Sequence record: LR745206.1
Reading direction: 5' to 3' (one strand)
Length of the DNA: 64,000 nucleotides
Shown: positions 1 through 64,000 of the stretch, piece after piece
How positions within the stretch are numbered: the stretch's first letter is position 1
Layout of the letters: each line of letters opens with the position of its first letter
Notes under the pieces: model-generated
What the model saw: the letters and a program-made list of their open reading frames with translations, nothing else
Told to the model about the DNA's origin: nothing
The model's database searches: none
Program-made: the position numbers and the translations under genes

Positions 1-39
1 ACCATAAGTAAAAGATATATGTATTTCATTAAGTATATA

Positions 40-765
40 TTAATAATTGGATATTATATACTCTGTGCCTGTAAAAGTATTCTTGGATTCAAATTTACAC
101 TTTGGGTATAATTCTTCAATACCATCAAAATAAAAATAGCTTAATATAAATCTACCTTTTATATTATTTAATACCTCTGATAATTCTTTATGAGATTCCC
201 TGTTAAAGTTATGATTAATATGATAACATTCTCTACCCATGTATGGTGGATCTAAATAAAAGAAAGTGGATTCAGAATCGTGTATATTTATCACTTCTCT
301 GTAATCTAAATTAGATATCTCAGATATTTTATCTACTAGGTAATGATAAGCTTTCCACTTCATTTTAAATATCTCAAATTCTTTATCACCTCTCCAAGAG
401 TCTTTACCTATTTCATTTGGTGCTGAACAGTTTAATATTACTAACCAATCTAGTGCTAGTAGTTCATCATCCTTCTCTTTGAAAATTTCTTTTAATGATT
501 GTTGATAAAATTCTTTATCAACTGTTGTTGATTTTACCAAATCTATGAAATAATCATTATTCCTTAATTGATTGAATAAGTTATAGTTAAGATAATTGAT
601 ATCATTATAAATAAACTTAGTTTCTTTATATTTTGAGAAGTTTAGTGAAAAATAAACACCAAACATACCTCCGAATGGCTCTACGTATGTAGATATATCT
701 CGTGGGATGTTTGGTGTTATGAAGGTTGAAACCTTCGACTTTTCTCCAAAATAGGGGATCAGCAT
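40..765 (-). CDS. DNA adenine methyltransferase (Dam/D12-class)
   Basis: Motif I YVEPFGGMFGV and catalytic FYLDPPY. Confidence 0.9.
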   Translation of the reverse strand: MLIPYFGEKSKVSTFITPNIPRDISTYVEPFGGMFGVYFSLNFSKYKETKFIYNDINYLNYNLFNQLRNNDYFIDLVKSTTVDKEFYQQSLKEIFKEKDDELLALDWLVILNCSAPNEIGKDSWRGDKEFEIFKMKWKAYHYLVDKISEISNLDYREVINIHDSESTFFYLDPPYMGRECYHINHNFNRESHKELSEVLNNIKGRFILSYFYFDGIEELYPKCKFESKNTFTGTEYIISNY

Positions 766-1875
766 TTATTTTTTAAATTCTTTTTTATCATTTGATATGT
801 AGAAATTATCAAAATTAAAATATTTCTTATATACTTCTTTTATTTTTTTAAGATTCACTTCATCTAAAATCTCATATACTGACCAACCTTCTGGTTGAAT
901 CCATTGATTGACATTTTTATATCTAAGTATTTCATCTTTTTGCATTCTAACTTTATAAAAATCTTTAACTAGATTAAGTCTTTCTTTTGTTAAGTATTTA
1001 TCTGGTTTAGATAAAACCTCTTTAACAGAATCAATAACAGCTTTGAAATTCTTATTTGATGTTAGTGTAGATATTGTAGATATTCCTTGGTTATTTATTC
1101 TACTTTGATAACAATGTATATAATAAACCAATCCTTTCTTTTCTCTTATTTCTTGATAAAGTGGTGACATCAAACCTAATGAAAGCATCGCATTTATAAA
1201 ATTAACATAAGCAAAATCCTCATCAATTACTGGTGATAATAAAACAATTGATGTCTTATCCTTGAACTCATTATTCAACTCTAGTGTAGTTTCATAATTC
1301 CCAAAAGTTACTGGTTTAATAATCTCTCTTTTAGCAAAATCAATAGTATTGTTTTTATAGTCTTTAGCTTTGGATACATTGATTATCTTTGTTGGTTTTG
1401 AATATTGTAATTCAAAATAATTAAGACAGTCCATGAATTTCAATTTCTCTAAATCTTCTTTTAAACCAATAGGATCAAAGTCATTGAATAATTTACGAGA
1501 AAGATTTAAGCTATGTGATTCTGTTTGGTTATTGAAGCAATCCATATATTCTTCAAGAACAATATTTCTCTCATTCTCAAACTGTTCTTTTGTTACATTA
1601 AATTGACCAAGTAATTTTATAAATTCATGTTTCCATTTATCTACTTTTTCTTCAAGACCTTGTATGTAGAAAACTATCTCATTTGATGATGTGTAAGCAT
1701 TCCAATCAATACCATCTCTATCAAAATCCTCTTGTAGGTGGTCGAAATTTTTACACATTAGGTGTTCCATCAAATGTGATATTCCGTACCATCCTGGCTT
1801 CTCTAAGTTAGTTGATCCTTCATATACTACATAGAAACTAGATAGTTCGGTTTGAGATTTTAAATTTATTATCAT
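766..1875 (-). CDS. M16 (insulinase-family) zinc peptidase
   Basis: Inverted zinc motif HLMEH, NAYTS motif, downstream E in ERNIVLEE, C-terminal LREKKGLVY-like motif. Confidence 0.9.
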   Translation of the reverse strand: MIINLKSQTELSSFYVVYEGSTNLEKPGWYGISHLMEHLMCKNFDHLQEDFDRDGIDWNAYTSSNEIVFYIQGLEEKVDKWKHEFIKLLGQFNVTKEQFENERNIVLEEYMDCFNNQTESHSLNLSRKLFNDFDPIGLKEDLEKLKFMDCLNYFELQYSKPTKIINVSKAKDYKNNTIDFAKREIIKPVTFGNYETTLELNNEFKDKTSIVLLSPVIDEDFAYVNFINAMLSLGLMSPLYQEIREKKGLVYYIHCYQSRINNQGISTISTLTSNKNFKAVIDSVKEVLSKPDKYLTKERLNLVKDFYKVRMQKDEILRYKNVNQWIQPEGWSVYEILDEVNLKKIKEVYKKYFNFDNFYISNDKKEFKK

Positions 1876-1926
1876 AATTAAAAATTAGTTTATTTATTAA
1901 GTATATCAAAAAACGATATGTTTGTT

Positions 1927-2403
1927 TTAATTTAAATCCCATGGATCAAATGTGTCAAATTCAACATCCGGATAAGCTTCTTCAATTCTATTATAGATAT
2001 CTGATTGATAATCTACTGCTTCTAGATCACCATTGTTTTTAACAACGATAGAAAATGTAACATGTAGTTTAATTTTATTTGATTTAATATCATCATTAAT
2101 CTTGCTTAGCCTTTCTATATCATTACTTTCCCAATAGATATCACTATCTTCATTATATGTTTCCATATTTTCGAAGTGAGTACCTAATAAGCTTTCTGTA
2201 TCACCATTTTCTCTTTCTATACTAACACCAATAACAATTGACTTAGGTAAAGTTATATTTTCATCATTTCTAACACCTGTATCTAAAAAGTCTAGTGATG
2301 TGTGTATGATATCATTAATAATATTAATTATTTTAGGATATAAAATTTCCTTTTTAATATTATCAATAGAATGACTTTCGAATAGTCTAAGATATATCAT
2401 CAC
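1927..2403 (-). CDS. Hypothetical protein with YLRLFES N-terminal motif
   Basis: 158 aa ORF; TTAATATATA motif upstream on the minus strand. Confidence 0.7.
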   Translation of the reverse strand: MMIYLRLFESHSIDNIKKEILYPKIINIINDIIHTSLDFLDTGVRNDENITLPKSIVIGVSIERENGDTESLLGTHFENMETYNEDSDIYWESNDIERLSKINDDIKSNKIKLHVTFSIVVKNNGDLEAVDYQSDIYNRIEEAYPDVEFDTFDPWDLN

Positions 2404-2440
2404 TAATTATAGTTTAATTTTATATATTAAAAAAAATTAG

Positions 2441-2448
2441 TATATTTG
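2441..2448 (+). promoter_or_regulatory. Bacteroidota sigma70 -7 box (TAnnTTTG), representative copy
   Basis: TATATTTG 20 nt before ATG; same box at 15645, 25475, 27971, 32145, 32314, 33602, 35030, 54986, 55962, 59280. Confidence 0.75.
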
Positions 2449-2468
2449 TATATTAAAAGAATAATATT

Positions 2469-3104
2469 ATGATTTATATAGGGTTATCGGGAAATAGATA
2501 TTCGGGAAAAGATAGAATTGCTAGACTTTTCAAACAAATACATATTCCTGTTTTTGATGCTGATCTTATTCTGAGGTTTGCTATACACTATAATGTTGAG
2601 CTTTTGCAGAAAATTAGGAAAGAGTGGGGAGATTACTATTTCAATGATGGTACTAATCTTGATATGGAAGCTATACAAAGAGATAATAAATTCGGTGAGT
2701 TGGTTAAGTATTTTGAAAGAGATATATTCCAAGCTTATAATAAATTCAACAAAAAGAATAAAAATTCAGTTTATACAATATTTCATTCATCTATTTTGTT
2801 TGAGGCAAATTGGTATAAAAGAATGAGTCAAAATATTTCTGTTTTTTCACCTAATAATGATAGGATTGAAAGATGTAGATTTTTAACAGATTATAAAGTA
2901 TCTGAAATATATACTCTTATTCAAACAGAAATGGAAGATTTGGAGAAGAATAATAAATCAGATTTTGTTATACATAATTATGATAATTATGAGAATGGTT
3001 CTGGTAAAGATGTTTTGAATACTATTTGTGAAATCGATAAAAAAGTAATAGATTTATATCTATACAGTAAAATATCAATAAAATGTTCTGATGAAGAGGA
3101 ATAA
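2469..3104 (+). CDS. coaE: Dephospho-CoA kinase-like P-loop kinase
   Basis: N-terminal IGLSGNRYSGKD P-loop, IPVFDAD, C-terminal KSDFVIHN pattern. Confidence 0.75.
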   Translation: MIYIGLSGNRYSGKDRIARLFKQIHIPVFDADLILRFAIHYNVELLQKIRKEWGDYYFNDGTNLDMEAIQRDNKFGELVKYFERDIFQAYNKFNKKNKNSVYTIFHSSILFEANWYKRMSQNISVFSPNNDRIERCRFLTDYKVSEIYTLIQTEMEDLEKNNKSDFVIHNYDNYENGSGKDVLNTICEIDKKVIDLYLYSKISIKCSDEEE

Positions 3105-3555
3105 TATTAGAGTAAAACTTAGAAGTGAGGTAAGTAGTAAATTAGCATTTGTTAAATTAATTAAAGAATGTACTAATCTTGGTCTTAAAGACGCTAAATG
3201 GACTTGTGATACCCTTCATGAAAACCTCAGAAAAGGTTTGGATAAATCGATTGATATAGAGTTAATTGGTGGTGTAGATGGTCTTGGAAATTCTTATCTA
3301 AAAGTATTCCAACAAGGTATTTTAGATATAGGAGTTAATGCTTTTGTTAATGGTGGTGTAGCATGGGAGAGAAATTTTAAAATGTTATCAATCGGTATAG
3401 GAGAAAAGAAAGATTATTCTGATTTTATTTCTGAATATGTTAATACTGTTGATTTGGAACATGGTAAAGATATTATTAATTTGTTGATAGATAAATTATC
3501 ACAAAATGATTTAGAGGAAATATTTGAAATTATAAGTAAAGAAATTAAGATATGA
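3091..3555 (+). CDS. Protein with ribosomal L7/L12 C-terminal-like segment
   Basis: KLAFVKLIKECTNLGLKDAK resembles the L7/L12 CTD K-x-x-VIK-x-x-R-x-x-TGLGLKEAK signature. Confidence 0.5.
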   Translation: MKRNNIRVKLRSEVSSKLAFVKLIKECTNLGLKDAKWTCDTLHENLRKGLDKSIDIELIGGVDGLGNSYLKVFQQGILDIGVNAFVNGGVAWERNFKMLSIGIGEKKDYSDFISEYVNTVDLEHGKDIINLLIDKLSQNDLEEIFEIISKEIKI

Positions 3556-4274
3556 TAGTTATTTGTAGAAGACCAACCAAAAGGTTGATTAAGGGTCATA
3601 GGTATGAAGTTCAAAATCTATGGAATGATGGAACATCACAAAGGTGGAGAGAGGGTAAAGTTCAGATAAAAGACATAGGATTATTTACCGTCTCTGGATT
3701 TACCGATACAGATGGTAAAGATCTTCCAAAAACTATATTCTCATCACCACCAATTGCACATGAACAACGTATAAGATTTGAAGATTTGAAAGAAGGTGAT
3801 ATATTGGTGTGTAAAAGTGACCGATATAAGACTTTTGTTCAAAATGGAATGTATAAAATTGAAAAGTTAATAACAAAATCAGAACAAAAGACTGGGTGGA
3901 ATGGTAATACTAATACCATAGTAACAAATTCTATTAAATTTGTTGGTATTGGTCGTAGAATGAAATTTAATGCTTGGGTTTTTAGAAAATTAAATCCAAC
4001 AGAATTAAGAGAAATATCATTAAATCATATCTTACATGGTGAAGAGGTAAAGGTAATAACTAATAAAGATATTAAAAATATTGACCTTGTTGAAGATAAA
4101 GATGATGTATTATTGAAAAATTTAGCTAAGTCTATATTAGATATTAATAGACATCACCTTAGTATAGTTGAGTGGGCATCACTTAAAGTTGGTGATAAGT
4201 TAGATGTTGATCCTAAAGATTATAATCATCTTATGAATTTAACTCTTGCTCAGATATTGGAGAAGATTAAATAA
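3552..4274 (+). CDS. Hypothetical protein
   Basis: 240 aa ORF overlapping the previous stop (ATGA-type coupling). Confidence 0.75.
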   Translation: MIVICRRPTKRLIKGHRYEVQNLWNDGTSQRWREGKVQIKDIGLFTVSGFTDTDGKDLPKTIFSSPPIAHEQRIRFEDLKEGDILVCKSDRYKTFVQNGMYKIEKLITKSEQKTGWNGNTNTIVTNSIKFVGIGRRMKFNAWVFRKLNPTELREISLNHILHGEEVKVITNKDIKNIDLVEDKDDVLLKNLAKSILDINRHHLSIVEWASLKVGDKLDVDPKDYNHLMNLTLAQILEKIK

Positions 4275-4284
4275 TATATACAAT

Positions 4285-5052
4285 ATGTATAATAAAATAT
4301 ATGATTTTTGTAAAGTTAGAAACATTGGTAATGTTCATAAAAATGATACAGAAATACCAACACCTAGAGTTAAATTCCTAATTGATTTATTAGAATCAGA
4401 GGGTATAGAATATGAATTAGATAAATTCCCAACAAAAGGTGGTTGGTTGTCCACCACTCCTGGTGTTGGATATAATATAATAATGAAGGGTACATCAAAT
4501 AAGATGGTAGTTGCTCATCATGATATTAATAATCCTAATATAGATAATGCAAATGATAATTCAGCTTCTGTTATAAATGCTATAATGGTTAAGAAGTTGA
4601 TGCCAAATATCAATGTTGTTCTTCTTGATGGTGAGGAATTTGGTGGTTTAGGATCACAAAGAGTTTCTGATCAAATAAATGAAGGATATTATGGTGATAT
4701 AGAATGGGTATTAAATTTAGAATTAACTGGTAAAGGTGGTAAGCATTTTTTTATTGGTAATTATCCAGGTAAATTATTTGATCATATAAAATCATTATTT
4801 GATTGTCCTGTAACACAAACACCTTATAATGATTCAGTTACCATTAGAAGAAATGGAATTGATTCTTGTGTTATTAACCCATTACCTCCACTAACTGAGG
4901 GTAAAAAATCTAGCGTTAAGTGGGGTGAAGACGTATATCTTGATTATAACATGTTATTTAATTGCCATAATGCAAAAGATAATATTGATTCTATCGATAT
5001 TAATGATATGAAAGAATTCGTAGAAGAAGTAGTTATAAAGATACTTTCCTAA
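4285..5052 (+). CDS. M28 family peptidase
   Basis: VVAHHD, NANDNSAS, DGEE, LNLE metal-ligand motifs; start placed at ATG 4285. Confidence 0.85.
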   Translation: MYNKIYDFCKVRNIGNVHKNDTEIPTPRVKFLIDLLESEGIEYELDKFPTKGGWLSTTPGVGYNIIMKGTSNKMVVAHHDINNPNIDNANDNSASVINAIMVKKLMPNINVVLLDGEEFGGLGSQRVSDQINEGYYGDIEWVLNLELTGKGGKHFFIGNYPGKLFDHIKSLFDCPVTQTPYNDSVTIRRNGIDSCVINPLPPLTEGKKSSVKWGEDVYLDYNMLFNCHNAKDNIDSIDINDMKEFVEEVVIKILS

Positions 5053-5067
5053 AAAAATATATAATGT

Positions 5068-5259
5068 GTGAAATACTTAAAACTATATGAAAATTTCGAC
5101 ATTGATGAGGTTCAAGTAGAAGAACCAATAGTCCTATCCGATAAAACAATAGATGATGTTTTGGGTGGTAATTTCTTTGATGATATTGAAGAAGATGAAG
5201 ACGAATCTTATCTAGATTCAAAGGGTATTGCTCATATAAAAAATTGGACTATCTATTAA
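5068..5259 (+). CDS. Small acidic protein with MKYLKLYE N-terminal motif
   Basis: 63 aa ORF, shared N-terminal motif. Confidence 0.65.
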   Translation: MKYLKLYENFDIDEVQVEEPIVLSDKTIDDVLGGNFFDDIEEDEDESYLDSKGIAHIKNWTIY

Positions 5260-5663
5260 TGAATTTTCAAGAGTTTTTAATATTAGAAAAAAGAATCTCA
5301 CAGATTGTTTCAAAAATCGAAATCACATTTTCACTAGATGTTATAAAGACATCACATGCCGAAGATAGATCTAACTTTGATAAAAGGGGATTACCCGGAT
5401 TTAATCAAAGACACATATCAAATGCTGAAATGTCAGAATTTGTTAATTTCTTTAAGCGTGAAATATCGGAAGGTATTGCTATTGGTGATATAGTAGATAA
5501 AACAGAATTTGTTATAAGAAGTGTTGATAGAGAACTATCTATGGCTATTATAGCGGATGAAGTATCTAATACCTATTGGAAGTTAATAATTAAAACTGTT
5601 TTTAGGGAATCTCATGAGAATAGTCTGAAAACAGGAATTGACCAATTAGTATATGATAAATAA
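5259..5663 (+). CDS. Hypothetical protein
   Basis: ORF 5244..5663; coupled ATG at 5259 preferred. Confidence 0.7.
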   Translation: MNFQEFLILEKRISQIVSKIEITFSLDVIKTSHAEDRSNFDKRGLPGFNQRHISNAEMSEFVNFFKREISEGIAIGDIVDKTEFVIRSVDRELSMAIIADEVSNTYWKLIIKTVFRESHENSLKTGIDQLVYDK

Positions 5664-5673
5664 TATTTAAAAT

Positions 5674-5703
5674 AAAAAGACCCAGATAAATCTGGGTCTT
5701 TTT
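5674..5703. terminator. Bidirectional intrinsic terminator
   Basis: AAAAGACCCAGA-TAAA-TCTGGGTCTTTT between convergent genes. Confidence 0.85.
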
Positions 5704-5717
5704 GTTGGTAGTAACTA

Positions 5718-6809
5718 TTATTCTAATGTTAAGAATATTTTTCTACTCATTCTATCAACAGAAAGTACCTTAACACTTACTGTATCACCTGATGAGAACT
5801 TCTTGTTCAACTTAGCCATCTCAGATGTGTGTATGAGACCAACAGTCTCTTCATCTAAGTTAACAAGTGTTCCAAACTGTTTAACATCTTTAATAGTTCC
5901 TTCTATCAATTGACCATTTTTGATAGTGTCCCAAAGAGTCTCTCTCAAAATTTGTGTTAGAATAATCTTATTCTTGATTATTTCTTTAACATAAAATTCA
6001 ATTTGGAATCCAGGATCAATTTGTGATATTTTATCCTGCCACTCTGGGTTTATATTAGCCTTATGAATCATACCAGTTAAACATTCGTTGAATTCAACAA
6101 ATACTCCAAATGGGGCGGTTCCTGTTACGGTTCCTGTGTATGATTCATCAAAAACCAATTCTTTGATAGCTGATGGTATCAAGCTTTGTAGATACTTACG
6201 TCTGCTCACAATGTAAGTCCCTTCTCGTTCAGCATAAGATTCTATCATAACTTGGAAAGTGTCTCCAACGATAGAATTTGGGTCAGATAACTTGTTAATA
6301 CCCGCTAATGTGTTTGGCATAAATGCCGGAAGAACAACACTACCATGTAACAAATCAACATCATATCCAGCTGGATTTGTCGATTTTATACAAGCTTTAA
6401 CTGATTCACCTTCTTTCAAAGATTTAAGTTTTATATGAGCCATACTTTCGTATAGGGCTGATAAACTTCCTTTGATGAAAAAGTCATCATGATTTATATT
6501 AACTATTAATACTTCAATCATGTCACCTTTTTCAGCATTTACCAAGTATTTAGATTCTCCAGGTTTAACATCTATTCTGATGTCATCTTTAAATCCTCTT
6601 ACTGAGAAAATGTATTGGTCAGATAATATTCCTTGGAATTCAGCTTCTACCACTTGACCAGTTTTTGGCATTTCTACCATAGTTGATTCATATAGTTTAC
6701 ATAAATCATCATACTCTTTATTCTTTACTCTTTTTCCATTGAATTTATCATCTTCAAATAATAAATCAAAGTCTGGGTTACCCATTTGTTTTGTTTCTGT
6801 CATATTCAT
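5718..6809 (-). CDS. Ribosomal protein S1-like multi-S1-domain protein
   Basis: Repeated S1 motifs (GTVTGTAPFGVFVEF..GMIH; GTIKDVKQFGTLVNL..GLIHTSE; YIVSRRKYL). Confidence 0.85.
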   Translation of the reverse strand: MNMTETKQMGNPDFDLLFEDDKFNGKRVKNKEYDDLCKLYESTMVEMPKTGQVVEAEFQGILSDQYIFSVRGFKDDIRIDVKPGESKYLVNAEKGDMIEVLIVNINHDDFFIKGSLSALYESMAHIKLKSLKEGESVKACIKSTNPAGYDVDLLHGSVVLPAFMPNTLAGINKLSDPNSIVGDTFQVMIESYAEREGTYIVSRRKYLQSLIPSAIKELVFDESYTGTVTGTAPFGVFVEFNECLTGMIHKANINPEWQDKISQIDPGFQIEFYVKEIIKNKIILTQILRETLWDTIKNGQLIEGTIKDVKQFGTLVNLDEETVGLIHTSEMAKLNKKFSSGDTVSVKVLSVDRMSRKIFLTLE

Positions 6810-6858
6810 AATTTTTTAGTTCCGTTTGTTTTATTCAAATATTTTGTGAAAGTTGTTA

Positions 6859-7248
6859 TTATTTCTTTCTTTTAATTTTATTTTTAGACATGTAATCTCT
6901 TAAACTAGCCGCTTCTTCAAACTTCTCATCCATGATAAGTTTGTCCATTTTCTCATTTAATTCTTTATATAGTTCTTCTAAGTCTTTTTTATCAGATATT
7001 TGTGAAAGTGAGTTATAAAATTCTTGCATTTTACTAATATCTGGGAAATAGACAGGTGTTAGTTTATAACCATCACCATCTATTTGTTCTTGTAATTCTT
7101 TTAACTTATCACTTTTTAAGATTTTATCAACAAAGTTCTTATCGAGAGCAGAGTTCTCAATTAAATATTTACTTAGGTGATATGGTCTATTTTTGAAAAG
7201 TTTTAGTAGAGTTACTAAGTTGTTATACAATTCATCATCATTATTCAT
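6859..7248 (-). CDS. Hypothetical protein with C-terminal UVR-like motif
   Basis: EKFEEAASLRD matches the UvrB/UvrC coiled-coil motif. Confidence 0.6.
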   Translation of the reverse strand: MNNDDELYNNLVTLLKLFKNRPYHLSKYLIENSALDKNFVDKILKSDKLKELQEQIDGDGYKLTPVYFPDISKMQEFYNSLSQISDKKDLEELYKELNEKMDKLIMDEKFEEAASLRDYMSKNKIKRKK

Positions 7249-7278
7249 AAACTATTTATGTTTAAAATGTGAAAAGGT

Positions 7279-7977
7279 TTATAGTTTTTCAAAGAAAATG
7301 TTGAAATAATATTCAAAGTTATAAGTAGAGCTTGTCTTTTCTTGATTAAATAGTAGTCTTATAGATGAATCATCAAATGAGGACTCTGTTTGTATCTTTG
7401 TGAATTTTGTAGATATTGGTGTATTTAAATTCCAAGTATTTTTATATCTCAATAGAGATTGATCCCTCATATCTTTATAATTAATATATAAATCAATTGA
7501 CTTATATTTATATCTATTAACTACATTAAAATCAATGTAGTTTTTTATTGCTACATTGACATCATTATATCTATTCATTTCATTCTTAACACCCTCAAAT
7601 GTTCTATATCTTTTAAGAGTTGCGAATAGGTAGTTGGATAAAATTTGTTTAAGATTTATATCCATAATCCATCTTGTATTATTTTCCAATTGATATTTAG
7701 GTTGACTATCATCTATTATAAGTTTATGACCATTCAATTTATCAATTGATGACGAATAAACATATGATTCTAGTGAAGATTCTAGTGAAGATTCTATTGA
7801 GAAATCTATTTGCTCATTATTTAATTTTTGATAATAAATTATATCCTGATTTTTGATATCTATATTATCTTCGATTTCTAACATTTTAGCACCAAAGAAA
7901 TTACTCTCTTCAACCATATTAAACGTACCATATACATTATTATTGAAATATTCTGGTGATATATAAGTCCTTCTCAT
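7279..7977 (-). CDS. Hypothetical protein (possibly virion)
   Basis: 232 aa, co-directional with two large structural-type ORFs. Confidence 0.65.
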   Translation of the reverse strand: MRRTYISPEYFNNNVYGTFNMVEESNFFGAKMLEIEDNIDIKNQDIIYYQKLNNEQIDFSIESSLESSLESYVYSSSIDKLNGHKLIIDDSQPKYQLENNTRWIMDINLKQILSNYLFATLKRYRTFEGVKNEMNRYNDVNVAIKNYIDFNVVNRYKYKSIDLYINYKDMRDQSLLRYKNTWNLNTPISTKFTKIQTESSFDDSSIRLLFNQEKTSSTYNFEYYFNIFFEKL

Positions 7978-7981
7978 TATA

Positions 7982-10900
7982 TTATAAGTTAAAATTTTGT
8001 ATTTGTAATAACTGTGGTTGACCTATGTTAGTAGGAACTATTGTTGGTGCTGTTATTTGTATATCTAGTCTTCTTACTTGAAGTATTATTGTTTCGATGT
8101 GGTATCTATAATCCCATGTAGATGAGAATATAAAAAAGTCTTTTATAGCATATCCAAACTCATCAACCATAGGGTATATAGATTTTATATCCTTTTCTTC
8201 TTTTAACTTCAACACAGATCCCTTTCTATTTATCTTTCTAACCTTTCTTTCTTTAATCAACCCAAAGTCAGTCAGTGATATATCAAATTTATAGTTACCC
8301 GCTTCCTTAAATTCACTATCCTTTTCGAACAATTGTAAATCATAGAATAGAGGCATGTAATATCCACTGAACCTATAAATAGGATTAGATACTATATTCT
8401 TATTTCCGTGATAATTTTCAAATACTTTTGGTTGGAAAACGTTTTCTACTATACTAGCACCAATTGGTATATTATTGAAATAATTCAATTGTGTGTTACT
8501 ACTTATTTTACCATCAATTAATGTTTTAGTCAATTTTAATTGATTTGATAACATAATAGGGTTTTTTTCTAAAGAATTAACCTTTGTGGAGAATTCATCA
8601 GGTCCATTACACTTAATCATATATGGTAGTCCTGTTATGTTATTTTTGTAATTATATTTTGATATGGAATCATCTTCTTCTATTATAACATAAGTAACAT
8701 AATCAGTATATCCATTTTTATTTGAAATATCATTTATAGACTCTATCGTATTATAAGCTGTTATCTTTTTATATAAATCATCATAAAGATCATCTCTATC
8801 AGCTTCTGATATATTTGGTAATGTATTATCAGCAATATTTATATTTACTAATATATTTTTCCATTTTTTATTAATATAGATAACTATCCCATTATCCAAT
8901 GTGGAACCGGATGTATTAGATGAACATAGATAGTATCTATTATTCATACTTATTATAGGATTATTTGATGATGAATATATCAAATCTGTGTCTGGTTCTA
9001 GGCTATATTGTCTAGACCATAGAGTAGATACACCTGGTTCATCACCTGGGCTTCCAACTCCTGACCATATAATATCATTGTGTATAATACGCACTGTGGT
9101 GGTGTAACTTTTACTTGGGTTCCAAAGTTCGATTGGACTCCATTTAGGATTACTTGACTGTGTTGCTACCCAATATCCGAAATTTTTATATTGATTTAAT
9201 GCTATAAACGGTCTTCTATAATTTGGATCATAATGATTACTACTTGTCATTGACATGTAGTATTTTCCTTGATATAAAACAACTTCACCCTGGTTATATC
9301 CAGTTGTTGATGCTGTTGAAGGATTCCAAAAATCTTCTGTTCCGGATACATTATAATCATAATACTCACCGTGGTTATAAACATAATTAGTTGAACTATA
9401 TGATATAGTAGGTGACCAAAAAATATTAGCAGTTGGGTTATATAAATCCCATTCTACTTGGTTATAAGGAGCAGACTTTATTTGTTTTAAACTTAGTAAC
9501 TTTACTGGGTTATTAGTAACTACATCAGTATTTGCTTGGTATAAAACATCATTAAATATAACAATTGAACTGGATGCGTAGTTTTTATCCATCTTCCAAT
9601 TATCTATTATATTCCATTGCATTAGGTTATTAGATGGTGTTAGGTTATTATTACTATCAATAGAGAAATCATTATCCGATAATAAAATAGAGAATTTATA
9701 ATCATTAAACTCATTGGATGTTTGTAGATTGATAGTATCAACTTCCTCAGAGCTATTTAATGTTATACTCTCAACATCATATATTGAAAATTCTATCCCT
9801 CTGAATAAAGTAGTGTTTGGTATTGAATTATCACCAATGTTAAACTCTGAATGCTTTTTCAAATTTTTCTTAATCTTGGAATTATTAAAATAGGCATTTT
9901 TATGAAATATTGATGTGAAGTAATCAAAAGAATATGTGGCTGATGATGTTCCTACTGAATAAGTAGCAACATTCAAATATTTATCTAACTCAAATTTAAA
10001 AGTATTGTCTATATCACCATTACCATCTAGTTTTTCTAAATGTAAACTATGATGTAGATATGATGATGTTGATGAATTAATAGTATAGAAGTAATCTAAA
10101 TTTCTTTCAATTCTTTTTGGATCAGGATCAGTTGGATTACTTGTTCTATTAAAATCCTCGAAAATACCAGAATTATTTAATAAGTAAGGATAATCATTTG
10201 ATGATATAGAATTTTGATATGCCCATCTACAATAAACTGGATTTTTTCTCCAAATATCAGATAGATTATTATTTTCTATTTTGAAAGTTTCATAATTAGC
10301 TGTGTATTCTGATGATACTGGTATATTAACAATATTATCATTTAGTATAAAATCATCCAATTCTTTAGGATTTGAATCACTAACTAGATTCTCAACATAC
10401 ATCTTTGTTTCATCAGTAAAAGTTAATTCAAATTCTTTCTCATACTCATATTTTGAATATTCGGTATCTATTATCTTATCATCAAAATCTTTTATATCAC
10501 TGAATTTCAATTTATAGATATTGAATTTCTTAGGAGCATTGTCAAAATCAACTATTGTACTAATAGTAGTTACAACACCAGCAACCTTATATTGAAAATC
10601 ATTTTGATTAAATTCAAAAGAATAATCTGTTAATACTTTAATACTTCCATTATCATTAACTAAATTATGTAGAATCCCATCAATTTCAATTAACCAAACA
10701 TCAGCATCATCAAATTCTTCGATTTGAAAATCATTGATATTATAATCAATTAATTTATTATCTTCATCAATGATACCAAAATTCTTATTTAAACCTTTTT
10801 CCTTTCCAGTTAAATCAATATCAGATATTATTCTATATCTAGTTACAATTGTTTCTTGGTATTCCTCTGTTACAAATTGACTTACTGAAAGACCACCACT

Positions 10901-11977
10901 TTTTTTACCCTTTTTTACCGGTTGTAAAGTTGTTCCAATTGTCTCTGTGTATCTCTCAACTCTATAATAATTACCATTATATTCAACATAGAATGGTCTA
11001 GTTGAAACCCAACCTTCATTACCTCGTTCTTCATCACCAAATGGATCACCATATGGTGAGTATAGGATATTACCAGTTTGTATGATTACATCATCCCTTA
11101 AAAATGGAGTTATATATGGTGACATTGTTTTAACTAATTCCATATCATCTAAATAGAATCCAAAATATCTATTTAATGACCATTTTCTTTTTATTTCTGG
11201 TGTAGATGGCTCATCATCAAATAAGAAAGAAAAGTTAAGTATATTTGGAAATACGACCTTATTATCCTTATATGAGTCAAAGATGAACTTTTCCAATTCA
11301 AATATTTCTTTTTCCTCATCAATAATATCATCAATAAATCTAGATTTAGATGTGTATCCACCAGTTTTATAATCTATTCCATTCCAAATAGAAAATTCTA
11401 AATTTCTAAAATCCATTTCTAATGGTGTTTTAGGAAAATAATCATTATTTATAAAATTGATATCTAACCATTCTCCTAATGGAGATTGATTTGTTAGATC
11501 AAATAGTTTTACAACCTTTAAGTTATTGATTATATCAGTTTTAAAAACATCCTTTGATAAGACACCTAATCCTGGTCCATCAACTCTAAAAATAATGAAC
11601 TTTTTAGGTGGTATTTTTGTAATGTATAATGGTGCAAAGTATTCAAATTCTTCTTTATAATTTTTATTATTAATTATATTTCTAGCACCATATTGATATA
11701 TCTCATCATATTGTTCTTTGAAATCATCTGACATTGAATCAACATCATTATCAAATTTAATTTGATATGCTGTTTCACTTGGTAAATCCTTATAGAAATA
11801 AGGTATTAATTCATCATAATAATTTTTCTTTGTGAAGGAAACTTTCTTAAACTTACTCAATGATAAATCCTCAACAGAGTCGATACTATCAAGACTAAGT
11901 TGATATGTTGAATCAACCATTATTTTAATATTGGTTGTTAATCCTACATTTGTTCTAAGTATACCAAAACTTTTCAT
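7982..11977 (-). CDS. Large putative virion structural protein
   Basis: 1331 aa, aromatic/Asn/Ser-rich, repeated W-x-P-S-x-x-Y motifs; function inferred. Confidence 0.6.
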   Translation of the reverse strand: MKSFGILRTNVGLTTNIKIMVDSTYQLSLDSIDSVEDLSLSKFKKVSFTKKNYYDELIPYFYKDLPSETAYQIKFDNDVDSMSDDFKEQYDEIYQYGARNIINNKNYKEEFEYFAPLYITKIPPKKFIIFRVDGPGLGVLSKDVFKTDIINNLKVVKLFDLTNQSPLGEWLDINFINNDYFPKTPLEMDFRNLEFSIWNGIDYKTGGYTSKSRFIDDIIDEEKEIFELEKFIFDSYKDNKVVFPNILNFSFLFDDEPSTPEIKRKWSLNRYFGFYLDDMELVKTMSPYITPFLRDDVIIQTGNILYSPYGDPFGDEERGNEGWVSTRPFYVEYNGNYYRVERYTETIGTTLQPVKKGKKSGGLSVSQFVTEEYQETIVTRYRIISDIDLTGKEKGLNKNFGIIDEDNKLIDYNINDFQIEEFDDADVWLIEIDGILHNLVNDNGSIKVLTDYSFEFNQNDFQYKVAGVVTTISTIVDFDNAPKKFNIYKLKFSDIKDFDDKIIDTEYSKYEYEKEFELTFTDETKMYVENLVSDSNPKELDDFILNDNIVNIPVSSEYTANYETFKIENNNLSDIWRKNPVYCRWAYQNSISSNDYPYLLNNSGIFEDFNRTSNPTDPDPKRIERNLDYFYTINSSTSSYLHHSLHLEKLDGNGDIDNTFKFELDKYLNVATYSVGTSSATYSFDYFTSIFHKNAYFNNSKIKKNLKKHSEFNIGDNSIPNTTLFRGIEFSIYDVESITLNSSEEVDTINLQTSNEFNDYKFSILLSDNDFSIDSNNNLTPSNNLMQWNIIDNWKMDKNYASSSIVIFNDVLYQANTDVVTNNPVKLLSLKQIKSAPYNQVEWDLYNPTANIFWSPTISYSSTNYVYNHGEYYDYNVSGTEDFWNPSTASTTGYNQGEVVLYQGKYYMSMTSSNHYDPNYRRPFIALNQYKNFGYWVATQSSNPKWSPIELWNPSKSYTTTVRIIHNDIIWSGVGSPGDEPGVSTLWSRQYSLEPDTDLIYSSSNNPIISMNNRYYLCSSNTSGSTLDNGIVIYINKKWKNILVNINIADNTLPNISEADRDDLYDDLYKKITAYNTIESINDISNKNGYTDYVTYVIIEEDDSISKYNYKNNITGLPYMIKCNGPDEFSTKVNSLEKNPIMLSNQLKLTKTLIDGKISSNTQLNYFNNIPIGASIVENVFQPKVFENYHGNKNIVSNPIYRFSGYYMPLFYDLQLFEKDSEFKEAGNYKFDISLTDFGLIKERKVRKINRKGSVLKLKEEKDIKSIYPMVDEFGYAIKDFFIFSSTWDYRYHIETIILQVRRLDIQITAPTIVPTNIGQPQLLQIQNFNL

Positions 11978-11980
11978 TTA

Positions 11981-14900
11981 TTATCTAACTGCTGTATTTA
12001 TAGCCGGTGCTGTTTTCTTAACAATGACTTTGTTTCTATTTAAATTAAATTTAATAGTAAATATAAATGGTCTATTTTCTGCTTCATTTTCTAAGAAAAA
12101 TCTAACCTTTTTGATATGTTTAACAGTTTGATTTTGTCTGTTTAGATTTATATATTGATAATTTAAACCATCTTGATTATTATCCAATGCGTTCATTTTA
12201 AAGTAAATACTAAGTGGTATAATAGTTGAATTTCTATCACCAGCGCTTATAACCTTAACCTTGTCGCTATTTGTTTCTACAACAGATTCTAAATCTTTTA
12301 CAACTGGATGAATACTTGATAATAATTTTGTTGTTGATGCTACTGAAACAGTTGAATCAACCCATTTTGATGGATCCAATAAAGATTTATTGTTACCAAC
12401 AAATGATAGTATTGTAGTTTCATTATATCCAATATTATATTCTGTTGAGCTCAATATAGATGTAATTGAGTTGTTTGAATTTGGACCAAATGAATTTCCT
12501 ATGTTTTCAGAAACTTTAGCAACTGATGTATCATTTATGGAATCATAATTAACCATCCAAACAAATTGATTGTTTAATTGTGTTCTTGTTAATCCTGATA
12601 TATCTGATGTTAATAACTCATCTTGATCATTAACCCAGAATGTTTGAGGAGCTCCTGTATTATAAACATCATTATTTTGTAAATATGTTCTATTTGATAA
12701 AAGTCCAAGTGGTGATTCAGATGCTTTGTTCTTAATTTTTATAACAAAATCTTTAATAACATATATATCATTAGCATAAACTCTACCAGTTGGTATACCT
12801 TGACCACTAAATGAATTTAAATAATCTTCACACTCAACATTAAATACAGTCTCAGCTCCATTATTTATAACAAATTCTTGATTATTTCTAAGTATAATAA
12901 CTTCAAGTTCACCTTTAGCTCTTTTGATTTTTTCTTCAAGACCTCTTATTCTGTCTTCAAGACCTCTCATATATTCAAATAAATCAAGTGATACACCATT
13001 CTCATCTTTGAATCCAGATAATATCTTCGTTGAATCATGGTGATATGTTTTAGCATTAACAGTTACCGTATCTGATAAATGCTCATCCAAACCTTTAGCT
13101 GATAACTCATTATCCATACTCACCTTTAAATCTTCCTTAGTAGCTTCTTGTAGAATGAAATCATTTTCATTCAATACATTATTCAAATCATCAGGAAACT
13201 CAACAGTCATTATTTCAGACCAATCAGATTCAACTGGTGATTCTGGCCAACCAACTTCTGAGATTGATTTTATTCTCATCTCAACTCTTTCACCAGTTTG
13301 TATTGAAATATCAATTTGATTGATATTTGGTGTGTCAGCACTCTCTAAATCCTCTATTTGCCAATAGTATTCACCTGTTTGTGGATCAAATATTCTTTTT
13401 CTAGCATCTGTTTTGAATTCATTCCAATTTGAAAAACTAGCTTCTTTTTTAACACTTGTATTTAGAGCATCAAGTTTGAATGTCTCAATTGGGGTTTCTT
13501 TACCATCCTTACTCACATATCTATATTGGATACGGAATTGCACAATCTCTTGTGGTTTTGTACCTCTTGTAACAACAGCTTCTGGCATATCCCAAAATCC
13601 TCTTACTCTAAATTTAGGATCAACTTTTGTCTTTGGACTTCTTGATAAATCAATAATCTCTTTTGTGACAGAAGCTAATAATTTAGACTTACTAGTTTTC
13701 TTCTTTGTTAAATCATCAACTTCTAATTGTGATTGCTTCTTAGAAGATTCTGATTTAAATTTAGTAACCTTTAATTTCTTATTTCTATCTAAGATAGCAT
13801 CTTGTATTTGTTGAACTTCCGACTTTAAAGAAACTTGATAGTTATGCTTTTGTTTTATTAAATTGGAATCTGGTGTATCAGTTAAATGTTTATTAACTTG
13901 TACAACTTTGAAATTATCTAATATAAGTGTAGGTGATATCGGTGTACCAGCTAGTTTATTTGGTGTTTTTTTAGCAACTAAATCTTGTAAAACTTCACCA
14001 TAATCATAAACATAATCAATATAGAATTGTTCCATCGATAAACCATTAGATGGTGAATCAGAATCAAGTCTTAAATCATTTGTGTAAAATCCAGTACCTA
14101 AACTCCACTTTTTAGCAACCAAGTGATTTTCTGTATTTATTGGTTTTAAGAATATAATGTTTCTCTCATTATAACCAATACTAACTCTTACTTTTTTAGT
14201 GTATATAACTGGTGAGTATATTTTTAATGCACCAATAGCCACAGGTATTGGTTCTAGTCCTTCAATTCTTTCGAATCTAACTCTTGGATTTGATTCAACT
14301 GTTGAAACTTCTATAACTTTATATCTAGTTGATGTTTTATCACTATTTATGATAACCTCATCACCTATTGTTAGTGTTTTTACTTCTGTTGTTTCAACCA
14401 CAATATATTCTAATGTATCTAGTACATACCATAATTTTCTATTCAATCTATCCTCTTGTATTCTTAATACTGAGAATTGACCATCATATAATAAATTATT
14501 TGGTTCTAAATCAAATAATTGTTCGTCATATCTTGGATTTAATGGTTCAACTAATCCAGATGTTGTTTGGTGCCAATTTTCAAATTCAGAAAATACAATA
14601 TTAGAGTTACCTCTAAATAATGAATTAAAACTATTAAGAGCTGATTGACCTAGATTTGTTAGATTACCATCCACATCCTTTGCAAAATCAACAATATATC
14701 TTCTAGATAAACATTTCCTAACATCATTTTCTATCTTACCTGATAAATCAAGTTCGATTGATAATAATGGATCAAGTAAACTATCAAAAAACCAATTTGT
14801 GTTAGATTTAAAATTAGATATACTACCTAAACTATTAATAGCAACCGGTTCCCTATTTAAATCAACAGTTATTATTTTCTTAAATTTGTTTTGACTACTT

Positions 14901-15160
14901 GTTTGTATAAGTGAGCTACCACCGTCTATACTATAAAGTGAATTTATATTATTATTTAACCTATCAATCTCAGCTTTTAATGAAGTGAATGATGGTAATG
15001 TGAAGTTTCTCAATACTCCATTCTCATCATATATCTGTATATTTACAGTTGAGTCAGTTGTAGTTGTAAGAGCATTGATCTTTGATAAGATATCAACAAT
15101 ATTCTTATTAAATGTTATTATTTGATCAGCTACTTTAGGAAATGATGATTGTATCGGCAT
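11981..15160 (-). CDS. Large putative virion structural protein
   Basis: 1059 aa with coiled-coil segments; TTAATATATA motif upstream. Confidence 0.6.
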   Translation of the reverse strand: MPIQSSFPKVADQIITFNKNIVDILSKINALTTTTDSTVNIQIYDENGVLRNFTLPSFTSLKAEIDRLNNNINSLYSIDGGSSLIQTSSQNKFKKIITVDLNREPVAINSLGSISNFKSNTNWFFDSLLDPLLSIELDLSGKIENDVRKCLSRRYIVDFAKDVDGNLTNLGQSALNSFNSLFRGNSNIVFSEFENWHQTTSGLVEPLNPRYDEQLFDLEPNNLLYDGQFSVLRIQEDRLNRKLWYVLDTLEYIVVETTEVKTLTIGDEVIINSDKTSTRYKVIEVSTVESNPRVRFERIEGLEPIPVAIGALKIYSPVIYTKKVRVSIGYNERNIIFLKPINTENHLVAKKWSLGTGFYTNDLRLDSDSPSNGLSMEQFYIDYVYDYGEVLQDLVAKKTPNKLAGTPISPTLILDNFKVVQVNKHLTDTPDSNLIKQKHNYQVSLKSEVQQIQDAILDRNKKLKVTKFKSESSKKQSQLEVDDLTKKKTSKSKLLASVTKEIIDLSRSPKTKVDPKFRVRGFWDMPEAVVTRGTKPQEIVQFRIQYRYVSKDGKETPIETFKLDALNTSVKKEASFSNWNEFKTDARKRIFDPQTGEYYWQIEDLESADTPNINQIDISIQTGERVEMRIKSISEVGWPESPVESDWSEIMTVEFPDDLNNVLNENDFILQEATKEDLKVSMDNELSAKGLDEHLSDTVTVNAKTYHHDSTKILSGFKDENGVSLDLFEYMRGLEDRIRGLEEKIKRAKGELEVIILRNNQEFVINNGAETVFNVECEDYLNSFSGQGIPTGRVYANDIYVIKDFVIKIKNKASESPLGLLSNRTYLQNNDVYNTGAPQTFWVNDQDELLTSDISGLTRTQLNNQFVWMVNYDSINDTSVAKVSENIGNSFGPNSNNSITSILSSTEYNIGYNETTILSFVGNNKSLLDPSKWVDSTVSVASTTKLLSSIHPVVKDLESVVETNSDKVKVISAGDRNSTIIPLSIYFKMNALDNNQDGLNYQYINLNRQNQTVKHIKKVRFFLENEAENRPFIFTIKFNLNRNKVIVKKTAPAINTAVR

Positions 15161-15206
15161 TTGTCTATTATTGATTTTGTTTATATATTAATTTTCACTC
15201 ATTTCT

Positions 15207-15629
15207 TTGGGTATTTGTTTTTTTATTTTTATTTTTGTATTTATGAAAGTATTCAAAGCGCTCGAAACTTGCACAATTTCCTGGAGAGATCCAAATGGTA
15301 GAGCTAATGATTTTGTTTTATATGAGGGTGATTTCTTTTTCATAGAGGAGAATGTTGGCTGGTTGAGAAAAAACGACAAAATACAAAACTCAATGGGTGG
15401 ATTTGATAATGAGTATGGATCATTTGATATGTTGGTTAAGATATATCACAACAAAATGATTGATATTGATGGTAATCGTGAATGGACTTGGTTACACAAT
15501 CTTAATTTAATCGAACCACTTATAAATAGTGATATTCATATTAGTCGTTGGGAAAAGCTTTGTCCAAATACATTAGAGGATGTTAGTATTTCTTGGGATA
15601 GAGATGAAAAATTAAATAAATTATTATAA
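15207..15629 (+). CDS. Hypothetical protein with C-terminal RDEKLNKLL motif
   Basis: ORF; true start may be ATG 15243. Confidence 0.6.
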   Translation: MGICFFIFIFVFMKVFKALETCTISWRDPNGRANDFVLYEGDFFFIEENVGWLRKNDKIQNSMGGFDNEYGSFDMLVKIYHNKMIDIDGNREWTWLHNLNLIEPLINSDIHISRWEKLCPNTLEDVSISWDRDEKLNKLL

Positions 15630-15658
15630 ATGAAAATTAATACGTATATTTGTAGAAT

Positions 15659-17533
15659 ATGATAGAACAATTAAAAGAAACTATAATTAAGGCTAATGAG
15701 TCTTATAGAAAAGGTAACCCACTTATGTCTGATTCTGAGTATGATACATTACTCGAAGAATTAGCTTTACTATCACCAGATGATGATTTACTATCTTTAG
15801 TAGGTCATATCGTTATTGATGAATCTCGTAAAAGGAGACTTCCTATTGATATGGCATCAATGAATAAAATTAAATCTATGGATGATATCGATGATTGGTG
15901 TCGTCTTAAAGGTATATCAAAATCCGAAACAGTTATCATAACTCCTAAATTTGACGGTCTTTCACTTTGTGTTAATGAATTAGATAATTCAGCATCTACA
16001 AGAGGTGATGGAACTTTCGGTCAACAATCAGATGAACATTATAAATTAATTGGTAATCACTTATATGAGGATATATGGGAACAAGAAGGTAGGATGGAAA
16101 ATACTGGATTTGCGCCTTTACCATTCACATACACTTATGGTGAAGTTATGATGTCTAAGAAGAAGTTCTTAGATGATTACTCAAATGATTTTGCTAATCC
16201 AAGAAATCTTGTTGCTGGTTTGTTAAATTCGAAAACTGTTACTGAATCACTAAAAGATTGTAACTATATTAAATATGGTGCTATTTGTGTATCTAAATTT
16301 AACACAAAACAAGAAATAATTGATGAATTAAATAGCGGTCAAAGAGTAAAGGTTAATTATCACTTATGTGCTATTGAGGATCTAACAGAAGATTTACTTA
16401 TTAGTCTTTTTCACACCTTATCACCAGACTATGAAATTGATGGTGTTATCATTGAAATTAATGATATCTCTGTTCAAAATAGATTAGGTAGAGAAACCTC
16501 TTCAAACAATCCTGTTTGGGCAAGAGCTTTCAAACATCCAAGTTTCGAACAAACTGCTGAATCAGAAGTTATCGGGATATCTTGGAACATTTCAAAACAA
16601 GGTTTATTAAAACCTATCTTACATATTACTCCTATTAAACTAGATGGTGTTACCGTTTCTAATGTAACTGGTAACAATGCTCGTTTCGTAAAAGATATGG
16701 GTATTGGTATCGGTGCTAAAGTATTGGTAAAACGTAGTGGTATGGTTATACCATTGATAGTTGATGTTATTGAAACTGTTGATTTCAAACTTCCAGTAAT
16801 TGATGGTGTTGAAATTGATTGGAATGAAGCTGGAATTGAATTAATCACTTTGACTGAGACAGACGATCAAAAATTAAAAAAGAATATTGCTTTCTTTGAA
16901 ATACTTGAAGCTGATAATGTTTCAGAGGGTGTAATTACTCAATTATGGGAAGCTGGTTATAAAACAATTAAAGATATTCTAAATCTTACTACAAGTGATT
17001 TAGAGAAGATTGACCGATTCGGAAAAAGAAAGGCGAGTATTGTATTCAACTCTATTCAAAAGTCTGTTAAAGGTGTTCAATTAAGTAAACTACAACATGC
17101 TACGGGTATCTTTAGAGGTCTCGGTAGTAAAAAACTAGTATTATTAGAACAATTTACAGAGAAACCAACCATTGATAAAATTATGGATATTGAAGGATTT
17201 GCTGAAATCTCAGCAAAAACCTATATTGATTCTTATGATGAATTTTTTGAATTTGTTAAAGACCTACCAATTACTATCGAGGAAAAAGTTGAAGCCGTTA
17301 AAGTTGGCACTGATTTAGATGGTAAAGCATTTGTATTCACTGGTGTCAGAAGAAAAGATTTAGAAGATATTATTGAATCTCGTGGAGGTAAAATTGGTGG
17401 TTCTGTATCAAAGAACACAACACATTTAATTATGAAAGCTAAAGGAAGTGGATCTTCTAAGGAGAACAAGGCTATTGATTTGGGTGTTGAGATATTAACT
17501 GTTGAAGAATTAGAAAACTTATTAAAAAAATAA
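15659..17533 (+). CDS. ligA: NAD-dependent DNA ligase
   Basis: MxSMxK, adenylation motif TPKFDG, EIDGVII, HhH repeats, C-terminal BRCT (FVFTG..LEDIIESRGGK..SVSKNT). Confidence 0.93.
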   Translation: MIEQLKETIIKANESYRKGNPLMSDSEYDTLLEELALLSPDDDLLSLVGHIVIDESRKRRLPIDMASMNKIKSMDDIDDWCRLKGISKSETVIITPKFDGLSLCVNELDNSASTRGDGTFGQQSDEHYKLIGNHLYEDIWEQEGRMENTGFAPLPFTYTYGEVMMSKKKFLDDYSNDFANPRNLVAGLLNSKTVTESLKDCNYIKYGAICVSKFNTKQEIIDELNSGQRVKVNYHLCAIEDLTEDLLISLFHTLSPDYEIDGVIIEINDISVQNRLGRETSSNNPVWARAFKHPSFEQTAESEVIGISWNISKQGLLKPILHITPIKLDGVTVSNVTGNNARFVKDMGIGIGAKVLVKRSGMVIPLIVDVIETVDFKLPVIDGVEIDWNEAGIELITLTETDDQKLKKNIAFFEILEADNVSEGVITQLWEAGYKTIKDILNLTTSDLEKIDRFGKRKASIVFNSIQKSVKGVQLSKLQHATGIFRGLGSKKLVLLEQFTEKPTIDKIMDIEGFAEISAKTYIDSYDEFFEFVKDLPITIEEKVEAVKVGTDLDGKAFVFTGVRRKDLEDIIESRGGKIGGSVSKNTTHLIMKAKGSGSSKENKAIDLGVEILTVEELENLLKK

Positions 17534-17538
17534 ATATT

Positions 17539-17763
17539 ATGGCAAGATATGCAGTAAAACACAAACCATCAGGTAAATTCTTTTATGAGGATGAAGGTGG
17601 TGCCTTTTTATTAGATGAAAAGGATGGAGTATTTTCATACGGTAGAAAATCTGATGCGGAAGAGGTTTTAAAATACCTTAAAGAGTATATGGTTGATGGG
17701 TCAATATTCACCGAAGATGGTGATTTTCCATTTGATGAATTTGAAGTTGGTGAATTAAAATAA
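17539..17763 (+). CDS. Hypothetical protein
   Basis: 74 aa ORF in operon. Confidence 0.65.
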   Translation: MARYAVKHKPSGKFFYEDEGGAFLLDEKDGVFSYGRKSDAEEVLKYLKEYMVDGSIFTEDGDFPFDEFEVGELK

Positions 17764-17769
17764 AATATT

Positions 17770-18162
17770 ATGATAGAATTTATAATTGGGTTGGTAGTTG
17801 GATTAACCCCAACATTAGTATTGCTTATTAAAAAGTTTTTTGCTAAAAAACCACCAGAAATACCTAGATATAGCAGACGCGGGTTATACACCAATGAATA
17901 TGCTGTTAGTTCTATGGGTGTAAAAAAATATGATGTTACTGTTCAATTTGAAGTGGGTGAATTAGAATCAACCGATGATTTATCAAAGATTGAGGTTATA
18001 TCCTGCATTGCTAGTCAATCTTCTTCAAATAGTGAAAAGGATAGAAAAGAGTTTTCGGATATGGTTAATAATTCTTGGGTATCCTCTAATCAGATTAAAT
18101 GGATAACAACTACTGCGAGTAAAAGAAATGATAAAATTGACCAAATATTGAATAATGGTTAA
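17770..18162 (+). CDS. Hypothetical protein with N-terminal transmembrane anchor
   Basis: Hydrophobic MIEFIIGLVVGLTPTLVLLI; C-terminal RNDKIDQIL. Confidence 0.7.
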   Translation: MIEFIIGLVVGLTPTLVLLIKKFFAKKPPEIPRYSRRGLYTNEYAVSSMGVKKYDVTVQFEVGELESTDDLSKIEVISCIASQSSSNSEKDRKEFSDMVNNSWVSSNQIKWITTTASKRNDKIDQILNNG

Positions 18163-18192
18163 GAGATATAGTAAACTTGTAAAAATATTAAG

Positions 18193-18921
18193 ATGATATA
18201 CACAAGTCAATTTTTTAATGGTGATTATGGTAATGTTGATAACGCCTCCTTCGACATAACAGAAGATGATATACAAAAAATAAAAAATCTAAAATCTTAT
18301 CGCAGTGATCAATCAGGGTATTATAATTTAATGCTCCAATGGAGATTATCTGATAATTTAGATGTGGTTAAGGACAAGGAAGAACTTAGTAGATTATTTG
18401 TTTGTATGCAATTAATATCAGCTACTGCTATTATTAAAGATTATTTTATTAAAGATTATAATAATAAAAAAGCTCCTTATTTCATTGAAGATTATCACAA
18501 GTTTCTACTAAGGAGATTATATTTAGATTATGATGATTATGATGATACTTGTATTACAATGGCATTTAAAAGACCATTTGGTAATTCACATGTGTTGGGT
18601 GATATAAGAGAAGAGATTGATAATGTTTATAAAATGTCTCATGATGAATATGAATCTGGTGATTATGAAAGAGAGGAGAAAGTTTTGTGTGAATTTATTG
18701 ATTTTCTGGAATTATTTTATAAAGGAGGATTTGAAACTAAGTGTAATTACTTCGTTTATGAAAATCCATATAGTATCGAACCAAGAAGAAAATACAGCGA
18801 ACTTTTATTAGATGATAAATGGGGTTATTTAGAGGGAAGACCACATTCATATTTAATGTCTTGGAATTTTAACCCTAGTGAAATTAGAAATATTAAAATA
18901 GAAAAAATATTAGATATATGA
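18193..18921 (+). CDS. Hypothetical protein
   Basis: 242 aa; C-terminal RNIKIEKIL. Confidence 0.7.
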   Translation: MIYTSQFFNGDYGNVDNASFDITEDDIQKIKNLKSYRSDQSGYYNLMLQWRLSDNLDVVKDKEELSRLFVCMQLISATAIIKDYFIKDYNNKKAPYFIEDYHKFLLRRLYLDYDDYDDTCITMAFKRPFGNSHVLGDIREEIDNVYKMSHDEYESGDYEREEKVLCEFIDFLELFYKGGFETKCNYFVYENPYSIEPRRKYSELLLDDKWGYLEGRPHSYLMSWNFNPSEIRNIKIEKILDI

Positions 18922-19526
18922 TATATTCCATACAAGATGGAGACAAAATAAAAATACTACCATTTATAGATAAAAACAACAAGGTAACTTGGGGTAAGCA
19001 ATATGATATTGTTGTGACCGATGGTGGTCCTGTTTATGATGATAAGGGATATTTAAAGAAAATGTACTGGAATGTACGTAATCAAAGTGATGGTTATAAT
19101 AAAAATAATAATATAGCAACAAGAACTATGTTCCATGTTTATATTGGTGGTGAATCGGTTTTGATAGCTGTTGGTAGAAAGATATTGGATATAGTATCAG
19201 AAAATAAAACCTTATTTGATATAAGGAGTAATGATCATTTATTTATAGTTAAGGAACTTGTAACAGTTCCTAATGGTATGAAACTACCAAGTTATGATAA
19301 AACACATATTATAACCAGTGAATGGGATGCCCCAGTAACAGATATAGATTCTAAAGAAGAGTGGTTAGAATATTTAAATAATAATCAACCGGATATAGAA
19401 TCTTATGTTGATAGATATTCAATATCTAAAAACAGAGAGAATTTAATAAAATTATTTGGATCGGATTTGTTGAGTGAGATAATACAAAAAGAAAGAAATG
19501 AAAAATTAGAGGAAATACTAAAATAA
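18918..19526 (+). CDS. Hypothetical protein, weak gp32-like ssDNA-binding resemblance
   Basis: KILPF, VGRKI, LFD, PSYDK spaced as in T4 gp32-type SSBs; weak. Confidence 0.35.
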   Translation: MIYSIQDGDKIKILPFIDKNNKVTWGKQYDIVVTDGGPVYDDKGYLKKMYWNVRNQSDGYNKNNNIATRTMFHVYIGGESVLIAVGRKILDIVSENKTLFDIRSNDHLFIVKELVTVPNGMKLPSYDKTHIITSEWDAPVTDIDSKEEWLEYLNNNQPDIESYVDRYSISKNRENLIKLFGSDLLSEIIQKERNEKLEEILK

Positions 19527-19531
19527 CATAT

Positions 19532-19822
19532 ATGGGAAGTAAAATGGAAGAACGCAAAGTGGTTGCGGCACAACAGTATGCTCTTGATAAATGTCAATCT
19601 GATCCTAGTCAGTTGATAAAGGTTAAGAGTGCTTGGGAGAATGGATTCGAGACAGGATTCACCGCTAAATATGGTGAACTATTTATAAAGGGTCAATCAT
19701 TGGATGATTGGGAAAATTGGATAAATGGTGAATTAACACCACCACTAGCTCCAATAATGACAGATGAAGTGGTTTATACAATGGAAGCATTTCTTGAATT
19801 AATTAAAATGATAAAAAATTAA
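19532..19822 (+). CDS. Hypothetical protein
   Basis: 96 aa ORF in operon. Confidence 0.65.
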   Translation: MGSKMEERKVVAAQQYALDKCQSDPSQLIKVKSAWENGFETGFTAKYGELFIKGQSLDDWENWINGELTPPLAPIMTDEVVYTMEAFLELIKMIKN

Positions 19823-19936
19823 AAACGTTTAAATATGTGATGATATAATGATGAGATTGGTGGATAGTTATCCTTCAAAGTTAATGTGTGTTTTTTCTTC
19901 AAAAATTGAGAAATTAAGAAAGAAAAGAGACAACTT

Positions 19937-19946
19937 TTAATATATA
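19937..19946 (+). promoter_or_regulatory. Putative phage-specific promoter motif TTAATATATA, representative copy
   Basis: Plus strand at 19937, 32363, 52260, 54842, 56582, 62174; minus strand at 2421, 15182, 25435, 31457, 52264, 62155, 63973; always upstream of gene starts. Confidence 0.65.
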
Positions 19947-19988
19947 CAAAGTATAATTATAAGTACACAATTAACGGCAATAAAAGAA

Positions 19989-20642
19989 TTGACAGGCAAA
20001 AAATGTCTAGTCAATATAAAAAAAGTAAACGGCAATATGATATTGAAAGCAACAACTATGTTCTCTGAACAAGAAAAACTGTTCAAGGAACGAACTGGTA
20101 AAGATTTTACCACACTCTACACAAAGTACTATCCAAAATTAATTTATTTTACAGCAAGAATTTGTAATGACCCTCAAAAAGCTGAGGATATTTCAACTGA
20201 TTCTTTTATGATAGCACTAGAAAAGATTGAAAAATATGATAGGGAAAAATCGCAATTCTCTACTTGGCTTTTCACAATCGCGAAAAATCTAACCTTACAA
20301 GATATAAAAAATCAGAAGAAATCAGTATCATTGGATGTTGAATTTGATAAGGAAGGAACAACAATGAAAGATTTCATTGAAGAAAAAGAAGAAAACGATA
20401 CACTTTTAAATGATGTTTTTGATAAGAAAGCATTTATAATGAAGAATCGTATAAACAAACTAAAAGAACCATATAAAACGGTTATCGAAATGAGGGAAAT
20501 CAATAGGATGGCATATAAAGATATTGCTGACAAACTTGGTAAGAACTTATCAACAATCAAATCACAAATTAGAAATGGTCGTCATATTCTTATAGAACAA
20601 ACTAAGAAAGAATTTGATGATATAGATGAAATGTATTTATAA
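19989..20642 (+). CDS. ECF-type sigma-70 factor
   Basis: Region 2 (AEDISTDSF, FSTWLFTIAKN) and region 4 HTH (YKDIADKLGKNLSTIKSQIRNGR); true start probably downstream of the TTG given. Confidence 0.9.
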   Translation: MTGKKCLVNIKKVNGNMILKATTMFSEQEKLFKERTGKDFTTLYTKYYPKLIYFTARICNDPQKAEDISTDSFMIALEKIEKYDREKSQFSTWLFTIAKNLTLQDIKNQKKSVSLDVEFDKEGTTMKDFIEEKEENDTLLNDVFDKKAFIMKNRINKLKEPYKTVIEMREINRMAYKDIADKLGKNLSTIKSQIRNGRHILIEQTKKEFDDIDEMYL

Positions 20643-21934
20643 TGGATATCGAACAACTTGGTAGAAAAGCCATAGACCTAATTAGGTCTGAGTGGGGATT
20701 ACCTAAAAGAGGTTTTGTAGCCGGAGGATCAATTGCTAATATAATTTGGGAATTGGTTTCCGGAAACAAAGCTGTTGTTAATGATATTGATATTTTTGTC
20801 TTTGATAAAAAGATTGATGTGATCGATGAGAATGATAAATCAACGCTATTCAAATATAAAGAACATGGTATAAAATACTATGAAGATTATAGTGGTATCT
20901 CTTTCACTTCTTATACAAAAGACTTTTATACAATTTGTGAATCTTTAAGAGAAGGTATATTTAATACCATTTCATATCAATCAAATACTAGTGATCCACT
21001 ACTTGTAATTGGATCTTTCGATATCAATGCTACTAGAATAGGATATTCTATCGAAGAAGATAAATTTTATTGGACAAAAGACTTTGAATATTTCCTAGAG
21101 ACTGGTAAACTAGAGGTTTCCAATCTAAGAACACCATCACACACCGCTGTTAGATTATCAAAAAAATCTAAAGAATTAAATGTTAATCTAACTAATTTTG
21201 AATTTAATTTAATACAATATGCACTTTATTATAAATTTAGTGATATGATTAAATTAAGATTTAAAGAACGATATTTTAATATGTATGTTGATAATAAAGA
21301 AACACTTGATAAATATTTCATATTATGTCGTGATGAGGAAATGGAGAAATATATTTTTGATAAATTTGGTGAGAAAACCGAATTGAGATACTTTAAGAGT
21401 ATAGAATCGGAGGGTAAGGATGATATTGAATCTATGATGGATAGAAGACCAAATATTTTCTCAGAGGATACAAACTTAAATCTGGTGTTCTTATCGGATA
21501 TATTTCTATTTTATATGAGAAATATTTATGGTGATATTGATAAAGTAAAACTTTGGAGTAAACTGAGTTATTTTTTCGGTGACCCAAACTATTTTGATAA
21601 GGAAGTTAAACCAGAAGATATTGATCTATTGGAACGTCTTTGTAAATATGCTCCTAGTTCAATAGAAAACCTCAAAGGTCTTAAATTATCCGAACAGGTA
21701 AAGATTACTAAAATGCTTTTGGATAAGTTTAAGGATGATCCAATAATAGCAATTTCAATCCTAGAGAAGATTAAGGTAGATAAAGATATTGAATTGGATG
21801 AACAAACATTATTAATATTGGAGTTATCAGTTCGTAAAGAGAATTTTAATGACACTAGAGGTAAAGTTAGTAAAATAGTAGAATATATGAATGTGGAAGA
21901 AGACATCACCAACAACCAACAATGGGATTTATAA
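20642..21934 (+). CDS. Nucleotidyltransferase (CCA-adding/poly(A) polymerase-like)
   Basis: AGGS...NDIDIF Pol-beta motif and SFDINA segment. Confidence 0.6.
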   Translation: MDIEQLGRKAIDLIRSEWGLPKRGFVAGGSIANIIWELVSGNKAVVNDIDIFVFDKKIDVIDENDKSTLFKYKEHGIKYYEDYSGISFTSYTKDFYTICESLREGIFNTISYQSNTSDPLLVIGSFDINATRIGYSIEEDKFYWTKDFEYFLETGKLEVSNLRTPSHTAVRLSKKSKELNVNLTNFEFNLIQYALYYKFSDMIKLRFKERYFNMYVDNKETLDKYFILCRDEEMEKYIFDKFGEKTELRYFKSIESEGKDDIESMMDRRPNIFSEDTNLNLVFLSDIFLFYMRNIYGDIDKVKLWSKLSYFFGDPNYFDKEVKPEDIDLLERLCKYAPSSIENLKGLKLSEQVKITKMLLDKFKDDPIIAISILEKIKVDKDIELDEQTLLILELSVRKENFNDTRGKVSKIVEYMNVEEDITNNQQWDL

Positions 21935-21979
21935 ACTTTTAAATATAAAGTTTATATAAATAAATAAATATTTAATATT

Positions 21980-22300
21980 ATGATAGTTTTTATAACAGAA
22001 TTAAATGATAATAACTTCAAGGATTTTATACAAAATGATTTAGTATTAATTGATGTGTGGGCTGATTGGTGTGCACCTTGTAAAGCTATTTCACCTATCA
22101 TTGATGAGTTATCAGTTGAATTTCATGGTACATTATCAGTAGGTAAACTTGATGCTGACTCTAACAGAGATATAGTATCTGAGTTAAGTGTTAGAAATAT
22201 TCCAGCTATATTTCTTTATAAGAATGGTGAAGTAGTTGATAAATCGGTTGGTAGTACTACTAAAGAAGAGTTAATTGATATGATTAATACACATAAATAA
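21980..22300 (+). CDS. trxA: Thioredoxin
   Basis: WADWCAPC active site and cis-Pro IPAI. Confidence 0.92.
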   Translation: MIVFITELNDNNFKDFIQNDLVLIDVWADWCAPCKAISPIIDELSVEFHGTLSVGKLDADSNRDIVSELSVRNIPAIFLYKNGEVVDKSVGSTTKEELIDMINTHK

Positions 22301-22968
22301 TGAAAACTATTACACATTTATACGAACTTCTTGAAAAATCAGATATATCTATGATAGGATATACGTATAAGAATGAAATATTAAAAGATCAAATTATTTC
22401 TAAAATACCACATATGTCTGTTGGTGAAGTTGATATAGATTCATTTAATATAAAACAATATCTACGTGATATTAAAATCAACCAAATATTAGAAAATCGT
22501 GAACCTTATAAATGGTTGGTTTTGGATATTGGTCAAATGAAATTTTCATCAAAGGATAATATGGAATTTTCTAAATCTCTTAGTTTTTTAATCGGAACTA
22601 TAAGATCTGAATTGTATAGAGCATGGAGTGAGCATCAAAGAACAAGCATTGGTCTTGATTTTGATGATCCAGAAAGTCATAAACAAGAAGAGGAGAAATT
22701 TAAAACTCCATTTAAATTGTTAATAACAACTCCAATATATAAGAGCTCACCCGAATTTGAAATTAGTAATTTCACAGGCGGGAGTTCCACTATATACACT
22801 TCTGATTTAGTATTTGTGATACAAGATAGTAGTATATCTGATAAATTTCTTGGAAAAAAACCAAGAATTAAAGTTGTAAAAAATAGATTTGATATTGATA
22901 ATATTGATATATCATTTGATGAATTGGAAAATTATAATTATATTTGTGATTATGAGTATAGTAAATAA
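22300..22968 (+). CDS. Hypothetical protein, degenerate DnaB/RecA-like C-terminus
   Basis: SDLVFVI and IKVVKNRF motifs; no Walker A seen. Confidence 0.45.
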   Translation: MKTITHLYELLEKSDISMIGYTYKNEILKDQIISKIPHMSVGEVDIDSFNIKQYLRDIKINQILENREPYKWLVLDIGQMKFSSKDNMEFSKSLSFLIGTIRSELYRAWSEHQRTSIGLDFDDPESHKQEEEKFKTPFKLLITTPIYKSSPEFEISNFTGGSSTIYTSDLVFVIQDSSISDKFLGKKPRIKVVKNRFDIDNIDISFDELENYNYICDYEYSK

Positions 22969-23386
22969 CAGAAAAGCATATTATGAATACCACGTATTAG
23001 TAGAATACGAGGCTGGGATAATGCTTGTTGGTAGTGAAGTTAAATCCATTAGAATGGGTAATGTTACCCTAAGTGATTCGTTTATCTATTTAAAGAATGG
23101 TGAAGTTTGGGTTAAGAATCTAAAAGTAGCTAGATATAGTCAATCACATGTATCTGAACCTCATGATGAAAATCGTGATAAGAAATTGTTATTAACAAAG
23201 AAAGAGATTTCTAAGATAAGTAGAAGTTTGGAAGACCAAGGTATAACTTGTATTCCACTTTCGATATTCAGTAAAAGAAATAAGCTTAAGATAAAGATTG
23301 GTGTTGTTAAGGGTAAAAAGCTTTATGATAAAAGGGCGACTATAAAGGAAAGGGATTTGAAAAGAGACCTTCAACGAAGTCTATAA
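22952..23386 (+). CDS. smpB: SsrA-binding protein
   Basis: NRKAYYEY, EAGIMLVGSEVKS, RDKKLLL, GKKLYDKR; start moved to ATG 22952. Confidence 0.95.
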   Translation: MSIVNNRKAYYEYHVLVEYEAGIMLVGSEVKSIRMGNVTLSDSFIYLKNGEVWVKNLKVARYSQSHVSEPHDENRDKKLLLTKKEISKISRSLEDQGITCIPLSIFSKRNKLKIKIGVVKGKKLYDKRATIKERDLKRDLQRSL

Positions 23387-23402
23387 AAAATTAAGTTTAT
23401 TT

Positions 23403-23774
23403 ATGTCAATAAAGGAAGAGTTTAATTTTCTATTTGAAAAATTAGAAAAATCAAAAAATGAGGAAGAAGTTTATCAGAACTTAAAAAAAATACTCAAGGA
23501 GTCGAACTCTAAATTTTATAAAAACAAAATTTTAGAAAATCCTTATTTTAGATCTTTGATAGTTGATGTAAAGGAAGATGTATTAAATGAGATATCTCTT
23601 ATACGTGAAGCTTTAAATGAAGAAGTTAAATCAATAGATTCTGAAATATTCAAATTATTATCTAAGGATAATAAAAATCCGGACATAGATAAGTTAAAAG
23701 AATTAAAAAGAGATTGTATTTCGTTGGTGTATGAGGTTGATGAGCGTAGAAAGGATATAGTTAATTCAATATAG
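23403..23774 (+). CDS. Hypothetical protein
   Basis: 123 aa helical ORF ending in TAG. Confidence 0.65.
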   Translation: MSIKEEFNFLFEKLEKSKNEEEVYQNLKKILKESNSKFYKNKILENPYFRSLIVDVKEDVLNEISLIREALNEEVKSIDSEIFKLLSKDNKNPDIDKLKELKRDCISLVYEVDERRKDIVNSI

Positions 23775-25428
23775 ACTTAACATATTTTTCGATCTTTTTT
23801 AATTTAATAATATCATTTTTCAAGTCAAGTGATGATCTTCTACTTAAATAAGATTCAACATCTCTTTTTACTAATCTATAAGAAAATTCAGATAGTAAGT
23901 TTCTAAGGTTGGAAGAACTTGGTGTTAGAAGGTTATCATGAAATACATTATGTATTGATGCTATTTTATGATAGGTGAAATTGATATCTTCTATTGTGTT
24001 TATATTTTGTTTACTGATGTAATCCTTTATATAAGTTCCTATACTAAACATCAATTCAAAATATTCTAAAATATCTTCATGATCTGATCCAATATATGAC
24101 CTTACTATACTTAAATTTGATATCATATTATTTTTGATATCATTATATTCTTTTGTATTACTTTGATAAAAATCAACTAGTTTATTGAAATAATATTCTT
24201 TATCATCACTACCAGTCTTCATTATATTATTTATATTTTCACCAAACCTGAAAATGCCAATAACTCTGGGTCTATCTCCGTATAGAGAAAAGGCTGAATA
24301 ATCTCCACATAAAATAGTTGATATGAATTTTTGTAGATTTCTTAAATCCATAGTATCTTTAGATATACCCATTTTATTAATCAATTTTCTCAAATATCTA
24401 TCTATGTTTTGCTTTTTAATATCAGCATCGGTCATTAATTTTGTTGCTCCTTCTTTATCTTCTGATCTTTGTTTAGATATTTGTGAAGGTTTTTCATAAA
24501 AGGATGCTTTATCTGGATCCAACATATTATCTAAATAAAATACAATACAGAAATCTGAGTTTTCAATAGGTTCCCAATCATAACTACCACCTAGTGAATG
24601 ATTATCATCACCCCAATTTACTAACTCACCTCTTGATGTCATTGGTAAATTAAAATCAAATGGTGATGGATCATCACTATTGTTTATATCAAAGCCTTCG
24701 ATAGAAAGTGGATTATTATCCGGTGTGTATTTATATAAACATCGATGATCACTATTTGGTGAATATCTATCACCTATTGACCAAGAATATCTACCCCAAT
24801 CTCTCCAGTTTGTTTCATCTATTGATATATGATCATATTGTGGATCGGTACCAGATGATACACCTTGTATAGCATACATTAGATCACCATCTAAAAATAT
24901 TTTAGCTTTATCTAGAGTTCTTCTACTTCTAGATTCATTAAAGAATCCAATTACTTGGTCACCGTGTCGTATATTCCTATAATCATCATATTTTAATCTC
25001 TTCAATTTTCCAGTTTTTACATTTAATGTGTTTTTTATATAATCAATATCATCAATGGTGAAATGTTCGGTATCTCTATTTCTATTTCCTCTATTATTCT
25101 TATATTTGTTGAATTCCATTCTTTTATCACCAACACCAGTATATCCTATATATCCTTTATCTAAAGAAAACCAAAATTTAACACAAAAAACTCCCCAAGT
25201 ATTAAATATTTCTTTTCTATTATCTATTTTTAATGCTTTTTTGGTGCTGATATATTCTACAACATCCTCTGATATTTTATCAATGGGAAAATCATAAATT
25301 GATTTTAATTTCTTTAATGAATTAACGAATTTTTTAGAATCATTTTTACTAATTTTATTAGTTAAGTATTTAACAATTTTAGAAATTGTAGATGATTCAA
25401 ATGCTTCGTATAGTGAAATATATCTCAT
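23761..25428 (-). CDS. Hypothetical protein with MRYISLYEAFES N-terminal motif
   Basis: 555 aa ORF; TTAATATATA upstream. Confidence 0.75.
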   Translation of the reverse strand: MRYISLYEAFESSTISKIVKYLTNKISKNDSKKFVNSLKKLKSIYDFPIDKISEDVVEYISTKKALKIDNRKEIFNTWGVFCVKFWFSLDKGYIGYTGVGDKRMEFNKYKNNRGNRNRDTEHFTIDDIDYIKNTLNVKTGKLKRLKYDDYRNIRHGDQVIGFFNESRSRRTLDKAKIFLDGDLMYAIQGVSSGTDPQYDHISIDETNWRDWGRYSWSIGDRYSPNSDHRCLYKYTPDNNPLSIEGFDINNSDDPSPFDFNLPMTSRGELVNWGDDNHSLGGSYDWEPIENSDFCIVFYLDNMLDPDKASFYEKPSQISKQRSEDKEGATKLMTDADIKKQNIDRYLRKLINKMGISKDTMDLRNLQKFISTILCGDYSAFSLYGDRPRVIGIFRFGENINNIMKTGSDDKEYYFNKLVDFYQSNTKEYNDIKNNMISNLSIVRSYIGSDHEDILEYFELMFSIGTYIKDYISKQNINTIEDINFTYHKIASIHNVFHDNLLTPSSSNLRNLLSEFSYRLVKRDVESYLSRRSSLDLKNDIIKLKKIEKYVKSILN

Positions 25429-25489
25429 ATAATTTATATATTAAATTTTATTTTGTAAATCGAAACTTTATTACTATTTTTGTCTAAGA

Positions 25490-25920
25490 ATTAAGAGTCA
25501 TTAAAATAATATGTCGTGAGACAAGCAATAGCTTTCCTACCAGAGACCGATTAAAAGGATTTGGATAAAATAAAATGTGGATGAGTTTTAGTGAAATTAT
25601 GGTGGTAAGTAGCTGTTAAATAAGTTAACATCTTTAATAAACCCAGTGAACCACCTTGTATAACTATATAAGAATATGTAAAGATGTAGGTGCTTAAATT
25701 GTGTTGGTGATAAAGTACTTCAAATTACTAGAAAAGATAAATCCAACTCTATGGAGATTTTAACGAGCAGAATGGTAACACTGCTTAACCAAGGCAGTAA
25801 CGTACATAAGTCCATTAAAAGGTAATCCTAAGTGATGAGGTCACTAAAAGTCAAGGAATAAGGTTCTAGGGTTCCGACCATACTTGACAGAAGTTCCCAA
25901 ATCTTCATATTTGAAGTAAA
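25490..25920 (+). ncRNA. Candidate large structured ncRNA
   Basis: No ORF of 60 aa or more, TAnnTTTG promoter at 25475, many local hairpins (GTC-GTGA-GAC, AAGC-AATA-GCTT, ACTGC/GCAGT, AGTGA/TCACT, GTCAAG/CTTGAC). Confidence 0.5.
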
Positions 25921-25936
25921 TTATGAAAAGTATAAA

Positions 25937-26095
25937 ATGATGGAAATTGAGTGGAGTGAAGAGAGATTAAAATCTCTGTATATTGGGTATTGTAATATGT
26001 GTTCTGTATTAACAATAAAACCAATATTGATTGATGATTTTAATGAGAGTGAGTATAAAAGAGTGAAAGAAACCTATCTCGCATTTAGGAGATAA
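25937..26095 (+). CDS. Small hypothetical protein (52 aa, below the ORF-track cutoff)
   Basis: MMEIEWSEERLKSLYIGYC...LAFRR, translated by hand. Confidence 0.5.
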   Translation: MMEIEWSEERLKSLYIGYCNMCSVLTIKPILIDDFNESEYKRVKETYLAFRR

Positions 26096-26110
26096 AAATT
26101 TAAAATAAAG

Positions 26111-26512
26111 ATGAAATTAAGAGAAAAAATTAGCAAAGACTACATGACAGCTTTCAAAGCAAGAAATACTGTGGCAAAGAACATACTTTCTGTTGTTAAA
26201 AGTGATATACAAACAATTGAGAAAAACAAATGTAAAGAACTATCTGATGAAGAAGTTATGGCTATTCTATTAAAAACAGCTAAGTCTTTAAAGGAGACTA
26301 TTAAATTTGGAGGTGAACAAGCTAAAATTGAATTAGAGATAGTTGAGTCTTACTTACCAAAACAAATGTCAAGAGAAGAGGTTACCGAGAAGATATCTAG
26401 TCTTGTTGATTCAGGAGTTACAAAAATTGGTGACATTATGAAAGAATTTGCTGGATTCAATGATAAAAAAATGGTTTCCGAAATAATTAGAGAGGTGATA
26501 ACTAATATATAA
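26111..26512 (+). CDS. GatB/YqeY domain protein
   Basis: KDYMTAFKAR, LSDEEV, ELEIVESYLPKQMS. Confidence 0.9.
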   Translation: MKLREKISKDYMTAFKARNTVAKNILSVVKSDIQTIEKNKCKELSDEEVMAILLKTAKSLKETIKFGGEQAKIELEIVESYLPKQMSREEVTEKISSLVDSGVTKIGDIMKEFAGFNDKKMVSEIIREVITNI

Positions 26513-26523
26513 TATATAATATT

Positions 26524-26586
26524 ATGAAGAATATAAGATTAAATGATGATAGATTTTTATTAACTAACTGCAAAGCAGATTGGTAA
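26524..26586 (+). CDS. Putative attenuator leader peptide (Asn/Asp) MKNIRLNDDRFLLTNCKADW
   Basis: 3 Asn + 3 Asp in 20 aa directly upstream of a terminator and AspRS. Confidence 0.7.
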   Translation: MKNIRLNDDRFLLTNCKADW

Positions 26587-26611
26587 TAGAAAGTTATTAT
26601 CTAAATCTTGA

Positions 26612-26642
26612 AACCCAGTTAGTAACTAACTGGGTTTTTTTT
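26612..26642 (+). terminator. Attenuator terminator before AspRS
   Basis: AACCCAGTTAG-TAA-CTAACTGGGTT followed by T-tract. Confidence 0.85.
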
Positions 26643-26669
26643 ATGCAAAAAATTAAAAAAATAGAAATT

Positions 26670-27944
26670 ATGAAACGAACAAATGTAAATGAATTAGGAA
26701 ACTTTATTAATGAGAGAGTATTGGTAAAGGGTTGGGTGTCTCAATTTAGAGAGCTCAAAAAAATGTCTTTCCTAATATTAAGAGAAAGAACAGGGTATTG
26801 TCAAATAATAATACCAAAAGAAATATCACAATCTATTTCACCAGAATCGGTTGTTGAAATTATAGGTATTGTGAAAAAAGAAGAGCAATCTAGATATGGT
26901 GGATATGAAATAGTAGCTGAGTCCATTAATGTTGTATCAAATGCTCAACTATTACCATTTCCTATCAATAGGGAAGAAGGTATACCACAATTTAATGTTT
27001 TGAATAATTATAGACCTTTGACTTTGAGAAAAGAAAAAGAAAGATGTATATTTAAAATACAATCTGAGATTATATGGGCATATCGTGAGTATTTAAGATC
27101 ACAAGGATTTACAGAGATACAGTCAACAAAATTATCATCTGCTGGATTAGAAGGTGGATCTGAAATGTTTGAAATAGAGTATTTTGGTGAGAAAATGTAT
27201 TTAACACAAAGTCCACAATTCTACAAACAAATGATGGTTGGTGTTTATGAGAGAGTATTTGAAGTTGGTAAAGTCTATCGAGCAGAGGGATCAAATAGCA
27301 ATAGACATTTAACAGAGTTTGTTGGATTTGAATTTGAAATGGGATTCATAGAATCTGTTGAGGAGGTTATGCAAATGGAAGAGAATGTATTTGAGTATAT
27401 TTTCAACCATCTAAAATCTTTTTGTGTAAAAGAATTAGAATATTTTGGTATTAATTTAGAATTCAATCCAATACCAAGAATAACGTATCAAGAATCATTA
27501 GAGATTATTAAAAATTCTGGATTAAACTATGAGAAGATAGGGTTAAATGCTGAAGCAGAAAAAATAATTGGTGAGTATGTCTTAGAACATATGAAATCTG
27601 AATTCGTTTTTATAACAAAATATCCTTTATCAGAAAGACCATTCTATGCAATGCCATCTATTGAAGAGGGATGTTCTGAAACATTTGAACTATTATATAA
27701 AGGTATTGAGGTAACATCTGGTGGTCAAAGAATACACAATTATGAAGAATTGGTTAAATCAATTGAATCAAAGGGTTTGAATCCTGAGAATTTTGAAAGT
27801 TATTTGATGGCTTTTAAATATGGTATGCCAACACATGGAGGTATGGGTATAGGTTTAGAAAGAATACTAAAACAGATGCTTAATTTGAATTCTGTTGAAG
27901 AAGCATCACTAATTCCACGAACAAAAGAAAAAAATATACATTAA
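26670..27944 (+). CDS. aspS: Aspartyl-tRNA synthetase, archaeal/eukaryote-like type (possibly non-discriminating)
   Basis: OB-fold N-terminus, LTQSPQFYKQ, YRAEGS..RHLTEF, EVTSGGQRIH, GMPTHGGMGIGLER; start ATG 26670. Confidence 0.88.
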   Translation: MKRTNVNELGNFINERVLVKGWVSQFRELKKMSFLILRERTGYCQIIIPKEISQSISPESVVEIIGIVKKEEQSRYGGYEIVAESINVVSNAQLLPFPINREEGIPQFNVLNNYRPLTLRKEKERCIFKIQSEIIWAYREYLRSQGFTEIQSTKLSSAGLEGGSEMFEIEYFGEKMYLTQSPQFYKQMMVGVYERVFEVGKVYRAEGSNSNRHLTEFVGFEFEMGFIESVEEVMQMEENVFEYIFNHLKSFCVKELEYFGINLEFNPIPRITYQESLEIIKNSGLNYEKIGLNAEAEKIIGEYVLEHMKSEFVFITKYPLSERPFYAMPSIEEGCSETFELLYKGIEVTSGGQRIHNYEELVKSIESKGLNPENFESYLMAFKYGMPTHGGMGIGLERILKQMLNLNSVEEASLIPRTKEKNIH

Positions 27945-28006
27945 TATTTGGGGGAACAAAACTTTTTATATATATTTGTATAAGATAAATAATAATAAGA
28001 AAAACA

Positions 28007-28054
28007 ATGATGTAGATTAATACATATTATAATTTTGTAGTGGTTCCTCCTTAA
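28007..28054 (+). CDS. Putative leader ORF MM*INTYYNFVVVPP with in-frame TAG
   Basis: ATG ATG TAG ATT AAT ... CCT CCT TAA after the TAnnTTTG promoter; 3' end lies in a 9-bp stem. Confidence 0.5.
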
Positions 28055-28120
28055 TGAGAGAATACTGATAAACCGACTAGCCAAAGATGCACTCGGTCAG
28101 TATTTAACTTGTAAGGAGGA
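28045..28120 (+). promoter_or_regulatory. Nested stem-loop leader RNA
   Basis: TCCTCCTTA/TAAGGAGGA, AATACTG/CAGTATT and ACCGA/TCGGT nested helices. Confidence 0.65.
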
Positions 28121-28154
28121 TTTATATTTTAAACAAAAAATTAACACAAAAATT

Positions 28155-28514
28155 ATGAACAATTAGATTAATGAAACAAAATTAATAGTTATCACAAGAA
28201 GTGATATCTCACCTGGATACCAAGCTGTCCAATCAACACACTCTATCGCAGATTTTGCATTTGAATTTCCCGATACTTTTACTAAGTGGAAAATGGAATC
28301 AAACTCTATTATCTGCCTTTCCGTAAAAAACGAATTTGAATTAGAAAGACTCTATGAAAAGTTCAAAGATATAACACCTTCTGTTATTTTCTATGAACCT
28401 GATGTGGATGAAAGGACATCTCTTTGCCTTTATGGAACTCCTGATATTAGAAAAAAGTTAAGAAGTCTTCCACTTCTATTAAAAAATAAAATCAACGAAA
28501 ATGAAACTGTTTAA
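28155..28514 (+). CDS. Pth2-like peptidyl-tRNA hydrolase family protein with in-frame TAG at codon 4
   Basis: MNN*INETKLIVITRSDISPGYQAVQSTHS...W...IICLSVKNE in one frame with track ORF 28293..28514; the Pth2-type N-terminal motif lies upstream of the track start. Confidence 0.7.
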
Positions 28515-29160
28515 GAAAAAAGAGGAAGATCCTCAAATAAAACCAATACAATTCTCTATTAATAATAGAGATTACATAGCTGAATATGATACGACCTTTA
28601 AGGTACAATCAGTAGCAGAAGATGTAAATGTTTATGGGTGGGTGTTGGAAACTAGATATAAATTTGATGGAAAATGGACACATTGGATATCATATTATAA
28701 TAATCGAATTTATCATAGTAGAGAATCAGCAGTTGATGCTTCTATGAAAATAAGATCTATGTATCGAGATAGTGGTGATGCTTGGAGAATATCACCAATA
28801 TACAAAATGAATGAACCACAATATAGAGATTATAAGATCAATAAAATTTTGGGTGATGATAAAAAACCAAACACATTTGAGATAAAAGGTTGGAGATTGA
28901 ATGAAAGATTTAAATACCATTCTACAAAAGATAAAGATTTTTATTATGAAAAGGGTACCGTATTTATTCAATTGGAAAATGGTAGTGTTATAATAAGTGG
29001 TACATCTATGGAAAGTCATAAATATATTCATTATAGAAAAAGATTTTTTGATGAGATATTACCAAATGCTGAAATCGAAGAAATAGAAATAACAGATGAA
29101 AAGTGGTTACACCCACATCTATTAAAAGAATTAAAAGTTAAACTAAAAATAAAAAACTAA
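28501..29160 (+). CDS. Hypothetical protein
   Basis: 219 aa ORF. Confidence 0.75.
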   Translation: MKLFKKKEEDPQIKPIQFSINNRDYIAEYDTTFKVQSVAEDVNVYGWVLETRYKFDGKWTHWISYYNNRIYHSRESAVDASMKIRSMYRDSGDAWRISPIYKMNEPQYRDYKINKILGDDKKPNTFEIKGWRLNERFKYHSTKDKDFYYEKGTVFIQLENGSVIISGTSMESHKYIHYRKRFFDEILPNAEIEEIEITDEKWLHPHLLKELKVKLKIKN

Positions 29161-29163
29161 ATT

Positions 29164-29754
29164 ATGAATACTTAGATTACATTTAAACAACTAATTAAAG
29201 ATATGATGAATTGTCAACAGACTAAAGATCAATCTGTTTTACAACATGGTATCTCTGTTAAAAATTACACATTTGATTTAATCAATCATTTAAAGTGTGA
29301 AACTCCATTGAAGTATGAATGGAAATTACCTGATTGGTTATATGAAAATAAAGAACTAATTATTTCAAATCTACCATCAGATAGAACTTTGAAGTATTAC
29401 ACAATCTTACATGATTGTGGGAAGCCTTATTGTCTAGAAATTGATAGTGATGGTAAAAGACATTTCCCAAATCATTCTGATGTATCTTGTGAAATATTTT
29501 GTGAAATATTTGATGATGAGATAGCTTCAAATTTAATTAAACATGATATGGATATCCATTTGTTAAAATCAGATGGTGTAGAGGAATTTTGCCAAAATCC
29601 ATATTCATTAACATTATTATTAGTAGGATTATCTGAAATACATTCCAATTCAAAAATGTTCGGTGGTCTTGATTCAACCTCTTTCAAGATCAAGTGGAAA
29701 TCAATAAATCAAAGAGGTAAACAAATTATTAAATTATTAACTAAAAAAAAATAA
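29164..29754 (+). CDS. HD-domain phosphohydrolase with in-frame TAG at codon 4
   Basis: MNT*ITFKQLIKDMMNCQQ..LQHG..ILHDCGKP; in frame with track ORF 29203..29754. Confidence 0.75.
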
Positions 29755-29759
29755 AAATT

Positions 29760-30128
29760 ATGAAAACAACAGAAGAAAACAAAGCAGAAGTATTAAATTA
29801 CTTAAACAAATCATCTAAACATTTATTTACAATAAATGATGTAGAACACAAAGTATTGGTAGAAGGAGACTTCTATATTAATATAAGTGGTAGTGATGTA
29901 ACAGTCAGAAATATAAATGATAAGATTACTTATTATGGATCAAATGCTAAATGTGTTATTAAACATGAATTATTTTTGAATCCTAGATATTATGCTAAGG
30001 AGTTAAAAACAATAAAAAATTATAAATTAGCTAGACAGAAATATTCTGAAATTTCAGAAGCTATCAAAGGTAAAACCGATAAAAATGAAATTCAAAAAAT
30101 AATCCTTGGTATTATCAATAAAAAATAA
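29760..30128 (+). CDS. Hypothetical protein
   Basis: 122 aa ORF. Confidence 0.7.
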   Translation: MKTTEENKAEVLNYLNKSSKHLFTINDVEHKVLVEGDFYINISGSDVTVRNINDKITYYGSNAKCVIKHELFLNPRYYAKELKTIKNYKLARQKYSEISEAIKGKTDKNEIQKIILGIINKK

Positions 30129-30133
30129 TATAT

Positions 30134-30601
30134 TTGTTAGATATGAAAGCTATAATGTTCTTGAAAACAAAAGAAGGTGAATACCTATTTAAGGGTGACT
30201 CTTTCTGGTCAAAAGGTAAAGATCCGGATTTTGCCAAAATTTATTCAGATGATAATATTGATCAAGTGAATAGTTGGTTAAGAAATGGAATATTTCCATG
30301 GAATATCTATAAAGATAAAATTGATGTGGTTATTGATAGATATCATGATGGTATACTTGGATATTTTACACCTGATGAAAGTAAGTATGATGGTAGACAT
30401 AATCTAAAAAAAGGAACTAAAATTGATGAATTGGGTAAACCAACTTATCTTTGGATAATTAAATTATATCCACAATCAGATTGGGTAATAGAAAAGCAAG
30501 ATGAAAATTCTATTAATCCTAGTAATATGGGATATTTTGAAAATTATACCGAATATCATCGTGATGAAATATTAAAAGATGTATTAAAAGACTCAGAGTA
30601 A
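30134..30601 (+). CDS. Hypothetical protein
   Basis: 155 aa ORF; C-terminal RDEILKDVL. Confidence 0.7.
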   Translation: MLDMKAIMFLKTKEGEYLFKGDSFWSKGKDPDFAKIYSDDNIDQVNSWLRNGIFPWNIYKDKIDVVIDRYHDGILGYFTPDESKYDGRHNLKKGTKIDELGKPTYLWIIKLYPQSDWVIEKQDENSINPSNMGYFENYTEYHRDEILKDVLKDSE

Positions 30602-30613
30602 TCTGAGTCTTTT
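30586..30613. terminator. Bidirectional intrinsic terminator
   Basis: AAAAGACTCAGA-GTAA-TCTGAGTCTTTT between convergent genes. Confidence 0.85.
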
Positions 30614-30815
30614 ATTTTTTATCAGAACAACAACATCCACAGTCACAGTTCTCTTCATCACAGTTATCACAATCACAATCTTTACAATCACACTTTTTAG
30701 TAGATTCTGCTGCTTTTCTCTCAGCTGCTTTTTTCATGATCTCCTCACTGGATTTTCTCATTTCCATTTCAGCTCTATCATTTTTCCAACCTTCAAACGT
30801 TCTTACATTTTTCAT
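30612..30815 (-). CDS. Small Cys-rich (metallothionein-like tail) protein
   Basis: CDCKDCDCDNCDEENCDCGCCC. Confidence 0.6.
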   Translation of the reverse strand: MKNVRTFEGWKNDRAEMEMRKSSEEIMKKAAERKAAESTKKCDCKDCDCDNCDEENCDCGCCCSDKK

Positions 30816-30823
30816 AATTTTAA

Positions 30824-31435
30824 TTATTTTTTAAGTATAAATTTTGCATGAGTGGCTATTTGACCACCACCTTTTATTATTTCTTCTTTGCTAAATAAAC
30901 CAATTGTTGAATTTGGTTTACTAGCAATTTCTTTTAGTTCTTCTTCTATATCTTTTTTGAATGAAACTTCAAATATTTCAAATACTCTTTCTGATATAAC
31001 ATCGAACCTTTCACTTTTATCTCTTATTGTATCTATTTTTCTTTCAGTAACATCAGACTCTTCTAAATTAGAAAGAACATTTTCTTCAATAACCAACTCC
31101 TCAATAACTTCCCTTTTACAAGATTTTTCTCTATCATTAGTAACATCAAACCAATTTAAGAATTCTGGTAATTTACCATTACTAATAGTGAATCTTAGAT
31201 CTGGTGTTTTTCTTTCAAACTCAGCTCCCAGTTTAAGAAGAAATTCCTCAGCTTCTGGTAGATATTCTAATGCTCCACCTAACGGACCATATGATATTAT
31301 ACCTTTACTTCTAGATCTTTTATTTTGGACCAATAGATATTTATCATCAATAGTAATTGATGCTAATCCAGCACAGCTAACTCTTATAGTGTTAACCTTT
31401 GATTCATTAATAAATGATAGAAAATCTAATATCAT
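30824..31435 (-). CDS. NUDIX-fold protein resembling SMODS-associated NUDIX domain
   Basis: IRVSCAGL, KYLLVQN, YGPLGGA, DLRF, REVIEEL NUDIX-type box. Confidence 0.6.
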   Translation of the reverse strand: MILDFLSFINESKVNTIRVSCAGLASITIDDKYLLVQNKRSRSKGIISYGPLGGALEYLPEAEEFLLKLGAEFERKTPDLRFTISNGKLPEFLNWFDVTNDREKSCKREVIEELVIEENVLSNLEESDVTERKIDTIRDKSERFDVISERVFEIFEVSFKKDIEEELKEIASKPNSTIGLFSKEEIIKGGGQIATHAKFILKK

Positions 31436-31483
31436 AAAACTTTTTCACCTTTTAATTATATATTAAAAAAAGAATAGTTAAAA

Positions 31484-31696
31484 ATGAGTAAACTTAGAAA
31501 TGGTGGTATGATAACCGAAAGAGATTATACTAATAAAACTTTAGAAGAAGCAGTAGAATATGCTGAGGCTGGTGGATTCGTAACAAGAATTGTTGAAAAA
31601 GACGGTAAACCAATTAGTTTAGATATGTCTGTTAGAGCAGATAGAATAAATTTTAGAGTCGTTAATGATAGAGTAACTGCCGCTTTTGGAGGCTAA
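31484..31696 (+). CDS. Small protein resembling I78/I13 protease-inhibitor fold
   Basis: LDMSVRADRINFRVVNDRVTAAFGG resembles the T-M-D-x-x-x-D-R-x-N loop. Confidence 0.45.
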   Translation: MSKLRNGGMITERDYTNKTLEEAVEYAEAGGFVTRIVEKDGKPISLDMSVRADRINFRVVNDRVTAAFGG

Positions 31697-31698
31697 TT

Positions 31699-32133
31699 AT
31701 GGATAAGATAAACAAAATACAAGCATATCATTCCTTTACAGTTATGCCAAAAGATTGTAATTTCAATAAACGAAAGAACAGTGATCTTAATGATACATTA
31801 TTTGGTGGTAAGTTAATGTATGAGATGGACTATGCCGGTGCTAAAATAGCAAGAAGAGCTACTTATGGTATAGATATCGATATGATAGTTACCGCATCAA
31901 CTGATAGAATTAATTTTGAAAAACCAGCTTTTATTGGTGATTTAATAACTATGGAAGCTACTATAAAAGCTTTTGGTAGATCATCTATACAAATAAGGAT
32001 AAAGGTTAGACGAGAGGATTTAAAGGGTGATGTAGAACAAATTTGCTCAGCTAATATGACATTTGTTACTATAAAGGATGGTAAACCGATACAACATGGA
32101 TTATCTTTTGATAAATTAAATTTGGAGAATTAA
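31699..32133 (+). CDS. Acyl-CoA thioesterase (hotdog fold)
   Basis: VMPKDCN..TLFGGKLM, VTASTDRINFEKPAFIGD, GRSS, MTFVTI. Confidence 0.88.
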   Translation: MDKINKIQAYHSFTVMPKDCNFNKRKNSDLNDTLFGGKLMYEMDYAGAKIARRATYGIDIDMIVTASTDRINFEKPAFIGDLITMEATIKAFGRSSIQIRIKVRREDLKGDVEQICSANMTFVTIKDGKPIQHGLSFDKLNLEN

Positions 32134-32154
32134 ATATATATAACTATATTTGTA

Positions 32155-32265
32155 TCATATTGATGGTTGTGTGAGTTGCGTAGTGACAAGAACACAGGCT
32201 ATACAACATAGGTTCACAGTTCAAAGATTCAATAATCTACTTCTTAGAGCGACCTTTCCCACAAT
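32155..32265 (+). ncRNA. Possible small structured RNA
   Basis: Own TAnnTTTG box at 32145, no ORF, end-to-end pairing TTGTG/CACAA and GTTGC/GCGAC. Confidence 0.3.
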
Positions 32266-32379
32266 ATTTTATAAATAAATTAAAATAAATTAGGTAGATA
32301 TAAAACTTTTATCTATATTTGTATAAAATAATAACAAAAACGAAAAAAGGGACAATTCCTTTTTAATATATAAGAAATA

Positions 32380-32475
32380 ATGACAACAAATAGTACACAT
32401 AAGAATTTTAGTAAATCGCATAAATGGTTTAGCAACCAATCGTTCGGTACTGAAAGTGTATTGTCATTAAATTAA
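32380..32475 (+). CDS. Putative attenuator leader peptide (His/Phe/Trp) MTTNSTHKNFSKSHKWFSNQSFGTESVLSLN
   Basis: 2 His, 3 Phe, 1 Trp; followed by a terminator and His/Phe/Trp tRNAs. Confidence 0.75.
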   Translation: MTTNSTHKNFSKSHKWFSNQSFGTESVLSLN

Positions 32476-32508
32476 TGTAGAAGTTAAATTAATAAACAAC
32501 AATATTTC

Positions 32509-32538
32509 AATCCGAACTCAAAAGTTCGGATTTTTTTT
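32509..32538 (+). terminator. Attenuator terminator, His/Phe/Trp tRNA block
   Basis: AATCCGAAC-TCAAAA-GTTCGGATT plus T-tract. Confidence 0.85.
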
Positions 32539-32552
32539 GTTTAAAAATATAT

Positions 32553-32627
32553 GGTGTGTGAAGGGAAAATGGTTGACCCGTCACTCTGTGAAAGTGAAGA
32601 TAGCGGGATCGTTACCCGTCATACACC
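32553..32627 (+). tRNA. tRNA-His (GTG)
   Basis: TCACT-CT-GTG-AA-AGTGA; encoded G-1 and C73; T-loop ATCGTTA. Confidence 0.85.
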
Positions 32628-32634
32628 CAAATAA

Positions 32635-32707
32635 GGAACCTAAGCTAATCAGGTGAAAGCACTGGACTGAAAATCCAGGGAGCCCGGATCGTTACCGGGA
32701 GGTTCCA
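32635..32707 (+). tRNA. tRNA-Phe (GAA)
   Basis: CTGGA-CT-GAA-AA-TCCAG; acceptor GGAACCT/AGGTTCC. Confidence 0.88.
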
Positions 32708-32714
32708 CAAACAT

Positions 32715-32788
32715 GGTGAATGTAGCTCAATTGGGAGAGCGTCTGGTTGTGAACCAGAAGGTAGTCGGATCAAAACCGACCTTTCACA
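32715..32788 (+). tRNA. tRNA-His (GTG), atypical
   Basis: TCTGG-TT-GTG-AA-CCAGA; T-loop ATCAAAA, A at position 73. Confidence 0.75.
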
Positions 32789-32794
32789 CAAAAT

Positions 32795-32866
32795 GGAGGC
32801 TTAGCTGAGACGGTTTAGCGTTGGTGTGAAGTACCAAAGAGGTCGGTTCGATTCCGGCAGTCTCCA
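32795..32866 (+). tRNA. tRNA-Phe (GAA)
   Basis: TTGGT-GT-GAA-GT-ACCAA; canonical T arm. Confidence 0.8.
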
Positions 32867-32881
32867 CAAAATAACTAACAC

Positions 32882-32953
32882 GCGGATGAGCGTAGGTTTA
32901 GTCGGCAGGATTCCAACCCCTCGCCCGTTAGAGTTCGAATCTCTACATCCGCG
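32882..32953 (+). tRNA. Degenerate tRNA-like gene (CCA/Trp or TCC/Gly register)
   Basis: Perfect acceptor GCGGATG/CATCCGC and T arm TAGAG-TTCGAAT-CTCTA; D and anticodon stems poorly paired. Confidence 0.45.
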
Positions 32954-32959
32954 CAAATA

Positions 32960-33027
32960 ACAAGTAGTGACTAAGAGGGTTACTTCGATTTTAACGACAA
33001 ACAATACTCTCTTTATTTTTCTCTTGT
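32960..33027 (+). other. Hairpin element homologous to the flanks of the permuted tRNA-Cys
   Basis: Shares CAAG-TAGT...GAG...GTTACTTCGA.T...CGAC...AATAC..CTC with 59031-59158; ACAAG/CTTGT closing pair. Confidence 0.5.
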
Positions 33028-33032
33028 TAAAC

Positions 33033-33103
33033 ACGGGTATGGTGAAATGGTATCATTACGGTCTCCAAAACCGCAGTTCTGAGTTCGAATCTTGGTACCC
33101 GTG
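33033..33103 (+). tRNA. tRNA-Trp (CCA)
   Basis: ACGGT-CT-CCA-AA-ACCGC; G73. Confidence 0.88.
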
Positions 33104-33135
33104 CAAATTATTAAAAATTGAAAAAGGAAGAAATT

Positions 33136-33165
33136 ATGAAAACTAAATTAAAATATAAACGATAG
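33136..33165 (+). CDS. Putative leader peptide (Lys) MKTKLKYKR
   Basis: 4 AAA Lys codons in 9; same GAAGAAATTATGAAAACTA 5' context as the leader at 33630; followed by four tRNA-Lys. Confidence 0.7.
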   Translation: MKTKLKYKR

Positions 33166-33195
33166 GGTTAGTAACCAATTGAAAGTTACTAACCC
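33165..33195 (+). promoter_or_regulatory. 11-bp hairpin starting at the Lys leader stop codon
   Basis: GGGTTAGTAAC-CAATTGAAA-GTTACTAACCC; no long T-tract. Confidence 0.7.
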
Positions 33196-33208
33196 ATTTA
33201 GAAAAAAT

Positions 33209-33281
33209 GCGTTCGTAGCTCAATTGGTAGAGCTTCCGGCTTTTAACCGGAAGGTTGTGGGTTCGATTCCCTCCGGGCGTA
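33209..33281 (+). tRNA. tRNA-Lys (TTT)
   Basis: TCCGG-CT-TTT-AA-CCGGA. Confidence 0.88.
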
Positions 33282-33292
33282 CTAGTAAATAT

Positions 33293-33378
33293 CCGTCCGT
33301 GGGTGAATGGCTGAAACCACCAGACTTTTAATCTGACGAGAGAGATCTCCATTGTAGGTTCGAATCCTACCGGGCGGA
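33293..33378 (+). tRNA. tRNA-Lys (TTT), long variable arm
   Basis: CCAGA-CT-TTT-AA-TCTGA; extended variable region. Confidence 0.75.
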
Positions 33379-33382
33379 CAAG

Positions 33383-33465
33383 GCACCTGTCGCTTAGCGG
33401 CTATAGCAACTGGCTTTTAACCAGTCGAGTTTTCTCAATCGTGGGTTCGAGTCCCACCAGGTGCA
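33383..33465 (+). tRNA. tRNA-Lys (TTT), long variable arm
   Basis: ACTGG-CT-TTT-AA-CCAGT; variable CGAGTTTTCTCAATC. Confidence 0.8.
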
Positions 33466-33471
33466 CAAAAT

Positions 33472-33557
33472 GACTCCGTTCCCGTAGTTGGCCGAACGGT
33501 CCAGACTCTTAATCTGGCGACGAAAGTCCACCGTGGGTTCGAATCCCACCGGGGTCA
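33472..33557 (+). tRNA. tRNA-Lys (CTT), long variable arm
   Basis: CCAGA-CT-CTT-AA-TCTGG; variable GAC-GAAA-GTC hairpin. Confidence 0.8.
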
Positions 33558-33629
33558 CAAGAATAAAAGTTAAAAAATTAGGAATTGACAAAAACAAACA
33601 TTACATTTGTAATATATAAAGAAGAAATT

Positions 33630-33704
33630 ATGAAAACTATTAACAACACATCGAAAAGTTCTAGTCGCTCATCAAGTATGAGTGAGATTCGATTGTATTC
33701 GTAA
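33630..33704 (+). CDS. Putative attenuator leader peptide (Ser/Arg) MKTINNTSKSSSRSSSMSEIRLYS
   Basis: 9 Ser + 2 Arg in 24 aa; own TACATTTG promoter; terminator then Arg/Ser tRNAs. Confidence 0.82.
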   Translation: MKTINNTSKSSSRSSSMSEIRLYS

Positions 33705-33726
33705 TAGTCAAGTATAGATATTTATG

Positions 33727-33757
33727 AAACCTCGAATCTAACGATTTGAGGTTTTTT
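33727..33757 (+). terminator. Attenuator terminator, Ser/Arg tRNA block
   Basis: AAACCTCGAATC-TAAC-GATTTGAGGTTT plus T-tract. Confidence 0.85.
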
Positions 33758-33767
33758 GTTTTAAAAT

Positions 33768-33839
33768 GGTTCCATCGTTCAACGGATAGGACACTCGGCT
33801 ACGAACCGAGAAATTGGGGTTCGAATCCCTATGGAATCA
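33768..33839 (+). tRNA. tRNA-Arg (ACG)
   Basis: CTCGG-CT-ACG-AA-CCGAG. Confidence 0.9.
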
Positions 33840-33844
33840 CAAAT

Positions 33845-33931
33845 GGAAGAGTAATTAAGCTGGCGCTTGACCTAGTCTTGAAAACTAGTGGTACTGAAAG
33901 GTATGGGGATCGATACCTCACTCTTCCGCCA
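33845..33931 (+). tRNA. tRNA-Ser (TGA)
   Basis: CTAGT-CT-TGA-AA-ACTAG; long variable arm, G73, encoded CCA. Confidence 0.85.
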
Positions 33932-33935
33932 AATT

Positions 33936-34022
33936 GGAAAAATAAGAGCAGTTGGTCTAAGCTCGGCGGTTTTGAAAACCGTAGGCCCTAGTGGTGTGTG
34001 AGTTCGAGTCTCACTTTTTCCG
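33936..34022 (+). tRNA. tRNA-Ser (TGA)
   Basis: GCGGT-TT-TGA-AA-ACCGT; long variable arm, G73. Confidence 0.85.
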
Positions 34023-34031
34023 CAAAAATTT

Positions 34032-34118
34032 GGAGAGCAATCTAATCTGGTGATTAGGGCCGCCTGCTAAGCGTGTCGCACCTTCGGGTGTGGGGTTCAA
34101 TTCCTCTGTTCTCCGCCA
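34032..34118 (+). tRNA. tRNA-Ser (GCT)
   Basis: CGC-CT-GCT-AA-GCG; variable GCACC-TTCG-GGTGT; encoded CCA. Confidence 0.8.
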
Positions 34119-34121
34119 AAT

Positions 34122-34205
34122 GGAAGGCAATCTAACTTGGTAGTTAGCCACGCTTGGAAAGCGTCGGGCACCTTCGGGTGTGGGTTTCGATTACTCTGTC
34201 TTCCG
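34122..34205 (+). tRNA. tRNA-Ser (GGA)
   Basis: ACGC-TT-GGA-AA-GCGT; same variable arm as the preceding gene. Confidence 0.8.
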
Positions 34206-34210
34206 CAAAT

Positions 34211-34291
34211 GCCTCTGTATCGTCCTCGTCTTCGAAACGAGAGTAGCGTAACGGATAATGAAAAATGTAGGTTCGAATCCTACCAGGGGTA
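34211..34291 (+). tRNA. Rearranged tRNA-Arg (TCG)-like gene: no D arm before the anticodon, D-arm-like hairpin after it
   Basis: GCCTCTG/CAGGGGT acceptor, CTCGT-CT-TCG-AA-ACGAG, CGT-AACGGATA-ATG, GTAGG-TTCGAAT-CCTAC. Confidence 0.6.
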
Positions 34292-34295
34292 CAAA

Positions 34296-34598
34296 ATGAA
34301 TGAAATAATTATAGGAGATTGTCCGATTTGTGATCGTGAAATGTGGAGAGGTAGCTTTGTCGATAGGCATCACTTTTACCCTAAGTGTAAAGGTGGTAAA
34401 GAAACAGAGTATCTACATAAAGTGTGTCACCGAAAGATACATTCTGTTTTTACAGAAAATGAATTGGCAAAAGAATATAATAATGCTGAGATTGTTAAAT
34501 CTCATCCAGAAATAATTAAATTCATAAAATGGGTATCTAAGAAAGATCCTGATTTTTATGATAGTACAGTAACACATAATAGGAAAAGGAGAAGGTAA
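34296..34598 (+). CDS. HNH-family nuclease-like protein
   Basis: CPIC...DRHHFYPKCKGG...LHKVCHRKIH; start ATG 34296 (the track extension overlaps tRNAs). Confidence 0.8.
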   Translation: MNEIIIGDCPICDREMWRGSFVDRHHFYPKCKGGKETEYLHKVCHRKIHSVFTENELAKEYNNAEIVKSHPEIIKFIKWVSKKDPDFYDSTVTHNRKRRR

Positions 34599-34906
34599 TG
34601 GAAAGAGAAGAAATTTACAGAAGACATATAAGGTATGGTACATCGTCTGAGGGTACACTTATGTTGATGCAAAGTTTATTAACTGAAATATTGAGACCGG
34701 AGTATAGAAAAATTTGGGTTCAAGGTTCCTCAAGAGGTAGTCTATGTTTTACTATATTTGATAGAAACTCATATACAATGAGATTTTTCAACACTGGTGG
34801 ACTAAGACAATTCAGGGTGGATGCTCCATTGGAAGAAGAGATAGTTGCTATGGAAAGATTAATAGAGATATTCCGACAAGGTGTTCTATCTGAATTTATA
34901 GATTAG
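34598..34906 (+). CDS. Hypothetical protein
   Basis: 102 aa, coupled to the previous stop. Confidence 0.6.
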   Translation: MEREEIYRRHIRYGTSSEGTLMLMQSLLTEILRPEYRKIWVQGSSRGSLCFTIFDRNSYTMRFFNTGGLRQFRVDAPLEEEIVAMERLIEIFRQGVLSEFID

Positions 34907-35084
34907 GAGAGAGGATATGTGATATATAAGATATGAAGAAAGTATTTAAATTTATCACATATCCTTTAAGTAGATATATAAAAAATAGAATTAAATCTAG
35001 ATTAAATTGGTAATAATGAAAATTATTCCTATATTTGTAATTAATAATTAAAACATAAACGAAAAATATAATATATAAATAATA

Positions 35085-35129
35085 ATGAGAGCTTTACATA
35101 CATACAAAATTACGATTGACTTGGGTTAA
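35085..35129 (+). CDS. Putative attenuator leader peptide MRALHTYKITIDLG (His)
   Basis: Single His codon; 3' end complementary to the terminator 5' arm; upstream of HisRS operon. Confidence 0.55.
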   Translation: MRALHTYKITIDLG

Positions 35130-35154
35130 CCCAGCTGTATTTTATATGTATATA

Positions 35155-35185
35155 GCCCAGTCAATCTTTTGACTGGGTTTTTTTA
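35155..35185 (+). terminator. Attenuator terminator before HisRS operon
   Basis: GCCCAGTCAA-TCTTT-TTGACTGGGT plus T-tract. Confidence 0.85.
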
Positions 35186-35207
35186 TGCAAAAAAATAAAG
35201 TAAAGTT

Positions 35208-35411
35208 ATGAAAACAAAAGATGATAGCTGGTACGAGCAAAAAGTTGAAAGTATCAGAAAGAGGAAAAGAAAACTCCATCTTATCCAAGAGCCAAAGGTT
35301 AGAAAGAGAATTAAGGCGGATTTAAAACGTGAGCAAAGAGGGGCTAAAAGATCTTCTAAAAACTCATTAAAGAAATGGATGGAAAACGAAATAAATAAAT
35401 TAAACGATTAA
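35208..35411 (+). CDS. Small basic helical protein
   Basis: 67 aa Lys/Arg-rich ORF. Confidence 0.6.
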   Translation: MKTKDDSWYEQKVESIRKRKRKLHLIQEPKVRKRIKADLKREQRGAKRSSKNSLKKWMENEINKLND

Positions 35412-35424
35412 AAAAATTATAAAA

Positions 35425-36060
35425 ATGGAAATTAAAATTGATAGTACTTATAAAGGAACAAGAATCCTTTTTGCGGAAACAGCTAAGAGTAAACGTGTTT
35501 TACTAAATGATATGATTGAAATACTTGAATCTTATGGATATCAAGAAATAATGATACCAATCATACAAAAACAAGAAACTTTCGCTTCAAAGGTGGGTGA
35601 TGAAAATCAAAACATGATGTATAACTTTAAAGATAGAGGTAATCGTGATTTATGTTTATCACCAGAGTACACAGCAATTGTTCAACAATTAGCCTCTGAT
35701 AGAATGAAGTTTGATAAAGATGTTAAAATGTTCTACATAGGAGAATGTTTTAGAGGAGAAAATACACAAGCTGGAAGATGGAGACAATTCACACAATTTG
35801 GTGTTGAAGTCTTAAATCCATCTAAAGACTACTCTGATGAAATGATAGAAATTGCTACTAAACTAATTGAATTAGTTACAAAAAATTATGAATTAAACAC
35901 AGACGCAACAAGAGGTCTTGACTACTACAATGGTGGAAAGGGATTTGAAATTGCTTGTCCTGAGTTGGGAGCTGCTAAACAAATTTGTGGGGGAGGTTCT
36001 TATGAAGGAGGTATTGGTTTTGCCGTTGGTGTGGACAGATTACTATTATGCAACAGATAA
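35425..36060 (+). CDS. hisS: Miniature histidyl-tRNA synthetase (catalytic core only)
   Basis: YKGTR, LCLSPEYTA, FRGENTQAGRWRQFTQFGVE, RGLDYY, GGGSY, GFAVGVDR; ends with no anticodon-binding domain. Confidence 0.85.
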   Translation: MEIKIDSTYKGTRILFAETAKSKRVLLNDMIEILESYGYQEIMIPIIQKQETFASKVGDENQNMMYNFKDRGNRDLCLSPEYTAIVQQLASDRMKFDKDVKMFYIGECFRGENTQAGRWRQFTQFGVEVLNPSKDYSDEMIEIATKLIELVTKNYELNTDATRGLDYYNGGKGFEIACPELGAAKQICGGGSYEGGIGFAVGVDRLLLCNR

Positions 36061-36323
36061 GATATTTAAATTTTAATAAAATAGGTGATAGATTTGCATC
36101 AGTTGGTGATAATACCACTGATGTAAAAATAACATTTAAAACAGGAAATGAATTGAGTAATTTCATTAACAGCAATGAATCTATATTTAAGAATATGGAT
36201 TATAAATGTGACACCTCACTATTTAAAATAGTGAAGATTGAAAAAATAAAACACTTTTCTATAATAGCAAAGATAGAAAGAATAACTCTAAGAGAGTATA
36301 ACCTAGAAAGATTATTAACATGA
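36048..36323 (+). CDS. Hypothetical protein
   Basis: 91 aa; C-terminal REYNLERLL. Confidence 0.6.
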   Translation: MQQIRYLNFNKIGDRFASVGDNTTDVKITFKTGNELSNFINSNESIFKNMDYKCDTSLFKIVKIEKIKHFSIIAKIERITLREYNLERLLT

Positions 36324-37033
36324 AAACAAAACAAAGAATAAAAAATTTAAGAAGTATAGCTCCTGATTATCCGAGGATACCTCATTTTTCAAAAGCTATA
36401 TCAAATATGACTCACGATGATATATTAACTGAGTCGAATATACAATTCCCCTTATCTGGTTGGGTACAGGAGAAAGTTGATGGTGCTAATATGGGTATAT
36501 CCTGGACAAGTGGTCCACTTATTAGAAACAGAAATAATATTTTAAAGAAAGGATATATTGATACTGATACACCAGCTAAATTACAATTCAGGCCTGCTTG
36601 GAATTGGATACATGAACATGGACAAGATATTAGAAATATTTCTAAAGAGTTGATGTCTCCTGTGACAATTTATGGTGAGTGGATGTTAGCAAAACATTCA
36701 TTGGAATATGACAAATTAACTGATTGGTTTTTAGCTTATGATATTTATTTATCAGAAGAAAGAAGATTTTTGGCTCCTGATATTTTTGAGGAATTAATGT
36801 CTAAGACTAATATCAAATATATCAAACCAAAGAAGATAATATTTAATAATTTAGATGAGGTTGTTAGATATTCTGAGAAAAATTCAGATTTTAGAAATGG
36901 TAAACAAGAGGGTATCGTTATTAAAATATCTGATGGTAGTTCAGTAACAGATTCTTATAAAGTAGTTAATAAACACTTTATAAGAAGAGAAGATTTTAAT
37001 AAGGAATTAATAAAAAATAAGATTAAGAAATAA
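36320..37033 (+). CDS. ATP-dependent RNA ligase family protein
   Basis: Motif I QEKVDGAN, YGEW, AYDI, EGIVIK. Confidence 0.8.
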   Translation: MKTKQRIKNLRSIAPDYPRIPHFSKAISNMTHDDILTESNIQFPLSGWVQEKVDGANMGISWTSGPLIRNRNNILKKGYIDTDTPAKLQFRPAWNWIHEHGQDIRNISKELMSPVTIYGEWMLAKHSLEYDKLTDWFLAYDIYLSEERRFLAPDIFEELMSKTNIKYIKPKKIIFNNLDEVVRYSEKNSDFRNGKQEGIVIKISDGSSVTDSYKVVNKHFIRREDFNKELIKNKIKK

Positions 37034-37275
37034 TGGCAAATTGGTGGAATAATGTTAAAAGAGTAGATCAGTCTAAAAATGGTAAAAGGTTTTATACTTC
37101 CTTTGATATGTCAGAGGCTAAGAGAATGGAATCAATTCTTAACTCTAGAATAAAAAGAGGTGAAATACCTGCTAAGTTTAATCAATATATGTGTGATTGT
37201 GGATGTGGTGCAAGTGGATGTATAATTGTTAGTCAGTATGGTGAAATTATAAATAATTATGAAAACATATCCTAA
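37033..37275 (+). CDS. Hypothetical protein with CDCGC..C motif
   Basis: 80 aa ORF. Confidence 0.6.
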   Translation: MANWWNNVKRVDQSKNGKRFYTSFDMSEAKRMESILNSRIKRGEIPAKFNQYMCDCGCGASGCIIVSQYGEIINNYENIS

Positions 37276-37909
37276 AATAGAATATTATAATAAAGGTTTC
37301 TTTGGAGATACTGTTTATGCCTTTGATAAATTAGATGGATCTAATATAAGAGCTGAATGGAATAAAAAAAGAGGTTGGTATAAGTTTGGTACAAGAAAAC
37401 AAATGATAGATGAGAATGATCCAAACTTTGGAGATGCTATACCTATCTTCTTAAATAAGTATGGTGATGATTTAGAAAAGGTGTTTAGAAAGACATATTC
37501 TAACATACAGAATGTTGTCATTTTTGGTGAGTATGTAGGTGAGAATTCATTCAGTGGTCAACACAAAGAAGAGGATGAAAAGGACGTAGTTTTGTTTGAT
37601 GTGAATCTATATAAGAAAGGATTTATATCACCTAAGGATTTTTACAACAACTTTGGACATTTACATATACCTAATTTGGTTTATAAAGGTGTGTATGATG
37701 AAGACTTAATTAAAGATATTAGGAATAATAAAACTTTAAAAGAAGGTGTTATTTGTAAAGGAATTAGGAAAACAAAAGGTGATGAAATTGTTTGGATGAC
37801 TAAAATAAAAACTATTGATTGGTTAAATAAAGTTAAATCACTTTATGGTGAAAAAGCATTATTGGAAGAATTAAATAGTGATAAAAATTTACTATCTGAT
37901 TGTTTTTAA
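37259..37909 (+). CDS. RNA ligase family protein (second copy)
   Basis: Motif I FDKLDGSN, FGEY, LFDV, EGVICK, TKIK. Confidence 0.8.
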   Translation: MKTYPKIEYYNKGFFGDTVYAFDKLDGSNIRAEWNKKRGWYKFGTRKQMIDENDPNFGDAIPIFLNKYGDDLEKVFRKTYSNIQNVVIFGEYVGENSFSGQHKEEDEKDVVLFDVNLYKKGFISPKDFYNNFGHLHIPNLVYKGVYDEDLIKDIRNNKTLKEGVICKGIRKTKGDEIVWMTKIKTIDWLNKVKSLYGEKALLEELNSDKNLLSDCF

Positions 37910-38490
37910 TATTGTACAGTTGGTACCCAATATGTTGATTGGTTAAAATACCCATTAGTATCTGGTGTTACTGAAATACTATTAAATGATACGACTCCGT
38001 TCTGTATGCTATAAGCATTATTATTACCAGAATCATTATAATAAGTCATTTTACCACCTGGTTTAATATGTTCTAATGCAAAGGTTTTCATAAAATATGT
38101 AATATCTTCATCATGTATACCATCATAAAATATACCATCGTACTGTCCTAATGTATCTTTTACAGCAAACCAATCATCATGTATAATTGTAACATTATTT
38201 TTACCAACTGCCCAATCTACTAAATTTGTGTGAACTTGTGGATGTAATTCTATAATTGTATGTGAAGATGGACTTAATCCTTGTATATAGTCTGATGCTA
38301 TTCCCATACCAAATCCTATTTCTAAAATATCCCCACCGTTATGACAAACAATATTTGCATGTTGTTCCATTATAGAACTTTCCCAATCCATCATAACCTC
38401 ATATGGTTCAATATCACTTGTTATTTTATTTTCATAAAAAGTTAGTGTTGAGTTCTTAAAATCTTCTTTTGATAATTGTATTCCTGCCAT
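37906..38490 (-). CDS. SAM-dependent methyltransferase, GAMT/Rmt2-like
   Basis: VMMDWE, GGDILEIGFGMGI, HTIIELHPQV, DGIFYD. Confidence 0.8.
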   Translation of the reverse strand: MAGIQLSKEDFKNSTLTFYENKITSDIEPYEVMMDWESSIMEQHANIVCHNGGDILEIGFGMGIASDYIQGLSPSSHTIIELHPQVHTNLVDWAVGKNNVTIIHDDWFAVKDTLGQYDGIFYDGIHDEDITYFMKTFALEHIKPGGKMTYYNDSGNNNAYSIQNGVVSFNSISVTPDTNGYFNQSTYWVPTVQY

Positions 38491-38505
38491 TTTATTTTTT
38501 ATTTT

Positions 38506-40794
38506 TTATACTTGATACCATCTTGTTATTGAGCCATCTAATATAAATCGATATGATGAATTTTCAGAAAGTGATATAGAAGAGGTTGCTGATGAGGTTC
38601 CTAACATTTTAATTGTTGCGCCACCAGAAGCTGCTAAATCAACTGAACTACCACCACTAAGTGTTGTTGTTACAAATACAATCTCCTTCCCTGATGGACA
38701 TGGTAAATCAGGAAGTGAGTATGTAAATGAGCCCCCAGTTGGATCTGGTATTCTTACATAGTATGAACTTTGTTCTAATGTTTGTGGTTGTCCTAAATCT
38801 GGTACTTGGTAATTGTGTACATCATCAGGTCCAGTAGTAATTTCTAAATAATACCCAAATGTATTATTATATACGAAACTTCTTGATCTCCAGGGGGTTA
38901 ATAATATAGAAGATGTTGCCGCAACTTGTGATCCATCTAATAAAATACCAAGATCAGATTGTATATCAATACTACCAGATACTATATTTAGTGTTTTGAA
39001 TGTTATTACATGACCATCTTGTATACCATCAGTGGATGCGTCTGGTAAGTAATAATTTATTACTGATGTACCTCTACTTCCAATAGCTTGAGCCATTATA
39101 ACCTGTTCTTTTACTGTTAAATTAATACCAAATGTACCATTACCAACATTATCAGTACGTATATTATACGTTTGTCCAGTAGTTTTTGTATTTCCATATT
39201 TATTAATTGTTAAAGCATCAACCGGATCGGAAACACCATTACTAACACCAAATGCCAATTCACCAGATACTACATCAGTACCACTATGGTTATAATTATA
39301 TCCTTTAATTCTAGCAGCTGGATATTCAGTACCACCAAAATCAACAGTGCTAAAATCAATTCTGAAATCATTAGCACCTGCTCCGCTTGGGTTATATAAA
39401 ACTAAACCAGTGTTATTAGCTGGAGCTAATGGTTTTTCTATTTTTATTTTTCCATCATAGACATGTAAGGTTTCACTAGGTGATGTAAGTCCATACCCAA
39501 TACCAACATTTCCATTACTAATAGTTTGTAGTAAAACAGGGCCTGTGGAACCTGAGCTTTGACCACCACCCCCATTTATAAATAGAATTCCTCCTGTCCC
39601 TAAGTTAGTAGCCGATCCAGCTTTTATATGAATATTTCCTCCTGTTACACCAGCGGCTGTTGATGATCCACCTTGTATTATTAAACCATACCCATTACCC
39701 TCGGTAACATCATCTGAAGCAATAGACCTATCATTACCTGTTAAGAAGTTAATATTACCATCAATAGATAATTTCTCTGTTGGTTCTATTGTATTAATAC
39801 CTATATTACCAGTTCCAGGAGCAATGTATAAATAAGTTGATGTTCCACCATCTTCTGTGAGTTGGAATCCAGATCCATCAGAAGCAAAGTCTATACGTGA
39901 TGACATATAAATATTACCAATTCTATTTGAACCAGTTATACCTATATCTTGACCATCTGTATTTGGATATAAAACTCCTGTATCATTTATAAACCAATCT
40001 GATGATTGTATAGTATTTGTTCCATCCCATCGTGTAATTCTGTTATCAACCCCGGATCCACCTACTGAAATATCAGATAATAGAGCAATAGTACCACTAG
40101 CATCTTGTAATGTTTGTGTTCTATCAGCACTAGCAGTCGCATGTTCAATAATGGTTTCAAATGATCCACCCTTATTAAATCCCAATTGTGCAACATAACC
40201 AGTAAAATTTGTTTTTACTATAATATCAGCACCACCAAGAGAAGCAGAATTTAACACGTCTTGGTTTAATGTAACATTTCTAGTGGAAATAGCAGTTGGC
40301 CATTTGTTAGTTGTAAGGTTAGTTTTTGATGATAGGTCTGTATTGGCGATAAAAATACTATGCGGACCATTATTATAAGCAGGTGCTATATCACTTAGAC
40401 CCATAGAAATAGAATCATCCGTTATTTGAAGTTTACCATTCTTTGATAATAAACCAACTTTTAATTGTATAGCACTATCTGCATTATAAGTAGATAAAAC
40501 AACACTATTTGTTCCTACATAAATATCAGAATCGGATCCAAATCCTAACCATGTACTTTCGGTATCTCCATAATACCAAGATTCTCCATAAACCCCATTA
40601 TCACTCGTTATATCAAAAATATTATCACCACCAACTCTAAGATTTAGTTGACTTCCCCCGCTAAGAGCTTTTATAGTTCCAGATATACCAATATCATCAT
40701 TAACCTCTAAAATATTAGAAGTTAATGATGATGTAAATGATCCAATTGAAACTGTTCCTCCACTTAATCTTATGTCTTGTAAATACTTTGCCAT
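38506..40794 (-). CDS. Putative tail fibre / long virion fibre protein
   Basis: 762 aa Gly/Ser/Thr-rich, GNIGINTIEP and GNVGIG..PSETLHV beta-repeat motifs. Confidence 0.7.
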   Translation of the reverse strand: MAKYLQDIRLSGGTVSIGSFTSSLTSNILEVNDDIGISGTIKALSGGSQLNLRVGGDNIFDITSDNGVYGESWYYGDTESTWLGFGSDSDIYVGTNSVVLSTYNADSAIQLKVGLLSKNGKLQITDDSISMGLSDIAPAYNNGPHSIFIANTDLSSKTNLTTNKWPTAISTRNVTLNQDVLNSASLGGADIIVKTNFTGYVAQLGFNKGGSFETIIEHATASADRTQTLQDASGTIALLSDISVGGSGVDNRITRWDGTNTIQSSDWFINDTGVLYPNTDGQDIGITGSNRIGNIYMSSRIDFASDGSGFQLTEDGGTSTYLYIAPGTGNIGINTIEPTEKLSIDGNINFLTGNDRSIASDDVTEGNGYGLIIQGGSSTAAGVTGGNIHIKAGSATNLGTGGILFINGGGGQSSGSTGPVLLQTISNGNVGIGYGLTSPSETLHVYDGKIKIEKPLAPANNTGLVLYNPSGAGANDFRIDFSTVDFGGTEYPAARIKGYNYNHSGTDVVSGELAFGVSNGVSDPVDALTINKYGNTKTTGQTYNIRTDNVGNGTFGINLTVKEQVIMAQAIGSRGTSVINYYLPDASTDGIQDGHVITFKTLNIVSGSIDIQSDLGILLDGSQVAATSSILLTPWRSRSFVYNNTFGYYLEITTGPDDVHNYQVPDLGQPQTLEQSSYYVRIPDPTGGSFTYSLPDLPCPSGKEIVFVTTTLSGGSSVDLAASGGATIKMLGTSSATSSISLSENSSYRFILDGSITRWYQV

Positions 40795-40851
40795 TTATTG
40801 TCTTTTTCACTTTAATTTTAATTATGTAATCAATTACAAATTACGACAACC

Positions 40852-43800
40852 TTATGACTGTACTATTACATCAACTGTTATACTTTCTGATGATAAAACA
40901 TCAACAGAGTTTGTCGTTCTATTTTTAAATGTTACTATAACAACTTCACCAGTTGTTGTGTCCCATGCTTGTGCTATTATACCAGTTGATCCTAAATTAT
41001 GTGTTACTGTCGAGACAACATCTGCTGTTAAAGATAATGCTGATTCTGTATATTTAGTTATACCATAGTTAGGATCAAATATTATGTTATCTCCTGAGAA
41101 GGTTAAACCTCCATCAATTCCAAGATTAACATCTAATGTCACAAACCCTTGTGTTCCACCACCAGATAAACCAGCCCCAGCAGTAACTCCTGTTATATCA
41201 CCTAATGTTGATATAGAGTTATCAACATATTGTTTAGTAACCATTGTTAGGTCATTAAAACCTGGTAATGTACTAGGTTGTACTGTATATTTAGATAGTC
41301 CACCAGATACTTTAAAGTTATTTGTATATAAAGTATTACTTTCGGTAGCTATTATACTATCACCTGCTACAATAACTGAATAAGTAACACCAGATCTTAT
41401 ACTAGAATTCACGGAATTAAGTAAAAGAGCCATACTTACACCACCACCGGCACCAACAGAAGCTGTTAAACTTGCATTTTCTTGTAGGAAGAATTTATTT
41501 GTTGCTCCAGCCATACCCATAGTTATAAGACCAGCATTTCCACCCAAGACAGAAGCATTACTTAGAAGTTTTAGACTAATAGAATCTGAACCAATGCTAG
41601 TAGCCCATTGGTTATTATCCATAGAGACATTACTATCATTAGTTTCAAAATCAATTTGACCATTCGATCCATAATCATGATAAACATTATAACCATCACT
41701 TATTACAAAACCAGCTCCGGAGTATAGTGTATCGGTTGACATACCACTATTACCACCAGCATCAATATTTATTATTGAGAATTCTTTAGCTGATCCACTA
41801 GAAGTTGCATTAATAACAGTATTTTGTATTAATGATCCACCAAGTTGTATATTATCAGATGAAATACTTAAACCATTATTAGCTTGAGCATCTATTGTTA
41901 TAAATCCACTAGAACCTCCACCAGTTAAACCAGCCCCAGCAGTAACTCCAGATATAGTACCAATTGTTGTTGCTTCAAGCTCACCAGTTATTGGGTTTAT
42001 TGTAATTGTTGACCCATCAACAAGTGCTGTAATTTCATTTCCTGAGAAGGTTAAACCACCATTTGGTAGTAAGTCAACATCTATAACTGATCCATTAGCG
42101 ATAAGACCAACACCATCTAAGTTAGAGGCTGCTGATGCAAAATCTATTGATAATTCGTTATTCGTTTTTGTTAAACCAGTTCCAGCTTCTGTAATAATTA
42201 TAGATTCTGATCCAGAAAGTCCAGCTGACCAATAATCAGTTACTTCATCCCATACTAATGCTGCTGAAGCCGAAGAACCTCTACTAACTTCAATACCAGC
42301 ATCTAGGAAAGGTGATCCTGTACTATAAGTAGCATTTAATGTTATTATATTATCAGCAACATATAAGTCTTCTGTGTTAACATAAGTTGCTGTTCCAGAT
42401 ATTGTTAAATTTCCTGATACATAAATTGAATCAGTAAATGTTCTATCACCAGTAATTGTATTTTTCAATCTAACAACATCATTAAGTATTTCTAATGAAT
42501 CAGCGTTCACATTAACATCAAGAACTCCTGAGTTAGCAGTTAGACCATTTCCTTGTAAGTTAGTTGCTATTGTTGTATAAGCTAAATTAGCTTCATCAAC
42601 TTCTAAAGTACCAGCATCACCAGATGTTGAGAATGTTAAACCACCATTTGGTGTTAATTCAACATCAAGTTGAACATAACTTGAAGTACTACCAGCACCT
42701 CCACCAACTAAACCAGCTCCGGCTGTAATACCAGTAACTAATGTAGCTTTTCCAGCATCAACATATCCTTTATCAACTAAAGTTCTATTTGTGAACCCCG
42801 CTGAGTAATCAGCATTATATTCTAATCCAGCGGTGGTTGATCTAGAATCAATTATTCTAGCATTTCCTAAACCACCAAGAGTTAGACTAATTGATTCATT
42901 ACCACCAGCTTGTAGTCCAAAGTCTAATAACATAAGCTGTCCTCCAATTGATGCGTCAAACTCATCAACATAAACTCCACCACCAGTATGTCCAATAAAA
43001 ACTCCACCACCATCAGTTGGTGTAATATCCCATTCGATACCATCTACGATTACTTCGGAAGTAGCACCATTATCAATTGTCCCACCTATACCAATGAAAT
43101 CACTTGTAATATTCAAACCTTGATTTACATTAACATCTAATGTAACAAATCCTGATGCTCCACCACCAGATAAACCAGCTCCCGCTGTAACCCCTGTGAT
43201 GTCTCCTGTTGAAACGGCTGTTGGTACAAATTTCACACCATCAAATATAAGTGCTTGACCAGTTGTTGCTGATGTTGGGTCTATCTCGACTGCGTTTACA
43301 GAGAACGAAGAGCCAACAACATAAACACCACCAGTAGATAATAAGTCAAGATCTCCACCGGAAGATAATGTGGTATCACCACCAGATAATATCTGAGTAG
43401 ATCCTGTACCGGAATCTAGACTAACAAAATTACTCTCAACATCAAATGCTGATGAAGCAGTAAATAACATATAATCAAAATTACCAAGTGTTAAGTCAAA
43501 TGTTGCACCATCTATTGTTGTATTTTGTACTAAAGTTCCTCCTAATCCAACTGCATCTGAGATAATACTTAAACCATTTGTGGTATTAACATCCAATGTA
43601 ACAAATCCAGTAGAACCACCACCAGATAAACCATCTCCTGCTGTAACACCAGATATATCACCAGATGTCGTAGCTTCAAGTTCACCAGTTGTTGGATTTA
43701 TTGTTATAGTAACACCATCAACAAGTGCTGTAATAGAGTTTCCTGAGAAGGTTAGACCTCCATTATCTAATAGGTCAACTTCTAATGTAGTACCATCATT

Positions 43801-44361
43801 TGTTACTAAACCAGTACTTGCGATAGGAATTGCATCAAATACGATATTATCTCCTGAGAAAGTTAAACCTCCATTAACACCAAGATTAACACCAAGATCA
43901 ATAGATCCTTGTGTACCACCACCAGCTAAACCAGTACCAGCTATAATCCCAGTTATGTTACTAGTTGATGCTTGCCAAGTCGCATCACCACTACCATTTG
44001 ATGTTAAGATATACCCTGATGCTTCTGTTCCGTCTGTTAATTTAAATCCACCAACTCTTAATCCTGAATAGTTAGATATATTAACATCACCGATTATTTC
44101 CGATGAATCATTAGTTGATATGAATGCAAATTCATCAGCCGATTCATCCCATATAAATGCTTGTGTTGCTCCAGTTCCACGGTTAATAAAGAAACCTGAG
44201 TCTAATGCTGGGGTTCCAGATTGACTACCCGCAAGTAATATTATTGGGTCACTGACCAATAAGTTTGTTGTGTTGATAACTGATGCAGATCCTAAAACCG
44301 AAAACGATCCGTGAACTAATAAATCATCAAATATTTCTGTGTATCCGTAAATTCTTGGCAT
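40852..44361 (-). CDS. Putative tail fibre protein with GVTAGAGLSGGG repeats
   Basis: 1169 aa; repeated DITGVTAGAGLSGGG-x-GFVTLDV and GGLTFSG; terminal HNLG motif. Confidence 0.7.
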   Translation of the reverse strand: MPRIYGYTEIFDDLLVHGSFSVLGSASVINTTNLLVSDPIILLAGSQSGTPALDSGFFINRGTGATQAFIWDESADEFAFISTNDSSEIIGDVNISNYSGLRVGGFKLTDGTEASGYILTSNGSGDATWQASTSNITGIIAGTGLAGGGTQGSIDLGVNLGVNGGLTFSGDNIVFDAIPIASTGLVTNDGTTLEVDLLDNGGLTFSGNSITALVDGVTITINPTTGELEATTSGDISGVTAGDGLSGGGSTGFVTLDVNTTNGLSIISDAVGLGGTLVQNTTIDGATFDLTLGNFDYMLFTASSAFDVESNFVSLDSGTGSTQILSGGDTTLSSGGDLDLLSTGGVYVVGSSFSVNAVEIDPTSATTGQALIFDGVKFVPTAVSTGDITGVTAGAGLSGGGASGFVTLDVNVNQGLNITSDFIGIGGTIDNGATSEVIVDGIEWDITPTDGGGVFIGHTGGGVYVDEFDASIGGQLMLLDFGLQAGGNESISLTLGGLGNARIIDSRSTTAGLEYNADYSAGFTNRTLVDKGYVDAGKATLVTGITAGAGLVGGGAGSTSSYVQLDVELTPNGGLTFSTSGDAGTLEVDEANLAYTTIATNLQGNGLTANSGVLDVNVNADSLEILNDVVRLKNTITGDRTFTDSIYVSGNLTISGTATYVNTEDLYVADNIITLNATYSTGSPFLDAGIEVSRGSSASAALVWDEVTDYWSAGLSGSESIIITEAGTGLTKTNNELSIDFASAASNLDGVGLIANGSVIDVDLLPNGGLTFSGNEITALVDGSTITINPITGELEATTIGTISGVTAGAGLTGGGSSGFITIDAQANNGLSISSDNIQLGGSLIQNTVINATSSGSAKEFSIINIDAGGNSGMSTDTLYSGAGFVISDGYNVYHDYGSNGQIDFETNDSNVSMDNNQWATSIGSDSISLKLLSNASVLGGNAGLITMGMAGATNKFFLQENASLTASVGAGGGVSMALLLNSVNSSIRSGVTYSVIVAGDSIIATESNTLYTNNFKVSGGLSKYTVQPSTLPGFNDLTMVTKQYVDNSISTLGDITGVTAGAGLSGGGTQGFVTLDVNLGIDGGLTFSGDNIIFDPNYGITKYTESALSLTADVVSTVTHNLGSTGIIAQAWDTTTGEVVIVTFKNRTTNSVDVLSSESITVDVIVQS

Positions 44362-44409
44362 AATTTAATTTTTTTTTGTTTATATTTGTATATTATATAT
44401 TATTTTCAA

Positions 44410-47400
44410 TTATCCGATTATTACTGTTTTGACACTCGAAAGTGTTCGGCTTAACTGTATATCAACAGATCCCGTTCCTGTAATTTGAACGCTACCTGGT
44501 ATTATTTGTATTCCTGTTGAATCATATGTCTGTATTAAAAGATCCTCAGTATTTAAGTTATGTAATATTGTTTCTGTTACACTAGATGTAAATGATCTAA
44601 TATCTGTTACTTTTTTTGATAATCCTAATGTTGATGGTATTGAATCAACATAAGCTTTGTCTGGTATCCATCTGTCCCCGAAGTAAGATATACCATTAAC
44701 TTTATAATTATCATCATATCCAGCTCCTCTTAAATTAAGAGTATCTGTTATTAAAATTCCATTTGTGTCTGTTAGTATAGAGCTTTGACTACCACCAACA
44801 CCATCATACCAATATAATTGTGATCCAAATTGATCTACTGTTACATTAGCTGAGTCAAATGTTGCACCATCTTCCCACAACATGTATATGTGGTCAACCA
44901 TACTTTCTATCTTAGAATTATCACCAGTAGTTGATGATACTTTTGTCTCGATTATTGAATTATTTGGATCAATATTCAACTCTGTTGTTACAATACCACG
45001 AACCCCAGTGAATAATAAAAATTTATCAGTTTGGTTTACGGTAGTATCAGTTATTAAATAACCACTACCTCCATAAATACCACCATATCCAGTATCAACT
45101 ATAATATCATTTCCAGAGAAAGTTAAACCACCATCAATACCAAGATTAACATCTAATGTAACATATCCAGATGCTCCACCACCAGATAAACCAGCTCCTG
45201 CTGTAACACCAGTTATATCACCTGCTGATGCTACTGATACAAGTTCACCATTTATGATTTGTATTGTTGAGTTATCAACTAAAACTTCAATTGTTCCTGA
45301 TCCAGAGAAAGTTAAACCACCATCAATTGTTAAATCAGCATCTAATGTCACCGCTCCTGATGATCCACCACCAGTTAAACCTAAACCAGCACTAACATCA
45401 GTAATATCACCAGTAGTTGATAAAGGGTCATACCAGAAAAATTGTCCGGATGCTGTATATCCTAAAAGTAAACCTGGTGAAGCGGAATTACCAATATCGA
45501 ATCTTGAAGATGTTAATGATCCAAGTGTAACCTCAGCACTAACAGCAGTTGCTCCTAAAACTGTAAAATCAACAGTTGATCCATCAATAAAATTTGAATT
45601 ATCAAATATAACAGAATCAACAGAAGTGTTAAAGTCGGATATTTGGTTTGATGTTATTGAGATAGATTGTGTATATGCGTCTGTTAACTGACCTTGTGAA
45701 TTTACTGTAAAAACAACAGCTTCATTTGACGATCCATATGTACTACTTGTTACTCCCGTATTGTCTATTGATAAATAATTTCCAGATTTAGTTAATCCAA
45801 TTCCAGCTTCTGTTATTATAGTAGATTCTGATCCGGAAAGTCCGATTTGCCAATAGTCAAGTGTTTCATTCCATAATAATTTAGAATATGTTCCAGTTCC
45901 TCTATTAACTTCTATACCGGAATCTAATATAGGTGATCCACTATAAGTGGCATTTAATGTAATAATATTATCTCTTACATAAAGATTTTCTGTATTTACA
46001 TAGGTTGCTGTTCCGGATATTGTTAAATCACCCAATACTGTTAAATCACCTGATACTGTACCACCAGCAAGAGGTAAATAAGAACCAAAATCAGAAATAT
46101 CTGATTCTGATATAAATGACCAGTTAGCTTCACCAATAGATGTTACTGATTTTAGGAATTTACCTTGTGCTTGACTACCATCGTTTAGTCTAAGTGAATA
46201 GTTATTAGTTCCACCACCTGAGTTAATAAATATACCAATCGAATCACCCGTTGGATCAGCAGTTGATTGAACTACTATACCAGTTGAGCTACTAGCACCA
46301 AGACCTAATTGATATGATGCTGATATTCTAGCACCATATGATATTTCAGATGCGATTGGTACTAAAAATCCATCACCATTATTTATATTGAAGATTACTC
46401 TTCCACCTCCACCTAATCCATAATCACCTCCTATATCAATAACATTACCATCATATCTAAATATTGATGATGATGTTATAGATGATGTCCCAGTGAAGAA
46501 AGCTACTTGGCTAGCAGTACCATTACCAGAACCACTTGATACTAGGTTATCAACATATAACTTACTAACAAGTGAATTATTAACAAATGTCGATGAATAA
46601 TCAAATCCATATACTAATCCTTGTAGATTATCTATGACGACTGATCCAGTGGATGCTCCTATATTTAATGAACCACTAGCATCTATTATTATATCAGAAT
46701 TATCTAAAATTAAATATGACTTTAAGAATGATCCATTATCCGTTGATAATGATATTGAACTTGTTGAACCATAATCTAAATCTATTCGACCTTCACCATT
46801 AGAAGATAGTATAGATGTTGCTGTTCCCATTACAATAGAATTAACACCAGAATTATTATCGATGAATAAAACATCACTTAAACCAGCACCGGATGGTGCT
46901 CCCCAAGATAAATTACCTGATCCATCTGTTATTATTGACTGACCAACAGTTCCATCATAGTTTGGTAATGTATAAACATTATTTACATTAACATTATTAC
47001 CTAAGTAAACAGTATTAGATTGGGTTGCTGATAAATTTAAACCACCAATTATTACAGAGTTTATAACACCAGAATCAAATGAACCATTTGATGTGTTTAG
47101 ATATAAACCACTTCTAGATAATGATCCATTAGATGTTGATTGTGTTGAATTTTGAAGAGCTTGTATGTTATATCCACCACTAATACCTAATTCAAGTAAT
47201 AATTGCCCACTTACTCGTATAGATTCAGAGTCTATATAAGCGAATCCACCACTTTGATTATTGAACATTTGCACAACTGACCCATTTGAATATCCTCTAA
47301 ATCCAATTTGTGCTGTTGAATCACTAGCAAGTACGAATATATCTGTATCACCAAAATCATCTAATGATAAAAAGGCACTACCAGTTGCAGAAGTAAGAAC

Positions 47401-47637
47401 TTGATTTTCTGATAATACTATATCATTTGGACCAGAAATATTATCAGTGCTTAAAACCGCTGATAATGATGGAGTTACTCCTATACCACCGGTTGGACCT
47501 CCCCCAATTTCAGTAATAACACCGAATATATCTTTCTGTTTTAGTATTCCATCTAAATCATAAGCAACAAAATATCCACTTGATGGAGTACCTGCGCTTA
47601 ACATATCTAAAGTATTACCAAATAATATTGAACCCAT
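44410..47637 (-). CDS. Putative tail fibre protein paralogous to 40852..44361
   Basis: 1075 aa; shared LTISGTATYVNTE-x-LYV-x-DNIITLNATY module, same repeats, terminal HNLNT. Confidence 0.7.
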   Translation of the reverse strand: MGSILFGNTLDMLSAGTPSSGYFVAYDLDGILKQKDIFGVITEIGGGPTGGIGVTPSLSAVLSTDNISGPNDIVLSENQVLTSATGSAFLSLDDFGDTDIFVLASDSTAQIGFRGYSNGSVVQMFNNQSGGFAYIDSESIRVSGQLLLELGISGGYNIQALQNSTQSTSNGSLSRSGLYLNTSNGSFDSGVINSVIIGGLNLSATQSNTVYLGNNVNVNNVYTLPNYDGTVGQSIITDGSGNLSWGAPSGAGLSDVLFIDNNSGVNSIVMGTATSILSSNGEGRIDLDYGSTSSISLSTDNGSFLKSYLILDNSDIIIDASGSLNIGASTGSVVIDNLQGLVYGFDYSSTFVNNSLVSKLYVDNLVSSGSGNGTASQVAFFTGTSSITSSSIFRYDGNVIDIGGDYGLGGGGRVIFNINNGDGFLVPIASEISYGARISASYQLGLGASSSTGIVVQSTADPTGDSIGIFINSGGGTNNYSLRLNDGSQAQGKFLKSVTSIGEANWSFISESDISDFGSYLPLAGGTVSGDLTVLGDLTISGTATYVNTENLYVRDNIITLNATYSGSPILDSGIEVNRGTGTYSKLLWNETLDYWQIGLSGSESTIITEAGIGLTKSGNYLSIDNTGVTSSTYGSSNEAVVFTVNSQGQLTDAYTQSISITSNQISDFNTSVDSVIFDNSNFIDGSTVDFTVLGATAVSAEVTLGSLTSSRFDIGNSASPGLLLGYTASGQFFWYDPLSTTGDITDVSAGLGLTGGGSSGAVTLDADLTIDGGLTFSGSGTIEVLVDNSTIQIINGELVSVASAGDITGVTAGAGLSGGGASGYVTLDVNLGIDGGLTFSGNDIIVDTGYGGIYGGSGYLITDTTVNQTDKFLLFTGVRGIVTTELNIDPNNSIIETKVSSTTGDNSKIESMVDHIYMLWEDGATFDSANVTVDQFGSQLYWYDGVGGSQSSILTDTNGILITDTLNLRGAGYDDNYKVNGISYFGDRWIPDKAYVDSIPSTLGLSKKVTDIRSFTSSVTETILHNLNTEDLLIQTYDSTGIQIIPGSVQITGTGSVDIQLSRTLSSVKTVIIG

Positions 47638-47715
47638 CTATATAAAAAATTATTTATTACTCTATATATTATTTTACCAAATGCTTTTTATTTATTACCT
47701 TTGTAAAAAAGTAAT

Positions 47716-48123
47716 ATGGGACATTGTATATCAGTATATTTAATTAATAAATCAGATTTAAGAGATGATAAGATCAATTCTATAATTGATGGTGAAAAAA
47801 TGATAGATTCTGATGAAATAGAATGGGTTGAATTAAAAGAAGGAATTTTAGCAACAACCAATATTCCAAATATTAGAAAATTCGGAAAAGATAAAACAAT
47901 ATCATCAATTTCAACAGATTACTTTGGTGGTCCTGGTAATCAATCAGCTAAAGTTTTTATAAATAATAAAAAAGTTTTAGACCAAGATGATGAATTTGAT
48001 TGGAATCTAAAACCAATCAATTCAGCTCTTAAACTATTGGGTGTAGAAAAGAAAGGTGGTATGGATGAATTCGATACAATCGGATTAGGAAATTATAGAA
48101 GTAATTCAGATTTTCATAAATGA
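47716..48123 (+). CDS. Hypothetical protein
   Basis: 135 aa ORF. Confidence 0.7.
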   Translation: MGHCISVYLINKSDLRDDKINSIIDGEKMIDSDEIEWVELKEGILATTNIPNIRKFGKDKTISSISTDYFGGPGNQSAKVFINNKKVLDQDDEFDWNLKPINSALKLLGVEKKGGMDEFDTIGLGNYRSNSDFHK

Positions 48124-48641
48124 TTTATAATACAAAAGAAGAAGCATTATTAACGAGAGAGAAGTTCATCATACCAGAAGACTCTCCGGAATTCCTTGCG
48201 CATTGTAAAAAATATTATTTTTATACTGTTAATGATAAATATAAACACCGAAAATTTGGGAAATATTTTTTATATGAAAAGGAAATTGGTAATAGTAAAT
48301 TATATTATCCAGAATTAGCAATCTATTTAAATGAATTACCATGTGATCAAACAACAGAAGTTGAATATGTTAATTGTAGAAGGACTTGGGAATGGCAAAC
48401 AGAATATAAATATACCTACACTGATAAAGATGGTGTATCAAAAGAATTTACAAATTATATTGCTGAGTTACCAAGTGAGGTAAATAGAACGATACTTTGG
48501 TCTGATTCTATGTATGTTTATGGTAGTTGGGATAAGATGCCTTCTTGGAAAGAATTAAGACAAGCTTATGAAAGAACTTGGTGGTTTCATAGAACTACTG
48601 ATGAATTAAGAGATATCCAATTAAATAGATTATTAGTATAA
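48120..48641 (+). CDS. Hypothetical protein
   Basis: 173 aa; C-terminal RDIQLNRLL. Confidence 0.7.
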   Translation: MIYNTKEEALLTREKFIIPEDSPEFLAHCKKYYFYTVNDKYKHRKFGKYFLYEKEIGNSKLYYPELAIYLNELPCDQTTEVEYVNCRRTWEWQTEYKYTYTDKDGVSKEFTNYIAELPSEVNRTILWSDSMYVYGSWDKMPSWKELRQAYERTWWFHRTTDELRDIQLNRLLV

Positions 48642-48925
48642 TGGGTTGGGATGGTATTTATTCAAAAGATAGGAATTACCCTATATTTAATGTTGGTGAT
48701 GAAGTCTATACTGAGAATGGATCTTGGAGTGGAATACGACCGAGAATACCATATACCGTTTTGAAATGCTTCAAAAAACCTGGTATGATTGAGAGTTGTA
48801 AAATCATTATGTTGGAGTTACAAACTGATATTGGATATAAATCATCATATGCAACTTACCATTTCAAGAAAACTGAAAGACAATTAAGAGAAGATAAGAT
48901 AAAAGAAATTTTAGATGAAAAGTGA
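48641..48925 (+). CDS. Hypothetical protein
   Basis: 94 aa; C-terminal REDKIKEIL. Confidence 0.65.
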   Translation: MGWDGIYSKDRNYPIFNVGDEVYTENGSWSGIRPRIPYTVLKCFKKPGMIESCKIIMLELQTDIGYKSSYATYHFKKTERQLREDKIKEILDEK

Positions 48926-49211
48926 TATAGAAAAAGCTGAAAATCTATCAAACAGATTCAAAAGAATGAATATGTTTAGTGATATAAATAGATATGCTTT
49001 TGATAAAAAACAATATGAATTATTGTCTTATGTTAGGGATGTTGATCGTGAATTTGAAAAGAATCATGATTTTGATAATGAAGTACCACTTGTTGTTGTT
49101 TTTGAGAAACTACAAGAGATATTACCAAAAGTTAGTAAAGAAGAATTTGATGTTTTGAATAGTGTTTTGAGAGAATATAAATTGGAAAAGATATTAAAAA
49201 AGCCACTCTAG
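48915..49211 (+). CDS. Hypothetical protein
   Basis: 98 aa; C-terminal REYKLEKIL. Confidence 0.65.
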   Translation: MKSDIEKAENLSNRFKRMNMFSDINRYAFDKKQYELLSYVRDVDREFEKNHDFDNEVPLVVVFEKLQEILPKVSKEEFDVLNSVLREYKLEKILKKPL

Positions 49212-49224
49212 AGTGGCTTTTTTT
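49196..49224. terminator. Bidirectional intrinsic terminator
   Basis: AAAAAGCCACTC-TA-GAGTGGCTTTTT between convergent genes. Confidence 0.8.
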
Positions 49225-49225
49225 G

Positions 49226-50296
49226 TTATGAGTTATATTTGAAATTGTGATTTTCTTCAATATTAAGTAGTGTTTGATATATTAACTTAATAACATTCTT
49301 AACATCCTCTTTGTGAACTGTTTCACAGGTTGTGTGCATATATTTCAAAGGTAATGATATAAGTGCTGATGGTACTCCTCCATTAGAGAATGCAAAGGCA
49401 TCAGTATCAGTCCCAGTAGATCTTGATGAAGCTGATAATTGATAAGGAATTTTCTTCTTATCACCCGTATCTAAAATCAATTTTCTTAATTTGTTATGAA
49501 CAGCAGGTGCTCTTGTTACAACACCACCATTTCCAGCAATATGTTCACCTTGTTTACTTGCGGTATAACAAGGTGAAGAAGTTTCGTGACAGACATCTGT
49601 TATGATTGCTACATTTGGTTTTATAGTCTGAGCAATCATTTCAGCTCCTCTTAATCCAATTTCCTCTTGAACTGAATTAACAATGTATAGTTTAAATGGT
49701 AATTCTTTACCTTTTTCTTTTAATTTTCTAGCAACTTCTGCTATCATAACACCTCCAATTCTATTATCAAGTGCTCTACCAGTATAGTAATCATCACCAA
49801 GTTTCATAAAGTTATCTTTGAATGTGATTACTGTTCCAACTTTTATACCAAGTTTATCAACATCTTCTTTAGAAGAAGCACCAACATCAATAAAGATTGA
49901 ATCTAAATCGGCTGATGTTTTTCTATCATGTATATGAATTGCTGGGTGACCGAATATACCATCAATTGGCCCATTTTCACCCCAGAGTGTAACTCTCATA
50001 GACGGTGCGATAGTTGTATCTGACCCACCATTACGGATTACTTTGATATATCCTTTAGAGTCTATATAATTGACAAACCAAGATATTTCATCCGCGTGAG
50101 CTTCAATGACAACTTTGAAATCAGAATCCATATTACCCATTATTCCATAGGCGGTTCCGTAATTATCAATTTCTACTTCATTAACAAATTTTGAGATGTA
50201 GTCCATCCAGACCTTTTGACCACCTAATTCATATTCGAATCCGGTTGGTGAGTTAGAGTTTAAGTAATTCTCTAAGAATTTTTCGTTTATTTTCAT
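49226..50296 (-). CDS. M42 family aminopeptidase
   Basis: EAHADEI, GRALDNR, QEEIGLRGA, DVCHE, GTDTDA, KYMHT. Confidence 0.92.
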   Translation of the reverse strand: MKINEKFLENYLNSNSPTGFEYELGGQKVWMDYISKFVNEVEIDNYGTAYGIMGNMDSDFKVVIEAHADEISWFVNYIDSKGYIKVIRNGGSDTTIAPSMRVTLWGENGPIDGIFGHPAIHIHDRKTSADLDSIFIDVGASSKEDVDKLGIKVGTVITFKDNFMKLGDDYYTGRALDNRIGGVMIAEVARKLKEKGKELPFKLYIVNSVQEEIGLRGAEMIAQTIKPNVAIITDVCHETSSPCYTASKQGEHIAGNGGVVTRAPAVHNKLRKLILDTGDKKKIPYQLSASSRSTGTDTDAFAFSNGGVPSALISLPLKYMHTTCETVHKEDVKNVIKLIYQTLLNIEENHNFKYNS

Positions 50297-50334
50297 ATTT
50301 TAGATATTTAAATGACAATATCTTATATGAGTTA

Positions 50335-50697
50335 TTACTTAGGAAGTTTCATATCTGTTGATATTTCGATCTTAAATCCGAAACCTAATTCATCATCTGA
50401 TCCATACTTTACCTCAGTCTCGTAACCATTATCACCATTAAATGTAATTGGTTTTGGTCCATTTAATTTAGCATTCTTTCTATCAAGTTCAGCTTTTCTT
50501 TTAGCTTCTTCTTGAGCAACCATTTCTTCAAATGTTTGAGCTGGTTGTGGTGGTTGTATAGTATCTTGGTGTGTTGAAAATCTTTGTGGTTGAGCGTGTC
50601 CATACTTACGTAGAATTTCTTCTGCTTCTGATCCAGTTATTTCTCTTTCAGATTCAACTCTTTGTCCTTCTATTTGTGTTACATGTGGTCTATTCAT
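50335..50697 (-). CDS. Hypothetical protein
   Basis: 120 aa ORF. Confidence 0.7.
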   Translation of the reverse strand: MNRPHVTQIEGQRVESEREITGSEAEEILRKYGHAQPQRFSTHQDTIQPPQPAQTFEEMVAQEEAKRKAELDRKNAKLNGPKPITFNGDNGYETEVKYGSDDELGFGFKIEISTDMKLPK

Positions 50698-51004
50698 AAT
50701 AGTATGTTATTTTTTCCTTTTTTAATACCTCATTGAAATGTGGGTTAATTTCTCTCTCACCTCTTCCCCAATCCTCTCCATATCCTTCAAAATATTTACC
50801 ATCAGATTCTCTTTGTATTATTAATCTATAACTAACATATCCTTTCTCACCATCAAAATCTGTTTGTTCTTTAGAAACCATTAAATAAGTTTCGTTATTG
50901 AATTCTACATATTCTTCATATAGTAAGTCCAATAATCTTGGTGCTCCTGTTAAATCTAACTTTTCTCTAGATTCTGATTCATTTAACTTTGAAAACTTTT
51001 TCAT
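50690..51004 (-). CDS. Hypothetical protein (MKKFSKLNES motif)
   Basis: 104 aa ORF. Confidence 0.7.
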   Translation of the reverse strand: MKKFSKLNESESREKLDLTGAPRLLDLLYEEYVEFNNETYLMVSKEQTDFDGEKGYVSYRLIIQRESDGKYFEGYGEDWGRGEREINPHFNEVLKKEKITYYYE

Positions 51005-51345
51005 ATTCTATTTATTTTATTAAGTAGTCTTCTACCCTCTTCGTCCAATTGTAAATCTTTACAAACATCATTTACAACATCGGTTGGATTTTCACCTTCA
51101 CTAATTCTATACATAAATCCCTTATAATCATTCTCATCCATAATAAATTTAATCTCACCTTTCAAAGCATTGAATGTAGACCAATATTCACTATCATCAC
51201 CCATTAAACCACCAACTACAATTTCGGAGAATTGTTTTTCTAATCTAGTTTGTTTACCAAATAACTCTTCACTTCTTGTTAGTGGTTCGTTATCATAAGG
51301 GTTATGTTCAGATTCAAATAATTTATATGTGGTTAAGTATTTCAT
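51001..51345 (-). CDS. Hypothetical protein (MKYLTTYKLFES motif)
   Basis: 114 aa ORF. Confidence 0.7.
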   Translation of the reverse strand: MKYLTTYKLFESEHNPYDNEPLTRSEELFGKQTRLEKQFSEIVVGGLMGDDSEYWSTFNALKGEIKFIMDENDYKGFMYRISEGENPTDVVNDVCKDLQLDEEGRRLLNKINRI

Positions 51346-51368
51346 ATACTATTTATTAATTTATAAAA

Positions 51369-51815
51369 TTAAGTAATTGTTATTCCTATAAAACTAGGTT
51401 TCTTACCTACTAATTTATCCAAATCAAAATCAATATCTCTTCCTAAAAACCCATCATAAATATTGAAATTTATATCATATTTCTTTTCACCATTTGTGTT
51501 TACTTGATTTATATAATCTATACATCTTTTTAATGACTCTACTATATCTTCTGTTATTATAAAATAATCATATCCCTCTACCCAAACATTACCATCACCA
51601 CTTCTAACCTCATTGTTTGGGTTAGATACTATTTCTATCATTAATCCACCTTTACCATGTAATCTTTTATTATACATAGCATCTTGTAAATATATTTTAC
51701 CATTATCAGATATATCATATAATATTTCATTGATATTATCTCCTATTTCTACAAATTCATTTGGTGCATCATCACCATATTTATTTAACTCTTCAAATAA
51801 CTTTAAATGTTTCAT
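51369..51815 (-). CDS. Hypothetical protein (MKHLKLFEE motif)
   Basis: 148 aa ORF. Confidence 0.7.
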   Translation of the reverse strand: MKHLKLFEELNKYGDDAPNEFVEIGDNINEILYDISDNGKIYLQDAMYNKRLHGKGGLMIEIVSNPNNEVRSGDGNVWVEGYDYFIITEDIVESLKRCIDYINQVNTNGEKKYDINFNIYDGFLGRDIDFDLDKLVGKKPSFIGITIT

Positions 51816-52258
51816 AACTTTGTTAAATTAATTCTATTACCATGATGTGATAATTTATATCCGTTTATATTATTTCTTTCTAAATATCTAACATACATTT
51901 TTGTTCTTTGTGATACATAACTCCTTTCTTTATCTTTAGATAGTCCATTTATTACTATTTTCTTAGGATTTTTCTTCTTAATAAAGTCATTTAATATATC
52001 ACCAAAAACAGTTTGTAATATTTTATATGGGTTAGTGTTAACAACCTTACTAACACTATAATAATCTTTATCATGTACATAATATGTTAACTCATAAGTC
52101 ATATCATAACTGTTTTTGGTAAATGCTACTTTGTATTTATTATCTGATATATCAGTGAATTTATACTCAATCATCTTACCATTATCTGATATATTTTTCC
52201 ATTGGTATGAGTCAACACCTTCGAATATTAAATTATATACTGAGTTTAAATATTTCAT
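51812..52258 (-). CDS. Hypothetical protein (MKYL...IFEG motif)
   Basis: 148 aa ORF. Confidence 0.7.
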   Translation of the reverse strand: MKYLNSVYNLIFEGVDSYQWKNISDNGKMIEYKFTDISDNKYKVAFTKNSYDMTYELTYYVHDKDYYSVSKVVNTNPYKILQTVFGDILNDFIKKKNPKKIVINGLSKDKERSYVSQRTKMYVRYLERNNINGYKLSHHGNRINLTKL

Positions 52259-52259
52259 T

Positions 52260-52273
52260 TTAATATATATTAA
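52260..52273. promoter_or_regulatory. Palindromic back-to-back TTAATATATA motif at a divergent junction
   Basis: TTAATATATATTAA fills the 20-nt gap between divergent genes. Confidence 0.6.
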
Positions 52274-52278
52274 ATTCT

Positions 52279-52608
52279 ATGGATATATTTAAAGATATAC
52301 AAGGTGAGGTTGAGTTTTTCTTTGATGATTTAAACTGGACATACATATTAATATATGTGTTTGTTTTATATGGTATTAAACATAAAGAAGAGTTTCAATG
52401 GTTTAATGATTTATTTGATAAGAATAAATACATAAAATCATTTAAAGTTTGGATTGCTGGGTTGATAATTATACTCATATTTACTATATTCAAAGGATTG
52501 GAGAGCGGACTTGAAGTTTCATATATTTCACAAATATTAAGATCCTGGATAGTAGTAATTGTTTTTAATTCTGTTTTTTCAAAAAAGATAAGCCAAATAG
52601 ATAAATGA
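52279..52608 (+). CDS. Small membrane protein (possible holin)
   Basis: Three hydrophobic segments in 109 aa; holin role is a guess. Confidence 0.55.
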   Translation: MDIFKDIQGEVEFFFDDLNWTYILIYVFVLYGIKHKEEFQWFNDLFDKNKYIKSFKVWIAGLIIILIFTIFKGLESGLEVSYISQILRSWIVVIVFNSVFSKKISQIDK

Positions 52609-53369
52609 TATATTTAAAAACGTATGAGGATCTAGATATAGATAAGTATAAAGCTTTTATTAAGAAATATAAAAAGAGTGATTATATATCCACGAAGACT
52701 ATCAAAACAATGAAAGAATTGGGTATAAAAAACGCCTTTAATGAAATAGAAAAGAAAGTTTCTGACTGTTATAAATTTTTTAATAAACAAAATAATGAAT
52801 TATTGAATGATTTATTTTTATATGTAGAAGATGATTTTAATGCTAAAGTTGTATATAGTTGGTTTTCTTTGAAAATATATCCAGATTTTCCACTAAAAAG
52901 TTTTAATCTTACTATAACTAAAGATGATTCTGGTTTACCATCAAAAGCTGGTAAAATACTAGATGATGAAATTAATGTTGTTGATCATATAATTAGAAAT
53001 ATTGATTCTATTGTGGATGATGAAAATAGAAAAATAAAAGATAGTGATAGAAGTGATAGTTGGGTAAGATATACTTCATCGAGGATGAGAGGTAGAAACT
53101 TTCTTGAGAAGGTTAAAATATATCCAGTTATATCACTACAAATTCAACTAAATGAGGATGCAGAAAATGACTTCGGTAATGAAGAATATGAACAAAAGAA
53201 AATAGATTTTCGTAAAAAGAGAGAAGAATTGAAAAAATTCTTAAAAGAAGACATTATTGATAGGTATTTTAGAGCGATGGGGTATAATATAGATTTTGAA
53301 ATTAGTGAAACTAACTCAAGTTATTATCTAACCAATAATTTAAGTTATGATATAATGTGTAAATTATGA
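52605..53369 (+). CDS. Hypothetical protein (MIYLKTYE motif)
   Basis: 254 aa ORF. Confidence 0.7.
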   Translation: MIYLKTYEDLDIDKYKAFIKKYKKSDYISTKTIKTMKELGIKNAFNEIEKKVSDCYKFFNKQNNELLNDLFLYVEDDFNAKVVYSWFSLKIYPDFPLKSFNLTITKDDSGLPSKAGKILDDEINVVDHIIRNIDSIVDDENRKIKDSDRSDSWVRYTSSRMRGRNFLEKVKIYPVISLQIQLNEDAENDFGNEEYEQKKIDFRKKREELKKFLKEDIIDRYFRAMGYNIDFEISETNSSYYLTNNLSYDIMCKL

Positions 53370-53947
53370 TAATTAAGAAATATATAAAATTTATAAATGA
53401 AGAGTTTGATCATTTAAAAAGTAGAGGTGTTGATCCAGAACGCACATACTTTGTTCATGATACTGAATCAAATAATACTTATTTTTTCCTTTATAATTTA
53501 AGTGGTGAGAGTATTGGTTATCAAAAGTATAATCCTGATAATGAAAAGGCAGGTGGTTTAGGTTGGATGGGTAGATATTTCACCAAGGTGAGAAAAGAAG
53601 CAACTGGTCATAGTAAGATAGCTGTATATGGATTAGAAACATATCAAATAGATAAAGACTACTTTTTTATAACAGAAGGTATATTTGATGTTATTAAAGT
53701 TCATAATACCGGTGAACCTGGTATTGCAAATTTAGGATGTTCGGTATCAAAACAAGCTAAAAATTGGTATAATAGTTTACCACAAAGAAAAATAGTAATA
53801 CAAGATAGAGATGATGCTGGTACAGAATTGGGAACAATAGGTGATTATGTTTATACTGTACCAGAACCTTATAAAGACTTAGGTGAGATGCCTCAGGAAG
53901 AAGTCAACAAATTAATAAAGAATATTAAAAAAGAAATAGGATTGTGA
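53366..53947 (+). CDS. TOPRIM-domain (primase-like) protein
   Basis: FFITEGIFD and IVIQDRDDAG motifs. Confidence 0.7.
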   Translation: MIIKKYIKFINEEFDHLKSRGVDPERTYFVHDTESNNTYFFLYNLSGESIGYQKYNPDNEKAGGLGWMGRYFTKVRKEATGHSKIAVYGLETYQIDKDYFFITEGIFDVIKVHNTGEPGIANLGCSVSKQAKNWYNSLPQRKIVIQDRDDAGTELGTIGDYVYTVPEPYKDLGEMPQEEVNKLIKNIKKEIGL

Positions 53948-54366
53948 AGTATTTGAAAAGATTTAATGAATCATTGGATGAAACAGTAATTATAGATTTT
54001 ATCAGTGATATATTTTTGGAATTAAAAGATAATAACAATAACATTGATATTGAGATAATCCCAAGATATAAATATAGTTCGTCTAATATGTACACAATAC
54101 CGGATAAAACAAAGATAGTTGGATTTGATATCAGAATATCATCACAAAAATATCCTTTTAAGTTAAGTGATATTTATGATAATGTTTTAGTATGTATGGA
54201 TTATATGAGAAGTAATAATATGTTTTTAAAATCATTTGATTCACTAGATATATCAAATAATAATAGTGTAGTAGATATTAATTATTTTTATGACTATATG
54301 ATGGGTGTTGAGAAAGATGTATCAAGTAAATACTTTTCTATTAGATTTAACTTGAAAGTTATATGA
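53944..54366 (+). CDS. Hypothetical protein (MKYLKRFNES motif)
   Basis: 140 aa ORF. Confidence 0.7.
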   Translation: MKYLKRFNESLDETVIIDFISDIFLELKDNNNNIDIEIIPRYKYSSSNMYTIPDKTKIVGFDIRISSQKYPFKLSDIYDNVLVCMDYMRSNNMFLKSFDSLDISNNNSVVDINYFYDYMMGVEKDVSSKYFSIRFNLKVI

Positions 54367-54824
54367 AACATTTAAAAACATATAAAATATTTGAATCTAA
54401 TTTAGATGATACGTATTATGATGTAGAATCTATCTTTTACTCTTTGAGAGATTATGGATATGATATTTATGTTGATAAGGAAGAAATACAATTGGATAAT
54501 TATGTTGAAGAAACAATTGCTTTTCATATAGGTAAGAATAATGATAATTCATCATTAGCTTCTACATCTGGTGATCCTTTTGTGATAGAAGGTGAATCCG
54601 AGGATATTAATGAATTAAAAGATTGTATATTAAGAGTTAAAGATTTTTTAAGTGATTGGGTTTGTTATATGGAGATAAGATATAATAAAGAAAGGTTTAT
54701 ATCTATTAATAAAGATGTGAAAATAGAAAATGATTCTTTTTTTGAAATTAGAGATAATAAACTAGTTGATTTCCCTATTATAAGATTAAAAGTATTTTTT
54801 ATAAGAAAAATTAAAAATATTTAA
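54363..54824 (+). CDS. Hypothetical protein (MKHLKTYKIFES motif)
   Basis: 153 aa; first 12 aa identical to ORF 60202..60651. Confidence 0.7.
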   Translation: MKHLKTYKIFESNLDDTYYDVESIFYSLRDYGYDIYVDKEEIQLDNYVEETIAFHIGKNNDNSSLASTSGDPFVIEGESEDINELKDCILRVKDFLSDWVCYMEIRYNKERFISINKDVKIENDSFFEIRDNKLVDFPIIRLKVFFIRKIKNI

Positions 54825-54869
54825 AAAGGGAGACAACCTTTTTAATATATACACGTATAATAAAGACAT

Positions 54870-54941
54870 CGCGGGGTAGAGCAGTGGCAGCTCGCAAGGC
54901 TCATAACCTTGAGGTCGTTGGTTCGAATCCAGCCCCCGCTA
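54870..54941 (+). tRNA. tRNA-fMet (CAT), initiator type
   Basis: CGCGGGG 5' end with unpaired C1, CAAGG-CT-CAT-AA-CCTTG; no leader or terminator upstream. Confidence 0.85.
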
Positions 54942-55028
54942 CTAAAAAATATTAAAATAAATTAGGTAGATTAGAAAAAACTACTTATATTTGTAAAAGA
55001 ATTAATAAACAAGATAATAAATAAACAA

Positions 55029-55115
55029 ATGAACACAATTACTAACATAGCGTCTTACGAATCTTATTATGAAGAGGGTAACCTAGTCAGACGAAATAAC
55101 TATGTCGTAATGTAA
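55029..55115 (+). CDS. Putative attenuator leader peptide (Tyr/Glu) MNTITNIASYESYYEEGNLVRRNNYVVM
   Basis: YESYYEE core (4 Tyr, 3 Glu in total); terminator then Tyr/Glu tRNAs. Confidence 0.82.
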   Translation: MNTITNIASYESYYEEGNLVRRNNYVVM

Positions 55116-55139
55116 GTAATTATATAAACGAATATTTAT

Positions 55140-55173
55140 ACCCAGTCTGACAAATGTTAGACTGGGTTTTTTT
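55140..55173 (+). terminator. Attenuator terminator, Tyr/Glu tRNA block
   Basis: ACCCAGTCTGAC-AAAT-GTTAGACTGGGT plus T-tract. Confidence 0.85.
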
Positions 55174-55187
55174 ATGTCAAAAAATTC

Positions 55188-55255
55188 GGGATGAATTATG
55201 GTGATAGCCGGGTCTGTAAAACCCTAGCAGGTGAGTTCGAGTCTCACACATCCCA
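55188..55255 (+). tRNA. tRNA-Tyr (GTA), atypical short form
   Basis: GGGT-CT-GTA-AA-ACCC; truncated D arm, short variable loop. Confidence 0.65.
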
Positions 55256-55266
55256 CTAAAACAAAT

Positions 55267-55338
55267 GGTCCTATCGTCTAAAGGTTAGGATAACAGACTT
55301 TCAATCTGTTGATACGGGTTCGAGCCCCGTTAGGACTA
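55267..55338 (+). tRNA. tRNA-Glu (TTC)
   Basis: ACAGA-CT-TTC-AA-TCTGT. Confidence 0.88.
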
Positions 55339-55343
55339 CAAAT

Positions 55344-55415
55344 GCTCTATTCGTCTAGTGGCAAGGACATCACCCTCTCAAGGTGAAGACGCGGGTTCGA
55401 CTCCCGTATAGAGTA
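55344..55415 (+). tRNA. tRNA-Glu (CTC)
   Basis: TCACC-CT-CTC-AA-GGTGA. Confidence 0.88.
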
Positions 55416-55426
55416 CAAAATTAAAT

Positions 55427-55498
55427 GCTCCGTTCGACAAGCGGTTAAGTCGTTGCCCTTTCAAGGCAAAGTCACGGGTTCGAATCCCGTACGGAGTA
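55427..55498 (+). tRNA. tRNA-Glu (TTC)
   Basis: TTGCC-CT-TTC-AA-GGCAA. Confidence 0.88.
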
Positions 55499-55523
55499 CA
55501 AACAGACATCAACGTAATGTCTG

Positions 55524-55647
55524 GGTGATGTAGAGCAATTGGTAGCTCATCTGCTAGTTAAATGATGGAATAATCATAATCCTGAAGCTATTATAAAATA
55601 GGCGACACGGTTGGTTCTTGGTGTAGGTTCGAGTCCTATCATCACTA
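55524..55647 (+). ncRNA. tRNA-like RNA with a large insertion replacing the anticodon arm
   Basis: Acceptor GGTGATG/CATCACT, D arm GAGC-AATTGGTA-GCTC, T arm GTAGG-TTCGAGT-CCTAT; about 70 nt insert with small hairpins. Confidence 0.6.
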
Positions 55648-55653
55648 ATACCT

Positions 55654-55736
55654 GGGATGTTATACCGTAGGGGTAGCGGGACAGACTGTAAATCTGTTAT
55701 CTTCGGATTCGGGTGGTTCGACTCCATCACGTCCCA
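55654..55736 (+). tRNA. tRNA-Tyr (GTA)
   Basis: ACAGA-CT-GTA-AA-TCTGT; long variable arm. Confidence 0.85.
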
Positions 55737-55745
55737 CAAAAATAT

Positions 55746-55817
55746 GGTCCATTCGTCTAATGGTTAGGACGCTAGGTTTTCAACCTAGAAATACGGGTTC
55801 GATCCCCGTATGGACTA
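55746..55817 (+). tRNA. tRNA-Glu (TTC)
   Basis: CTAGG-TT-TTC-AA-CCTAG. Confidence 0.88.
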
Positions 55818-55822
55818 CAAAT

Positions 55823-55906
55823 GGGGATATAGAGCGTAATTGGTAGCGTCCCGGGCTGTAAACTCGGTGTCTTTTGATCTTGTAGGTTCGAGTCCTGCTA
55901 GCCCCA
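55823..55906 (+). tRNA. tRNA-Tyr (GTA)
   Basis: CCGGG-CT-GTA-AA-CTCGG; long variable region. Confidence 0.82.
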
Positions 55907-56080
55907 CAAAAAGAAATAATATAATATATTTGGTTTATTTGGTTTATTGAAATATTATATTTATATTTGTAAAAGAATCGTAATCCCAAGTAACCCCTTG
56001 GTCGATTTTTTAACAAATTAAAAAAGATTAAAAGGGAAGGTAAAACTTTTTATATATACATACATATAATAGGAACGAAA

Positions 56081-56164
56081 ATGAAAAATTTAAATAACAT
56101 ATCAATAGCAGTAATCGGGAACGGCGCGGGAGCGATACGTGAGTGGCTGAGTTATGGTATTTAA
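56081..56164 (+). CDS. Putative attenuator leader peptide (Ile/Gly/Ala) MKNLNNISIAVIGNGAGAIREWLSYGI
   Basis: 5 Ile (3 ATA), 4 Gly, 3 Ala; terminator then Ile/Gly/Ala tRNAs, GlyRS and AlaRS. Confidence 0.82.
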   Translation: MKNLNNISIAVIGNGAGAIREWLSYGI

Positions 56165-56183
56165 TTAAATTAAAATATTTCAA

Positions 56184-56215
56184 AAACCCAGTCACGAAAA
56201 TGACTGGGTTTTTTT
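56184..56215 (+). terminator. Attenuator terminator, Ile/Gly/Ala block
   Basis: AAACCCAGTCA-CGAAAA-TGACTGGGTTT plus T-tract. Confidence 0.85.
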
Positions 56216-56227
56216 GTTTTTAAAAAC

Positions 56228-56301
56228 TGGTGAGTAGCTTAGATGGTAAAAGCATCTGTCTTATATACAGAAGATAATGGGATCGTTACCCATCTCACCA
56301 A
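56228..56301 (+). tRNA. tRNA-Ile (TAT)
   Basis: TCTGT-CT-TAT-AT-ACAGA; T-loop ATCGTTA. Confidence 0.8.
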
Positions 56302-56305
56302 CAAC

Positions 56306-56376
56306 GCGAGATGTAGCTTAATGATAAAGCGTCTGCCTTCCAAGCAGAAGACGGAGTTTGATTCTCACATTTCGCT
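56306..56376 (+). tRNA. tRNA-Gly (TCC), atypical T arm
   Basis: TCTGC-CT-TCC-AA-GCAGA; U73. Confidence 0.72.
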
Positions 56377-56381
56377 CAAAT

Positions 56382-56455
56382 AGTCCCTTAGCACAATTGG
56401 TTAGTGCACCTCGCTCATAACGAGAAGGTTATCGGTTCGAATCCGGTAGGGACTA
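56382..56455 (+). tRNA. tRNA (CAT), probably Ile2 (lysidine type)
   Basis: CTCG-CT-CAT-AA-CGAG; C4-G69 and C5-G68 pairs as in TilS substrates; elongator Met not excluded. Confidence 0.7.
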
Positions 56456-56501
56456 CAAAATGAGAAAACATTAAAACCATCTCACCAGGATGTAAAATAC
56501 C

Positions 56502-56573
56502 GCAGTAATGGTGTTAATGATAGCACATGAGACTTCCAATCTCAAGGTGTCGGTTCGAGTCCGATTTACTGCT
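56502..56573 (+). tRNA. tRNA-Gly (TCC)
   Basis: TGAGA-CT-TCC-AA-TCTCA; U73. Confidence 0.85.
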
Positions 56574-56634
56574 CAAGTATTTTAATATATATTCCAATCC
56601 AATTTATGGTTGGAAGATAAAATTAGAATTTATT

Positions 56635-57072
56635 ATGATTTGTAGAATTTGTGAAATTGATAAAGTAGAAGAAGATTTTCATTATCAAACAAAAAAGAAA
56701 GATAAGAGGAAAAAGTATTGTAAAGAATGTGCTAAGGGATATAGGAAGAAGTATTATGAAGCGAATAGAGAAAAATCTATCGAGTATTCCAAAAATACCA
56801 ATAAAAGTTTTAAGATAAAACTACAACAGTATATATGGGATTATCTAACAATTAATAATTGTATAATATGTGGTGAAAATGATCCAATTGTATTAGAATT
56901 TGACCATAGAGATTCGAGTGAGAAGTATATGGGTGTTTGTAATATGGTTAATACTAGACATTCGTTGAAAAAAATAATGAAAGAAATTGAAAAGTGTGAT
57001 GTTTTGTGTAGTAATTGTCATAAAAGAAAAACGGCTATTCAGTTTGATTGGTATAGTAAAATTATAAAATAA
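56635..57072 (+). CDS. HNH endonuclease with N-terminal Zn-ribbon
   Basis: CRIC..CKEC, CIIC..LEFDH..LCSNCH; start ATG 56635. Confidence 0.85.
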   Translation: MICRICEIDKVEEDFHYQTKKKDKRKKYCKECAKGYRKKYYEANREKSIEYSKNTNKSFKIKLQQYIWDYLTINNCIICGENDPIVLEFDHRDSSEKYMGVCNMVNTRHSLKKIMKEIEKCDVLCSNCHKRKTAIQFDWYSKIIK

Positions 57073-57079
57073 AAAATAT

Positions 57080-57155
57080 GGGGGCACATGTTCCAAGGCT
57101 TTGGCGAGTTTGACTTGCAATCAGACTGAGGTGGATTCGATTTCCACTGTCTCCA
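57080..57155 (+). tRNA. tRNA-Ala (TGC)
   Basis: TTTGA-CT-TGC-AA-TCAGA; G3.U70 pair. Confidence 0.8.
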
Positions 57156-57171
57156 CAAAAATTAAAAAGAA

Positions 57172-57912
57172 ATGGAAACATTATATAACATAAATAGTTT
57201 AGTAATCTGGGAAGAAAAGGATCTTAGGATTAGAAAGTTCATAGAGGATACTATGAAAGAGGAAATTAAAACAATATTACTCTCTCAGAATCCAGCTTGG
57301 AAATTCTATCAGATTGAAGCTCCTTGTCTTATACCAAGAGATTTGGTTAATGAGAATTATACCAATGAAGATATTTGGGTACAAGAAACAAAAGATGATG
57401 AAGTTGAATTGGTATTAAAACCTGAAACAACACCAAGTTCTTATGTATATGCTCAACACTTGTTAAATACAAATAGATGTCTACCACCACTTGTTGTTTG
57501 GCAAACATCTAAATCTTTTAGAAGAGAACAAGACCAAGTGATGAAGAATATGAGATTGAAAGAGTTTTATCAACAAGAGTTTCAATGTGTTTATTCAGCA
57601 AGTACACTGAATGATTATCAAGAAAATGTTCTTGAACCAATCAGAAAAATGTTGGAAGATATAATCGCTCTACCAACAAGGATAGTTGAGAGTGATAGAT
57701 TACCTTCTTATAGCCTAAGAACAATGGATATAGAAGTTTATAATGATGATAAATGGATGGAGATTTGTTCAATATCAAAAAGAACCGATTTTCCACAAAA
57801 AGCAGTATTTACTGTTAAGAACAAAGTTATCGAGACTGATTTATTGGTACTTGAAATAGCATTGGGTGTTGATAGAGTATTGTATAATTATATGAAACGA
57901 ATAAATAAATAA
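57172..57912 (+). CDS. Miniature glycyl-tRNA synthetase-like class II catalytic core
   Basis: LKPETT, motif 2 KSFRRE..MRLKEFYQQEFQ, WMEICS, motif 3 LGVDR; ends with no anticodon-binding domain. Confidence 0.75.
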   Translation: METLYNINSLVIWEEKDLRIRKFIEDTMKEEIKTILLSQNPAWKFYQIEAPCLIPRDLVNENYTNEDIWVQETKDDEVELVLKPETTPSSYVYAQHLLNTNRCLPPLVVWQTSKSFRREQDQVMKNMRLKEFYQQEFQCVYSASTLNDYQENVLEPIRKMLEDIIALPTRIVESDRLPSYSLRTMDIEVYNDDKWMEICSISKRTDFPQKAVFTVKNKVIETDLLVLEIALGVDRVLYNYMKRINK

Positions 57913-57929
57913 AAATAAAAAATAAAGAT

Positions 57930-58804
57930 ATGAAAAGGCTGGACGCATTTTAGTCACAGAAGAATATAAATCTTACTGTGACGTTAATAAAATTAAATTT
58001 AAAGTAGAAGAAAGTGTTAAATCTTATGATGATACGACATTATTTTGTCCATCAGGGATGCAACAATTCAAATCTAATTTCAAGGACGAGAATTATAAAG
58101 GAACAATATCCAATATTCAATCTTGTTTGAGATTGAATGATATAGATGAAATAGGTGATGGAACACACCTACTATATTTTAATATGATTGGATTCTTCTC
58201 ATTTAGAGAGTGGACTGTTCCACAAACAATTGATTATTGGATGGAATTCCTTAACTTAATAGGAATTAAACCTGATTATGTTACAATACACCCAACTAAA
58301 CCAGAATGGAGTGAGTGGTATAAAAAATATGAAGTTGAAGTAAGGTTTGATGAAGAGTGTAAATGGACAGATGGTGATATTGGTGGATATTGTACCGAAT
58401 TTTATAAAGATGATATAGAAATAGGTAATATTGTTAATCCACTTGGTACCTGTATAGATGTCGGATTCGGCTTAGAAAGATTGAAAATGGTTTTAGACAA
58501 CCAAATAGTTAGTAAAGAAGATACTCTAAAAGAAAGTATTATGAAAATAATAGAGAGTGGATTCAGACCAGGAAATAATAAACAAGGATATATTTTAAGA
58601 AAACTTCTTAGATTATGTCACCAAAATAAAATAGAAATAGAACATCCGTTTTATATGGATGAAGTAAAAAGACAGGAGAAGATATTAGAGAAGTGGGGTA
58701 AGTTAAAAAATAAACACAATGATAAATCAAAGGAATGGTGGTGGGACACACATGGTATTGATTTAGATTTTATAAAAGAAATTGAAAAAAATGAAAATAT
58801 TTAA
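57930..58804 (+). CDS. alaS: Miniature alanyl-tRNA synthetase (N-terminal catalytic domain), start uncertain
   Basis: YDDTTLFCPSGMQQFK, QSCLR..D, H..YFNMIG, EIGNIV, IDVGFGLERL, GYILRKLLR; the conserved motif lies upstream of the track start 58058. Confidence 0.8.
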
Positions 58805-58946
58805 AAATATAAAAGATGGTGAATTATATATCTTGGTTGAATTAAAACCAGGGATATACACAGCTATCCCAATAAATAGCGGTGATAAACCGATTAGTAA
58901 TTGTAATATGATTGATTTCGTACCAACAATTATAAACCGAAATTAA
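58791..58946 (+). CDS. Small hypothetical protein (51 aa)
   Basis: MKIFKNIKDGELYILVE...NRN, translated by hand. Confidence 0.45.
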   Translation: MKIFKNIKDGELYILVELKPGIYTAIPINSGDKPISNCNMIDFVPTIINRN

Positions 58947-58957
58947 TTTCGGTTAAT

Positions 58958-59030
58958 GCGAGAATAGCTCAGTTGGTAGAGCGCCACCTTGCCAAGGTGG
59001 AGGTCGCGGGTTCGAGCCCCGTTTCTCGCT
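58958..59030 (+). tRNA. tRNA-Gly (GCC)
   Basis: CCACC-TT-GCC-AA-GGTGG; canonical cloverleaf. Confidence 0.92.
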
Positions 59031-59045
59031 CAAGATAGTAGTAAT

Positions 59046-59157
59046 GAGAAGTGTTACTTCGACTGCAATTCGACTAGTCCAGGTTCGAATCCTGGCACCG
59101 GCTCAAATAAATAATGTCGGTGTGGTGTAATGGTAGCACAGTAATAACACACTTCTC
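59046..59157 (+). tRNA. Circularly permuted tRNA-Cys (GCA) gene candidate
   Basis: 3' half (59059-59103) precedes 5' half (59116-59141); acceptor GTCGGTG/CACCGGC, U73, flanks GAGAAGTGT/ACACTTCTC. Confidence 0.7.
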
Positions 59158-59175
59158 AAATTTTCTCTATCTAAT

Positions 59176-59249
59176 GGGGGATTAGCTCAGTTGGCTAGAG
59201 CGCCTGCCTTGCACGCAGGAGGCCATCGGTTCGAATCCGATATCCTCCA
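59176..59249 (+). tRNA. tRNA-Ala (TGC)
   Basis: CCTGC-CT-TGC-AC-GCAGG; G3.U70. Confidence 0.92.
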
Positions 59250-59375
59250 CAAAATATTAGGATATGTGGAAAATATTCTTATATTTGTATAAATAATTTA
59301 TAAACTATCATTTTTCTTTGTCAAAAGGAGAATAAAAAATTTCAAAGAGATTTGAAAAAAAAGAAAAATGTAGTT

Positions 59376-60191
59376 ATGAAAAAAGACAACTTCGGAGACC
59401 GTATGAAAATGTACGAATCTCAAACCTGTGGAATTAAACTTATTCCCAGAATTCCTGTAATCGCTCGTTTAGATGGAAAAGGATTTTCCAAATTTACAAA
59501 AGGACTAAAAAGACCTTATGACGAGAGACTATCCAATCTTATGATTGAAACTGTTAAGTATCTTGTAAAAGAGACTAATGCTAATTGTGGTTATACTCAA
59601 TCTGATGAGATCACTCTGGTTTGGTATACTGATAAGATAGATGCTTCAATTTATTTTGATGGTAGACTTTTCAAGATGTTAAGTGATTTATCTGCTATGG
59701 CTTCTGTTTATTTCAATAGAAGACTTGGTGAATTTCTTCCAGAAAAAATTGATAAGATGCCTAGATTTGATGCTCGTGTTTATAATGTTCCTACTTTAGA
59801 TGAGGCAGTTAACTCTTTCCTTTGGAGAGAACAAGATGCTACTAAAAACTCTATTAGTATGGCGGCACAAGCTTTCTATTCTCACAAGCAACTAATGGGT
59901 AAGAACGGAAGTGATAAACAAGAGATGCTTTTTGAAAAAGGTGTTAATTGGAATGATTACCCATCATTCTTCAAAAGAGGAACTTATATTCAAAGAAAAA
60001 GAATTGTAACTCCTTTCAGTATTGAGGAAATTGAGAAACTTCCACCTAAACACAATGCTAGAAAGGATCCAAATTATTGTGTTGAAAGATGGGTTATTGA
60101 TAAAATCAATCTACCACCACTTTCTAAAATTGATAATAAAATTGGTGTTATTGTTTTTGGTGAAGATGTAAAATTAAAAAGTCCAGTTTAA
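59376..60191 (+). CDS. Thg1-like tRNA(His) guanylyltransferase / 3'-5' polymerase
   Basis: ARLDGKGFSKF, KRPYD, YTQSDEI, FDARV, WREQDA.KNSI; start ATG 59376. Confidence 0.92.
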   Translation: MKKDNFGDRMKMYESQTCGIKLIPRIPVIARLDGKGFSKFTKGLKRPYDERLSNLMIETVKYLVKETNANCGYTQSDEITLVWYTDKIDASIYFDGRLFKMLSDLSAMASVYFNRRLGEFLPEKIDKMPRFDARVYNVPTLDEAVNSFLWREQDATKNSISMAAQAFYSHKQLMGKNGSDKQEMLFEKGVNWNDYPSFFKRGTYIQRKRIVTPFSIEEIEKLPPKHNARKDPNYCVERWVIDKINLPPLSKIDNKIGVIVFGEDVKLKSPV

Positions 60192-60203
60192 CTGGACTTT
60201 TTT
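60176..60203. terminator. Bidirectional intrinsic terminator
   Basis: AAAAAGTCCAGT-TTA-ACTGGACTTTTT. Confidence 0.85.
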
Positions 60204-60651
60204 ATTCGCTTTTGTTTATAAAAAGTTCTATTCTTAATATCTCCGGAAACATATCTGAGATTATCGTATCTAACTCACTTAATGTTACTTGTTCTCTGTT
60301 TCCACCACCATTTATCCAAATAAAGAATTGATAATCTTTTGGTATCATATCACTTAGTCTATCAATATAATAATCTTTTAGGTAAACTAATGATTCATAG
60401 TCCATATTATTATATTTACCATTTTTATCTGATAGTATAATTTGTAATGATCCTAAATCTTCTATTGGGAAATAAAGTTCATCTTTCCATCCATTTGGAT
60501 CACGTGGACTATCTTTATCATCATCTTTATACCACCTTATTAATGGTTTGTAATTTTCATCATCACTAAGACTATTCATTAAGTCAATGAAATCATTAGT
60601 GAAATTTTCATCAAATGATTCAAATATTTTATATGTTTTTAAATGCTTCAT
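60202..60651 (-). CDS. Hypothetical protein (MKHLKTYKIFES motif)
   Basis: 149 aa ORF. Confidence 0.7.
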   Translation of the reverse strand: MKHLKTYKIFESFDENFTNDFIDLMNSLSDDENYKPLIRWYKDDDKDSPRDPNGWKDELYFPIEDLGSLQIILSDKNGKYNNMDYESLVYLKDYYIDRLSDMIPKDYQFFIWINGGGNREQVTLSELDTIISDMFPEILRIELFINKSE

Positions 60652-61133
60652 CTTTGATACCTTTTAGATAAGTTTGATATAGTCATACTTAAAGTAATTG
60701 ATGATTTATTAGTTATAGAGAAATCACCCTTTGTATAAATTTTGGAATACTTTTTATTAATATTAATATTAATATTATCGATTCTACAACTAGTCATGGA
60801 ATTTAATCGATTAGTGAAGCTTTCCAATTCATCATTGAAATCACCTTCATCACCGTCATCAATAGTAGCACTTATATTATAAGTTAATGTTTTTATTTCT
60901 ATATCGATTCTATCATTTATAAATTTACCAAAATCTTCTAAGGTAAGTCTATTACCTCCAGATAAAGAAACTAAAAAATAAGGATCTTTCTCTCCATAAG
61001 ATTTAAATCCCATATCTTTTAGATACTCTTCAAATGATTGAAGTATATCTATATCATTAAAGATAGTTTTATTTATTTCTAATACCTCTTCATCAGTGAT
61101 ACCAACCGATTCATATTTCTTTAAGTATTTCAT
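60648..61133 (-). CDS. Hypothetical protein (MKYLKKYES motif)
   Basis: 161 aa ORF. Confidence 0.7.
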   Translation of the reverse strand: MKYLKKYESVGITDEEVLEINKTIFNDIDILQSFEEYLKDMGFKSYGEKDPYFLVSLSGGNRLTLEDFGKFINDRIDIEIKTLTYNISATIDDGDEGDFNDELESFTNRLNSMTSCRIDNINININKKYSKIYTKGDFSITNKSSITLSMTISNLSKRYQR

Positions 61134-61135
61134 AA

Positions 61136-62125
61136 TTAATTTATTCTAAATATATGATAATCAACACCATTATAATACTCAACATATTCTTTTCCATCAT
61201 AACTAGATAATGTGTGTCCTAAACCATCAGCTTCTACTAATCCATTTGTCATTCTTTCTAACCAATCACTATTAAGGTTTTGTTTTATTATTTTCAATGA
61301 GTCTTCTTCGCCAAAATTACTTACTAATTCGGTAGATATATCATTCTTATAAGACTCTATTTCATTTTTCAAATAAGCTTCAAAACTTTCTTCATCCATA
61401 TCACCATTTTCATCAGCCTTTATATCATCTATATACTCCCAATCTTCCCTATACTGATCACCATCACCAATCATTTCCTTAGCAAGTCCATCTTCATCAA
61501 CACAACCGAACCTAAAGTATAATTTAACCATTAATAAGTCCTGTTCATCCAAACCACTAACATATTCTTTAGCTATTTTCATAGCAGTCTCTATATCACA
61601 AGATATAAAATCCATATCCTCAAATTCATAAATAGTTGCTAAATCATAATGTTTATATAATTGACTTGAGATACTATAAATATCATCCTCTTCCATACCA
61701 TAATCCCTTAGATGAATTCTTAAAGCTTGAACCTCATCATAATCACTCCATCTATCTTCAACAATATTAAGATATGGATATATTTCTTTTAAAGTATTGG
61801 TTAATTCCTTACTTAAATCACCATAATTAACATAATCACCATTTTTATTATAATAAAAACAATAAATCAACTTATCACTATCTAATTCCACATCATATTT
61901 AAACTTACTTCCGCTCCAAGTTTCTTTATCTTTAATATGAGAATATCTACCAGATAATACAGTAAGTTTATTATAATCTAATTTATATTCTAATTCTAAC
62001 CCAGCATCAAGATGCTCTAAAGCTAAGTCTTTTGCGGTATTTATAACTTCCCAATCAATTGACGTATTATTTAAATATGACTCATTATTTGATTCAAATA
62101 AATTATACTCAATTAAATATTTCAT
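61136..62125 (-). CDS. Hypothetical acidic protein (MKYLIEYNLFES motif)
   Basis: 329 aa ORF. Confidence 0.75.
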   Translation of the reverse strand: MKYLIEYNLFESNNESYLNNTSIDWEVINTAKDLALEHLDAGLELEYKLDYNKLTVLSGRYSHIKDKETWSGSKFKYDVELDSDKLIYCFYYNKNGDYVNYGDLSKELTNTLKEIYPYLNIVEDRWSDYDEVQALRIHLRDYGMEEDDIYSISSQLYKHYDLATIYEFEDMDFISCDIETAMKIAKEYVSGLDEQDLLMVKLYFRFGCVDEDGLAKEMIGDGDQYREDWEYIDDIKADENGDMDEESFEAYLKNEIESYKNDISTELVSNFGEEDSLKIIKQNLNSDWLERMTNGLVEADGLGHTLSSYDGKEYVEYYNGVDYHIFRIN

Positions 62126-62202
62126 AACTTTTTTATGTTCTTGTATTATAATCTTATATATTAAACTCAGACTTTAATATATAAGAAAAACATATTTTAA
62201 AA

Positions 62203-62802
62203 ATGTCAACAGTAAAAGATTTAAAAGATTCTCTAAACTTAGAAGGATTAGTAAAAGATAGTTTAATAATAGTTGTTAAAGACGGTAAATTTGCTATCCC
62301 GCAAGAAAACAGATTTGGTTATTTAAATGTGGATGGTCATTATGGATATAAAATAGATGATGAAGTTGTTTACTCTGATAAAAAATATGGTGATGTATTT
62401 TCATTATGGTCAATATTACAAGGTGATATTGAGTTTAATTATAGAAATGATATTGAAAGGATGGGTGGTATGTTTGATTTGGAATCTAATATGAATTTTG
62501 ATGGATTTAATTCTTCATACTTAACTGTTGGTAAGGCTAAGAAACAATTAGATAGGTATAATGATGATGCTGATATTGTAAATATTGGAATGAATGATGA
62601 TCCATTTATTACGATAGATTCCATGGAAGTTATAAATAATGTTTATTTAGATACAACTGATAGTTATGGTCATAAGAAAAAACTAAATTATAAGTTTCCT
62701 TGTTTAATTCTTAATTATGGTAAATCTATTGATAGATTTTTTGATCCTAAAGAAAAGACTAATGAATCGAGAATAATAAAGAAGTTTAATAAATTTAAAT
62801 AG
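62203..62802 (+). CDS. Hypothetical protein with C-terminal NESRIIKKFNKF
   Basis: 199 aa ORF. Confidence 0.7.
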   Translation: MSTVKDLKDSLNLEGLVKDSLIIVVKDGKFAIPQENRFGYLNVDGHYGYKIDDEVVYSDKKYGDVFSLWSILQGDIEFNYRNDIERMGGMFDLESNMNFDGFNSSYLTVGKAKKQLDRYNDDADIVNIGMNDDPFITIDSMEVINNVYLDTTDSYGHKKKLNYKFPCLILNYGKSIDRFFDPKEKTNESRIIKKFNKFK

Positions 62803-63463
62803 TCTTCTTAGTTATCTTAGTATGTATATTTTCCTCTTCCTCCTTTGAAAGGATTTTATCAAGGTACATATAAATATACTTTCTATATCTTTTTATAATA
62901 TTTTCCTCACATACTCTATTAATAGTACCCCATATTTGTTTCCATTGAGATTGTTCAAATCCTCTTGTATCTAATCTATGAATAGCATCTTCGACTGTTT
63001 GACTCTTCTTTGAAAGATCATTAGCTATTGTCCAAGAGAAAGCCATTATTTCTTCTTTATTAGAAAAATACTTATTTTGTTCGATAGGATTTGGTAAGGA
63101 GTATTCCACATCACCTTTTCTCATTGATTGCTCATAATGTATTTTCTCATGTCCAATTATATCATTTACTATTTCTTTGAAATTTGGAATTCTGTTAATT
63201 ATTTTCCTATCACAGATAACAAACATTGGTTTTTTTCTCTCTGGGTGAAAAAGTGCAAAGAATGGTACACCTTTATTTGGTGGTGCATTTTTTTTATCAG
63301 CATCACTAAGTGATGTATAGAAGGCATCATATTCAACAACATCAAAATCATTTTGATTTCCATATTCAACCAAATTATCAAATGTGTTGATTTCGAAATC
63401 ACTCTCTAGTTTAGATGGTATGATAACCGCCTCGAATGTCTTATACTTTTTAATATGTTTCAT
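62795..63463 (-). CDS. HExxH zinc metalloprotease-like protein
   Basis: IIGHEKIHYEQ with downstream YFSNKEEIMA. Confidence 0.6.
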   Translation of the reverse strand: MKHIKKYKTFEAVIIPSKLESDFEINTFDNLVEYGNQNDFDVVEYDAFYTSLSDADKKNAPPNKGVPFFALFHPERKKPMFVICDRKIINRIPNFKEIVNDIIGHEKIHYEQSMRKGDVEYSLPNPIEQNKYFSNKEEIMAFSWTIANDLSKKSQTVEDAIHRLDTRGFEQSQWKQIWGTINRVCEENIIKRYRKYIYMYLDKILSKEEEENIHTKITKKTI

Positions 63464-63472
63464 AATTATCTT

Positions 63473-63967
63473 TTATATTTCAAAGTGATGTGAATCCCAA
63501 AAATCTCCAAAAATCTCACCACCCCATTTAAATCCCCTATTTTTAAAAATATCAATGATATCTTTTGTTATTTTTCCCTTATTTATACTTTCATCATAAA
63601 CATGACTTATTTTACTAGGTTTTGCTGGATTAACTTTTGGGTTTAAGTCAATAGCATAACCCATTGCATGTTTCGATAATTTGTCAGTACCCATAACAAA
63701 TCTAAAGTTATATGCTGTTGTTATATTATCCATTATAATATCAGCATCATTTCTTTGGTGGCTTTTGTCTATTTTATTAATTGGGAATCTTATTTCATAT
63801 AAATCGTTGAATACGTCCTTTGTATTTTGTTCAATATTTTTATTAACTTCCAAGGTTCCTATTTTATGATTTCCATCATAATCAATATAATCTATTGACA
63901 ACTCAACAATATCATTCTCTATATCTATTTTTGTGACTGATTCATTAAACCCTCTTAAATATTTCAT
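63473..63967 (-). CDS. M15 family peptidoglycan peptidase
   Basis: YNFR, SKHAMGYAIDLNP, WGG, DSHHFE. Confidence 0.85.
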   Translation of the reverse strand: MKYLRGFNESVTKIDIENDIVELSIDYIDYDGNHKIGTLEVNKNIEQNTKDVFNDLYEIRFPINKIDKSHQRNDADIIMDNITTAYNFRFVMGTDKLSKHAMGYAIDLNPKVNPAKPSKISHVYDESINKGKITKDIIDIFKNRGFKWGGEIFGDFWDSHHFEI

Positions 63968-64000
63968 ACTTGTATATATTAAATAGTTTTATTATATTTG

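Follow-up and report, generated by a model that had tools for sequence, protein, structure and literature searches.

Large, intricately folded RNAs with many invariant nucleotides are rare, and almost every one whose function has been worked out is a ribozyme, an RNP core or a complex sensor. Several of them are encoded beside a protein partner, such as tmRNA (ssrA) with SmpB, OLE with OapA, and HEARO/omega RNA with IscB, whereas the large ornate RNAs GOLLD and ROOL of phages and bacteria, which are of unknown function, are found near tRNA and translation genes. In tmRNA the 5' and 3' ends pair into an acceptor stem, and in bacterial RNase P RNA (rnpB), the partner of RnpA, helix P4 is made from two distant conserved strands. 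T-box leaders lie upstream of translation and aaRS-linked genes. We analyzed a 64,000-nt stretch of the phage record LR745206.1 (hereafter the window) and found in it the gene of a structured RNA of about 420 nt that matches no described RNA family and that lies, in most relatives, among translation genes, downstream of smpB and just upstream of yqeY. It is therefore a new candidate phage RNA acting on tRNA or the ribosome. Genomes of this size have been assigned to the "Mahaphage" clade with predicted Bacteroidetes hosts (PMC7162821).

Identification of an ORF-free gap upstream of yqeY

The window has 29.7% G+C, is gene dense and holds 27 tRNA genes. The genes preceding the gap encode a sigma factor (19989-20642, +), a 430-aa protein (20642-21934, +), thioredoxin (21980-22300, +), a 222-aa protein (22300-22968, +), SmpB (22889-23386, +; Pfam SmpB 2.6e-52 and NCBIfam equivalog at 179 bits), a 123-aa protein (23403-23774, +) and a 555-aa protein without known domains (23761-25428, -). 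The gap (25429-25936) is followed by a 52-aa ORF (25937-26095, +), YqeY (26111-26512, +; Pfam YqeY 1.6e-17; PHROG 1460, named "tRNA amidotransferase") and a class II synthetase (26580-27944, +), which NCBIfam places as a non-discriminating aspartyl-tRNA synthetase, aspartate--tRNA(Asn) ligase (NF003483, 474 bits against a cut-off of 353).

The gap contains no ORF of 75 aa or more, and all six frames carry TAA, TAG and TGA stops, so that recoding does not rescue a gene. Apart from the tRNA arrays it is the largest such gap in the window, with gaps of similar size at 27945-28500 and 34907-35424. A Bacteroidetes-type promoter is present, consisting of a -33 TTTG (25452-25455) and, 19 nt downstream, a -7 TAnnTTTG box (25475-25482), and the transcription start was inferred at about 25489, giving an RNA of about 25489-25912. 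The G+C content rises to 0.375 at 25700-25899, against 0.297 for the window. Folding of the single sequence was not significant (z = -1.08 on the + strand and +1.18 on the - strand), and the evidence for structure therefore comes from comparison rather than from the fold. A scan of the window with all 4227 Rfam 15 models at gathering score detected only tRNAs, and a scan of the gap at E up to 10 detected nothing.

The RNA is conserved in huge phages

To search for relatives, we first carried out a DNA-level search of 50,697 phage records, which matched only the source record LR745206.1. Blastn against the 642-kb sister phage LR756502.1 then found a 28-nt match beside the yqeY of that phage, whereas the region upstream of its AspRS homologue contained different genes and no element. 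An 18-nt word taken from this match, scanned over IMG/VR, gave ten true homologues on contigs of up to 476 kb. A first relaxed pattern also produced 11 new hits that were coding-sequence false positives, but a three-block pattern gave 18 viral and 90 metagenome contigs and none in one genome for each of 185,579 prokaryote species. Locus searches based on yqeY and smpB added more, and nhmmer delimited about 120 instances, 84 of them distinct and full-length. The long contigs range from 130 to 493 kb, and every near-complete genome tested has exactly one copy. Record names and run labels point to marine, estuary, freshwater, sediment, sludge and wastewater samples.

Across the 84 homologues there was no codon periodicity, and the lengths were not multiples of three. 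A TAnnTTTG box stands in the same place in 61 of 78 homologues. A wastewater metatranscriptome contained short contigs of relatives over the RNA but not over its flanks. Since these were contigs rather than reads, none came from this phage itself, and only the conserved part could map at 80% identity, this is weak evidence and nothing more than a hint. No description of this RNA was found in full-text literature searches, and a 2023 catalogue of more than 10,000 viral RNA candidates (PMC10690425) does not mention smpB, yqeY or huge phages in its text, although an unnamed entry in its supplementary lists cannot be excluded. We conclude that the RNA family is almost certainly real and, as far as Rfam 15 and these searches show, undescribed. 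This agrees with the sequence-only reading, which had inferred a large structured RNA belonging either to a class such as GOLLD or ROOL or to a new one; the latter alternative is the one that holds.

Covariation supports a 5' stem, two pseudoknots and a five-way junction

We next examined the structure by comparative analysis. The 3' domain (25746-25912) was aligned by sequence only (alignment A1), a structure was written, a covariance model of 158 positions and 34 pairs (R1) was built, and 94 matches were re-aligned (alignment A2). On A2, 94% of cells form standard pairs and 23 of 34 pairs show changes on both sides. None of 500 column shuffles reached the observed values, and sliding the 3' partners by 1-3 columns decreased pairing to 36-52%. 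A2 was fitted to the model and hence leans toward it, but A1 already gave 88% pairing and 22 pairs with double changes. At a threshold of 84 bits, the window scored 163.4 bits (E 2e-37), the 93 family matches ranged from 84.6 to 174.5 bits, and the next-best hit, in coding sequence, scored 22.8 bits. A second weak hit in the window (50925-51057, -) lies inside genes and was attributed to chance. The alignment and the covariance model are enough to define the family.

The 3' domain (25750-25909, +) is a five-way junction with invariant loops. It contains a closing helix (25750-25760/25899-25909), hairpin Ha (25765-25770/25781-25786) with an invariant 10-nt loop (25771-25780), a variable hairpin Hb (25793-25813), hairpin Hd (25832-25844), and helix He (25850-25855/25883-25888) enclosing hairpin Hf (25862-25865/25876-25879). 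An invariant single strand, CAGAAGTTCC (25888-25897), was found in 73 of 73 rows of A1. Its GTTCC may pair with GG(T)AAC of the Ha loop (duplex of -4.8 kcal/mol), giving a possible third pseudoknot with a bulged U. This pairing is inferred only, since both motifs are invariant and covariation cannot test it, but both are lost together in L168, a divergent member. The invariant loop motif occurred elsewhere in the window, tRNA genes included, no more than expected by chance.

The middle part (25590-25758) showed 83% overall pairing on a sequence-only alignment, with many double changes. It contains helix P2a (25601-25605/25651-25655), helix P2b (25612-25616/25643-25647; 90% paired, with 4 of 5 pairs changed on both sides) and pseudoknot PK1 (25628-25636 with 25679-25687; 88-93% paired, with 7 of 9 pairs changed on both sides). 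An invariant GTAAGTA / GTGAAC internal loop lies between P2a and P2b. A second pseudoknot, PK2 (25688-25749), is formed by helix a (25688-25695 with 25713-25720; 74% paired, with all 7 counted pairs changed on both sides) crossing helix b (25701-25707 with 25743-25749; 77% paired). The P1 domain (25498-25594) consists of a 10-bp stem (25498-25507 with 25585-25594) around a variable insert. The stem covaries in about 50 of 84 sequences, for example, A-U to G-C at 25505/25587, but the domain is absent or replaced in some subclades. Thus, the conserved core is the 3' 160 nt plus the pseudoknotted middle part, while the first 100 nt vary. LR756502 keeps only a short leader plus the 3' domain, and L046, another variant, keeps only part of the 5' half.

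Of the helices proposed in the sequence-only reading, GGTGG/CCACC (P2a), AGTGA/TCACT (Hd) and GTCAAG/CTTGAC (He) were confirmed by covariation, and TGTTAA/TTAACA was weak (75% paired, with little covariation). ACTGC/GCAGT was not supported, because the conserved covarying helix is GAGCAG/CTGCTT, which closes the invariant 10-nt loop, and GGAA/TTCC was not supported, because the conserved inner hairpin is GGTT/GACC. GTC-GTGA-GAC and AAGC/GCTT lie in the variable insert and are lineage specific, and CTTCA/TGAAG is specific to this window and competes with the conserved closing helix.

The RNA lies among translation genes

Analysis of the gene context showed that the commonest order is (430 aa)-thioredoxin-(222 aa)-smpB-(123 aa)-(555 aa, opposite strand)-RNA-yqeY. 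In most subclades smpB lies upstream on the same strand wherever the contig reaches that far, and in most members yqeY follows on the same strand. One subclade has smpB, or smpB plus the 123-aa gene, directly before the RNA and yqeY directly after it. Another has smpB-RNA and then infC (IF3) 235 nt later, with no yqeY, and another has a SIS-domain gene and a small divergent ORF upstream, then RNA-yqeY, with no smpB within 4-5 kb. One has a methyltransferase between the RNA and yqeY. The link is therefore with yqeY and smpB and not, as the sequence-only reading had it, with an operon including AspRS, which is a neighbor only in this phage and lies elsewhere, without the element, in LR756502.

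In most members the ATG of the next gene lies 38-46 nt after the GTTCC motif, and only 12 of 80 members have a TAnnTTTG box in between, so that the next gene is most likely transcribed from the promoter of the RNA. L167 and L168 are 99.7% identical except that an 831-nt block holding the RNA and yqeY in L168 is replaced by 175 nt in L167, and the reduced version in LR756502 keeps exactly the domain next to yqeY. However, gene order is inherited among related phages, and adjacency is therefore weak evidence of a functional link. Moreover, L046, L050 and L051 have yqeY without the 3' domain, and other jumbo phages have smpB with neither this RNA nor yqeY nearby.

It is possible, although less likely than the partner or leader role considered below, that this is a trans-acting large RNA with a function unrelated to its neighbors, such as a ribozyme or a self-assembling ornate RNA like GOLLD, ROOL or raiA, placed in the translation island only through inherited gene order. 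Its size, its pseudoknots and its about 60 invariant loop and junction nucleotides are typical of such classes, it persists when either neighbor is missing, and it is absent from all cellular genomes scanned. On the other hand, it has no sequence or structure match to GOLLD, ROOL, raiA, OLE or HEARO, and the tight, fixed spacing to the next gene and the lack of a separate promoter for that gene suggest coupling. There is also no clear terminator of its own in about half of the members. Compared with GOLLD, the RNA is smaller, and compared with GOLLD and ROOL, it occurs in a different host range (huge phages with Bacteroidetes-type promoters) and usually lies between smpB and yqeY.

Comparison with tmRNA, RNase P RNA and leader RNAs

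We investigated whether the RNA could be a very divergent ribosome-rescue RNA, with the 3' domain acting as a small tRNA-like plus messenger-like module. smpB followed by the RNA on the same strand mirrors the bacterial smpB-ssrA layout, and in several lineages the RNA starts right after smpB. The length and the several pseudoknots resemble tmRNA. All five near-complete genomes encode one canonical SmpB with the C-terminal tail but no tmRNA above the Rfam cut-off, the best whole-genome hits being tRNAs of 31 bits or less. A different jumbo-phage contig (L183) has a canonical tmRNA beside smpB, and several others have smpB with neither. However, no Rfam tmRNA model of any type matched the region or 8 other members at E up to 10, and ARAGORN found nothing at its default or at 90% of its threshold. 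At 70% it called a tmRNA over the 3' domain in about 25 members, reading the closing helix as the acceptor stem and finding a short frame that ends in stops inside hairpin Hd, but it also fired on 39 of 252 shuffled sequences, and we counted these calls only as a lead. The tag would be only 4-8 residues, and whether its frame is conserved remains unclear, since the frame ends in stops inside Hd in all variants but stops are frequent in this A+U-rich sequence and the frame shifts with indels. The 5' end forms the local stem P1 and does not pair with the 3' end. The only long-range helix closes the 3' domain; it is A-U rich, has no conserved G-U at the third pair, is separated from He by 13 nt, with no T-arm next to a 3' acceptor strand, and is followed by U or A, with no CCA in register. 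Other phages carry smpB without this RNA, and the tmRNA of the host could serve the phage SmpB. A tmRNA analogue appears unlikely.

A reduced, rewired RNase P-like RNA that works with the phage-encoded RNase P protein on the many phage tRNA precursors was considered next. Four of the five near-complete genomes encode RnpA above the Pfam cut-off, which in the genome of the window carries the RNR motif, and none of the five has a class A RNase P RNA (RF00010). The gap beside rnpA has low G+C, looks like decayed coding sequence and gave no RNA signal. By eye, ACAGAA stands directly 5' of the invariant GTTCC, which can pair with the Ha loop with a bulged U, as in helix P4; there are also AAAAGTC and AAGGTAAGG motifs, and the size is right, but this likeness rests on short words. 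No Rfam RNase P model (classes A and B, archaeal, type T; RF00010, RF00011, RF00373, RF02357) matched at E up to 10, and R1 found nothing in Escherichia coli rnpB. The topology also differs: a 5' pseudoknot domain is followed by a closed 3' domain, the would-be 5' strand of P4 lies in the loop of a covarying hairpin, and there is no P1 between the ends of the RNA. In addition, rnpA lies about 260 kb away, and one genome (G002, 95% complete) has the RNA but no rnpA. Of the explanations considered, this one is the least likely. That the RNA is the missing partner of either SmpB or RnpA, a radically rebuilt ribosome-rescue RNA or a minimal RNase P-like ribozyme that evolved in phages, is doubtful but not excluded, and either would be the first virus-specific version of a universal translation RNA.

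A purely cis-acting riboswitch or T-box-like leader, which would sense a small molecule or an uncharged tRNA and set read-through into yqeY or infC by forming the closing helix ahead of a U-run, was also judged improbable. The RNA is upstream of, and on the same strand as, a translation gene (yqeY in most members and infC in one subclade), and its junctions are conserved, as in aptamers. The closing helix is followed by a run of U in about half of the members, whereas in the others, including the window, a small alternative hairpin overlaps its 3' strand. Like T-boxes, the RNA has two domains, and the TGGT in the invariant loop could pair with tRNA ACCA. However, the Rfam T-box (RF00230) and riboswitch models did not match, and no T-box sequence, specifier loop or local terminator/antiterminator pair was found; a T-box-like word at 25596-25608 is one strand of the covarying helix P2a and varies with its partner. 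At 300-430 nt the RNA exceeds known leaders, and the closing helix, being A+U rich and spanning 150 nt, is a poor intrinsic terminator. The TGGT loop motif and the GTTCC tail are lost together in L168, which suggests an internal partner rather than tRNA, and yqeY exists without the RNA in some phages. No SRP RNA model matched either.

A possible partner or leader for tRNA-binding proteins

In the absence of binding or expression experiments, we tentatively favor a role in which the RNA, made from its own promoter on the same transcript as yqeY, works as a partner, either a true RNP subunit or an autoregulatory leader, for the tRNA-binding proteins encoded beside it. Such a role would be consistent with the large RNAs that lie next to their protein partners and with tRNA mimicry in autoregulation, as in the thrS operator, although the RNA has no homology to OLE, HEARO/omega RNA or the raiA motif and is larger and more ornate than any known protein-binding leader. 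The first candidate is YqeY, a free-standing copy of the GatB tail domain, which in GatCAB binds the tRNA D-loop, and the second is SmpB, which binds the elbow of the tRNA-like part of tmRNA. The invariant Ha loop, which resembles a tRNA D-loop, and the compact 3' domain would offer a tRNA-like surface, but this resemblance is judged by eye, and the Rfam tRNA model does not match the RNA. The likely result of such a mechanism would be control of, or help with, a tRNA-linked step of translation during infection. In this phage yqeY is followed by the non-discriminating AspRS, which points to the Asp-tRNA(Asn) route.

Variation in the 3' domain and at the RNA locus

A subset of members of the RNA family (L020, L099, L054, L144, L087 and L012) carries a conserved insert of about 17 nt, which ends in GATCGAAA, in the otherwise variable hairpin Hb of the 3' domain, and in the same members the junction changes from TTAAAAGG to TTTAAGAG. 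At the 3' end of the domain, the window-specific hairpin CTTCA-TATT-TGAAG (window 25903-25917) overlaps the 3' strand of the conserved closing helix. Members of the same helix class have a similar small hairpin (TTCAT...ATGAA), which could be an alternative-pairing switch. The search with R1, the covariance model of the 3' domain, also returned a weak match at window 50925-51057 on the - strand (22.8 bits, E about 0.01), which lies inside two - strand genes and was considered a chance match.

Comparison of two phage contigs, L167 and L168, which are otherwise 99.7% identical, showed that they differ by a clean replacement. An 831-nt block containing the RNA plus yqeY in L168 (5200-6030) is replaced by 175 nt in L167 (5201-5375), and the last 22 nt of yqeY are kept in both contigs.

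Translation genes encoded by the huge phages

To examine whether SmpB (window 22889-23386) is accompanied by a tmRNA, the whole records LR745206.1 and LR756502.1 and three IMG/VR genomes were searched. Each of these huge phages encodes one canonical SmpB with its C-terminal tail, but no tmRNA reached the Rfam cut-off anywhere in the genome, the best hits being tRNAs of 31 bits or less. In contrast, a different jumbo-phage contig (L183, an IMG/VR contig of 193 kb) carries a canonical tmRNA (2289-2644, 85 bits) next to its smpB. Some large phages therefore have the standard pair.

We also found that a phage-encoded RNase P protein (RnpA) is present in 4 of the 5 genomes, with no class A RNase P RNA detectable. 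In LR745206.1, RnpA is located at 76444-76752 (2909-3256 of the extracted locus L238, in which the RNR motif was read); it was additionally found in LR756502.1 at 525189-525473 and in two IMG/VR genomes. The 548-nt gap upstream of rnpA is low in G+C and looks like decayed coding sequence. In window 26111-27944, YqeY, which is GatB-tail-like, is followed by a non-discriminating AspRS, aspartate--tRNA(Asn) ligase (474 bits), which hints at a phage-borne piece of the indirect Asn-tRNA pathway.

Other ORF-free stretches and tRNA arrays

Two further stretches of more than 500 nt, at window 27945-28500 and 34907-35424, contain no ORF of 75 aa or more and no tRNAs. The first holds a 73-aa ORF at 28293-28514, and Rfam finds nothing in either stretch.

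At the end of a tRNA array, the Rfam tRNA-Sec model matched window 34031-34115 at 47.4 bits, just over its 47-bit cut-off, but ARAGORN does not call it. At window 55524-55647, a tRNA model match (40.9 bits) spans 124 nt for a 71-position model, which would mean an insertion of about 50 nt, possibly an intron, and ARAGORN does not call a tRNA there. The tRNA arrays at window 32554-34291 and 54870-59250 contain tandem duplicates (His-Phe-His-Phe, four Lys, four Glu and two Tyr), and several of the tRNA genes have unusually long variable regions for their type, such as Lys genes of 84-87 nt.

Follow-up and report, generated by a model that had tools for sequence, protein, structure and literature searches.

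The analysed window is a stretch of 64,000 nucleotides from LR745206.1, the 635-kb genome of an uncultured "Mahaphage", a giant phage of Bacteroidota. In this window seven short ATG ORFs, here termed leaders L1 to L7, are present on the + strand together with tRNA gene blocks and genes related to tRNA charging. Six of these ORFs are followed 17-33 nt later by hairpins of 10-13 bp plus a T-tract, which sit directly before a tRNA block, an AspRS gene or a tRNA-repair-type operon. These six elements are the top hits of an independent terminator scan, in which 12 terminators were found against 3.6 and 2.3 expected in shuffled sequences. The seventh ORF, L3, is followed by a strong hairpin without a T-tract. 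The seven leaders fold with z-scores from -3.3 to -8.1.

The leader L1 (26524-26586; MKNIRLNDDRFLLTNCKADW) contains Asp codons at positions 8, 9 and 19, and its antiterminator strand (about 26564-26584) overlaps the stop codon. It is followed by an intrinsic terminator with a 13-bp stem plus T8 (26610-26646; z -8.1) and by a gene for a non-discriminating aspartyl-tRNA synthetase (26670-27944; NF003483, 473.8 bits against a cut-off of 353). The leader L2 (32380-32475; MTTNSTHKNFSKSHKWFSNQSFGTESVLSLN) encodes two His, three Phe and one Trp, carries the antiterminator strand GTTCGG at 32442-32447 and has the ortholog MRTINKHKHFSKLNKWFSNHRFEAKAFC in the related genome LR756502. Its terminator (32509-32540) precedes a tRNA block encoding His, Phe, His, Phe, Trp-like (32882-32954) and Trp (32554-33104). 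Only 32 nt after this tRNA-Trp and without a promoter of its own lies L3 (33136-33165; MKTKLKYKR), which contains four AAA codons, has the ortholog MKTKRKYKR in LR756502 and precedes a tRNA-Lys block with three ttt and one ctt anticodons (33209-33558). The hairpin abutting the L3 stop codon (33165-33195; -15.8 kcal/mol, z -5.4) is conserved in position but not in sequence in LR756502, and while its role is unresolved, it may be occluded directly by a stalled ribosome. The leader L4 (33630-33704; MKTINNTSKSSSRSSSMSEIRLYS) contains nine Ser and two Arg codons and an antiterminator strand at 33686-33700, and both an ortholog and three-way covariation were observed in LR756502. Its terminator (33726-33762) precedes a block (33768-34291) of tRNA-Arg(acg), four Ser-type tRNAs (33845-33927, 33936-34023, 34031-34115 and 34122-34204) and an atypical, Arg(tcg)-like tRNA (34211-34291), the anticodon of which was read by eye and for which the homologous Arg(tcg) is called in LR756502. 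Several of these tRNAs were missed by ARAGORN and were recovered by the Rfam scan and by reading the anticodons by eye.

The leader L5 (35085-35129; MRALHTYKITIDLG) has an antiterminator strand at 35116-35127 and a terminator at 35154-35186. Its specificity is unclear, and there is a single conserved His codon; the ortholog is MKTLHTYKNVIDWM. The operon behind it (35208-37909) encodes a basic ORF of 67 aa, a HisRS-like core fragment (35425-36060), small ORFs and two RNA ligases (36320-37033 and 37259-37909). The leader L6 (55029-55115; MNTITNIASYESYYEEGNLVRRNNYVVM), for which an ortholog was found, contains a Y-E-S-Y-Y-E-E run and the antiterminator strand GTCAGAC at 55086-55092. Its terminator (55140-55175) is followed by a block (55190-55907) with a Tyr-like tRNA (about 55190-55258, read by eye), three tRNA-Glu, a tRNA with an insert (55524-55647), Tyr, Glu and Tyr. 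The leader L7 (56081-56164; MKNLNNISIAVIGNGAGAIREWLSYGI) contains Ile, Gly and Ala codons (I-S-I-A-V-I-G-N-G-A-G-A-I) and an antiterminator strand at 56144-56153, and its terminator (56182-56220) precedes a probable operon (56228-59250) of tRNA-Ile(tat), Gly(tcc), CAT, Gly(tcc), an ORF, a GlyRS-like gene (57172-57912), an AlaRS-core-like gene (58058-58804), tRNA-Gly(gcc) and tRNA-Ala(tgc), with no strong + strand terminator in between. Notably, an initiator-like tRNA-Met (54870-54942; CGCGGGG..., C1-A72), which elongation cannot sense, has a promoter-like box upstream but neither a leader ORF nor a terminator.

The amino acid composition of the leaders matches the downstream content better than expected by chance. 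The true pairing of leaders and tRNA blocks scores best of all 40,320 permutations in LR745206 and again in LR756502, and 0 of 100,000 sets of random short ORFs reach the observed score, while the leaders of the aminoacyl-tRNA synthetase (aaRS) genes score best of 5,040 permutations. However, L1 (Asp, P=0.18) and L5 (His, P=0.18) are not individually significant by composition. The enrichment exists only in the ORF frame, with a summed z of 98.4 against 5.2 and 0.6 in the other two frames, and 74 of 78 matching codons can be decoded by the downstream anticodons, such as the ATA codons before tRNA-Ile(tat). Moreover, all 7 terminator-like hairpins that lie within 150 nt upstream of a tRNA have one short ORF ending 17-33 nt before them, and 51 of 59 tRNA genes sit in leader-headed blocks covering 19 amino acid identities. 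TAnnTTTG, the promoter motif of the Bacteroidota type, lies within 80 nt upstream of 9 of 14 leaders, where chance gives 0.062 per window (p=2e-8).

The 3' part of the leaders is complementary to the 5' arm of the terminator, and this duplex averages -9.8 kcal/mol against -4.1 kcal/mol at 178 other terminators (p=5e-8). Antiterminator and terminator covary, as own pairs average -9.17 kcal/mol against -6.56 kcal/mol for swapped pairs over 32 leaders (p<1e-5). The sensing codons lie 12-35 nt upstream of the antiterminator strand, which overlaps or abuts the stop codon in most leaders. In folding analyses the terminator is in the minimum-energy fold of 14 of 14 leaders, and with a ribosome placed on the sensing codons the 5' arm is sequestered. 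However, the antiterminator helices are short (6-10 bp) and much weaker than the terminators, so that the switch must be kinetic, and a few relatives have weak ones, for example of -3.2 and -5.0 kcal/mol. Furthermore, in L2, L6, L8 (the leader listing seven amino acids described below) and L10 the antiterminator strand lies 14-27 nt before the stop codon and would not be covered in the simple model by a ribosome parked at the stop, so that termination in the replete state would need a moving ribosome or refolding.

The arrangement extends well beyond the window. A blind scan of the rest of the genome revealed MTTTQQIQQQQINQTD before three tRNA-Gln, a P/D/Q leader before Pro/Asp tRNAs, an N/L/T/V/I/M/R leader before a block of exactly those tRNAs, and V-, I-, L-, N- and F-rich leaders before ValRS-like, IleRS, LeuRS-like, AsnRS and PheS-like genes. 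Orthologs are present in LR756502, and the DD pair of L1 is conserved in LR756502 and in IMG/VR relatives. Where tRNA blocks are arranged differently the leaders are re-spelled, as seen for Tyr+Gln in LR756504, in the IMG/VR loci L019, L024 (Asp/Cys/Glu/Ala with 'ADCADE', in a distant contig) and L035, and for 'QRLHLQELEQP' before Pro, Glu, Gln, His, Leu, Leu, Arg in the cultured Cellulophaga phage phi4:1. Whole-peptide enrichment is modest for some relatives such as L024, in which only the ADCADE run stands out. In 16 Gln leaders, all variation inside the Q-run is an exchange of CAA and CAG. Of 101 viral-contig hits to a pattern of a Q-run plus a terminator 24 are followed by tRNAs, all of which are tRNA-Gln, while this is the case for none of 120 cellular-genome hits (Fisher p=1.3e-9).

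These data are best explained by ribosome-mediated (leader-peptide) transcription attenuation of the trp/his/pheST type, applied to tRNA gene blocks and aaRS genes of a phage, for which we found no earlier description for tRNA genes. We hold this reading with good confidence, although translation of the leaders, termination at the T-tracts and the direction and cause of the response are inferred from sequence in the absence of transcript, ribosome-profiling or reporter data, and it is unknown whether host or phage RNA polymerase transcribes these units and whether transcription and translation are coupled during infection. In the proposed sequence of events, a leader RNA is started from a promoter of the Bacteroidota type or from a box with a conserved ATATATA motif, and a ribosome translates the leader ORF of 9-38 codons, which holds a cluster of codons for exactly the amino acids whose tRNAs or whose synthetase are encoded downstream. 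If these codons are read quickly, the ribosome runs to the stop codon and covers on its way the segment that could pair with the terminator 5' arm, or this segment is captured by an upstream partner as is possible in L1, L7 and the leader L13, so that the terminator hairpin forms and RNA polymerase stops at the T-tract before the tRNA genes. If any of these codons is read slowly, which could result from scarce, uncharged, damaged or under-modified tRNA, the ribosome stalls 12-35 nt upstream of the segment, which then pairs with the terminator 5' arm, prevents formation of the terminator and allows transcription of the tRNA block or synthetase gene. More tRNA or synthetase would restore decoding and close the loop.

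The original prediction of amino-acid-matched leader-peptide attenuators is thereby supported, since every sequence-level prediction that could be tested held, including predictions outside the window, but three adjustments are needed. The Lys leader lacks a canonical terminator. L5 has no clear amino acid specificity and precedes a 67-aa ORF and then a HisRS-like fragment rather than a full aaRS gene. Finally, the leader before AspRS, proposed to be enriched in Asn and Asp, should be assigned to Asp only, as Asn is not conserved in relatives. The suggested trigger, i.e., starvation or host anticodon nucleases of the PrrC or PARIS type, is conceivable but not supported by any evidence here. 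As making more tRNA does not relieve true amino acid starvation, the adaptive logic for the tRNA genes depends on the untested premise that tRNA, not amino acid, is limiting.

Alternative explanations appear unlikely to differing degrees. The short ORFs might not be translated, the hairpins being constitutive leaky terminators, insulators, ends of small RNAs or attenuators governed by a protein or small RNA, and the amino acid match being accidental. Bacteroidota lack clear Shine-Dalgarno signals, so that initiation cannot be judged from sequence, and similar CCCAGT...ACTGGG terminators recur in the genome. However, the permutation results in two genomes, the restriction of the signal to the ATG frame, the re-spelling of leaders before re-sorted blocks in distant phages, the purely synonymous variation of the Q-runs and the exclusive occurrence of tRNA-Gln behind the 24 Q-run hits with a downstream tRNA make this very improbable. 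Even less likely are T-box-like or other direct tRNA-binding riboswitches, which would share the logic that a shortage of charged tRNA turns on aaRS genes, since no T-box or other cis-regulatory family was hit at the gathering threshold or at E<=1, the leaders are only about 100-180 nt long with most of this length being the ORF, and the signal resides in codons of one reading frame.

It is also unlikely, though somewhat less so, that translated leaders sense the same codons but act on processing or stability of the tRNA precursor, for example on access of RNase E, RNase III or RNase P, or through Rho-dependent polarity. In line with this view L3 and its ortholog have a conserved hairpin without a T-tract, and several leaders (L3, the leader L11 and many IMG/VR Gln leaders) lie inside tRNA transcripts directly after a tRNA 3' end, where processing is going on anyway. 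Yet nearly all of the 33 leaders collected from the six named phages, with the exceptions of L3 and its ortholog, carry canonical hairpin-plus-T-tract terminators whose 5' arms are complementary to the leader 3' part with covariation, a feature specific to termination and antitermination switches, and Rho-dependent polarity would give the opposite sign to the one implied by the geometry. Similarly doubtful is that the attenuators sense general translation capacity or ordinary amino acid starvation of the host, as in biosynthetic operons, with the tRNA genes as merely co-opted targets. Classical attenuators respond to charging levels set by amino acid supply, and in designs without a 1:2 hairpin lack of any translation also gives readthrough, but the sorting of blocks by amino acid and the match of leader codons to the specific downstream anticodons, including the rare ATA/tRNA-Ile(tat) case, are unnecessary for a general sensor. 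Even so, the sequence cannot separate amino acid limitation from tRNA limitation.

The tRNA gene arrays of the Proteobacteria phages examined, T5-like, KVP40 and XacN1, are likewise large clusters of tRNA genes interspersed with small ORFs, but when scanned with the same pipeline they gave 0, 1 (unmatched) and 0 arrangements of short ORF, terminator and tRNA, and their tRNAs are not sorted into amino acid regulons. T-box riboswitches of Firmicutes share the regulon logic that shortage of a specific charged tRNA induces genes restoring it, such as aaRS genes, but they bind tRNA directly and need no ribosome, whereas here the signal is codons in a translated frame and no T-box features or hits were found. 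With the trp, his, leu, thr and ilv operon attenuators of Proteobacteria the phage elements have in common that sensing codons lie upstream of the antiterminator strand and that the terminator hairpin carries a T-tract, and L1, L7 and L13 also have an upstream 1:2 hairpin, so that untranslated RNA terminates. However, the targets are tRNA genes instead of biosynthetic enzymes, the leaders often list several amino acids, up to seven in this genome (L8) and nine in phage phi4:1, mirroring a mixed tRNA block, many lack region 1, some are internal to a tRNA transcript, and no member of the Rfam leader families matched. The phage leaders for AspRS, AsnRS, IleRS, ValRS-like, LeuRS-like and PheS-like genes follow what is probably the plan of the Escherichia coli pheST attenuator, in which a short leader ORF (pheM) rich in the cognate amino acid, followed by an intrinsic terminator with an alternative antiterminator, would control phenylalanyl-tRNA synthetase. 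There is no sequence relationship and no Rfam hit, and here, in a phage, the same device is used for at least six synthetase genes in one genome and, above all, for tRNA genes.

The window is identical to positions 310,001-374,000 of LR745206.1, an unannotated 634,780-bp genome of an uncultured phage, and it was compared with the rest of this record and with parts of its relatives LR756502.1 (642 kb) and LR756504.1 (636 kb), which belong to the same set. According to the paper that reported genomes of this size, all five genomes longer than 634 kb belong to the Mahaphage clade and are predicted to replicate in Bacteroidetes, and up to 67 tRNAs and 15 tRNA synthetases occur per huge-phage genome, while leaders or attenuation are not mentioned (PMC7162821). 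All seven short ATG ORFs of the original prediction (leaders L1 to L7, in order along the window) are present, and orthologous ORFs with the frame kept occur in LR756502 and in IMG/VR contigs. Six of them are followed, 17-33 nt after the stop codon, by perfect 10-13-bp hairpins and a T-tract, and an independent terminator scan ranks these six at the top of their regions, with 12 sites found against 3.6±1.8 and 2.3±1.5 in shuffled sequences. The exception is the Lys leader L3, which together with its ortholog carries a conserved hairpin without a T-tract right after the stop codon; a ribosome stalled on the last Lys codons would cover the 5' arm of this hairpin, so that direct occlusion is possible, although this is conjecture. 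All seven leader RNAs fold much better than shuffled sequences (z -3.3 to -8.1), with the terminator in the minimum-energy fold.

The tRNA content agrees with the original prediction of blocks sorted by amino acid once the tRNAs missed by ARAGORN are added, namely a second Trp-like tRNA, three further Ser-type tRNAs and an Arg(tcg)-like tRNA behind the S/R leader L4, and Tyr-like tRNAs in the Y/E block behind L6, whereby some anticodons were read by eye. Four atypical tRNAs at 33845-34291 are missed by default ARAGORN, of which three are long-variable-arm Ser-type tRNAs that hit the tRNA-Sec model near its threshold, with the anticodons tga, gct and gga as read by eye, while the fourth (34211-34291) is oddly built, with anticodon tcg. 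Moreover, a tRNA at 55524-55647 in the Tyr/Glu block (Rfam, 40.9 bits) is about 124 nt long and carries a large insertion or intron; the relaxed ARAGORN call (Ser act with an intron) is doubtful. The gene behind L1 is a non-discriminating AspRS. The I/G/A leader L7 heads not only tRNA-Ile and tRNA-Gly genes but also a GlyRS-like gene, an AlaRS-core-like gene, tRNA-Gly(gcc) and tRNA-Ala, with no strong terminator in between, which explains the Ala codons. The leader at 35085 (L5) precedes a 67-aa basic ORF, a HisRS-like fragment and two RNA ligases. Many of the phage synthetase-like genes are strongly truncated and score below the family cut-offs: ValRS-like, 443 aa (segment L002, 34378-35709, minus strand), LeuRS-like, 422 aa (segment L009, 31831-33099), HisRS-like, 211 aa (window 35425-36060), GlyRS-like, 246 aa (57172-57912), and AlaRS-core, 248 aa (58058-58804). 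Elsewhere in the window, at 7982-15160 and 38506-47637, five very large ORFs (1331, 1059, 762, 1169 and 1075 aa) have no Pfam match, and nearby are an NAD-dependent DNA ligase (15659-17533) and an M42 aminopeptidase (49226-50296).

The correspondence between leaders and downstream genes exceeds chance. For the eight tRNA-block leaders of LR745206 the true leader-to-block assignment has the highest enrichment score of all 40,320 assignments, the same holds for the eight leaders of LR756502, and no set of length-matched random short ORFs out of 100,000 came close. For seven synthetase leaders the true assignment is the best of 5,040. The enrichment is confined to the ORF frame, with a summed z of 98.4 against 5.2 and 0.6 in the other frames, and 74 of 78 matching codons can be read by the anticodons encoded downstream, including ATA codons before the unusual tRNA-Ile(tat). 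Genome-wide, all seven terminator-like hairpins within 150 nt upstream of a tRNA have exactly one short ORF in the right place, and 51 of 59 tRNA genes, covering every amino acid except Cys, sit in leader-headed blocks. However, not every leader is individually significant by composition. L5 contains one conserved His codon at the usual sensing distance, which cannot be called a match (P=0.18), and L1 is supported by conservation of its Asp-Asp pair rather than by composition; Asn sensing by L1, which was part of the original prediction, was rejected as a conserved feature because the orthologs keep only the Asp codons.

A blind scan of the whole genome for a short ORF, a terminator and a gene in succession returned further leaders beyond the original prediction: MTTTQQIQQQQINQTD before three tRNA-Gln, MKTINVNIAPVNPQPQDQDPMRKANYVFMIS before Pro and Asp tRNAs, MTTMNLNMTMNLTLNVVNITLCNIR... 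before Asn, Arg, Leu, Val, Ile, Thr and Met tRNAs, MKTINLNNLVVVNVSV before a ValRS-like gene, MNFNTIIIIRYSIPWSIPIG before IleRS, MINNNVNILLLPLT before a LeuRS-like gene, MKTMTINNRNRLTDII before AsnRS, and MNTNTTFNFFFSHKMV before a 'PheS-related mystery ligase'. The latter (SrmL; NF051887, 423 bits) is encoded on the minus strand at LR745206.1 613,818-614,897 (segment L013, 44818-45897) behind the Phe-rich leader plus a terminator, which suggests that the function of the enzyme is tied to Phe-tRNA supply. The scanning procedure also gave false positives: MFLLAKTKLG before an 898-aa secreted protein in LR756502 is an ordinary gene-end terminator with a chance ORF, and so are several short ORFs that have no downstream gene. 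In relatives the leaders are conserved as ORFs, and they change when the tRNA blocks change. LR756504 has a Tyr+Gln block behind MKTKKQQYKQYQPQYK..., a distant 482-kb IMG/VR contig has Asp, Cys, Glu and Ala tRNAs behind a leader containing ADCADE, and another contig has Leu, Arg, Ile and Glu tRNAs behind ...SLRQLSLEQLIEE.... A scan for IleRS relatives in IMG/VR found nothing. Furthermore, a search for a simple pattern consisting of a Gln-codon run, a 58-88-nt gap and then GGGTTTTTT hit 101 stretches in IMG/VR, of which 24 have a tRNA within 300 nt downstream; every one is tRNA-Gln, with at least 13 distinct leader peptides, while none of 120 hits in bacterial and archaeal genomes is followed by tRNA-Gln (Fisher p=1.3e-9). 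The tRNA arrays of a T5-like coliphage, Vibrio phage KVP40 and Xanthomonas phage XacN1, scanned as controls, show no such architecture.

Notably, the same design is present in a cultured phage. Cellulophaga phage phi4:1 (NC_021788) is a 146-kb isolate with a host, and its tRNA array is divided into three units: MKIQRLHLQELEQPIISGGTGV plus a terminator before Pro, Glu, Gln, His, Leu, Leu and Arg; the annotated hypothetical protein gp075 (...TKTGITVIDKTKGARAYLGDTVIG) plus a terminator before Ala, Lys, Ile, Gly, Met, Asp, Thr, Val, Arg and Met; and MKTNYCTYNNSNWSFSYDTG... plus a terminator before Tyr, Ser, Asn, Trp and Phe. The true assignment is clearly the best of the six possible. The gp075 ORF (NC_021788.1 87,989-88,108; segment L025, 7990-8109), annotated with a TTG start, is probably a leader peptide and may start at the internal GTG. 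In the first phi4:1 leader the promoter motif lies only about 4 nt before the ATG, which suggests a nearly leaderless mRNA. Most leaders in all the phages examined begin with M-K/T/N/R-T/N, i.e., ATGAAAAC or ATGACAAC, which points to a shared start context or a common origin of the leader cassettes.

The 3' part of each leader is complementary to the 5' arm of its terminator, with a mean duplex energy of -9.8 kcal/mol for 12 attenuators against -4.1 for 178 other terminator-like hairpins of the genome (p=5e-8). Over 32 leaders from six phages, each leader pairs better with its own terminator than with others (-9.17 against -6.56, p<1e-5), one example being attcga/tcgaat in the window against gttcga/tcgaac in LR756502. 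Column-wise covariation on a MAFFT alignment of 10 Gln leaders was abandoned, as the antiterminator pair (AGATTGA with TCAATCT) is almost invariant there and the 3' arms are out of register, and the within-family own-versus-swapped test is weak for the same reason (p=0.03), so that we relied on the cross-family test instead. The clusters of matching codons lie 12-35 nt upstream of the antiterminator strand, which overlaps or abuts the stop codon in most leaders. In constrained folds with a ribosome on the sensing codons, the nascent RNA sequesters 7-12 nt of the terminator 5' arm, whereas the complete RNA folds into the terminator in 14 of 14 cases. L1, L7 and L13, one of the further leaders, also have an upstream hairpin that captures the antiterminator strand when the RNA is not translated, which is the classic four-segment design. 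However, in L2 (the His/Phe/Trp leader), L6 and the further leaders L8 and L10, a ribosome resting at the stop codon would not cover the antiterminator strand in the simple model, so timing must matter.

A sigma-70 promoter scan was uninformative, with 54 sites found against 51 expected, and the Bacteroidota-type motif TAnnTTTG was used instead; it lies within 80 nt upstream of 9 of 14 leaders (p=2e-8). An ATATATA box sits 12-19 nt before most leader start codons. In addition, a conserved dyad plus box, AAAAAGGGA-N6-CTTTTT-AATATATA, lies at 32342-32372 upstream of L2, at 56030-56058 upstream of L7, at about 14665-14695 of segment L009 upstream of L8 and at 54823-54851 upstream of the initiator-like tRNA-Met; it may be a phage-specific promoter, and before L2 and L8 it follows a host-type TAnnTTTG promoter. 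Between the Tyr/Glu block and the I/G/A leader, at 55960-56010, a TAnnTTTG promoter-like motif is followed by a small hairpin plus T-tract (55986-56001) with no ORF. Some leaders, i.e., Lys L3 (region 33105-33136), Gln L11 (region of about 34605-34638 in segment L009) and several IMG/VR Gln leaders (loci L044, L050, L059 and L090), start within about 30-40 nt of the 3' end of an upstream tRNA, and those checked (L11 and the IMG/VR ones) show no promoter motif. This implies serial attenuators, and translation initiating inside a tRNA precursor transcript.

Taken together, this is the anatomy of ribosome-mediated attenuation, and the implied sign is that slow decoding of the listed codons gives readthrough into the tRNA genes. 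The interpretation in the original prediction is supported as far as sequence analysis can go, although nothing here shows translation, termination or regulation directly. A T-box riboswitch is not supported as an alternative, since neither RF00230 nor any other cis-regulatory family was hit at the gathering threshold, or at E<=1 over 32200-35300. The same scans returned only tRNA-clan hits and chance small-RNA hits far below their gathering scores, and hence no match to the curated Rfam leader families (His, Trp, Leu, Thr and similar leaders). As the sequence cannot say whether the limiting factor is amino acid, charging, tRNA abundance or tRNA damage, the link to anticodon nucleases drawn in the original prediction remains speculation, and the tRNA-repair-type ligases under L5 are a suggestive neighbor and no more.

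A further-reaching, tentative reading is that phages of Bacteroidota run a genome-wide sensor of decoding rate, with one unit per amino acid or small group of amino acids, which in LR745206 would cover 19 of 20 amino acids. Each phage tRNA set, and the matching synthetase, would be made on demand when the corresponding codons are read slowly. This would explain why the tRNA genes are sorted into amino-acid blocks, and it would also act as an automatic replacement system when host tRNAs are depleted, shut off or cut by anticodon-nuclease defenses. RNA-ligase genes of the tRNA-repair type sit under a sister attenuator (L5). Why phages carry tRNA genes, and how these are regulated, has been debated for decades, and proposed reasons include codon compensation and escape from tRNA-cleaving defenses. 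Here, the genome itself carries a readable statement of what each tRNA block responds to, because the leader spells out the amino acids of the downstream tRNAs. If the mechanism holds, phage tRNA supply is feedback-controlled, one amino acid or group at a time, tRNA gene order within arrays has a regulatory explanation, and leader peptides can be used to predict the specificity of odd tRNAs and enzymes such as the 'PheS-related mystery ligase'.

In the literature searched, which did not cover most subscription journals, no description of leader-peptide control of tRNA genes or of phage tRNA arrays was found. In comparison with known systems, the device works like the trp/his attenuators, and for the synthetase genes it appears to work like the E. 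coli pheST attenuator. It shows the four sequence-level features of this class, namely a short leader ORF conserved as an ORF, regulatory codons cognate to the regulated product, an intrinsic terminator between the leader ORF and the regulated genes (in six of seven cases in the window), and a mutually exclusive antiterminator that uses the terminator 5' arm and is placed so that ribosome position decides which structure forms. By the Rfam scans, it is not a T-box, and it is not a member of any Rfam leader family. What is new is the target, i.e., tRNA gene blocks, so that textbook leader-peptide attenuation would be applied to non-coding RNA genes, the setting in phages, which would place the mechanism in a virus, the multi-amino-acid leaders that mirror mixed tRNA blocks, the leaders nested inside tRNA transcripts, and the scale within one genome.

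What the first reader, a model, noticed from the sequence alone, without database searches (positions are those of the whole stretch)
26524..26642. Asn/Asp leader peptide attenuator controlling phage AspRS
Seen: MKNIRLNDDRFLLTNCKADW. Leader ACTAACTG (26563-26570) is the exact complement of CAGTTAGT (26616-26623) in the terminator 5' arm, and the N-D-D codons lie just upstream. Established: pheST attenuation is the aaRS precedent. Inference: sensing both Asn and Asp would fit a non-discriminating AspRS working with the adjacent YqeY protein.
Basis: partly seen in the sequence, partly recalled or inferred. Interest (0 to 1): 0.65.

Follow-up and report, generated by a model that had tools for sequence, protein, structure and literature searches.

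The report
Asp-sensing leader switch before phage AspRS
A short translated leader with two aspartate codons and a switchable transcription stop sits in front of a giant phage's aspartyl-tRNA synthetase gene. It is one of about fourteen such switches that appear to tune each of the phage's own tRNA and synthetase genes to codon-specific demand.

Summary
A 20-codon ORF (26524-26586) with tandem GAT GAT, an 8-nt strand (26563-26570) complementary to the terminator's 5' arm, and a strong intrinsic terminator (26612-26642) lie 27 nt upstream of an archaeal-type AspRS gene (26670-27944). The window is part of the 634,780-bp huge phage LR745206.1.

Five related phage loci carry the same unit upstream of AspRS, although the upstream gene differs in every one. 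The terminator, the antiterminator and a long leader hairpin all co-vary. Masking a ribosome on the Asp codons switches the predicted nascent fold from hairpin to antiterminator.

The same architecture precedes AsnRS, IleRS, LeuRS-like, ValRS-like and PheS-like genes and seven tRNA clusters in this genome, and similar sets in two relatives. Each leader is rich in the cognate codons; the true leader-to-gene assignment is the single best of 5040 permutations.

The Asn part is not supported: that codon is not conserved, and a phage AsnRS has its own Asn leader. The link between a non-discriminating AspRS and YqeY is also not supported.

All evidence is computational; no RNA data exist. I found no prior description of phage attenuators on synthetase or tRNA genes.

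The parts
26111..26512 (+). yqeY-like gene (context only; not part of the switch)
   Evidence: Pfam YqeY, E = 1.6e-17. It is the only copy in the genome. It is absent upstream of AspRS in the five orthologous loci.
26524..26586 (+). Leader ORF: 20 codons plus TAA
   Evidence: A start codon and an ORF of 14-20 codons are kept in all six orthologues. The Arg codon after the Asp pair is AGA in two sequences and CGT in two others. That synonymous change alters two nucleotide positions, so it argues for translation.
26545..26550 (+). Regulatory codons GAT GAT (Asp-Asp)
   Evidence: Two or three tandem Asp codons occur in 5 of 6 orthologues. They lie 9-16 nt upstream of the antiterminator strand and in the base of the 5' arm of hairpin P1.
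26534..26610 (+). Hairpin P1, covering most of the leader ORF. It sequesters the antiterminator strand when no ribosome is stalled; a role as a pause hairpin is possible but is my inference.
   Evidence: MFE fold. On the six-sequence alignment 83% of cells in its main helix are paired and 7 pairs change on both sides.
26563..26570 (+). Antiterminator 5' strand; pairs with 26616-26623
   Evidence: Exact 8-nt complement. The helix is 97% paired across orthologues, with one compensatory change and one G-U change. L004 has a different terminator stem and a matching different 10-nt antiterminator.
26576..26610 (+). Inner hairpin of the read-through conformation, formed by the freed 3' half of P1
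   Evidence: Constrained fold with a ribosome on the second Asp codon; partial covariation (helices 2-3).
26612..26642 (+). Intrinsic terminator: 11-pair stem, 3-nt loop, run of eight T
   Evidence: 95.5% of cells paired and 4 pairs with changes on both sides.
26643..26669 (+). A-rich spacer before the AspRS start; too short to hold a promoter
   Evidence: a similar A-rich motif follows the terminator in all six synthetase attenuators of the genome. Its function was not tested.
26670..27944 (+). AspRS gene (424 aa, archaeal type): the regulated gene
   Evidence: Pfam tRNA-synt_2 at 1.3e-77 plus the OB anticodon domain. NCBIfam NF003483 at 473.8 bits, cut-off 353. The start is fixed by the alignment of four orthologues.

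Best explanation
This is a classical ribosome-mediated transcription attenuator specific for aspartate, placed in front of the phage's own AspRS gene. Transcripts entering from upstream carry a 20-codon leader ORF. If Asp-tRNA(Asp) is plentiful, the ribosome runs to the stop codon. Hairpin P1, or the ribosome itself, keeps the strand at 26563-26570 unavailable, the terminator at 26612-26642 forms, and RNA polymerase stops 27 nt before the AspRS start. If charged tRNA-Asp is scarce, the ribosome stalls with a GAT codon in its A site. That melts the lower half of P1 and leaves 26563-26570 free to pair with the terminator's 5' arm (26616-26623) before the 3' arm is made, so transcription reads into aspS and more AspRS is produced. 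Shown by computation: the parts, their conservation and covariation, the mutually exclusive structures, the geometry, and the cognate-codon rule across the genome. Inferred, not shown: that the ORF is translated, that termination occurs, and that read-through responds to Asp-tRNA charging. The unit is one member of a phage-wide set of such switches on synthetase genes and tRNA operons.
For: (1) The unit belongs to AspRS. Six phage loci (AspRS 62-85% identical) carry leader ORF, antiterminator and terminator directly upstream of AspRS, while the upstream gene differs in each. (2) All three helices co-vary. For P1 plus terminator, 84.6% of cells are paired against 30-48% when partners are slid, 14 pairs change on both sides, and 0 of 500 shuffles match. 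The antiterminator helix is 97% paired. L001 changes the 5' arm, the 3' arm and the leader strand together. L004 has a different stem and a matching different antiterminator. (3) Tandem Asp codons are kept in 5 of 6 orthologues, and the following Arg is kept through synonymous AGA/CGT. In L009 the reading frame shifts after the regulatory codons while the antiterminator nucleotides are kept, as expected if the tail matters as RNA. (4) Folds of the nascent RNA with a 28-nt ribosome mask were run for all six orthologues. In window, L009 and L011 the free RNA forms P1. A ribosome on the last Asp codon gives the antiterminator in all six. A ribosome on the stop codon removes or weakens it in all six. 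(5) The same design, with cognate codons, precedes AsnRS (three Asn), IleRS (four consecutive Ile, seven in all), LeuRS-like (four Leu), ValRS-like (five Val) and PheS-like (four Phe) genes in this genome. In the relative G001 it precedes AspRS, IleRS, LeuRS-like and ValRS-like genes and a His/Phe operon. The true leader-to-enzyme assignment is the unique best of 5040 permutations. Antiterminator duplex energy has a median of -12.3 kcal/mol for the 13 synthetase-linked terminators against -5.3 for 59 other terminators that also have an upstream short ORF (P = 1.6e-7). (6) Seven tRNA clusters per genome follow the same rule (1 of 5040, 1 of 5040 and 1 of 720 permutations). (7) Only 27 nt separate the T run from the AspRS ATG, so aspS transcription must pass through the terminator.
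Against: There are no expression data: no public RNA run holds this sequence, so termination, leader translation and the response to Asp are all untested. There are only two regulatory codons, and L004 keeps one. The GAT GAT bases also pair in P1, so RNA-level constraint alone could keep them. In L001, L003 and L004 the free nascent RNA already prefers the antiterminator, so the hairpin that should block it is weak there. In the window, a ribosome on the stop codon would cover only the last bases of the antiterminator strand. The promoter-like motif that precedes the other leaders, and the L001 and L009 orthologues, is missing directly upstream here, so the transcript probably starts upstream of yqeY. 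More distant phage AspRS genes (L005-L008, L010, L012) lack the unit. Transcription-translation coupling in the predicted Bacteroidetes host, or with a phage RNA polymerase, is assumed.
Confidence: 0.8

Rival explanations
1. An ordinary end-of-gene terminator for the upstream gene (yqeY) with leaky read-through; the small ORF and the 8-nt complement are chance.
For: The terminator lies 100 nt after the yqeY stop. Intrinsic terminators after genes are common in this genome: 127 strict candidates. AT-rich DNA yields many short ORFs.
Against: The unit stays with AspRS while the upstream gene changes in every orthologue. The antiterminator complement is present and co-varies in all six. Other terminators with upstream short ORFs lack such complements. 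The cognate-codon rule holds genome-wide.
Confidence: 0.04
2. A real terminator/antiterminator switch driven by leader translation, but acting as a general gauge of translation speed or ribosome availability rather than of Asp-tRNA specifically.
For: There are only two Asp codons, and L004 keeps one. The W01 leader before the HisRS-like gene has a single His. All leaders share similar A-rich N-terminal codons.
Against: Leader composition tracks the identity of the downstream synthetase or tRNAs in three genomes. Where G001 fuses two tRNA clusters, the leader carries codons for all five amino acids. Asp-Asp sits at the same distance from the antiterminator strand in five orthologues.
Confidence: 0.09
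3. An RNA switch read by a factor other than the ribosome. Candidates are uncharged tRNA-Asp binding as in a T-box, or AspRS binding its own leader as E. coli ThrRS does.
For: The closest cellular homologues of this AspRS are T-box controlled: 11 of the 20 loci scanned. The leader has conserved structure.
Against: There is no T-box or other Rfam match even at E up to 5; the best is 31 bits against a gathering score of 60 for an unrelated sRNA. The leader is about 120 nt and I saw no conserved UGGN bulge across the orthologues (sequences). The apical loops vary (AAA, CUC, UUA, GGA) and show no GUC anticodon mimic. The ORF, its start and the position of its stop are conserved.
Confidence: 0.05
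4. An independent small gene, either a small RNA of about 120 nt ending at the terminator or a functional micropeptide, unrelated to AspRS control.
For: Weak sub-threshold resemblance to sRNA models that end in a terminator. The N-terminal half of the peptide is conserved.
Against: It is always immediately upstream of, and on the same strand as, AspRS, with no room for a separate aspS promoter. The peptide's C-terminal half is not conserved, and its frame shifts in L009. Paralogous units follow the cognate rule.
Confidence: 0.02

Closest known systems
E. coli pheST attenuator (pheM leader peptide)
   Different: Chromosomal and proteobacterial, with five Phe codons of fourteen. Here the unit is in a virus, senses Asp with two codons, has no sequence similarity, and is one of many units that also cover tRNA operons.
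trp operon attenuator (trpL)
   Same: Two tandem regulatory codons; a 1:2 hairpin, a 2:3 antiterminator and a 3:4 terminator; stalling frees region 2; a ribosome that reaches the stop favours termination. The three-state logic is reproduced in silico. The number and placement of regulatory codons is analysed in PMC1183508 (seen as an abstract).
   Different: It controls biosynthetic enzymes, not a synthetase. Here the read-through form contains an extra inner hairpin, and region 1 pairs with sequence beyond the leader stop.
Histidine leader peptides upstream of hisS paralogues and hisZ in Bacillus (Naville and Gautheret 2010, PMC2965389)
   Same: Leader-peptide control of synthetase-family genes outside Proteobacteria, found by terminator-centred comparative analysis.
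   Different: Cellular, specific for His, and a single system rather than a genome-wide set.
T-box riboswitches on the closest cellular AspRS homologues
   Same: Same regulatory goal: read through a terminator upstream of aspS when charged tRNA-Asp is low. Rfam finds T-boxes upstream of 11 of 20 homologous loci, all those with genus-level names being Clostridium, Bacillus and allied Firmicutes.
   Different: A T-box senses uncharged tRNA directly with about 220 nt of RNA and no translation. The phage unit has no T-box features and has an ORF instead.
Multi-amino-acid leaders (ilvGMEDA, thr operon)
   Same: Leaders that mix codons for several amino acids to integrate several signals. The phage tRNA-cluster leaders and the His/Phe leader of G001 do this.
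   Different: The known cases regulate biosynthetic operons. I found no report of a leader-peptide attenuator controlling tRNA genes.

Membership tests
Leader-peptide (ribosome-mediated) transcription attenuator | A short ORF of about 10-30 codons in the 5' leader of the regulated gene | tested here: met
   20 codons at 26524-26586; 14-20 codons in five orthologues.
Leader-peptide (ribosome-mediated) transcription attenuator | Clustered codons for the amino acid related to the regulated gene | tested here: met
   GAT GAT at 26545-26550; two or three Asp codons in 5 of 6 orthologues. The cognate rule across 7 specificities is the unique best of 5040 permutations.
Leader-peptide (ribosome-mediated) transcription attenuator | An intrinsic terminator between the leader ORF and the structural gene | tested here: met
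   26612-26642; conserved with compensatory changes.
Leader-peptide (ribosome-mediated) transcription attenuator | An antiterminator helix that uses the terminator's 5' arm and excludes the terminator | tested here: met
   26563-26570 with 26616-26623; present in all six orthologues at 7-14 bp; 97% paired; rare in shuffles.
Leader-peptide (ribosome-mediated) transcription attenuator | An upstream hairpin (1:2) that contains the regulatory codons and sequesters the antiterminator strand | tested here: inconclusive
   P1 (26534-610) is the MFE in window, L009 and L011 and co-varies. In L001, L003 and L004 the free nascent RNA prefers the antiterminator.
Leader-peptide (ribosome-mediated) transcription attenuator | Geometry: a ribosome stalled on the regulatory codons leaves the antiterminator strand free, and a ribosome at the stop codon prevents the antiterminator | tested here: met
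   The last Asp codon lies 9-16 nt before the strand. Masked folds give the antiterminator on stalling and lose or weaken it with the ribosome at the stop, in all six.
Leader-peptide (ribosome-mediated) transcription attenuator | Read-through rises when the cognate charged tRNA is limiting | not testable with these tools
   No RNA runs hold the sequence. This needs reporter or term-seq experiments.
Leader-peptide (ribosome-mediated) transcription attenuator | A promoter upstream of the leader, so that the leader is transcribed with the gene | tested here: inconclusive
   A TAnnTTTG-type motif lies 10-120 nt before the leader ATG of the paralogous units and of orthologues L001 and L009. None lies directly before 26524, so read-in from the yqeY operon is assumed.
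T-box riboswitch (RF00230) | Match to the T-box covariance model (Stem I with specifier loop, T-box sequence) | tested here: not met
   No hit at the gathering score or at E up to 5, whereas cellular homologues score 97-143 bits.
Non-discriminating AspRS working with an amidotransferase pathway | GatCAB present and AsnRS absent, so that Asn-tRNA is made through Asp-tRNA(Asn) | tested here: not met
   No GatB in the phage, and none in the Bacteroides control genome either. The phage encodes AsnRS (TIGR00457, 394.5 bits) and 3 tRNA-Asn. The enzyme's own tRNA specificity was not tested.

The most novel reading that the evidence does not exclude
Huge Bacteroidetes-infecting phages run a genome-wide, codon-by-codon supply-and-demand circuit. 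Each phage tRNA operon and each phage aminoacyl-tRNA synthetase gene sits behind its own leader-peptide attenuator, whose regulatory codons are those served by the genes downstream. A ribosome that stalls for want of a given charged tRNA would directly switch on the phage's own copy of that tRNA or its synthetase. The AspRS unit is one node of this circuit. The tRNA-operon units would be the first ribosome-mediated attenuators known to control tRNA genes.
Probability: 0.7. Interest if true: 0.9.

Novelty: new variant of a known kind. Interest (0 to 1): 0.8.

Why it matters
Huge phages carry dozens of tRNAs and up to 15 synthetases (PMC7162821), but why they carry them and how they use them is open. 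A set of amino-acid-specific attenuators implies these genes are not simply expressed. They would be induced only when the ribosome actually runs short of a particular charged tRNA, for instance when host tRNAs or charging capacity decline during infection.

That turns a long-standing question into a testable one: which shortages does the phage experience, and when? It also extends leader-peptide attenuation to viruses, to Asp and Asn specificity and, if the tRNA-cluster units work as they look, to tRNA genes.

The leaders can also serve as functional labels for enzymes of uncertain specificity. Examples are the Phe-rich leader before the PheS-related ligase and the truncated Val- and Leu-type enzymes.

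Tried and rejected
T-box or any known RNA family: no Rfam match at the gathering score over the window, or at E up to 5 over 25400-26700.

Asn sensing: rejected because the Asn codon is not conserved and AsnRS has its own leader.

Non-discriminating AspRS plus YqeY as a functional pair: no GatB, own AsnRS, and YqeY adjacent only in this lineage.

Direct expression evidence: no RNA run holds the sequence. Contigs of one marine run carry yqeY, leader and aspS with about 42 substitutions and 8 gaps over 383 nt, but they tell nothing about transcripts.

A whole genome for the window was not held, so the record was fetched in 20-kb pieces.

A DNA pattern with two variable gaps returned no match in viral contigs, although the G001 locus fits it by eye. 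A simpler stem pattern worked.

Short ORFs with Asp runs upstream of cellular AspRS homologues were checked. The Lachnospiraceae-type cases looked by eye like T-box specifier regions. The Bacillus cases lie after the T-box terminator and overlap the gene start. Only the Melainabacteria case looks like a true leader.

The 680-nt ORF-poor stretch at 25429-26110 is neither structured (z = -1.0) nor conserved.

Not done: structure prediction, complex prediction and the large protein searches, because the family scans left no protein in question. Whether Bacteroidetes hosts use similar leaders on their own synthetase genes could not be tested, since no host genome handle was available.

Full report
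WHAT THE WINDOW IS. The window is identical to bases 310001-374000 of LR745206.1, an uncultured phage of 634,780 bp. This is one of the four largest complete genomes of Al-Shayeb et al. 2020. That paper places all genomes of this size in the Mahaphage clade and predicts Bacteroidetes hosts (PMC7162821). The genome is 29% G+C and reads well under code 11.

THE OBSERVATION.
- A 20-codon ORF runs from 26524 to 26586, with Asn-Asp-Asp at codons 7-9. The two Asp codons are GAT GAT at 26545-26550.
- The 8-mer at 26563-26570 is the exact complement of 26616-26623.
- A terminator hairpin with 13 counted pairs is followed by eight T ending at 26642.
- The leader 8-mer is also part of a 10-nt direct copy of the terminator's 3' arm.
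- The region folds far better than shuffles: -41.8 kcal/mol, z = -7.8. The fold is a 77-nt hairpin (P1, 26534-26610) over the leader ORF, followed at once by the terminator.
- An 8-nt complement arises in 3 of 1000 dinucleotide shuffles of the leader.
- The regulated gene starts at the ATG at 26670, 27 nt after the T run. It encodes a 424-aa archaeal-type AspRS (Pfam 1.3e-77; NCBIfam NF003483 at 473.8 bits).

THE UNIT BELONGS TO AspRS. Searches with the AspRS protein and with DNA found five further loci with the same arrangement:
- LR756502.1 (L001; AspRS 85% identical);
- IMG/VR contigs L003 (79%) and L004 (77-78%);
- metagenome contigs L009 (82%) and L011 (62%).
Each has a 14-20 codon ORF, a terminator and a short A-rich spacer directly before AspRS.

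The gene upstream differs every time. It is YqeY here, an 88-aa ORF with no Pfam family match in L001, a cold-shock protein in L003, a sigma-70 family protein in L009, and a NUMOD3 protein plus a tRNA-Gln in L004. So the terminator is not simply the end of yqeY. More distant phage AspRS genes (39-69% identical) lack the unit.

TWO ALTERNATIVE STRUCTURES, BOTH CONSERVED. For P1 plus terminator on the six-sequence alignment, 84.6% of cells are paired, against 30-48% when partners are slid. Fourteen pairs change on both sides, and 0 of 500 shuffles match. The antiterminator helix is 97% paired.

The changes are informative.
- In L001 one position changes in the 5' arm, in the 3' arm and in the leader strand together.
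- In L003 and L009 the antiterminator is extended to 10 and 9 pairs by matching changes.
- In L011 it spans 14 pairs with one G-U.
- L004 has a quite different terminator stem and a correspondingly different 10-nt antiterminator.
Per sequence, complements this long or duplexes this stable are rare in shuffles.

EVIDENCE FOR TRANSLATION AND FOR Asp AS THE SIGNAL. Two or three tandem Asp codons are kept in five of six leaders; L004 has one. The preceding codon, Asn here, is Asn, Lys, Asn, Ala, Asp or Gln, so Asn is not part of the signal.

The Arg codon after the Asp pair is AGA in two sequences and CGT in two others, a synonymous change at two positions. In L009 the frame shifts after the regulatory part while the antiterminator nucleotides stay. 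This fits a peptide whose tail matters only as RNA.

I folded the nascent RNA up to the terminator loop with a ribosome-sized mask.
- In window, L009 and L011 the free RNA forms P1 and leaves the terminator arm free.
- A ribosome on the last Asp codon gives the antiterminator in all six, enclosing an inner hairpin made from the freed 3' half of P1.
- A ribosome on the stop codon abolishes or weakens the antiterminator in all six.
- In L001, L003 and L004 the free RNA already prefers the antiterminator. This weakens the case for the blocking hairpin there, but not for the switch.

THE DECISIVE CONTEXT: SYNTHETASE GENES. I fetched the whole record and scanned it for terminators that have an upstream short ORF and a downstream gene. 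The same design precedes five other synthetase genes, each with cognate codons:
- AsnRS (TIGR00457, 394.5 bits): a leader with three Asn codons;
- IleRS (TIGR00392, 674 bits): four consecutive Ile codons, seven in all;
- a LeuRS-like gene: four Leu codons;
- a truncated ValRS-like gene: five Val codons;
- a PheS-related ligase (NF051887, 423 bits): four Phe codons.

In the related 508-kb phage G001 the unit precedes AspRS, IleRS, a LeuRS-like gene and a ValRS-like gene. There it also precedes an operon of a HisRS-like gene plus the PheS-related gene, whose leader alternates His and Phe codons three times.

Among 5040 ways of assigning seven leaders to seven specificities, the true one is the single best, by count and by run length. 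Antiterminator duplexes are much stronger at the 13 synthetase-linked terminators (median -12.3 kcal/mol) than at 59 other terminators with upstream short ORFs (median -5.3; P = 1.6e-7). Masked folds give the same three-state behaviour for the Ile, Phe and Leu units.

A promoter-like motif matches the Bacteroidetes -7 element TAnnTTTG (my recollection of the literature, not a tool result). It precedes these leaders and is enriched in the window: 24 matches against 11.3 expected. It is missing directly upstream of the AspRS leader here, though present in L001 and L009. The yqeY insertion has probably put this leader inside a longer transcript.

tRNA OPERONS FOLLOW THE SAME RULE. A scan for the AspRS terminator stem in viral contigs found homologous units upstream of tRNA-Gln, tRNA-Asp and tRNA-Pro clusters, with leaders carrying Pro, Gln and Asp codons. 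Following this up in the three genomes gave seven (W01), seven (W02) and six (G001) plus-strand tRNA clusters, each preceded by a short ORF, an antiterminator (duplex -9 kcal/mol or better) and a terminator. The middle of each ORF consists of codons for the amino acids of the tRNAs downstream.

Four of these units lie in the window:
- before the His/Phe/Trp/Lys cluster (ORF from 32380);
- before Arg/Ser (from 33630);
- before Glu/Tyr (from 55029);
- before Ile/Gly/Met (from 56081).
The true assignment is again the unique best of 5040, 5040 and 720 permutations. Where G001 fuses the Glu/Tyr and Ile/Gly/Ala clusters, its leader carries codons for all five amino acids.

The Pro/Asp cluster leader of this genome shares the AspRS unit's terminator stem almost base for base. 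That suggests common descent, but the match is too short to prove it.

WHAT IS NOT SUPPORTED. The idea of a non-discriminating AspRS serving Asn through YqeY has no support.
- The phage has its own AsnRS, three tRNA-Asn and four tRNA-Asp.
- It has no GatB, and the Bacteroides control genome has none either.
- YqeY is a lineage-specific neighbour.
NCBIfam does place the enzyme in the family named aspartate--tRNA(Asn) ligase, so its actual tRNA specificity remains an open biochemical question.

COMPARISON WITH WHAT IS KNOWN. In mechanism this is a trp- or pheST-type attenuator, and every structural criterion I could test is met. The one exception is the blocking hairpin, which is weak in half of the orthologues. 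It is not a T-box.

The closest cellular homologues of this AspRS are at most 47% identical; many are Firmicutes, alongside Fraserbacteria, Bipolaricaulota and other lineages. Eleven of the 20 loci scanned carry T-boxes. So the phage gene reaches the same regulatory end by a different device.

Leader-peptide control of synthetase genes is known for pheST and has been predicted for hisS paralogues in Bacillus (PMC2965389). Seven full-text searches found no report of attenuators on phage synthetase or tRNA genes, nor of leader-peptide attenuation of tRNA genes in any organism. The huge-phage paper does not mention them. The library searched is incomplete, so this is absence of evidence.

VERDICT. 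The Asn and YqeY additions are not supported. Seen in context, the unit is one node of what looks like a phage-wide demand-sensing circuit for tRNAs and synthetases. That is a new use of an old mechanism.

Noticed in passing
window 32380-32538, 33630-33757, 55029-55173, 56081-56215: Four further units of leader ORF, antiterminator and terminator, each directly upstream of a tRNA cluster: His/Phe/Trp/Lys, Arg/Ser, Glu/Tyr and Ile/Gly/Met. The leader's central codons match the amino acids of the tRNAs downstream. These are candidate ribosome-mediated attenuators of tRNA operons. The same pattern occurs in two related phage genomes, and the true assignment is the unique best under permutation.
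   Followed up: yes
window 35085-35184, then 35209-36057 and 36320-37033: A 14-codon ORF with only one His codon, plus a terminator with a strong antiterminator complement (-13.4 kcal/mol). It precedes a 67-aa very basic ORF and a 211-aa protein that matches only the N-terminal catalytic part of HisRS or HisZ. An RNA ligase gene follows. In phage G001 the equivalent leader alternates His and Phe codons three times and precedes the HisRS-like gene plus the PheS-related ligase as one operon.
   Followed up: partly
LR745206.1 613821-614897 (minus strand; L131:13821-14897), outside the window: A protein that NCBIfam names 'PheS-related mystery ligase SrmL' (423 bits) lies behind a leader with four Phe codons. 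This regulatory context suggests its activity is tied to Phe-tRNA supply.
   Followed up: partly
LR745206.1 34381-35709 (minus strand) and 404831-406096, outside the window: Short class I synthetase-like genes of 443 and 422 aa. They match the N- and C-terminal parts of ValRS and LeuRS and apparently lack the editing insertion. Each lies behind a leader rich in Val or Leu codons.
   Followed up: partly
L187:1290-1500 (Candidatus Melainabacteria chromosome CP064963.1): Upstream of a cellular archaeal-type AspRS lies a 32-codon ORF with a block of five Asn, two Asp and three Asn codons, followed by a terminator. This is a candidate cellular attenuator that senses both Asn and Asp.
   Followed up: partly
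L284:7188-7350, L286 (minus strand, about 3113-3260), L282:8140-8290: In other IMG/VR phages, units that share the AspRS terminator stem and antiterminator strand stand before tRNA-Gln/Asp/Pro clusters, not before AspRS. Their leaders carry Pro, Gln and Asp codons. The AspRS unit may derive from such a tRNA-operon leader.
   Followed up: partly
window-wide, e.g. 32313-32323, 33601-33611, 35029-35039, 54985-54995, 55961-55971: A motif close to TTATATTTGTA, containing TAnnTTTG, is enriched (24 matches against 11.3 expected, 0 of 100 shuffles). It lies 28-119 nt upstream of the leader start codons. It is probably the phage or host promoter -7 element.
   Followed up: partly
window 26643-26669 and the equivalent spacers of the other synthetase units: A conserved A-rich stretch, a run of A then TTA then more A, lies between each terminator's T run and the start codon of the regulated gene. 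It may be a translation-initiation region for a host that lacks Shine-Dalgarno pairing, or a partner of the U tract.
   Followed up: no
window 34031-34115, 34211-34291 and 55524-55647: Rfam reports a borderline selenocysteine-tRNA-like match (47.4 bits, threshold 47), a weak tRNA match inside the ORF at 34137-34598, and a 124-nt tRNA match that ARAGORN did not call. The last may be a tRNA with an insertion or intron.
   Followed up: no
window 26300-26998, compared with contigs of a marine metagenome run (X2): A relative carrying yqeY, leader and aspS in the same order occurs in a marine metagenome; the yqeY-leader contig has 42 substitutions and 8 gaps over 383 nt. All 28 substitutions listed for that contig fall in yqeY before 26503, and none is listed within the leader ORF. 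However, 11 differences were not shown, so stronger conservation of the leader is only suggested.
   Followed up: no

Follow-up and report, generated by a model that had tools for sequence, protein, structure and literature searches.

A predicted leader-peptide attenuator ahead of the His, Phe and Trp tRNA genes of a huge phage

Huge phages carry arrays of tRNA genes, and the locus analysed here raises the question of how the supply of these tRNAs is controlled. In a 64,000-nucleotide stretch of the phage record LR745206.1 (the window, identical to record positions 310001-374000), a short coding sequence rich in His, Phe and Trp codons and a switchable terminator lie in front of tRNA genes for the same three amino acids. 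It was asked whether the leader is a ribosome-mediated transcription attenuator, so that these tRNAs are probably made only when ribosomes slow down at those codons. The record is an unannotated 634,780-bp "uncultured phage" genome, one of the huge phages of more than 634 kb placed in the Mahaphage clade and predicted to infect Bacteroidetes (Al-Shayeb et al. 2020, PMC7162821). The window is about 28% GC and carries at least 24 tRNA genes on the + strand. An alternative genetic code seems unlikely, since long ORFs read normally in table 11 and the leaders mostly end in TAA.

Anatomy of the leader

The leader ORF (32380-32475, + strand, as are the other features of the window described below) comprises 31 codons plus TAA and encodes MTTNSTHKNFSKSHKWFSNQSFGTESVLSLN, with H7, F10, H14, W16, F17 and F22. 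It is preceded by a sequence of the Bacteroidetes promoter type, TTAG-N20-TATATTTG (32290-32321), matching what is probably the TTTG/TAnnTTTG consensus of Bacteroides and Flavobacterium. Between this promoter and the start codon there is a conserved 5' UTR (32343-32379) with a weak A/U hairpin (AAAAAGG..CCTTTTT) followed by TAATATATAAGAAATA. The cassette is conserved in LR756502.1 (L001) and in the relatives handled here as L003, L007 and L180. An intrinsic terminator (32509-32538) follows the ORF, with a 10-bp stem and a 4-nt loop (32509-32532) and a T-run to 32538.

Downstream of the terminator, ARAGORN and Rfam call tRNA-His(GTG) (32554-32628), tRNA-Phe(GAA) (32635-32708), a second tRNA-His(GTG) (32716-32789), a second tRNA-Phe(GAA) (32795-32867) and tRNA-Trp(CCA) (33033-33104). 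A degenerate Trp-like element with CCA in its anticodon region (32882-32954) is called tRNA-Trp only at relaxed ARAGORN settings and is not called by Rfam at E<=1, while relatives carry two regular tRNA-Trp genes. Only about 15 nt separate the T-run from the first tRNA-His, leaving no room for a second promoter, and the terminator therefore sits inside the transcription unit.

The original prediction proposed that one leader integrates the three amino acids and that GTTCGG (32442-47) pairs with CCGAAC (32512-17) as an antiterminator, extended by TGAAA/TTTCA and TATTGT/ACAATA. These pairings are present in the window, with a duplex of -15.9 kcal/mol, and the general interpretation is supported, although function is inferred rather than measured. 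The anti-antiterminator helix was missed, however. The minimum-energy fold of 32380-32545 (z = -3.7) contains, besides the terminator, a long helix joining 32390-32421 to 32442-32464. This is the 1:2 helix of a classical attenuator. Segment 1 (32392-32421) overlaps the codons H7, F10 and H14, with W16 and F17 lying just 3' of it at 32425-32430. Segment 2 (32441-32465, core GTTCGG) pairs either with segment 1 or with segment 3 (32498-32518, core CCGAAC), which is at once the 3' strand of the antiterminator and the 5' arm of the terminator.

Folding of the nascent transcript up to the end of segment 3 (nt 139, the decision point), with a ribosome footprint imposed, indicates which codons could act as sensors. 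With the A site on H7, F10, H14, W16 or F17 the 2:3 core has P=1.00, whereas on F22 or E25 it is 0.00. F22, listed among the relevant codons in the original prediction, lies inside strand 2; it is Phe only where that strand reads GTTCGG, is absent from the AACTTGG clade, and is not a sensing codon. With a ribosome parked at the stop codon the GTTCGG core is still free (2:3 P=0.95 at nt 139), so the OFF state needs 1:2 re-pairing or steric exclusion, which could not be evaluated. At equilibrium the full-length leader folds into the terminator in every masked state (P about 0.95) and cannot by itself discriminate ON from OFF; the model thus depends on kinetic, co-transcriptional competition, as in trpL. 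For this leader alone the codon enrichment is modest (6 of 30 residues against 2.1 expected, P=0.018), and the evidence that it exceeds chance comes from relatives and sister units.

Conservation of the helices, the frame and the codons

An orthologous leader, MRTINKHKHFSKLNKWFSNHRFEAKAFC, was found in LR756502.1. Its terminator arms are TCGAAT/ATTCGA and its ORF contains ATTCGA, a compensatory change relative to the window. A first pattern search of viral contigs with AARTGGTTTAGYAACCA gave 44 hits, of which only 2 contigs were real and the rest were chance 17-mers. A metagenome scan with TTTAGTAAANNNNNNAARTGGTTTAG returned 113 loci, about 78 of which carry a 29-39-codon leader followed by His/Phe/Trp tRNAs, sometimes with Lys tRNAs as well. 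The element is widespread, occurring in about 80 loci from lake, marine and sludge metagenomes. In contrast, a scan of 185,579 representative cellular genomes for the His/Phe/Trp leader gave 20 chance hits and no leader, and thus no cellular counterpart of this leader and no clue to the host.

The alignment of 68 distinct homologues supports all three alternative helices by covariation. The terminator (3:4) is paired in 94.7% of cells, with 7 of 10 pairs changed on both sides. The 2:3 core is 99.0% paired, with 4 of 6 pairs compensatory (pair types GC35/AU30, UA43/CG24, CG43/UA24). Its TATTG:CAATA extension is 91.6% paired, with 1 of 4 pairs changed on both sides and the rest nearly invariant, while the TGAAA:TTTCA extension is only 40.7% paired, with 4 of 5 pairs changed on both sides but mostly unpaired outside the window's clade, and is clade-specific. 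The main 1:2 helix (alignment columns 27-42 / 66-79) is 91.2% paired, with 4 of 13 pairs changed on both sides, although part of strand 1 was fixed by the search pattern. As the homologues are phylogenetically related, these cell counts overstate the number of independent events. RNAalifold on the full alignment returned only the terminator and a small hairpin in the pattern-fixed region; it cannot show mutually exclusive helices, and pairs were therefore counted for each named structure. Without any alignment, 64 of 69 leaders hold an exact copy of at least 6 nt of their own terminator's 3' arm inside the ORF, and the cognate 2:3 duplexes average -16.7 kcal/mol, against -11.3 for non-cognate pairs and -7.8 for shuffled sequence.

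The frame is open for 29-40 codons in 69 of 69 homologues, both other frames carry stops, and indels are 3 or 6 nt. H7 is present in 67 of 69, and 56 of 69 leaders have exactly two His codons in residues 2-20, the second of which sits at position 9, 14 or 19 in different clades. H14 is specific to the window's subclade, whereas most relatives have H9. This pattern points to selection on codon content rather than on peptide sequence. Most of the homologues were retrieved with a pattern that fixes F10, S11, K12, K15, W16, F17 and S18; for this reason a second scan was anchored only on segment 2, and all nine real leaders recovered carry H7, F10, W16 and F17. Lys and Ser codons are equally conserved, partly because TTTAGTAAATCG forms helix 1:2, and in those clades where Lys tRNAs sit in the same block they may also be sensed.

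Recurrence of the design ahead of other tRNA blocks

The same genome has at least seven such units, and each leader lists the amino acids of the tRNAs behind it. Unit C (33578-33753) comprises a promoter, the leader MKTINNTSKSSSRSSSMSEIRLYS (33630-33704), an antiterminator (33684-33709 / 33716-33739) and a terminator (33728-33753), followed by tRNA-Arg(ACG), four Ser tRNAs and tRNA-Arg(TCG) to 34291. Unit D (54962-55167), with a promoter, the leader MNTITNIASYESYYEEGNLVRRNNYVVM (55029-55115) and a terminator (55140-55167), precedes Glu and Tyr tRNAs to 55907. Unit E (55938-56213), with a promoter, the leader MKNLNNISIAVIGNGAGAIREWLSYGI (56081-56164) and a terminator (56182-56213), precedes tRNA-Ile(TAT), Gly(TCC), Met(CAT) and Gly(TCC). 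The TT[TA]G-N20-TAnnTTTG arrangement precedes leaders C, D and E. The genome also holds units F and G at record positions about 387.7 kb and 406.7 kb; outside the window, an N/L/M/T/V/I/C/R leader precedes 19 tRNAs for those amino acids and a P/Q/D leader precedes the Pro, Asp and Gln tRNAs. All six terminator-type units have a 2:3 duplex of -15.5 to -21.4 kcal/mol.

Unit B (33136-33195) departs from this scheme. Its mini-leader MKTKLKYKR (33136-33165) is followed by four tRNA-Lys genes (33209-33558), but it has no promoter of its own, and its 11-bp hairpin lies at the stop codon and lacks a U-tract. The hairpin sequence differs completely between relatives while pairing is kept. Not every unit is therefore a canonical terminator switch.

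The design extends to relatives. LR756504.1 has a Q/Y leader before Tyr, Tyr and Gln tRNAs, and a KKKK leader with a 16-bp antiterminator before Lys tRNAs. A detector that picks the ORF by position only (a terminator at most 90 nt before a tRNA, and the longest ATG ORF ending just upstream) found 82 distinct leader peptides in about eight families, each listing the amino acids of its tRNA block, although ARAGORN misses some unusual tRNAs in the blocks. Where blocks are fused the leader is fused too, as in ...IEAIGYAYEAG..., which precedes Tyr, Glu, Ile, Gly and Ala tRNAs. For 11 representatives, the correct leader/block pairing was not reached by any of 200,000 shuffled pairings (summed z = 36.3 against 0.3 +/- 5.4).

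The match often extends to the codon. Ahead of tRNA-Arg(ACG/TCG) the Arg codons are mostly CGA/CGC/CGT, although CGC is 1 of 436 Arg codons in this phage's genes; it occurs 20 times in these leaders. Ahead of tRNA-Arg(TCT), 8 of 8 are AGA. Similarly, tRNA-Ile(GAT) goes with ATT in 11 of 11 cases and tRNA-Ile(TAT) with ATA in 8 of 11.

Proposed mechanism and comparison with known systems

The best explanation, to which a probability of about 0.85 is assigned, is ribosome-mediated transcription attenuation whose regulated product is a tRNA array. In this model, host RNA polymerase starts at the Bacteroidetes-type promoter and a ribosome translates the leader. If charged tRNA-His, tRNA-Phe and tRNA-Trp are plentiful, the ribosome runs through segment 2, segment 3 pairs with segment 4 and transcription stops about 15 nt before the first tRNA. 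If the ribosome stalls at H7, F10, H14, W16 or F17, it covers segment 1, and segment 2 is then free to pair with segment 3, so that the terminator cannot form and the tRNA genes are transcribed. With no ribosome, 1:2 plus 3:4 form and transcription terminates. A stall at any one of the three codon types should suffice (OR logic). Because the products are the tRNAs that relieve the stall, the unit would be a negative-feedback controller of decoding capacity. Translation of the leader, codon-dependent readthrough and the physiological trigger (codon-usage mismatch, host tRNA loss or cleavage during infection, or starvation) are inferred, without expression data for this uncultured phage.

It is probable, though less certain, that nearly the whole tRNA complement of the phage (more than 50 genes in at least seven blocks) is under such leaders, forming a phage-wide, codon-resolved feedback regulon that switches on each block only when decoding of its own codons falters. 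One possible trigger is host tRNA depletion or cleavage by anticodon nucleases, which would make the system a sensor-coupled counter-defence. Three main proposals exist for why phages carry tRNA genes: compensating codon usage, replacing host tRNAs degraded during infection and evading anticodon nucleases. A cis-acting sensor of this kind implies that the phage treats its tRNAs as an on-demand supply. The finding also extends classical attenuation to stable RNA genes and to viruses, shows that leaders can be re-programmed simply by editing codons as tRNA blocks are shuffled, and offers a compact, modular part for building codon-specific translation sensors.

Among the alternatives, the one that survives best, although it is considered unlikely, is that the same attenuator mainly reports amino-acid starvation or a general slowing of host translation, in which case tRNA output would follow host physiology rather than act as specific feedback or counter-defence. 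Leader-peptide attenuators such as those of the his and trp operons appear to respond to charged tRNA, which depends on both amino acid and tRNA, and nothing in the sequence separates the two inputs. In the his operon the response appears to include reduced tRNA gene dosage, which makes sensing of tRNA supply mechanistically plausible. Moreover, making more tRNA does not relieve amino-acid starvation, so that a codon-by-codon match to the tRNAs produced, including rare isoacceptor codons such as CGC ahead of tRNA-Arg(ACG) and ATA ahead of tRNA-Ile(UAU), would have no obvious benefit; it fits sensing of isoacceptor supply better.

An RNA-only switch, with an untranslated leader responding to a factor or directly to tRNA, is very doubtful. 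The helices covary independently of any coding argument, and part of the peptide conservation (F10-S13) is explained by helix 1:2. However, no T-box or other Rfam cis-regulatory family matches 32300-32540, even at E<=1, and such a switch does not predict the conservation of ATG, frame and stop in 69 of 69 homologues with 3-nt indels, the His codons that move position while their number is kept, or leaders unrelated in sequence that track the amino acids and codons of their own tRNA blocks. Still less likely is coincidence or insulation, with a terminator that only ends upstream transcription, a chance open frame and tRNAs made constitutively from another start. In 28% GC DNA a 31-codon open frame has roughly a 7% chance, and the enrichment in this leader alone is modest, but the promoter lies upstream of the ORF with no room for one after the terminator, the unit is conserved in about 80 metagenomic loci, and the antiterminator covariation and the pairing permutation test argue strongly against chance. 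Finally, a functional micropeptide placed incidentally before the tRNAs is the weakest alternative; residues 7-18 are well conserved, but the C-terminal half is conserved only as pairing partner of the terminator, and sister leaders share only M-[KRT]-T plus the amino acids of their own tRNAs.

The mechanism is thus a known one, whereas the output (tRNA arrays), the phage carrier and the genome-wide modular regulon appear new; no report of leader-peptide attenuation of tRNA genes was found in the literature that could be searched, which was incomplete, and if confirmed this would be the first case. Phage tRNA clusters (T4, T5, large myoviruses and the huge phages of PMC7162821) are likewise arrays thought to compensate codon usage or replace host tRNAs lost during infection, but they are described as expressed from temporal promoters. 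No cis-acting codon sensor was found for them in the literature that could be searched, and the paper that released this genome does not mention leaders or attenuation. T-box riboswitches also sense the state of a specific tRNA and gate a terminator/antiterminator ahead of translation-related genes, but they bind uncharged tRNA directly through a specifier codon and a conserved T-box sequence, without translation, whereas these leaders have all the marks of translated ORFs.

The leader-peptide attenuators of amino-acid biosynthesis operons (trpL, hisL, pheL, leuL and thrL; Rfam Trp_leader, His_leader, Phe_leader, Leu_leader and Thr_leader) share with this element a short translated ORF with codons for the sensed amino acid, four segments giving 1:2 / 2:3 / 3:4 alternative helices and an intrinsic terminator before the regulated genes. 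The spacing of about 12 nt from the last sensing codon to segment 2 also resembles trpL. Here, however, the output is a tRNA array instead of enzymes, the element is carried by a phage, the product feeds back directly on the sensed quantity, and the sensing codons are dispersed rather than in a tandem run as in trpL or hisL. There is no match to any Rfam leader family, at gathering score or at E<=1; the element works like them but is a separate family. The pheST attenuator of E. coli (pheM leader) is the nearest case of a translation component under such control, although it is a single-amino-acid, chromosomal element that regulates an aminoacyl-tRNA synthetase. In the multivalent attenuators (the ilvGMEDA and ilvBN leaders sensing Ile/Leu/Val, and the thr leader sensing Thr/Ile), one leader integrates several amino acids by mixing their codons, which is the logic originally predicted for His/Phe/Trp. 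In ilv and thr the amino acids share a pathway, while in the phage the set is defined by which tRNA genes lie downstream, and it changes when the tRNA block changes.

A conserved element upstream of the leader start codons

A conserved element, AAAAG..(loop)..CTTTTTAATATATA.., was found just upstream of leader start codons and also directly before the tRNA-Met gene at 54870, which has no leader. In the window, this element was located at 32343-32379, 54826-54860 and 56030-56080, while in L180, another sequence in which the promoter and leader arrangement is conserved, it was located at 13660-13699 and 32670-32702. The sequence TAATATATA occurs 12 times on the + strand and 10 times on the - strand, against about 5 expected per strand, and the element may be a phage-specific promoter or a translation-initiation element.

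Irregular tRNAs and tRNA-like sequences

Some members of the tRNA blocks depart from the regular tRNA form. Within the Glu/Tyr block, an Rfam tRNA match spans 124 nt (window 55524-55647; 40.9 bits), corresponding to a tRNA interrupted by an insertion or intron of about 50 nt. In the His/Phe/Trp block, a degenerate tRNA-like sequence with an irregular anticodon arm containing CCA (32882-32954) is followed by about 78 nt of unassigned spacer (32955-33032), whereas relatives have a regular second tRNA-Trp at this place. Furthermore, tRNA-like fragments with T-arm-like GGTTCGAATCC motifs (59036-59170) lie between tRNA-Gly(GCC) at 58958 and tRNA-Ala(TGC) at 59176. No leader of the usual kind was seen upstream of this pair, and the ORF ending at 58804 runs up to it.

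In the related huge phage L002 (1400-1940), a TAacTTTG promoter is followed by a structured non-coding stretch with no leader ORF, and then by several odd tRNA-like genes, one of them with a 2-nt anticodon call and one with a large insertion. ORFs that resemble aminoacyl-tRNA synthetases, as judged only by eye, sit next to the attenuator-controlled tRNA blocks in two related huge phages, being TrpRS-like in L001 (LR756502.1; 5424-6140) and LysRS-like in L002 (4215-5350).

The Lys mini-leader and the tRNA-Lys genes

The Lys mini-leader MKTKLKYKR* (window 33136-33195, including the hairpin) is followed directly by a stable hairpin without a U-tract, which is not a canonical terminator. About 30 relatives keep the peptide and the pairing, while the hairpin sequence is completely different.

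Three of the four tRNA-Lys genes (33293-33379, 33383-33466 and 33472-33558, with anticodons TTT, TTT and CTT), whose charging identity is unclear, are 84-87 nt long with a long variable arm, a class-II shape that is unusual for tRNA-Lys. This feature is conserved in relatives, including L001 (4825-5094) and the related sequence L003 (12590-12855).
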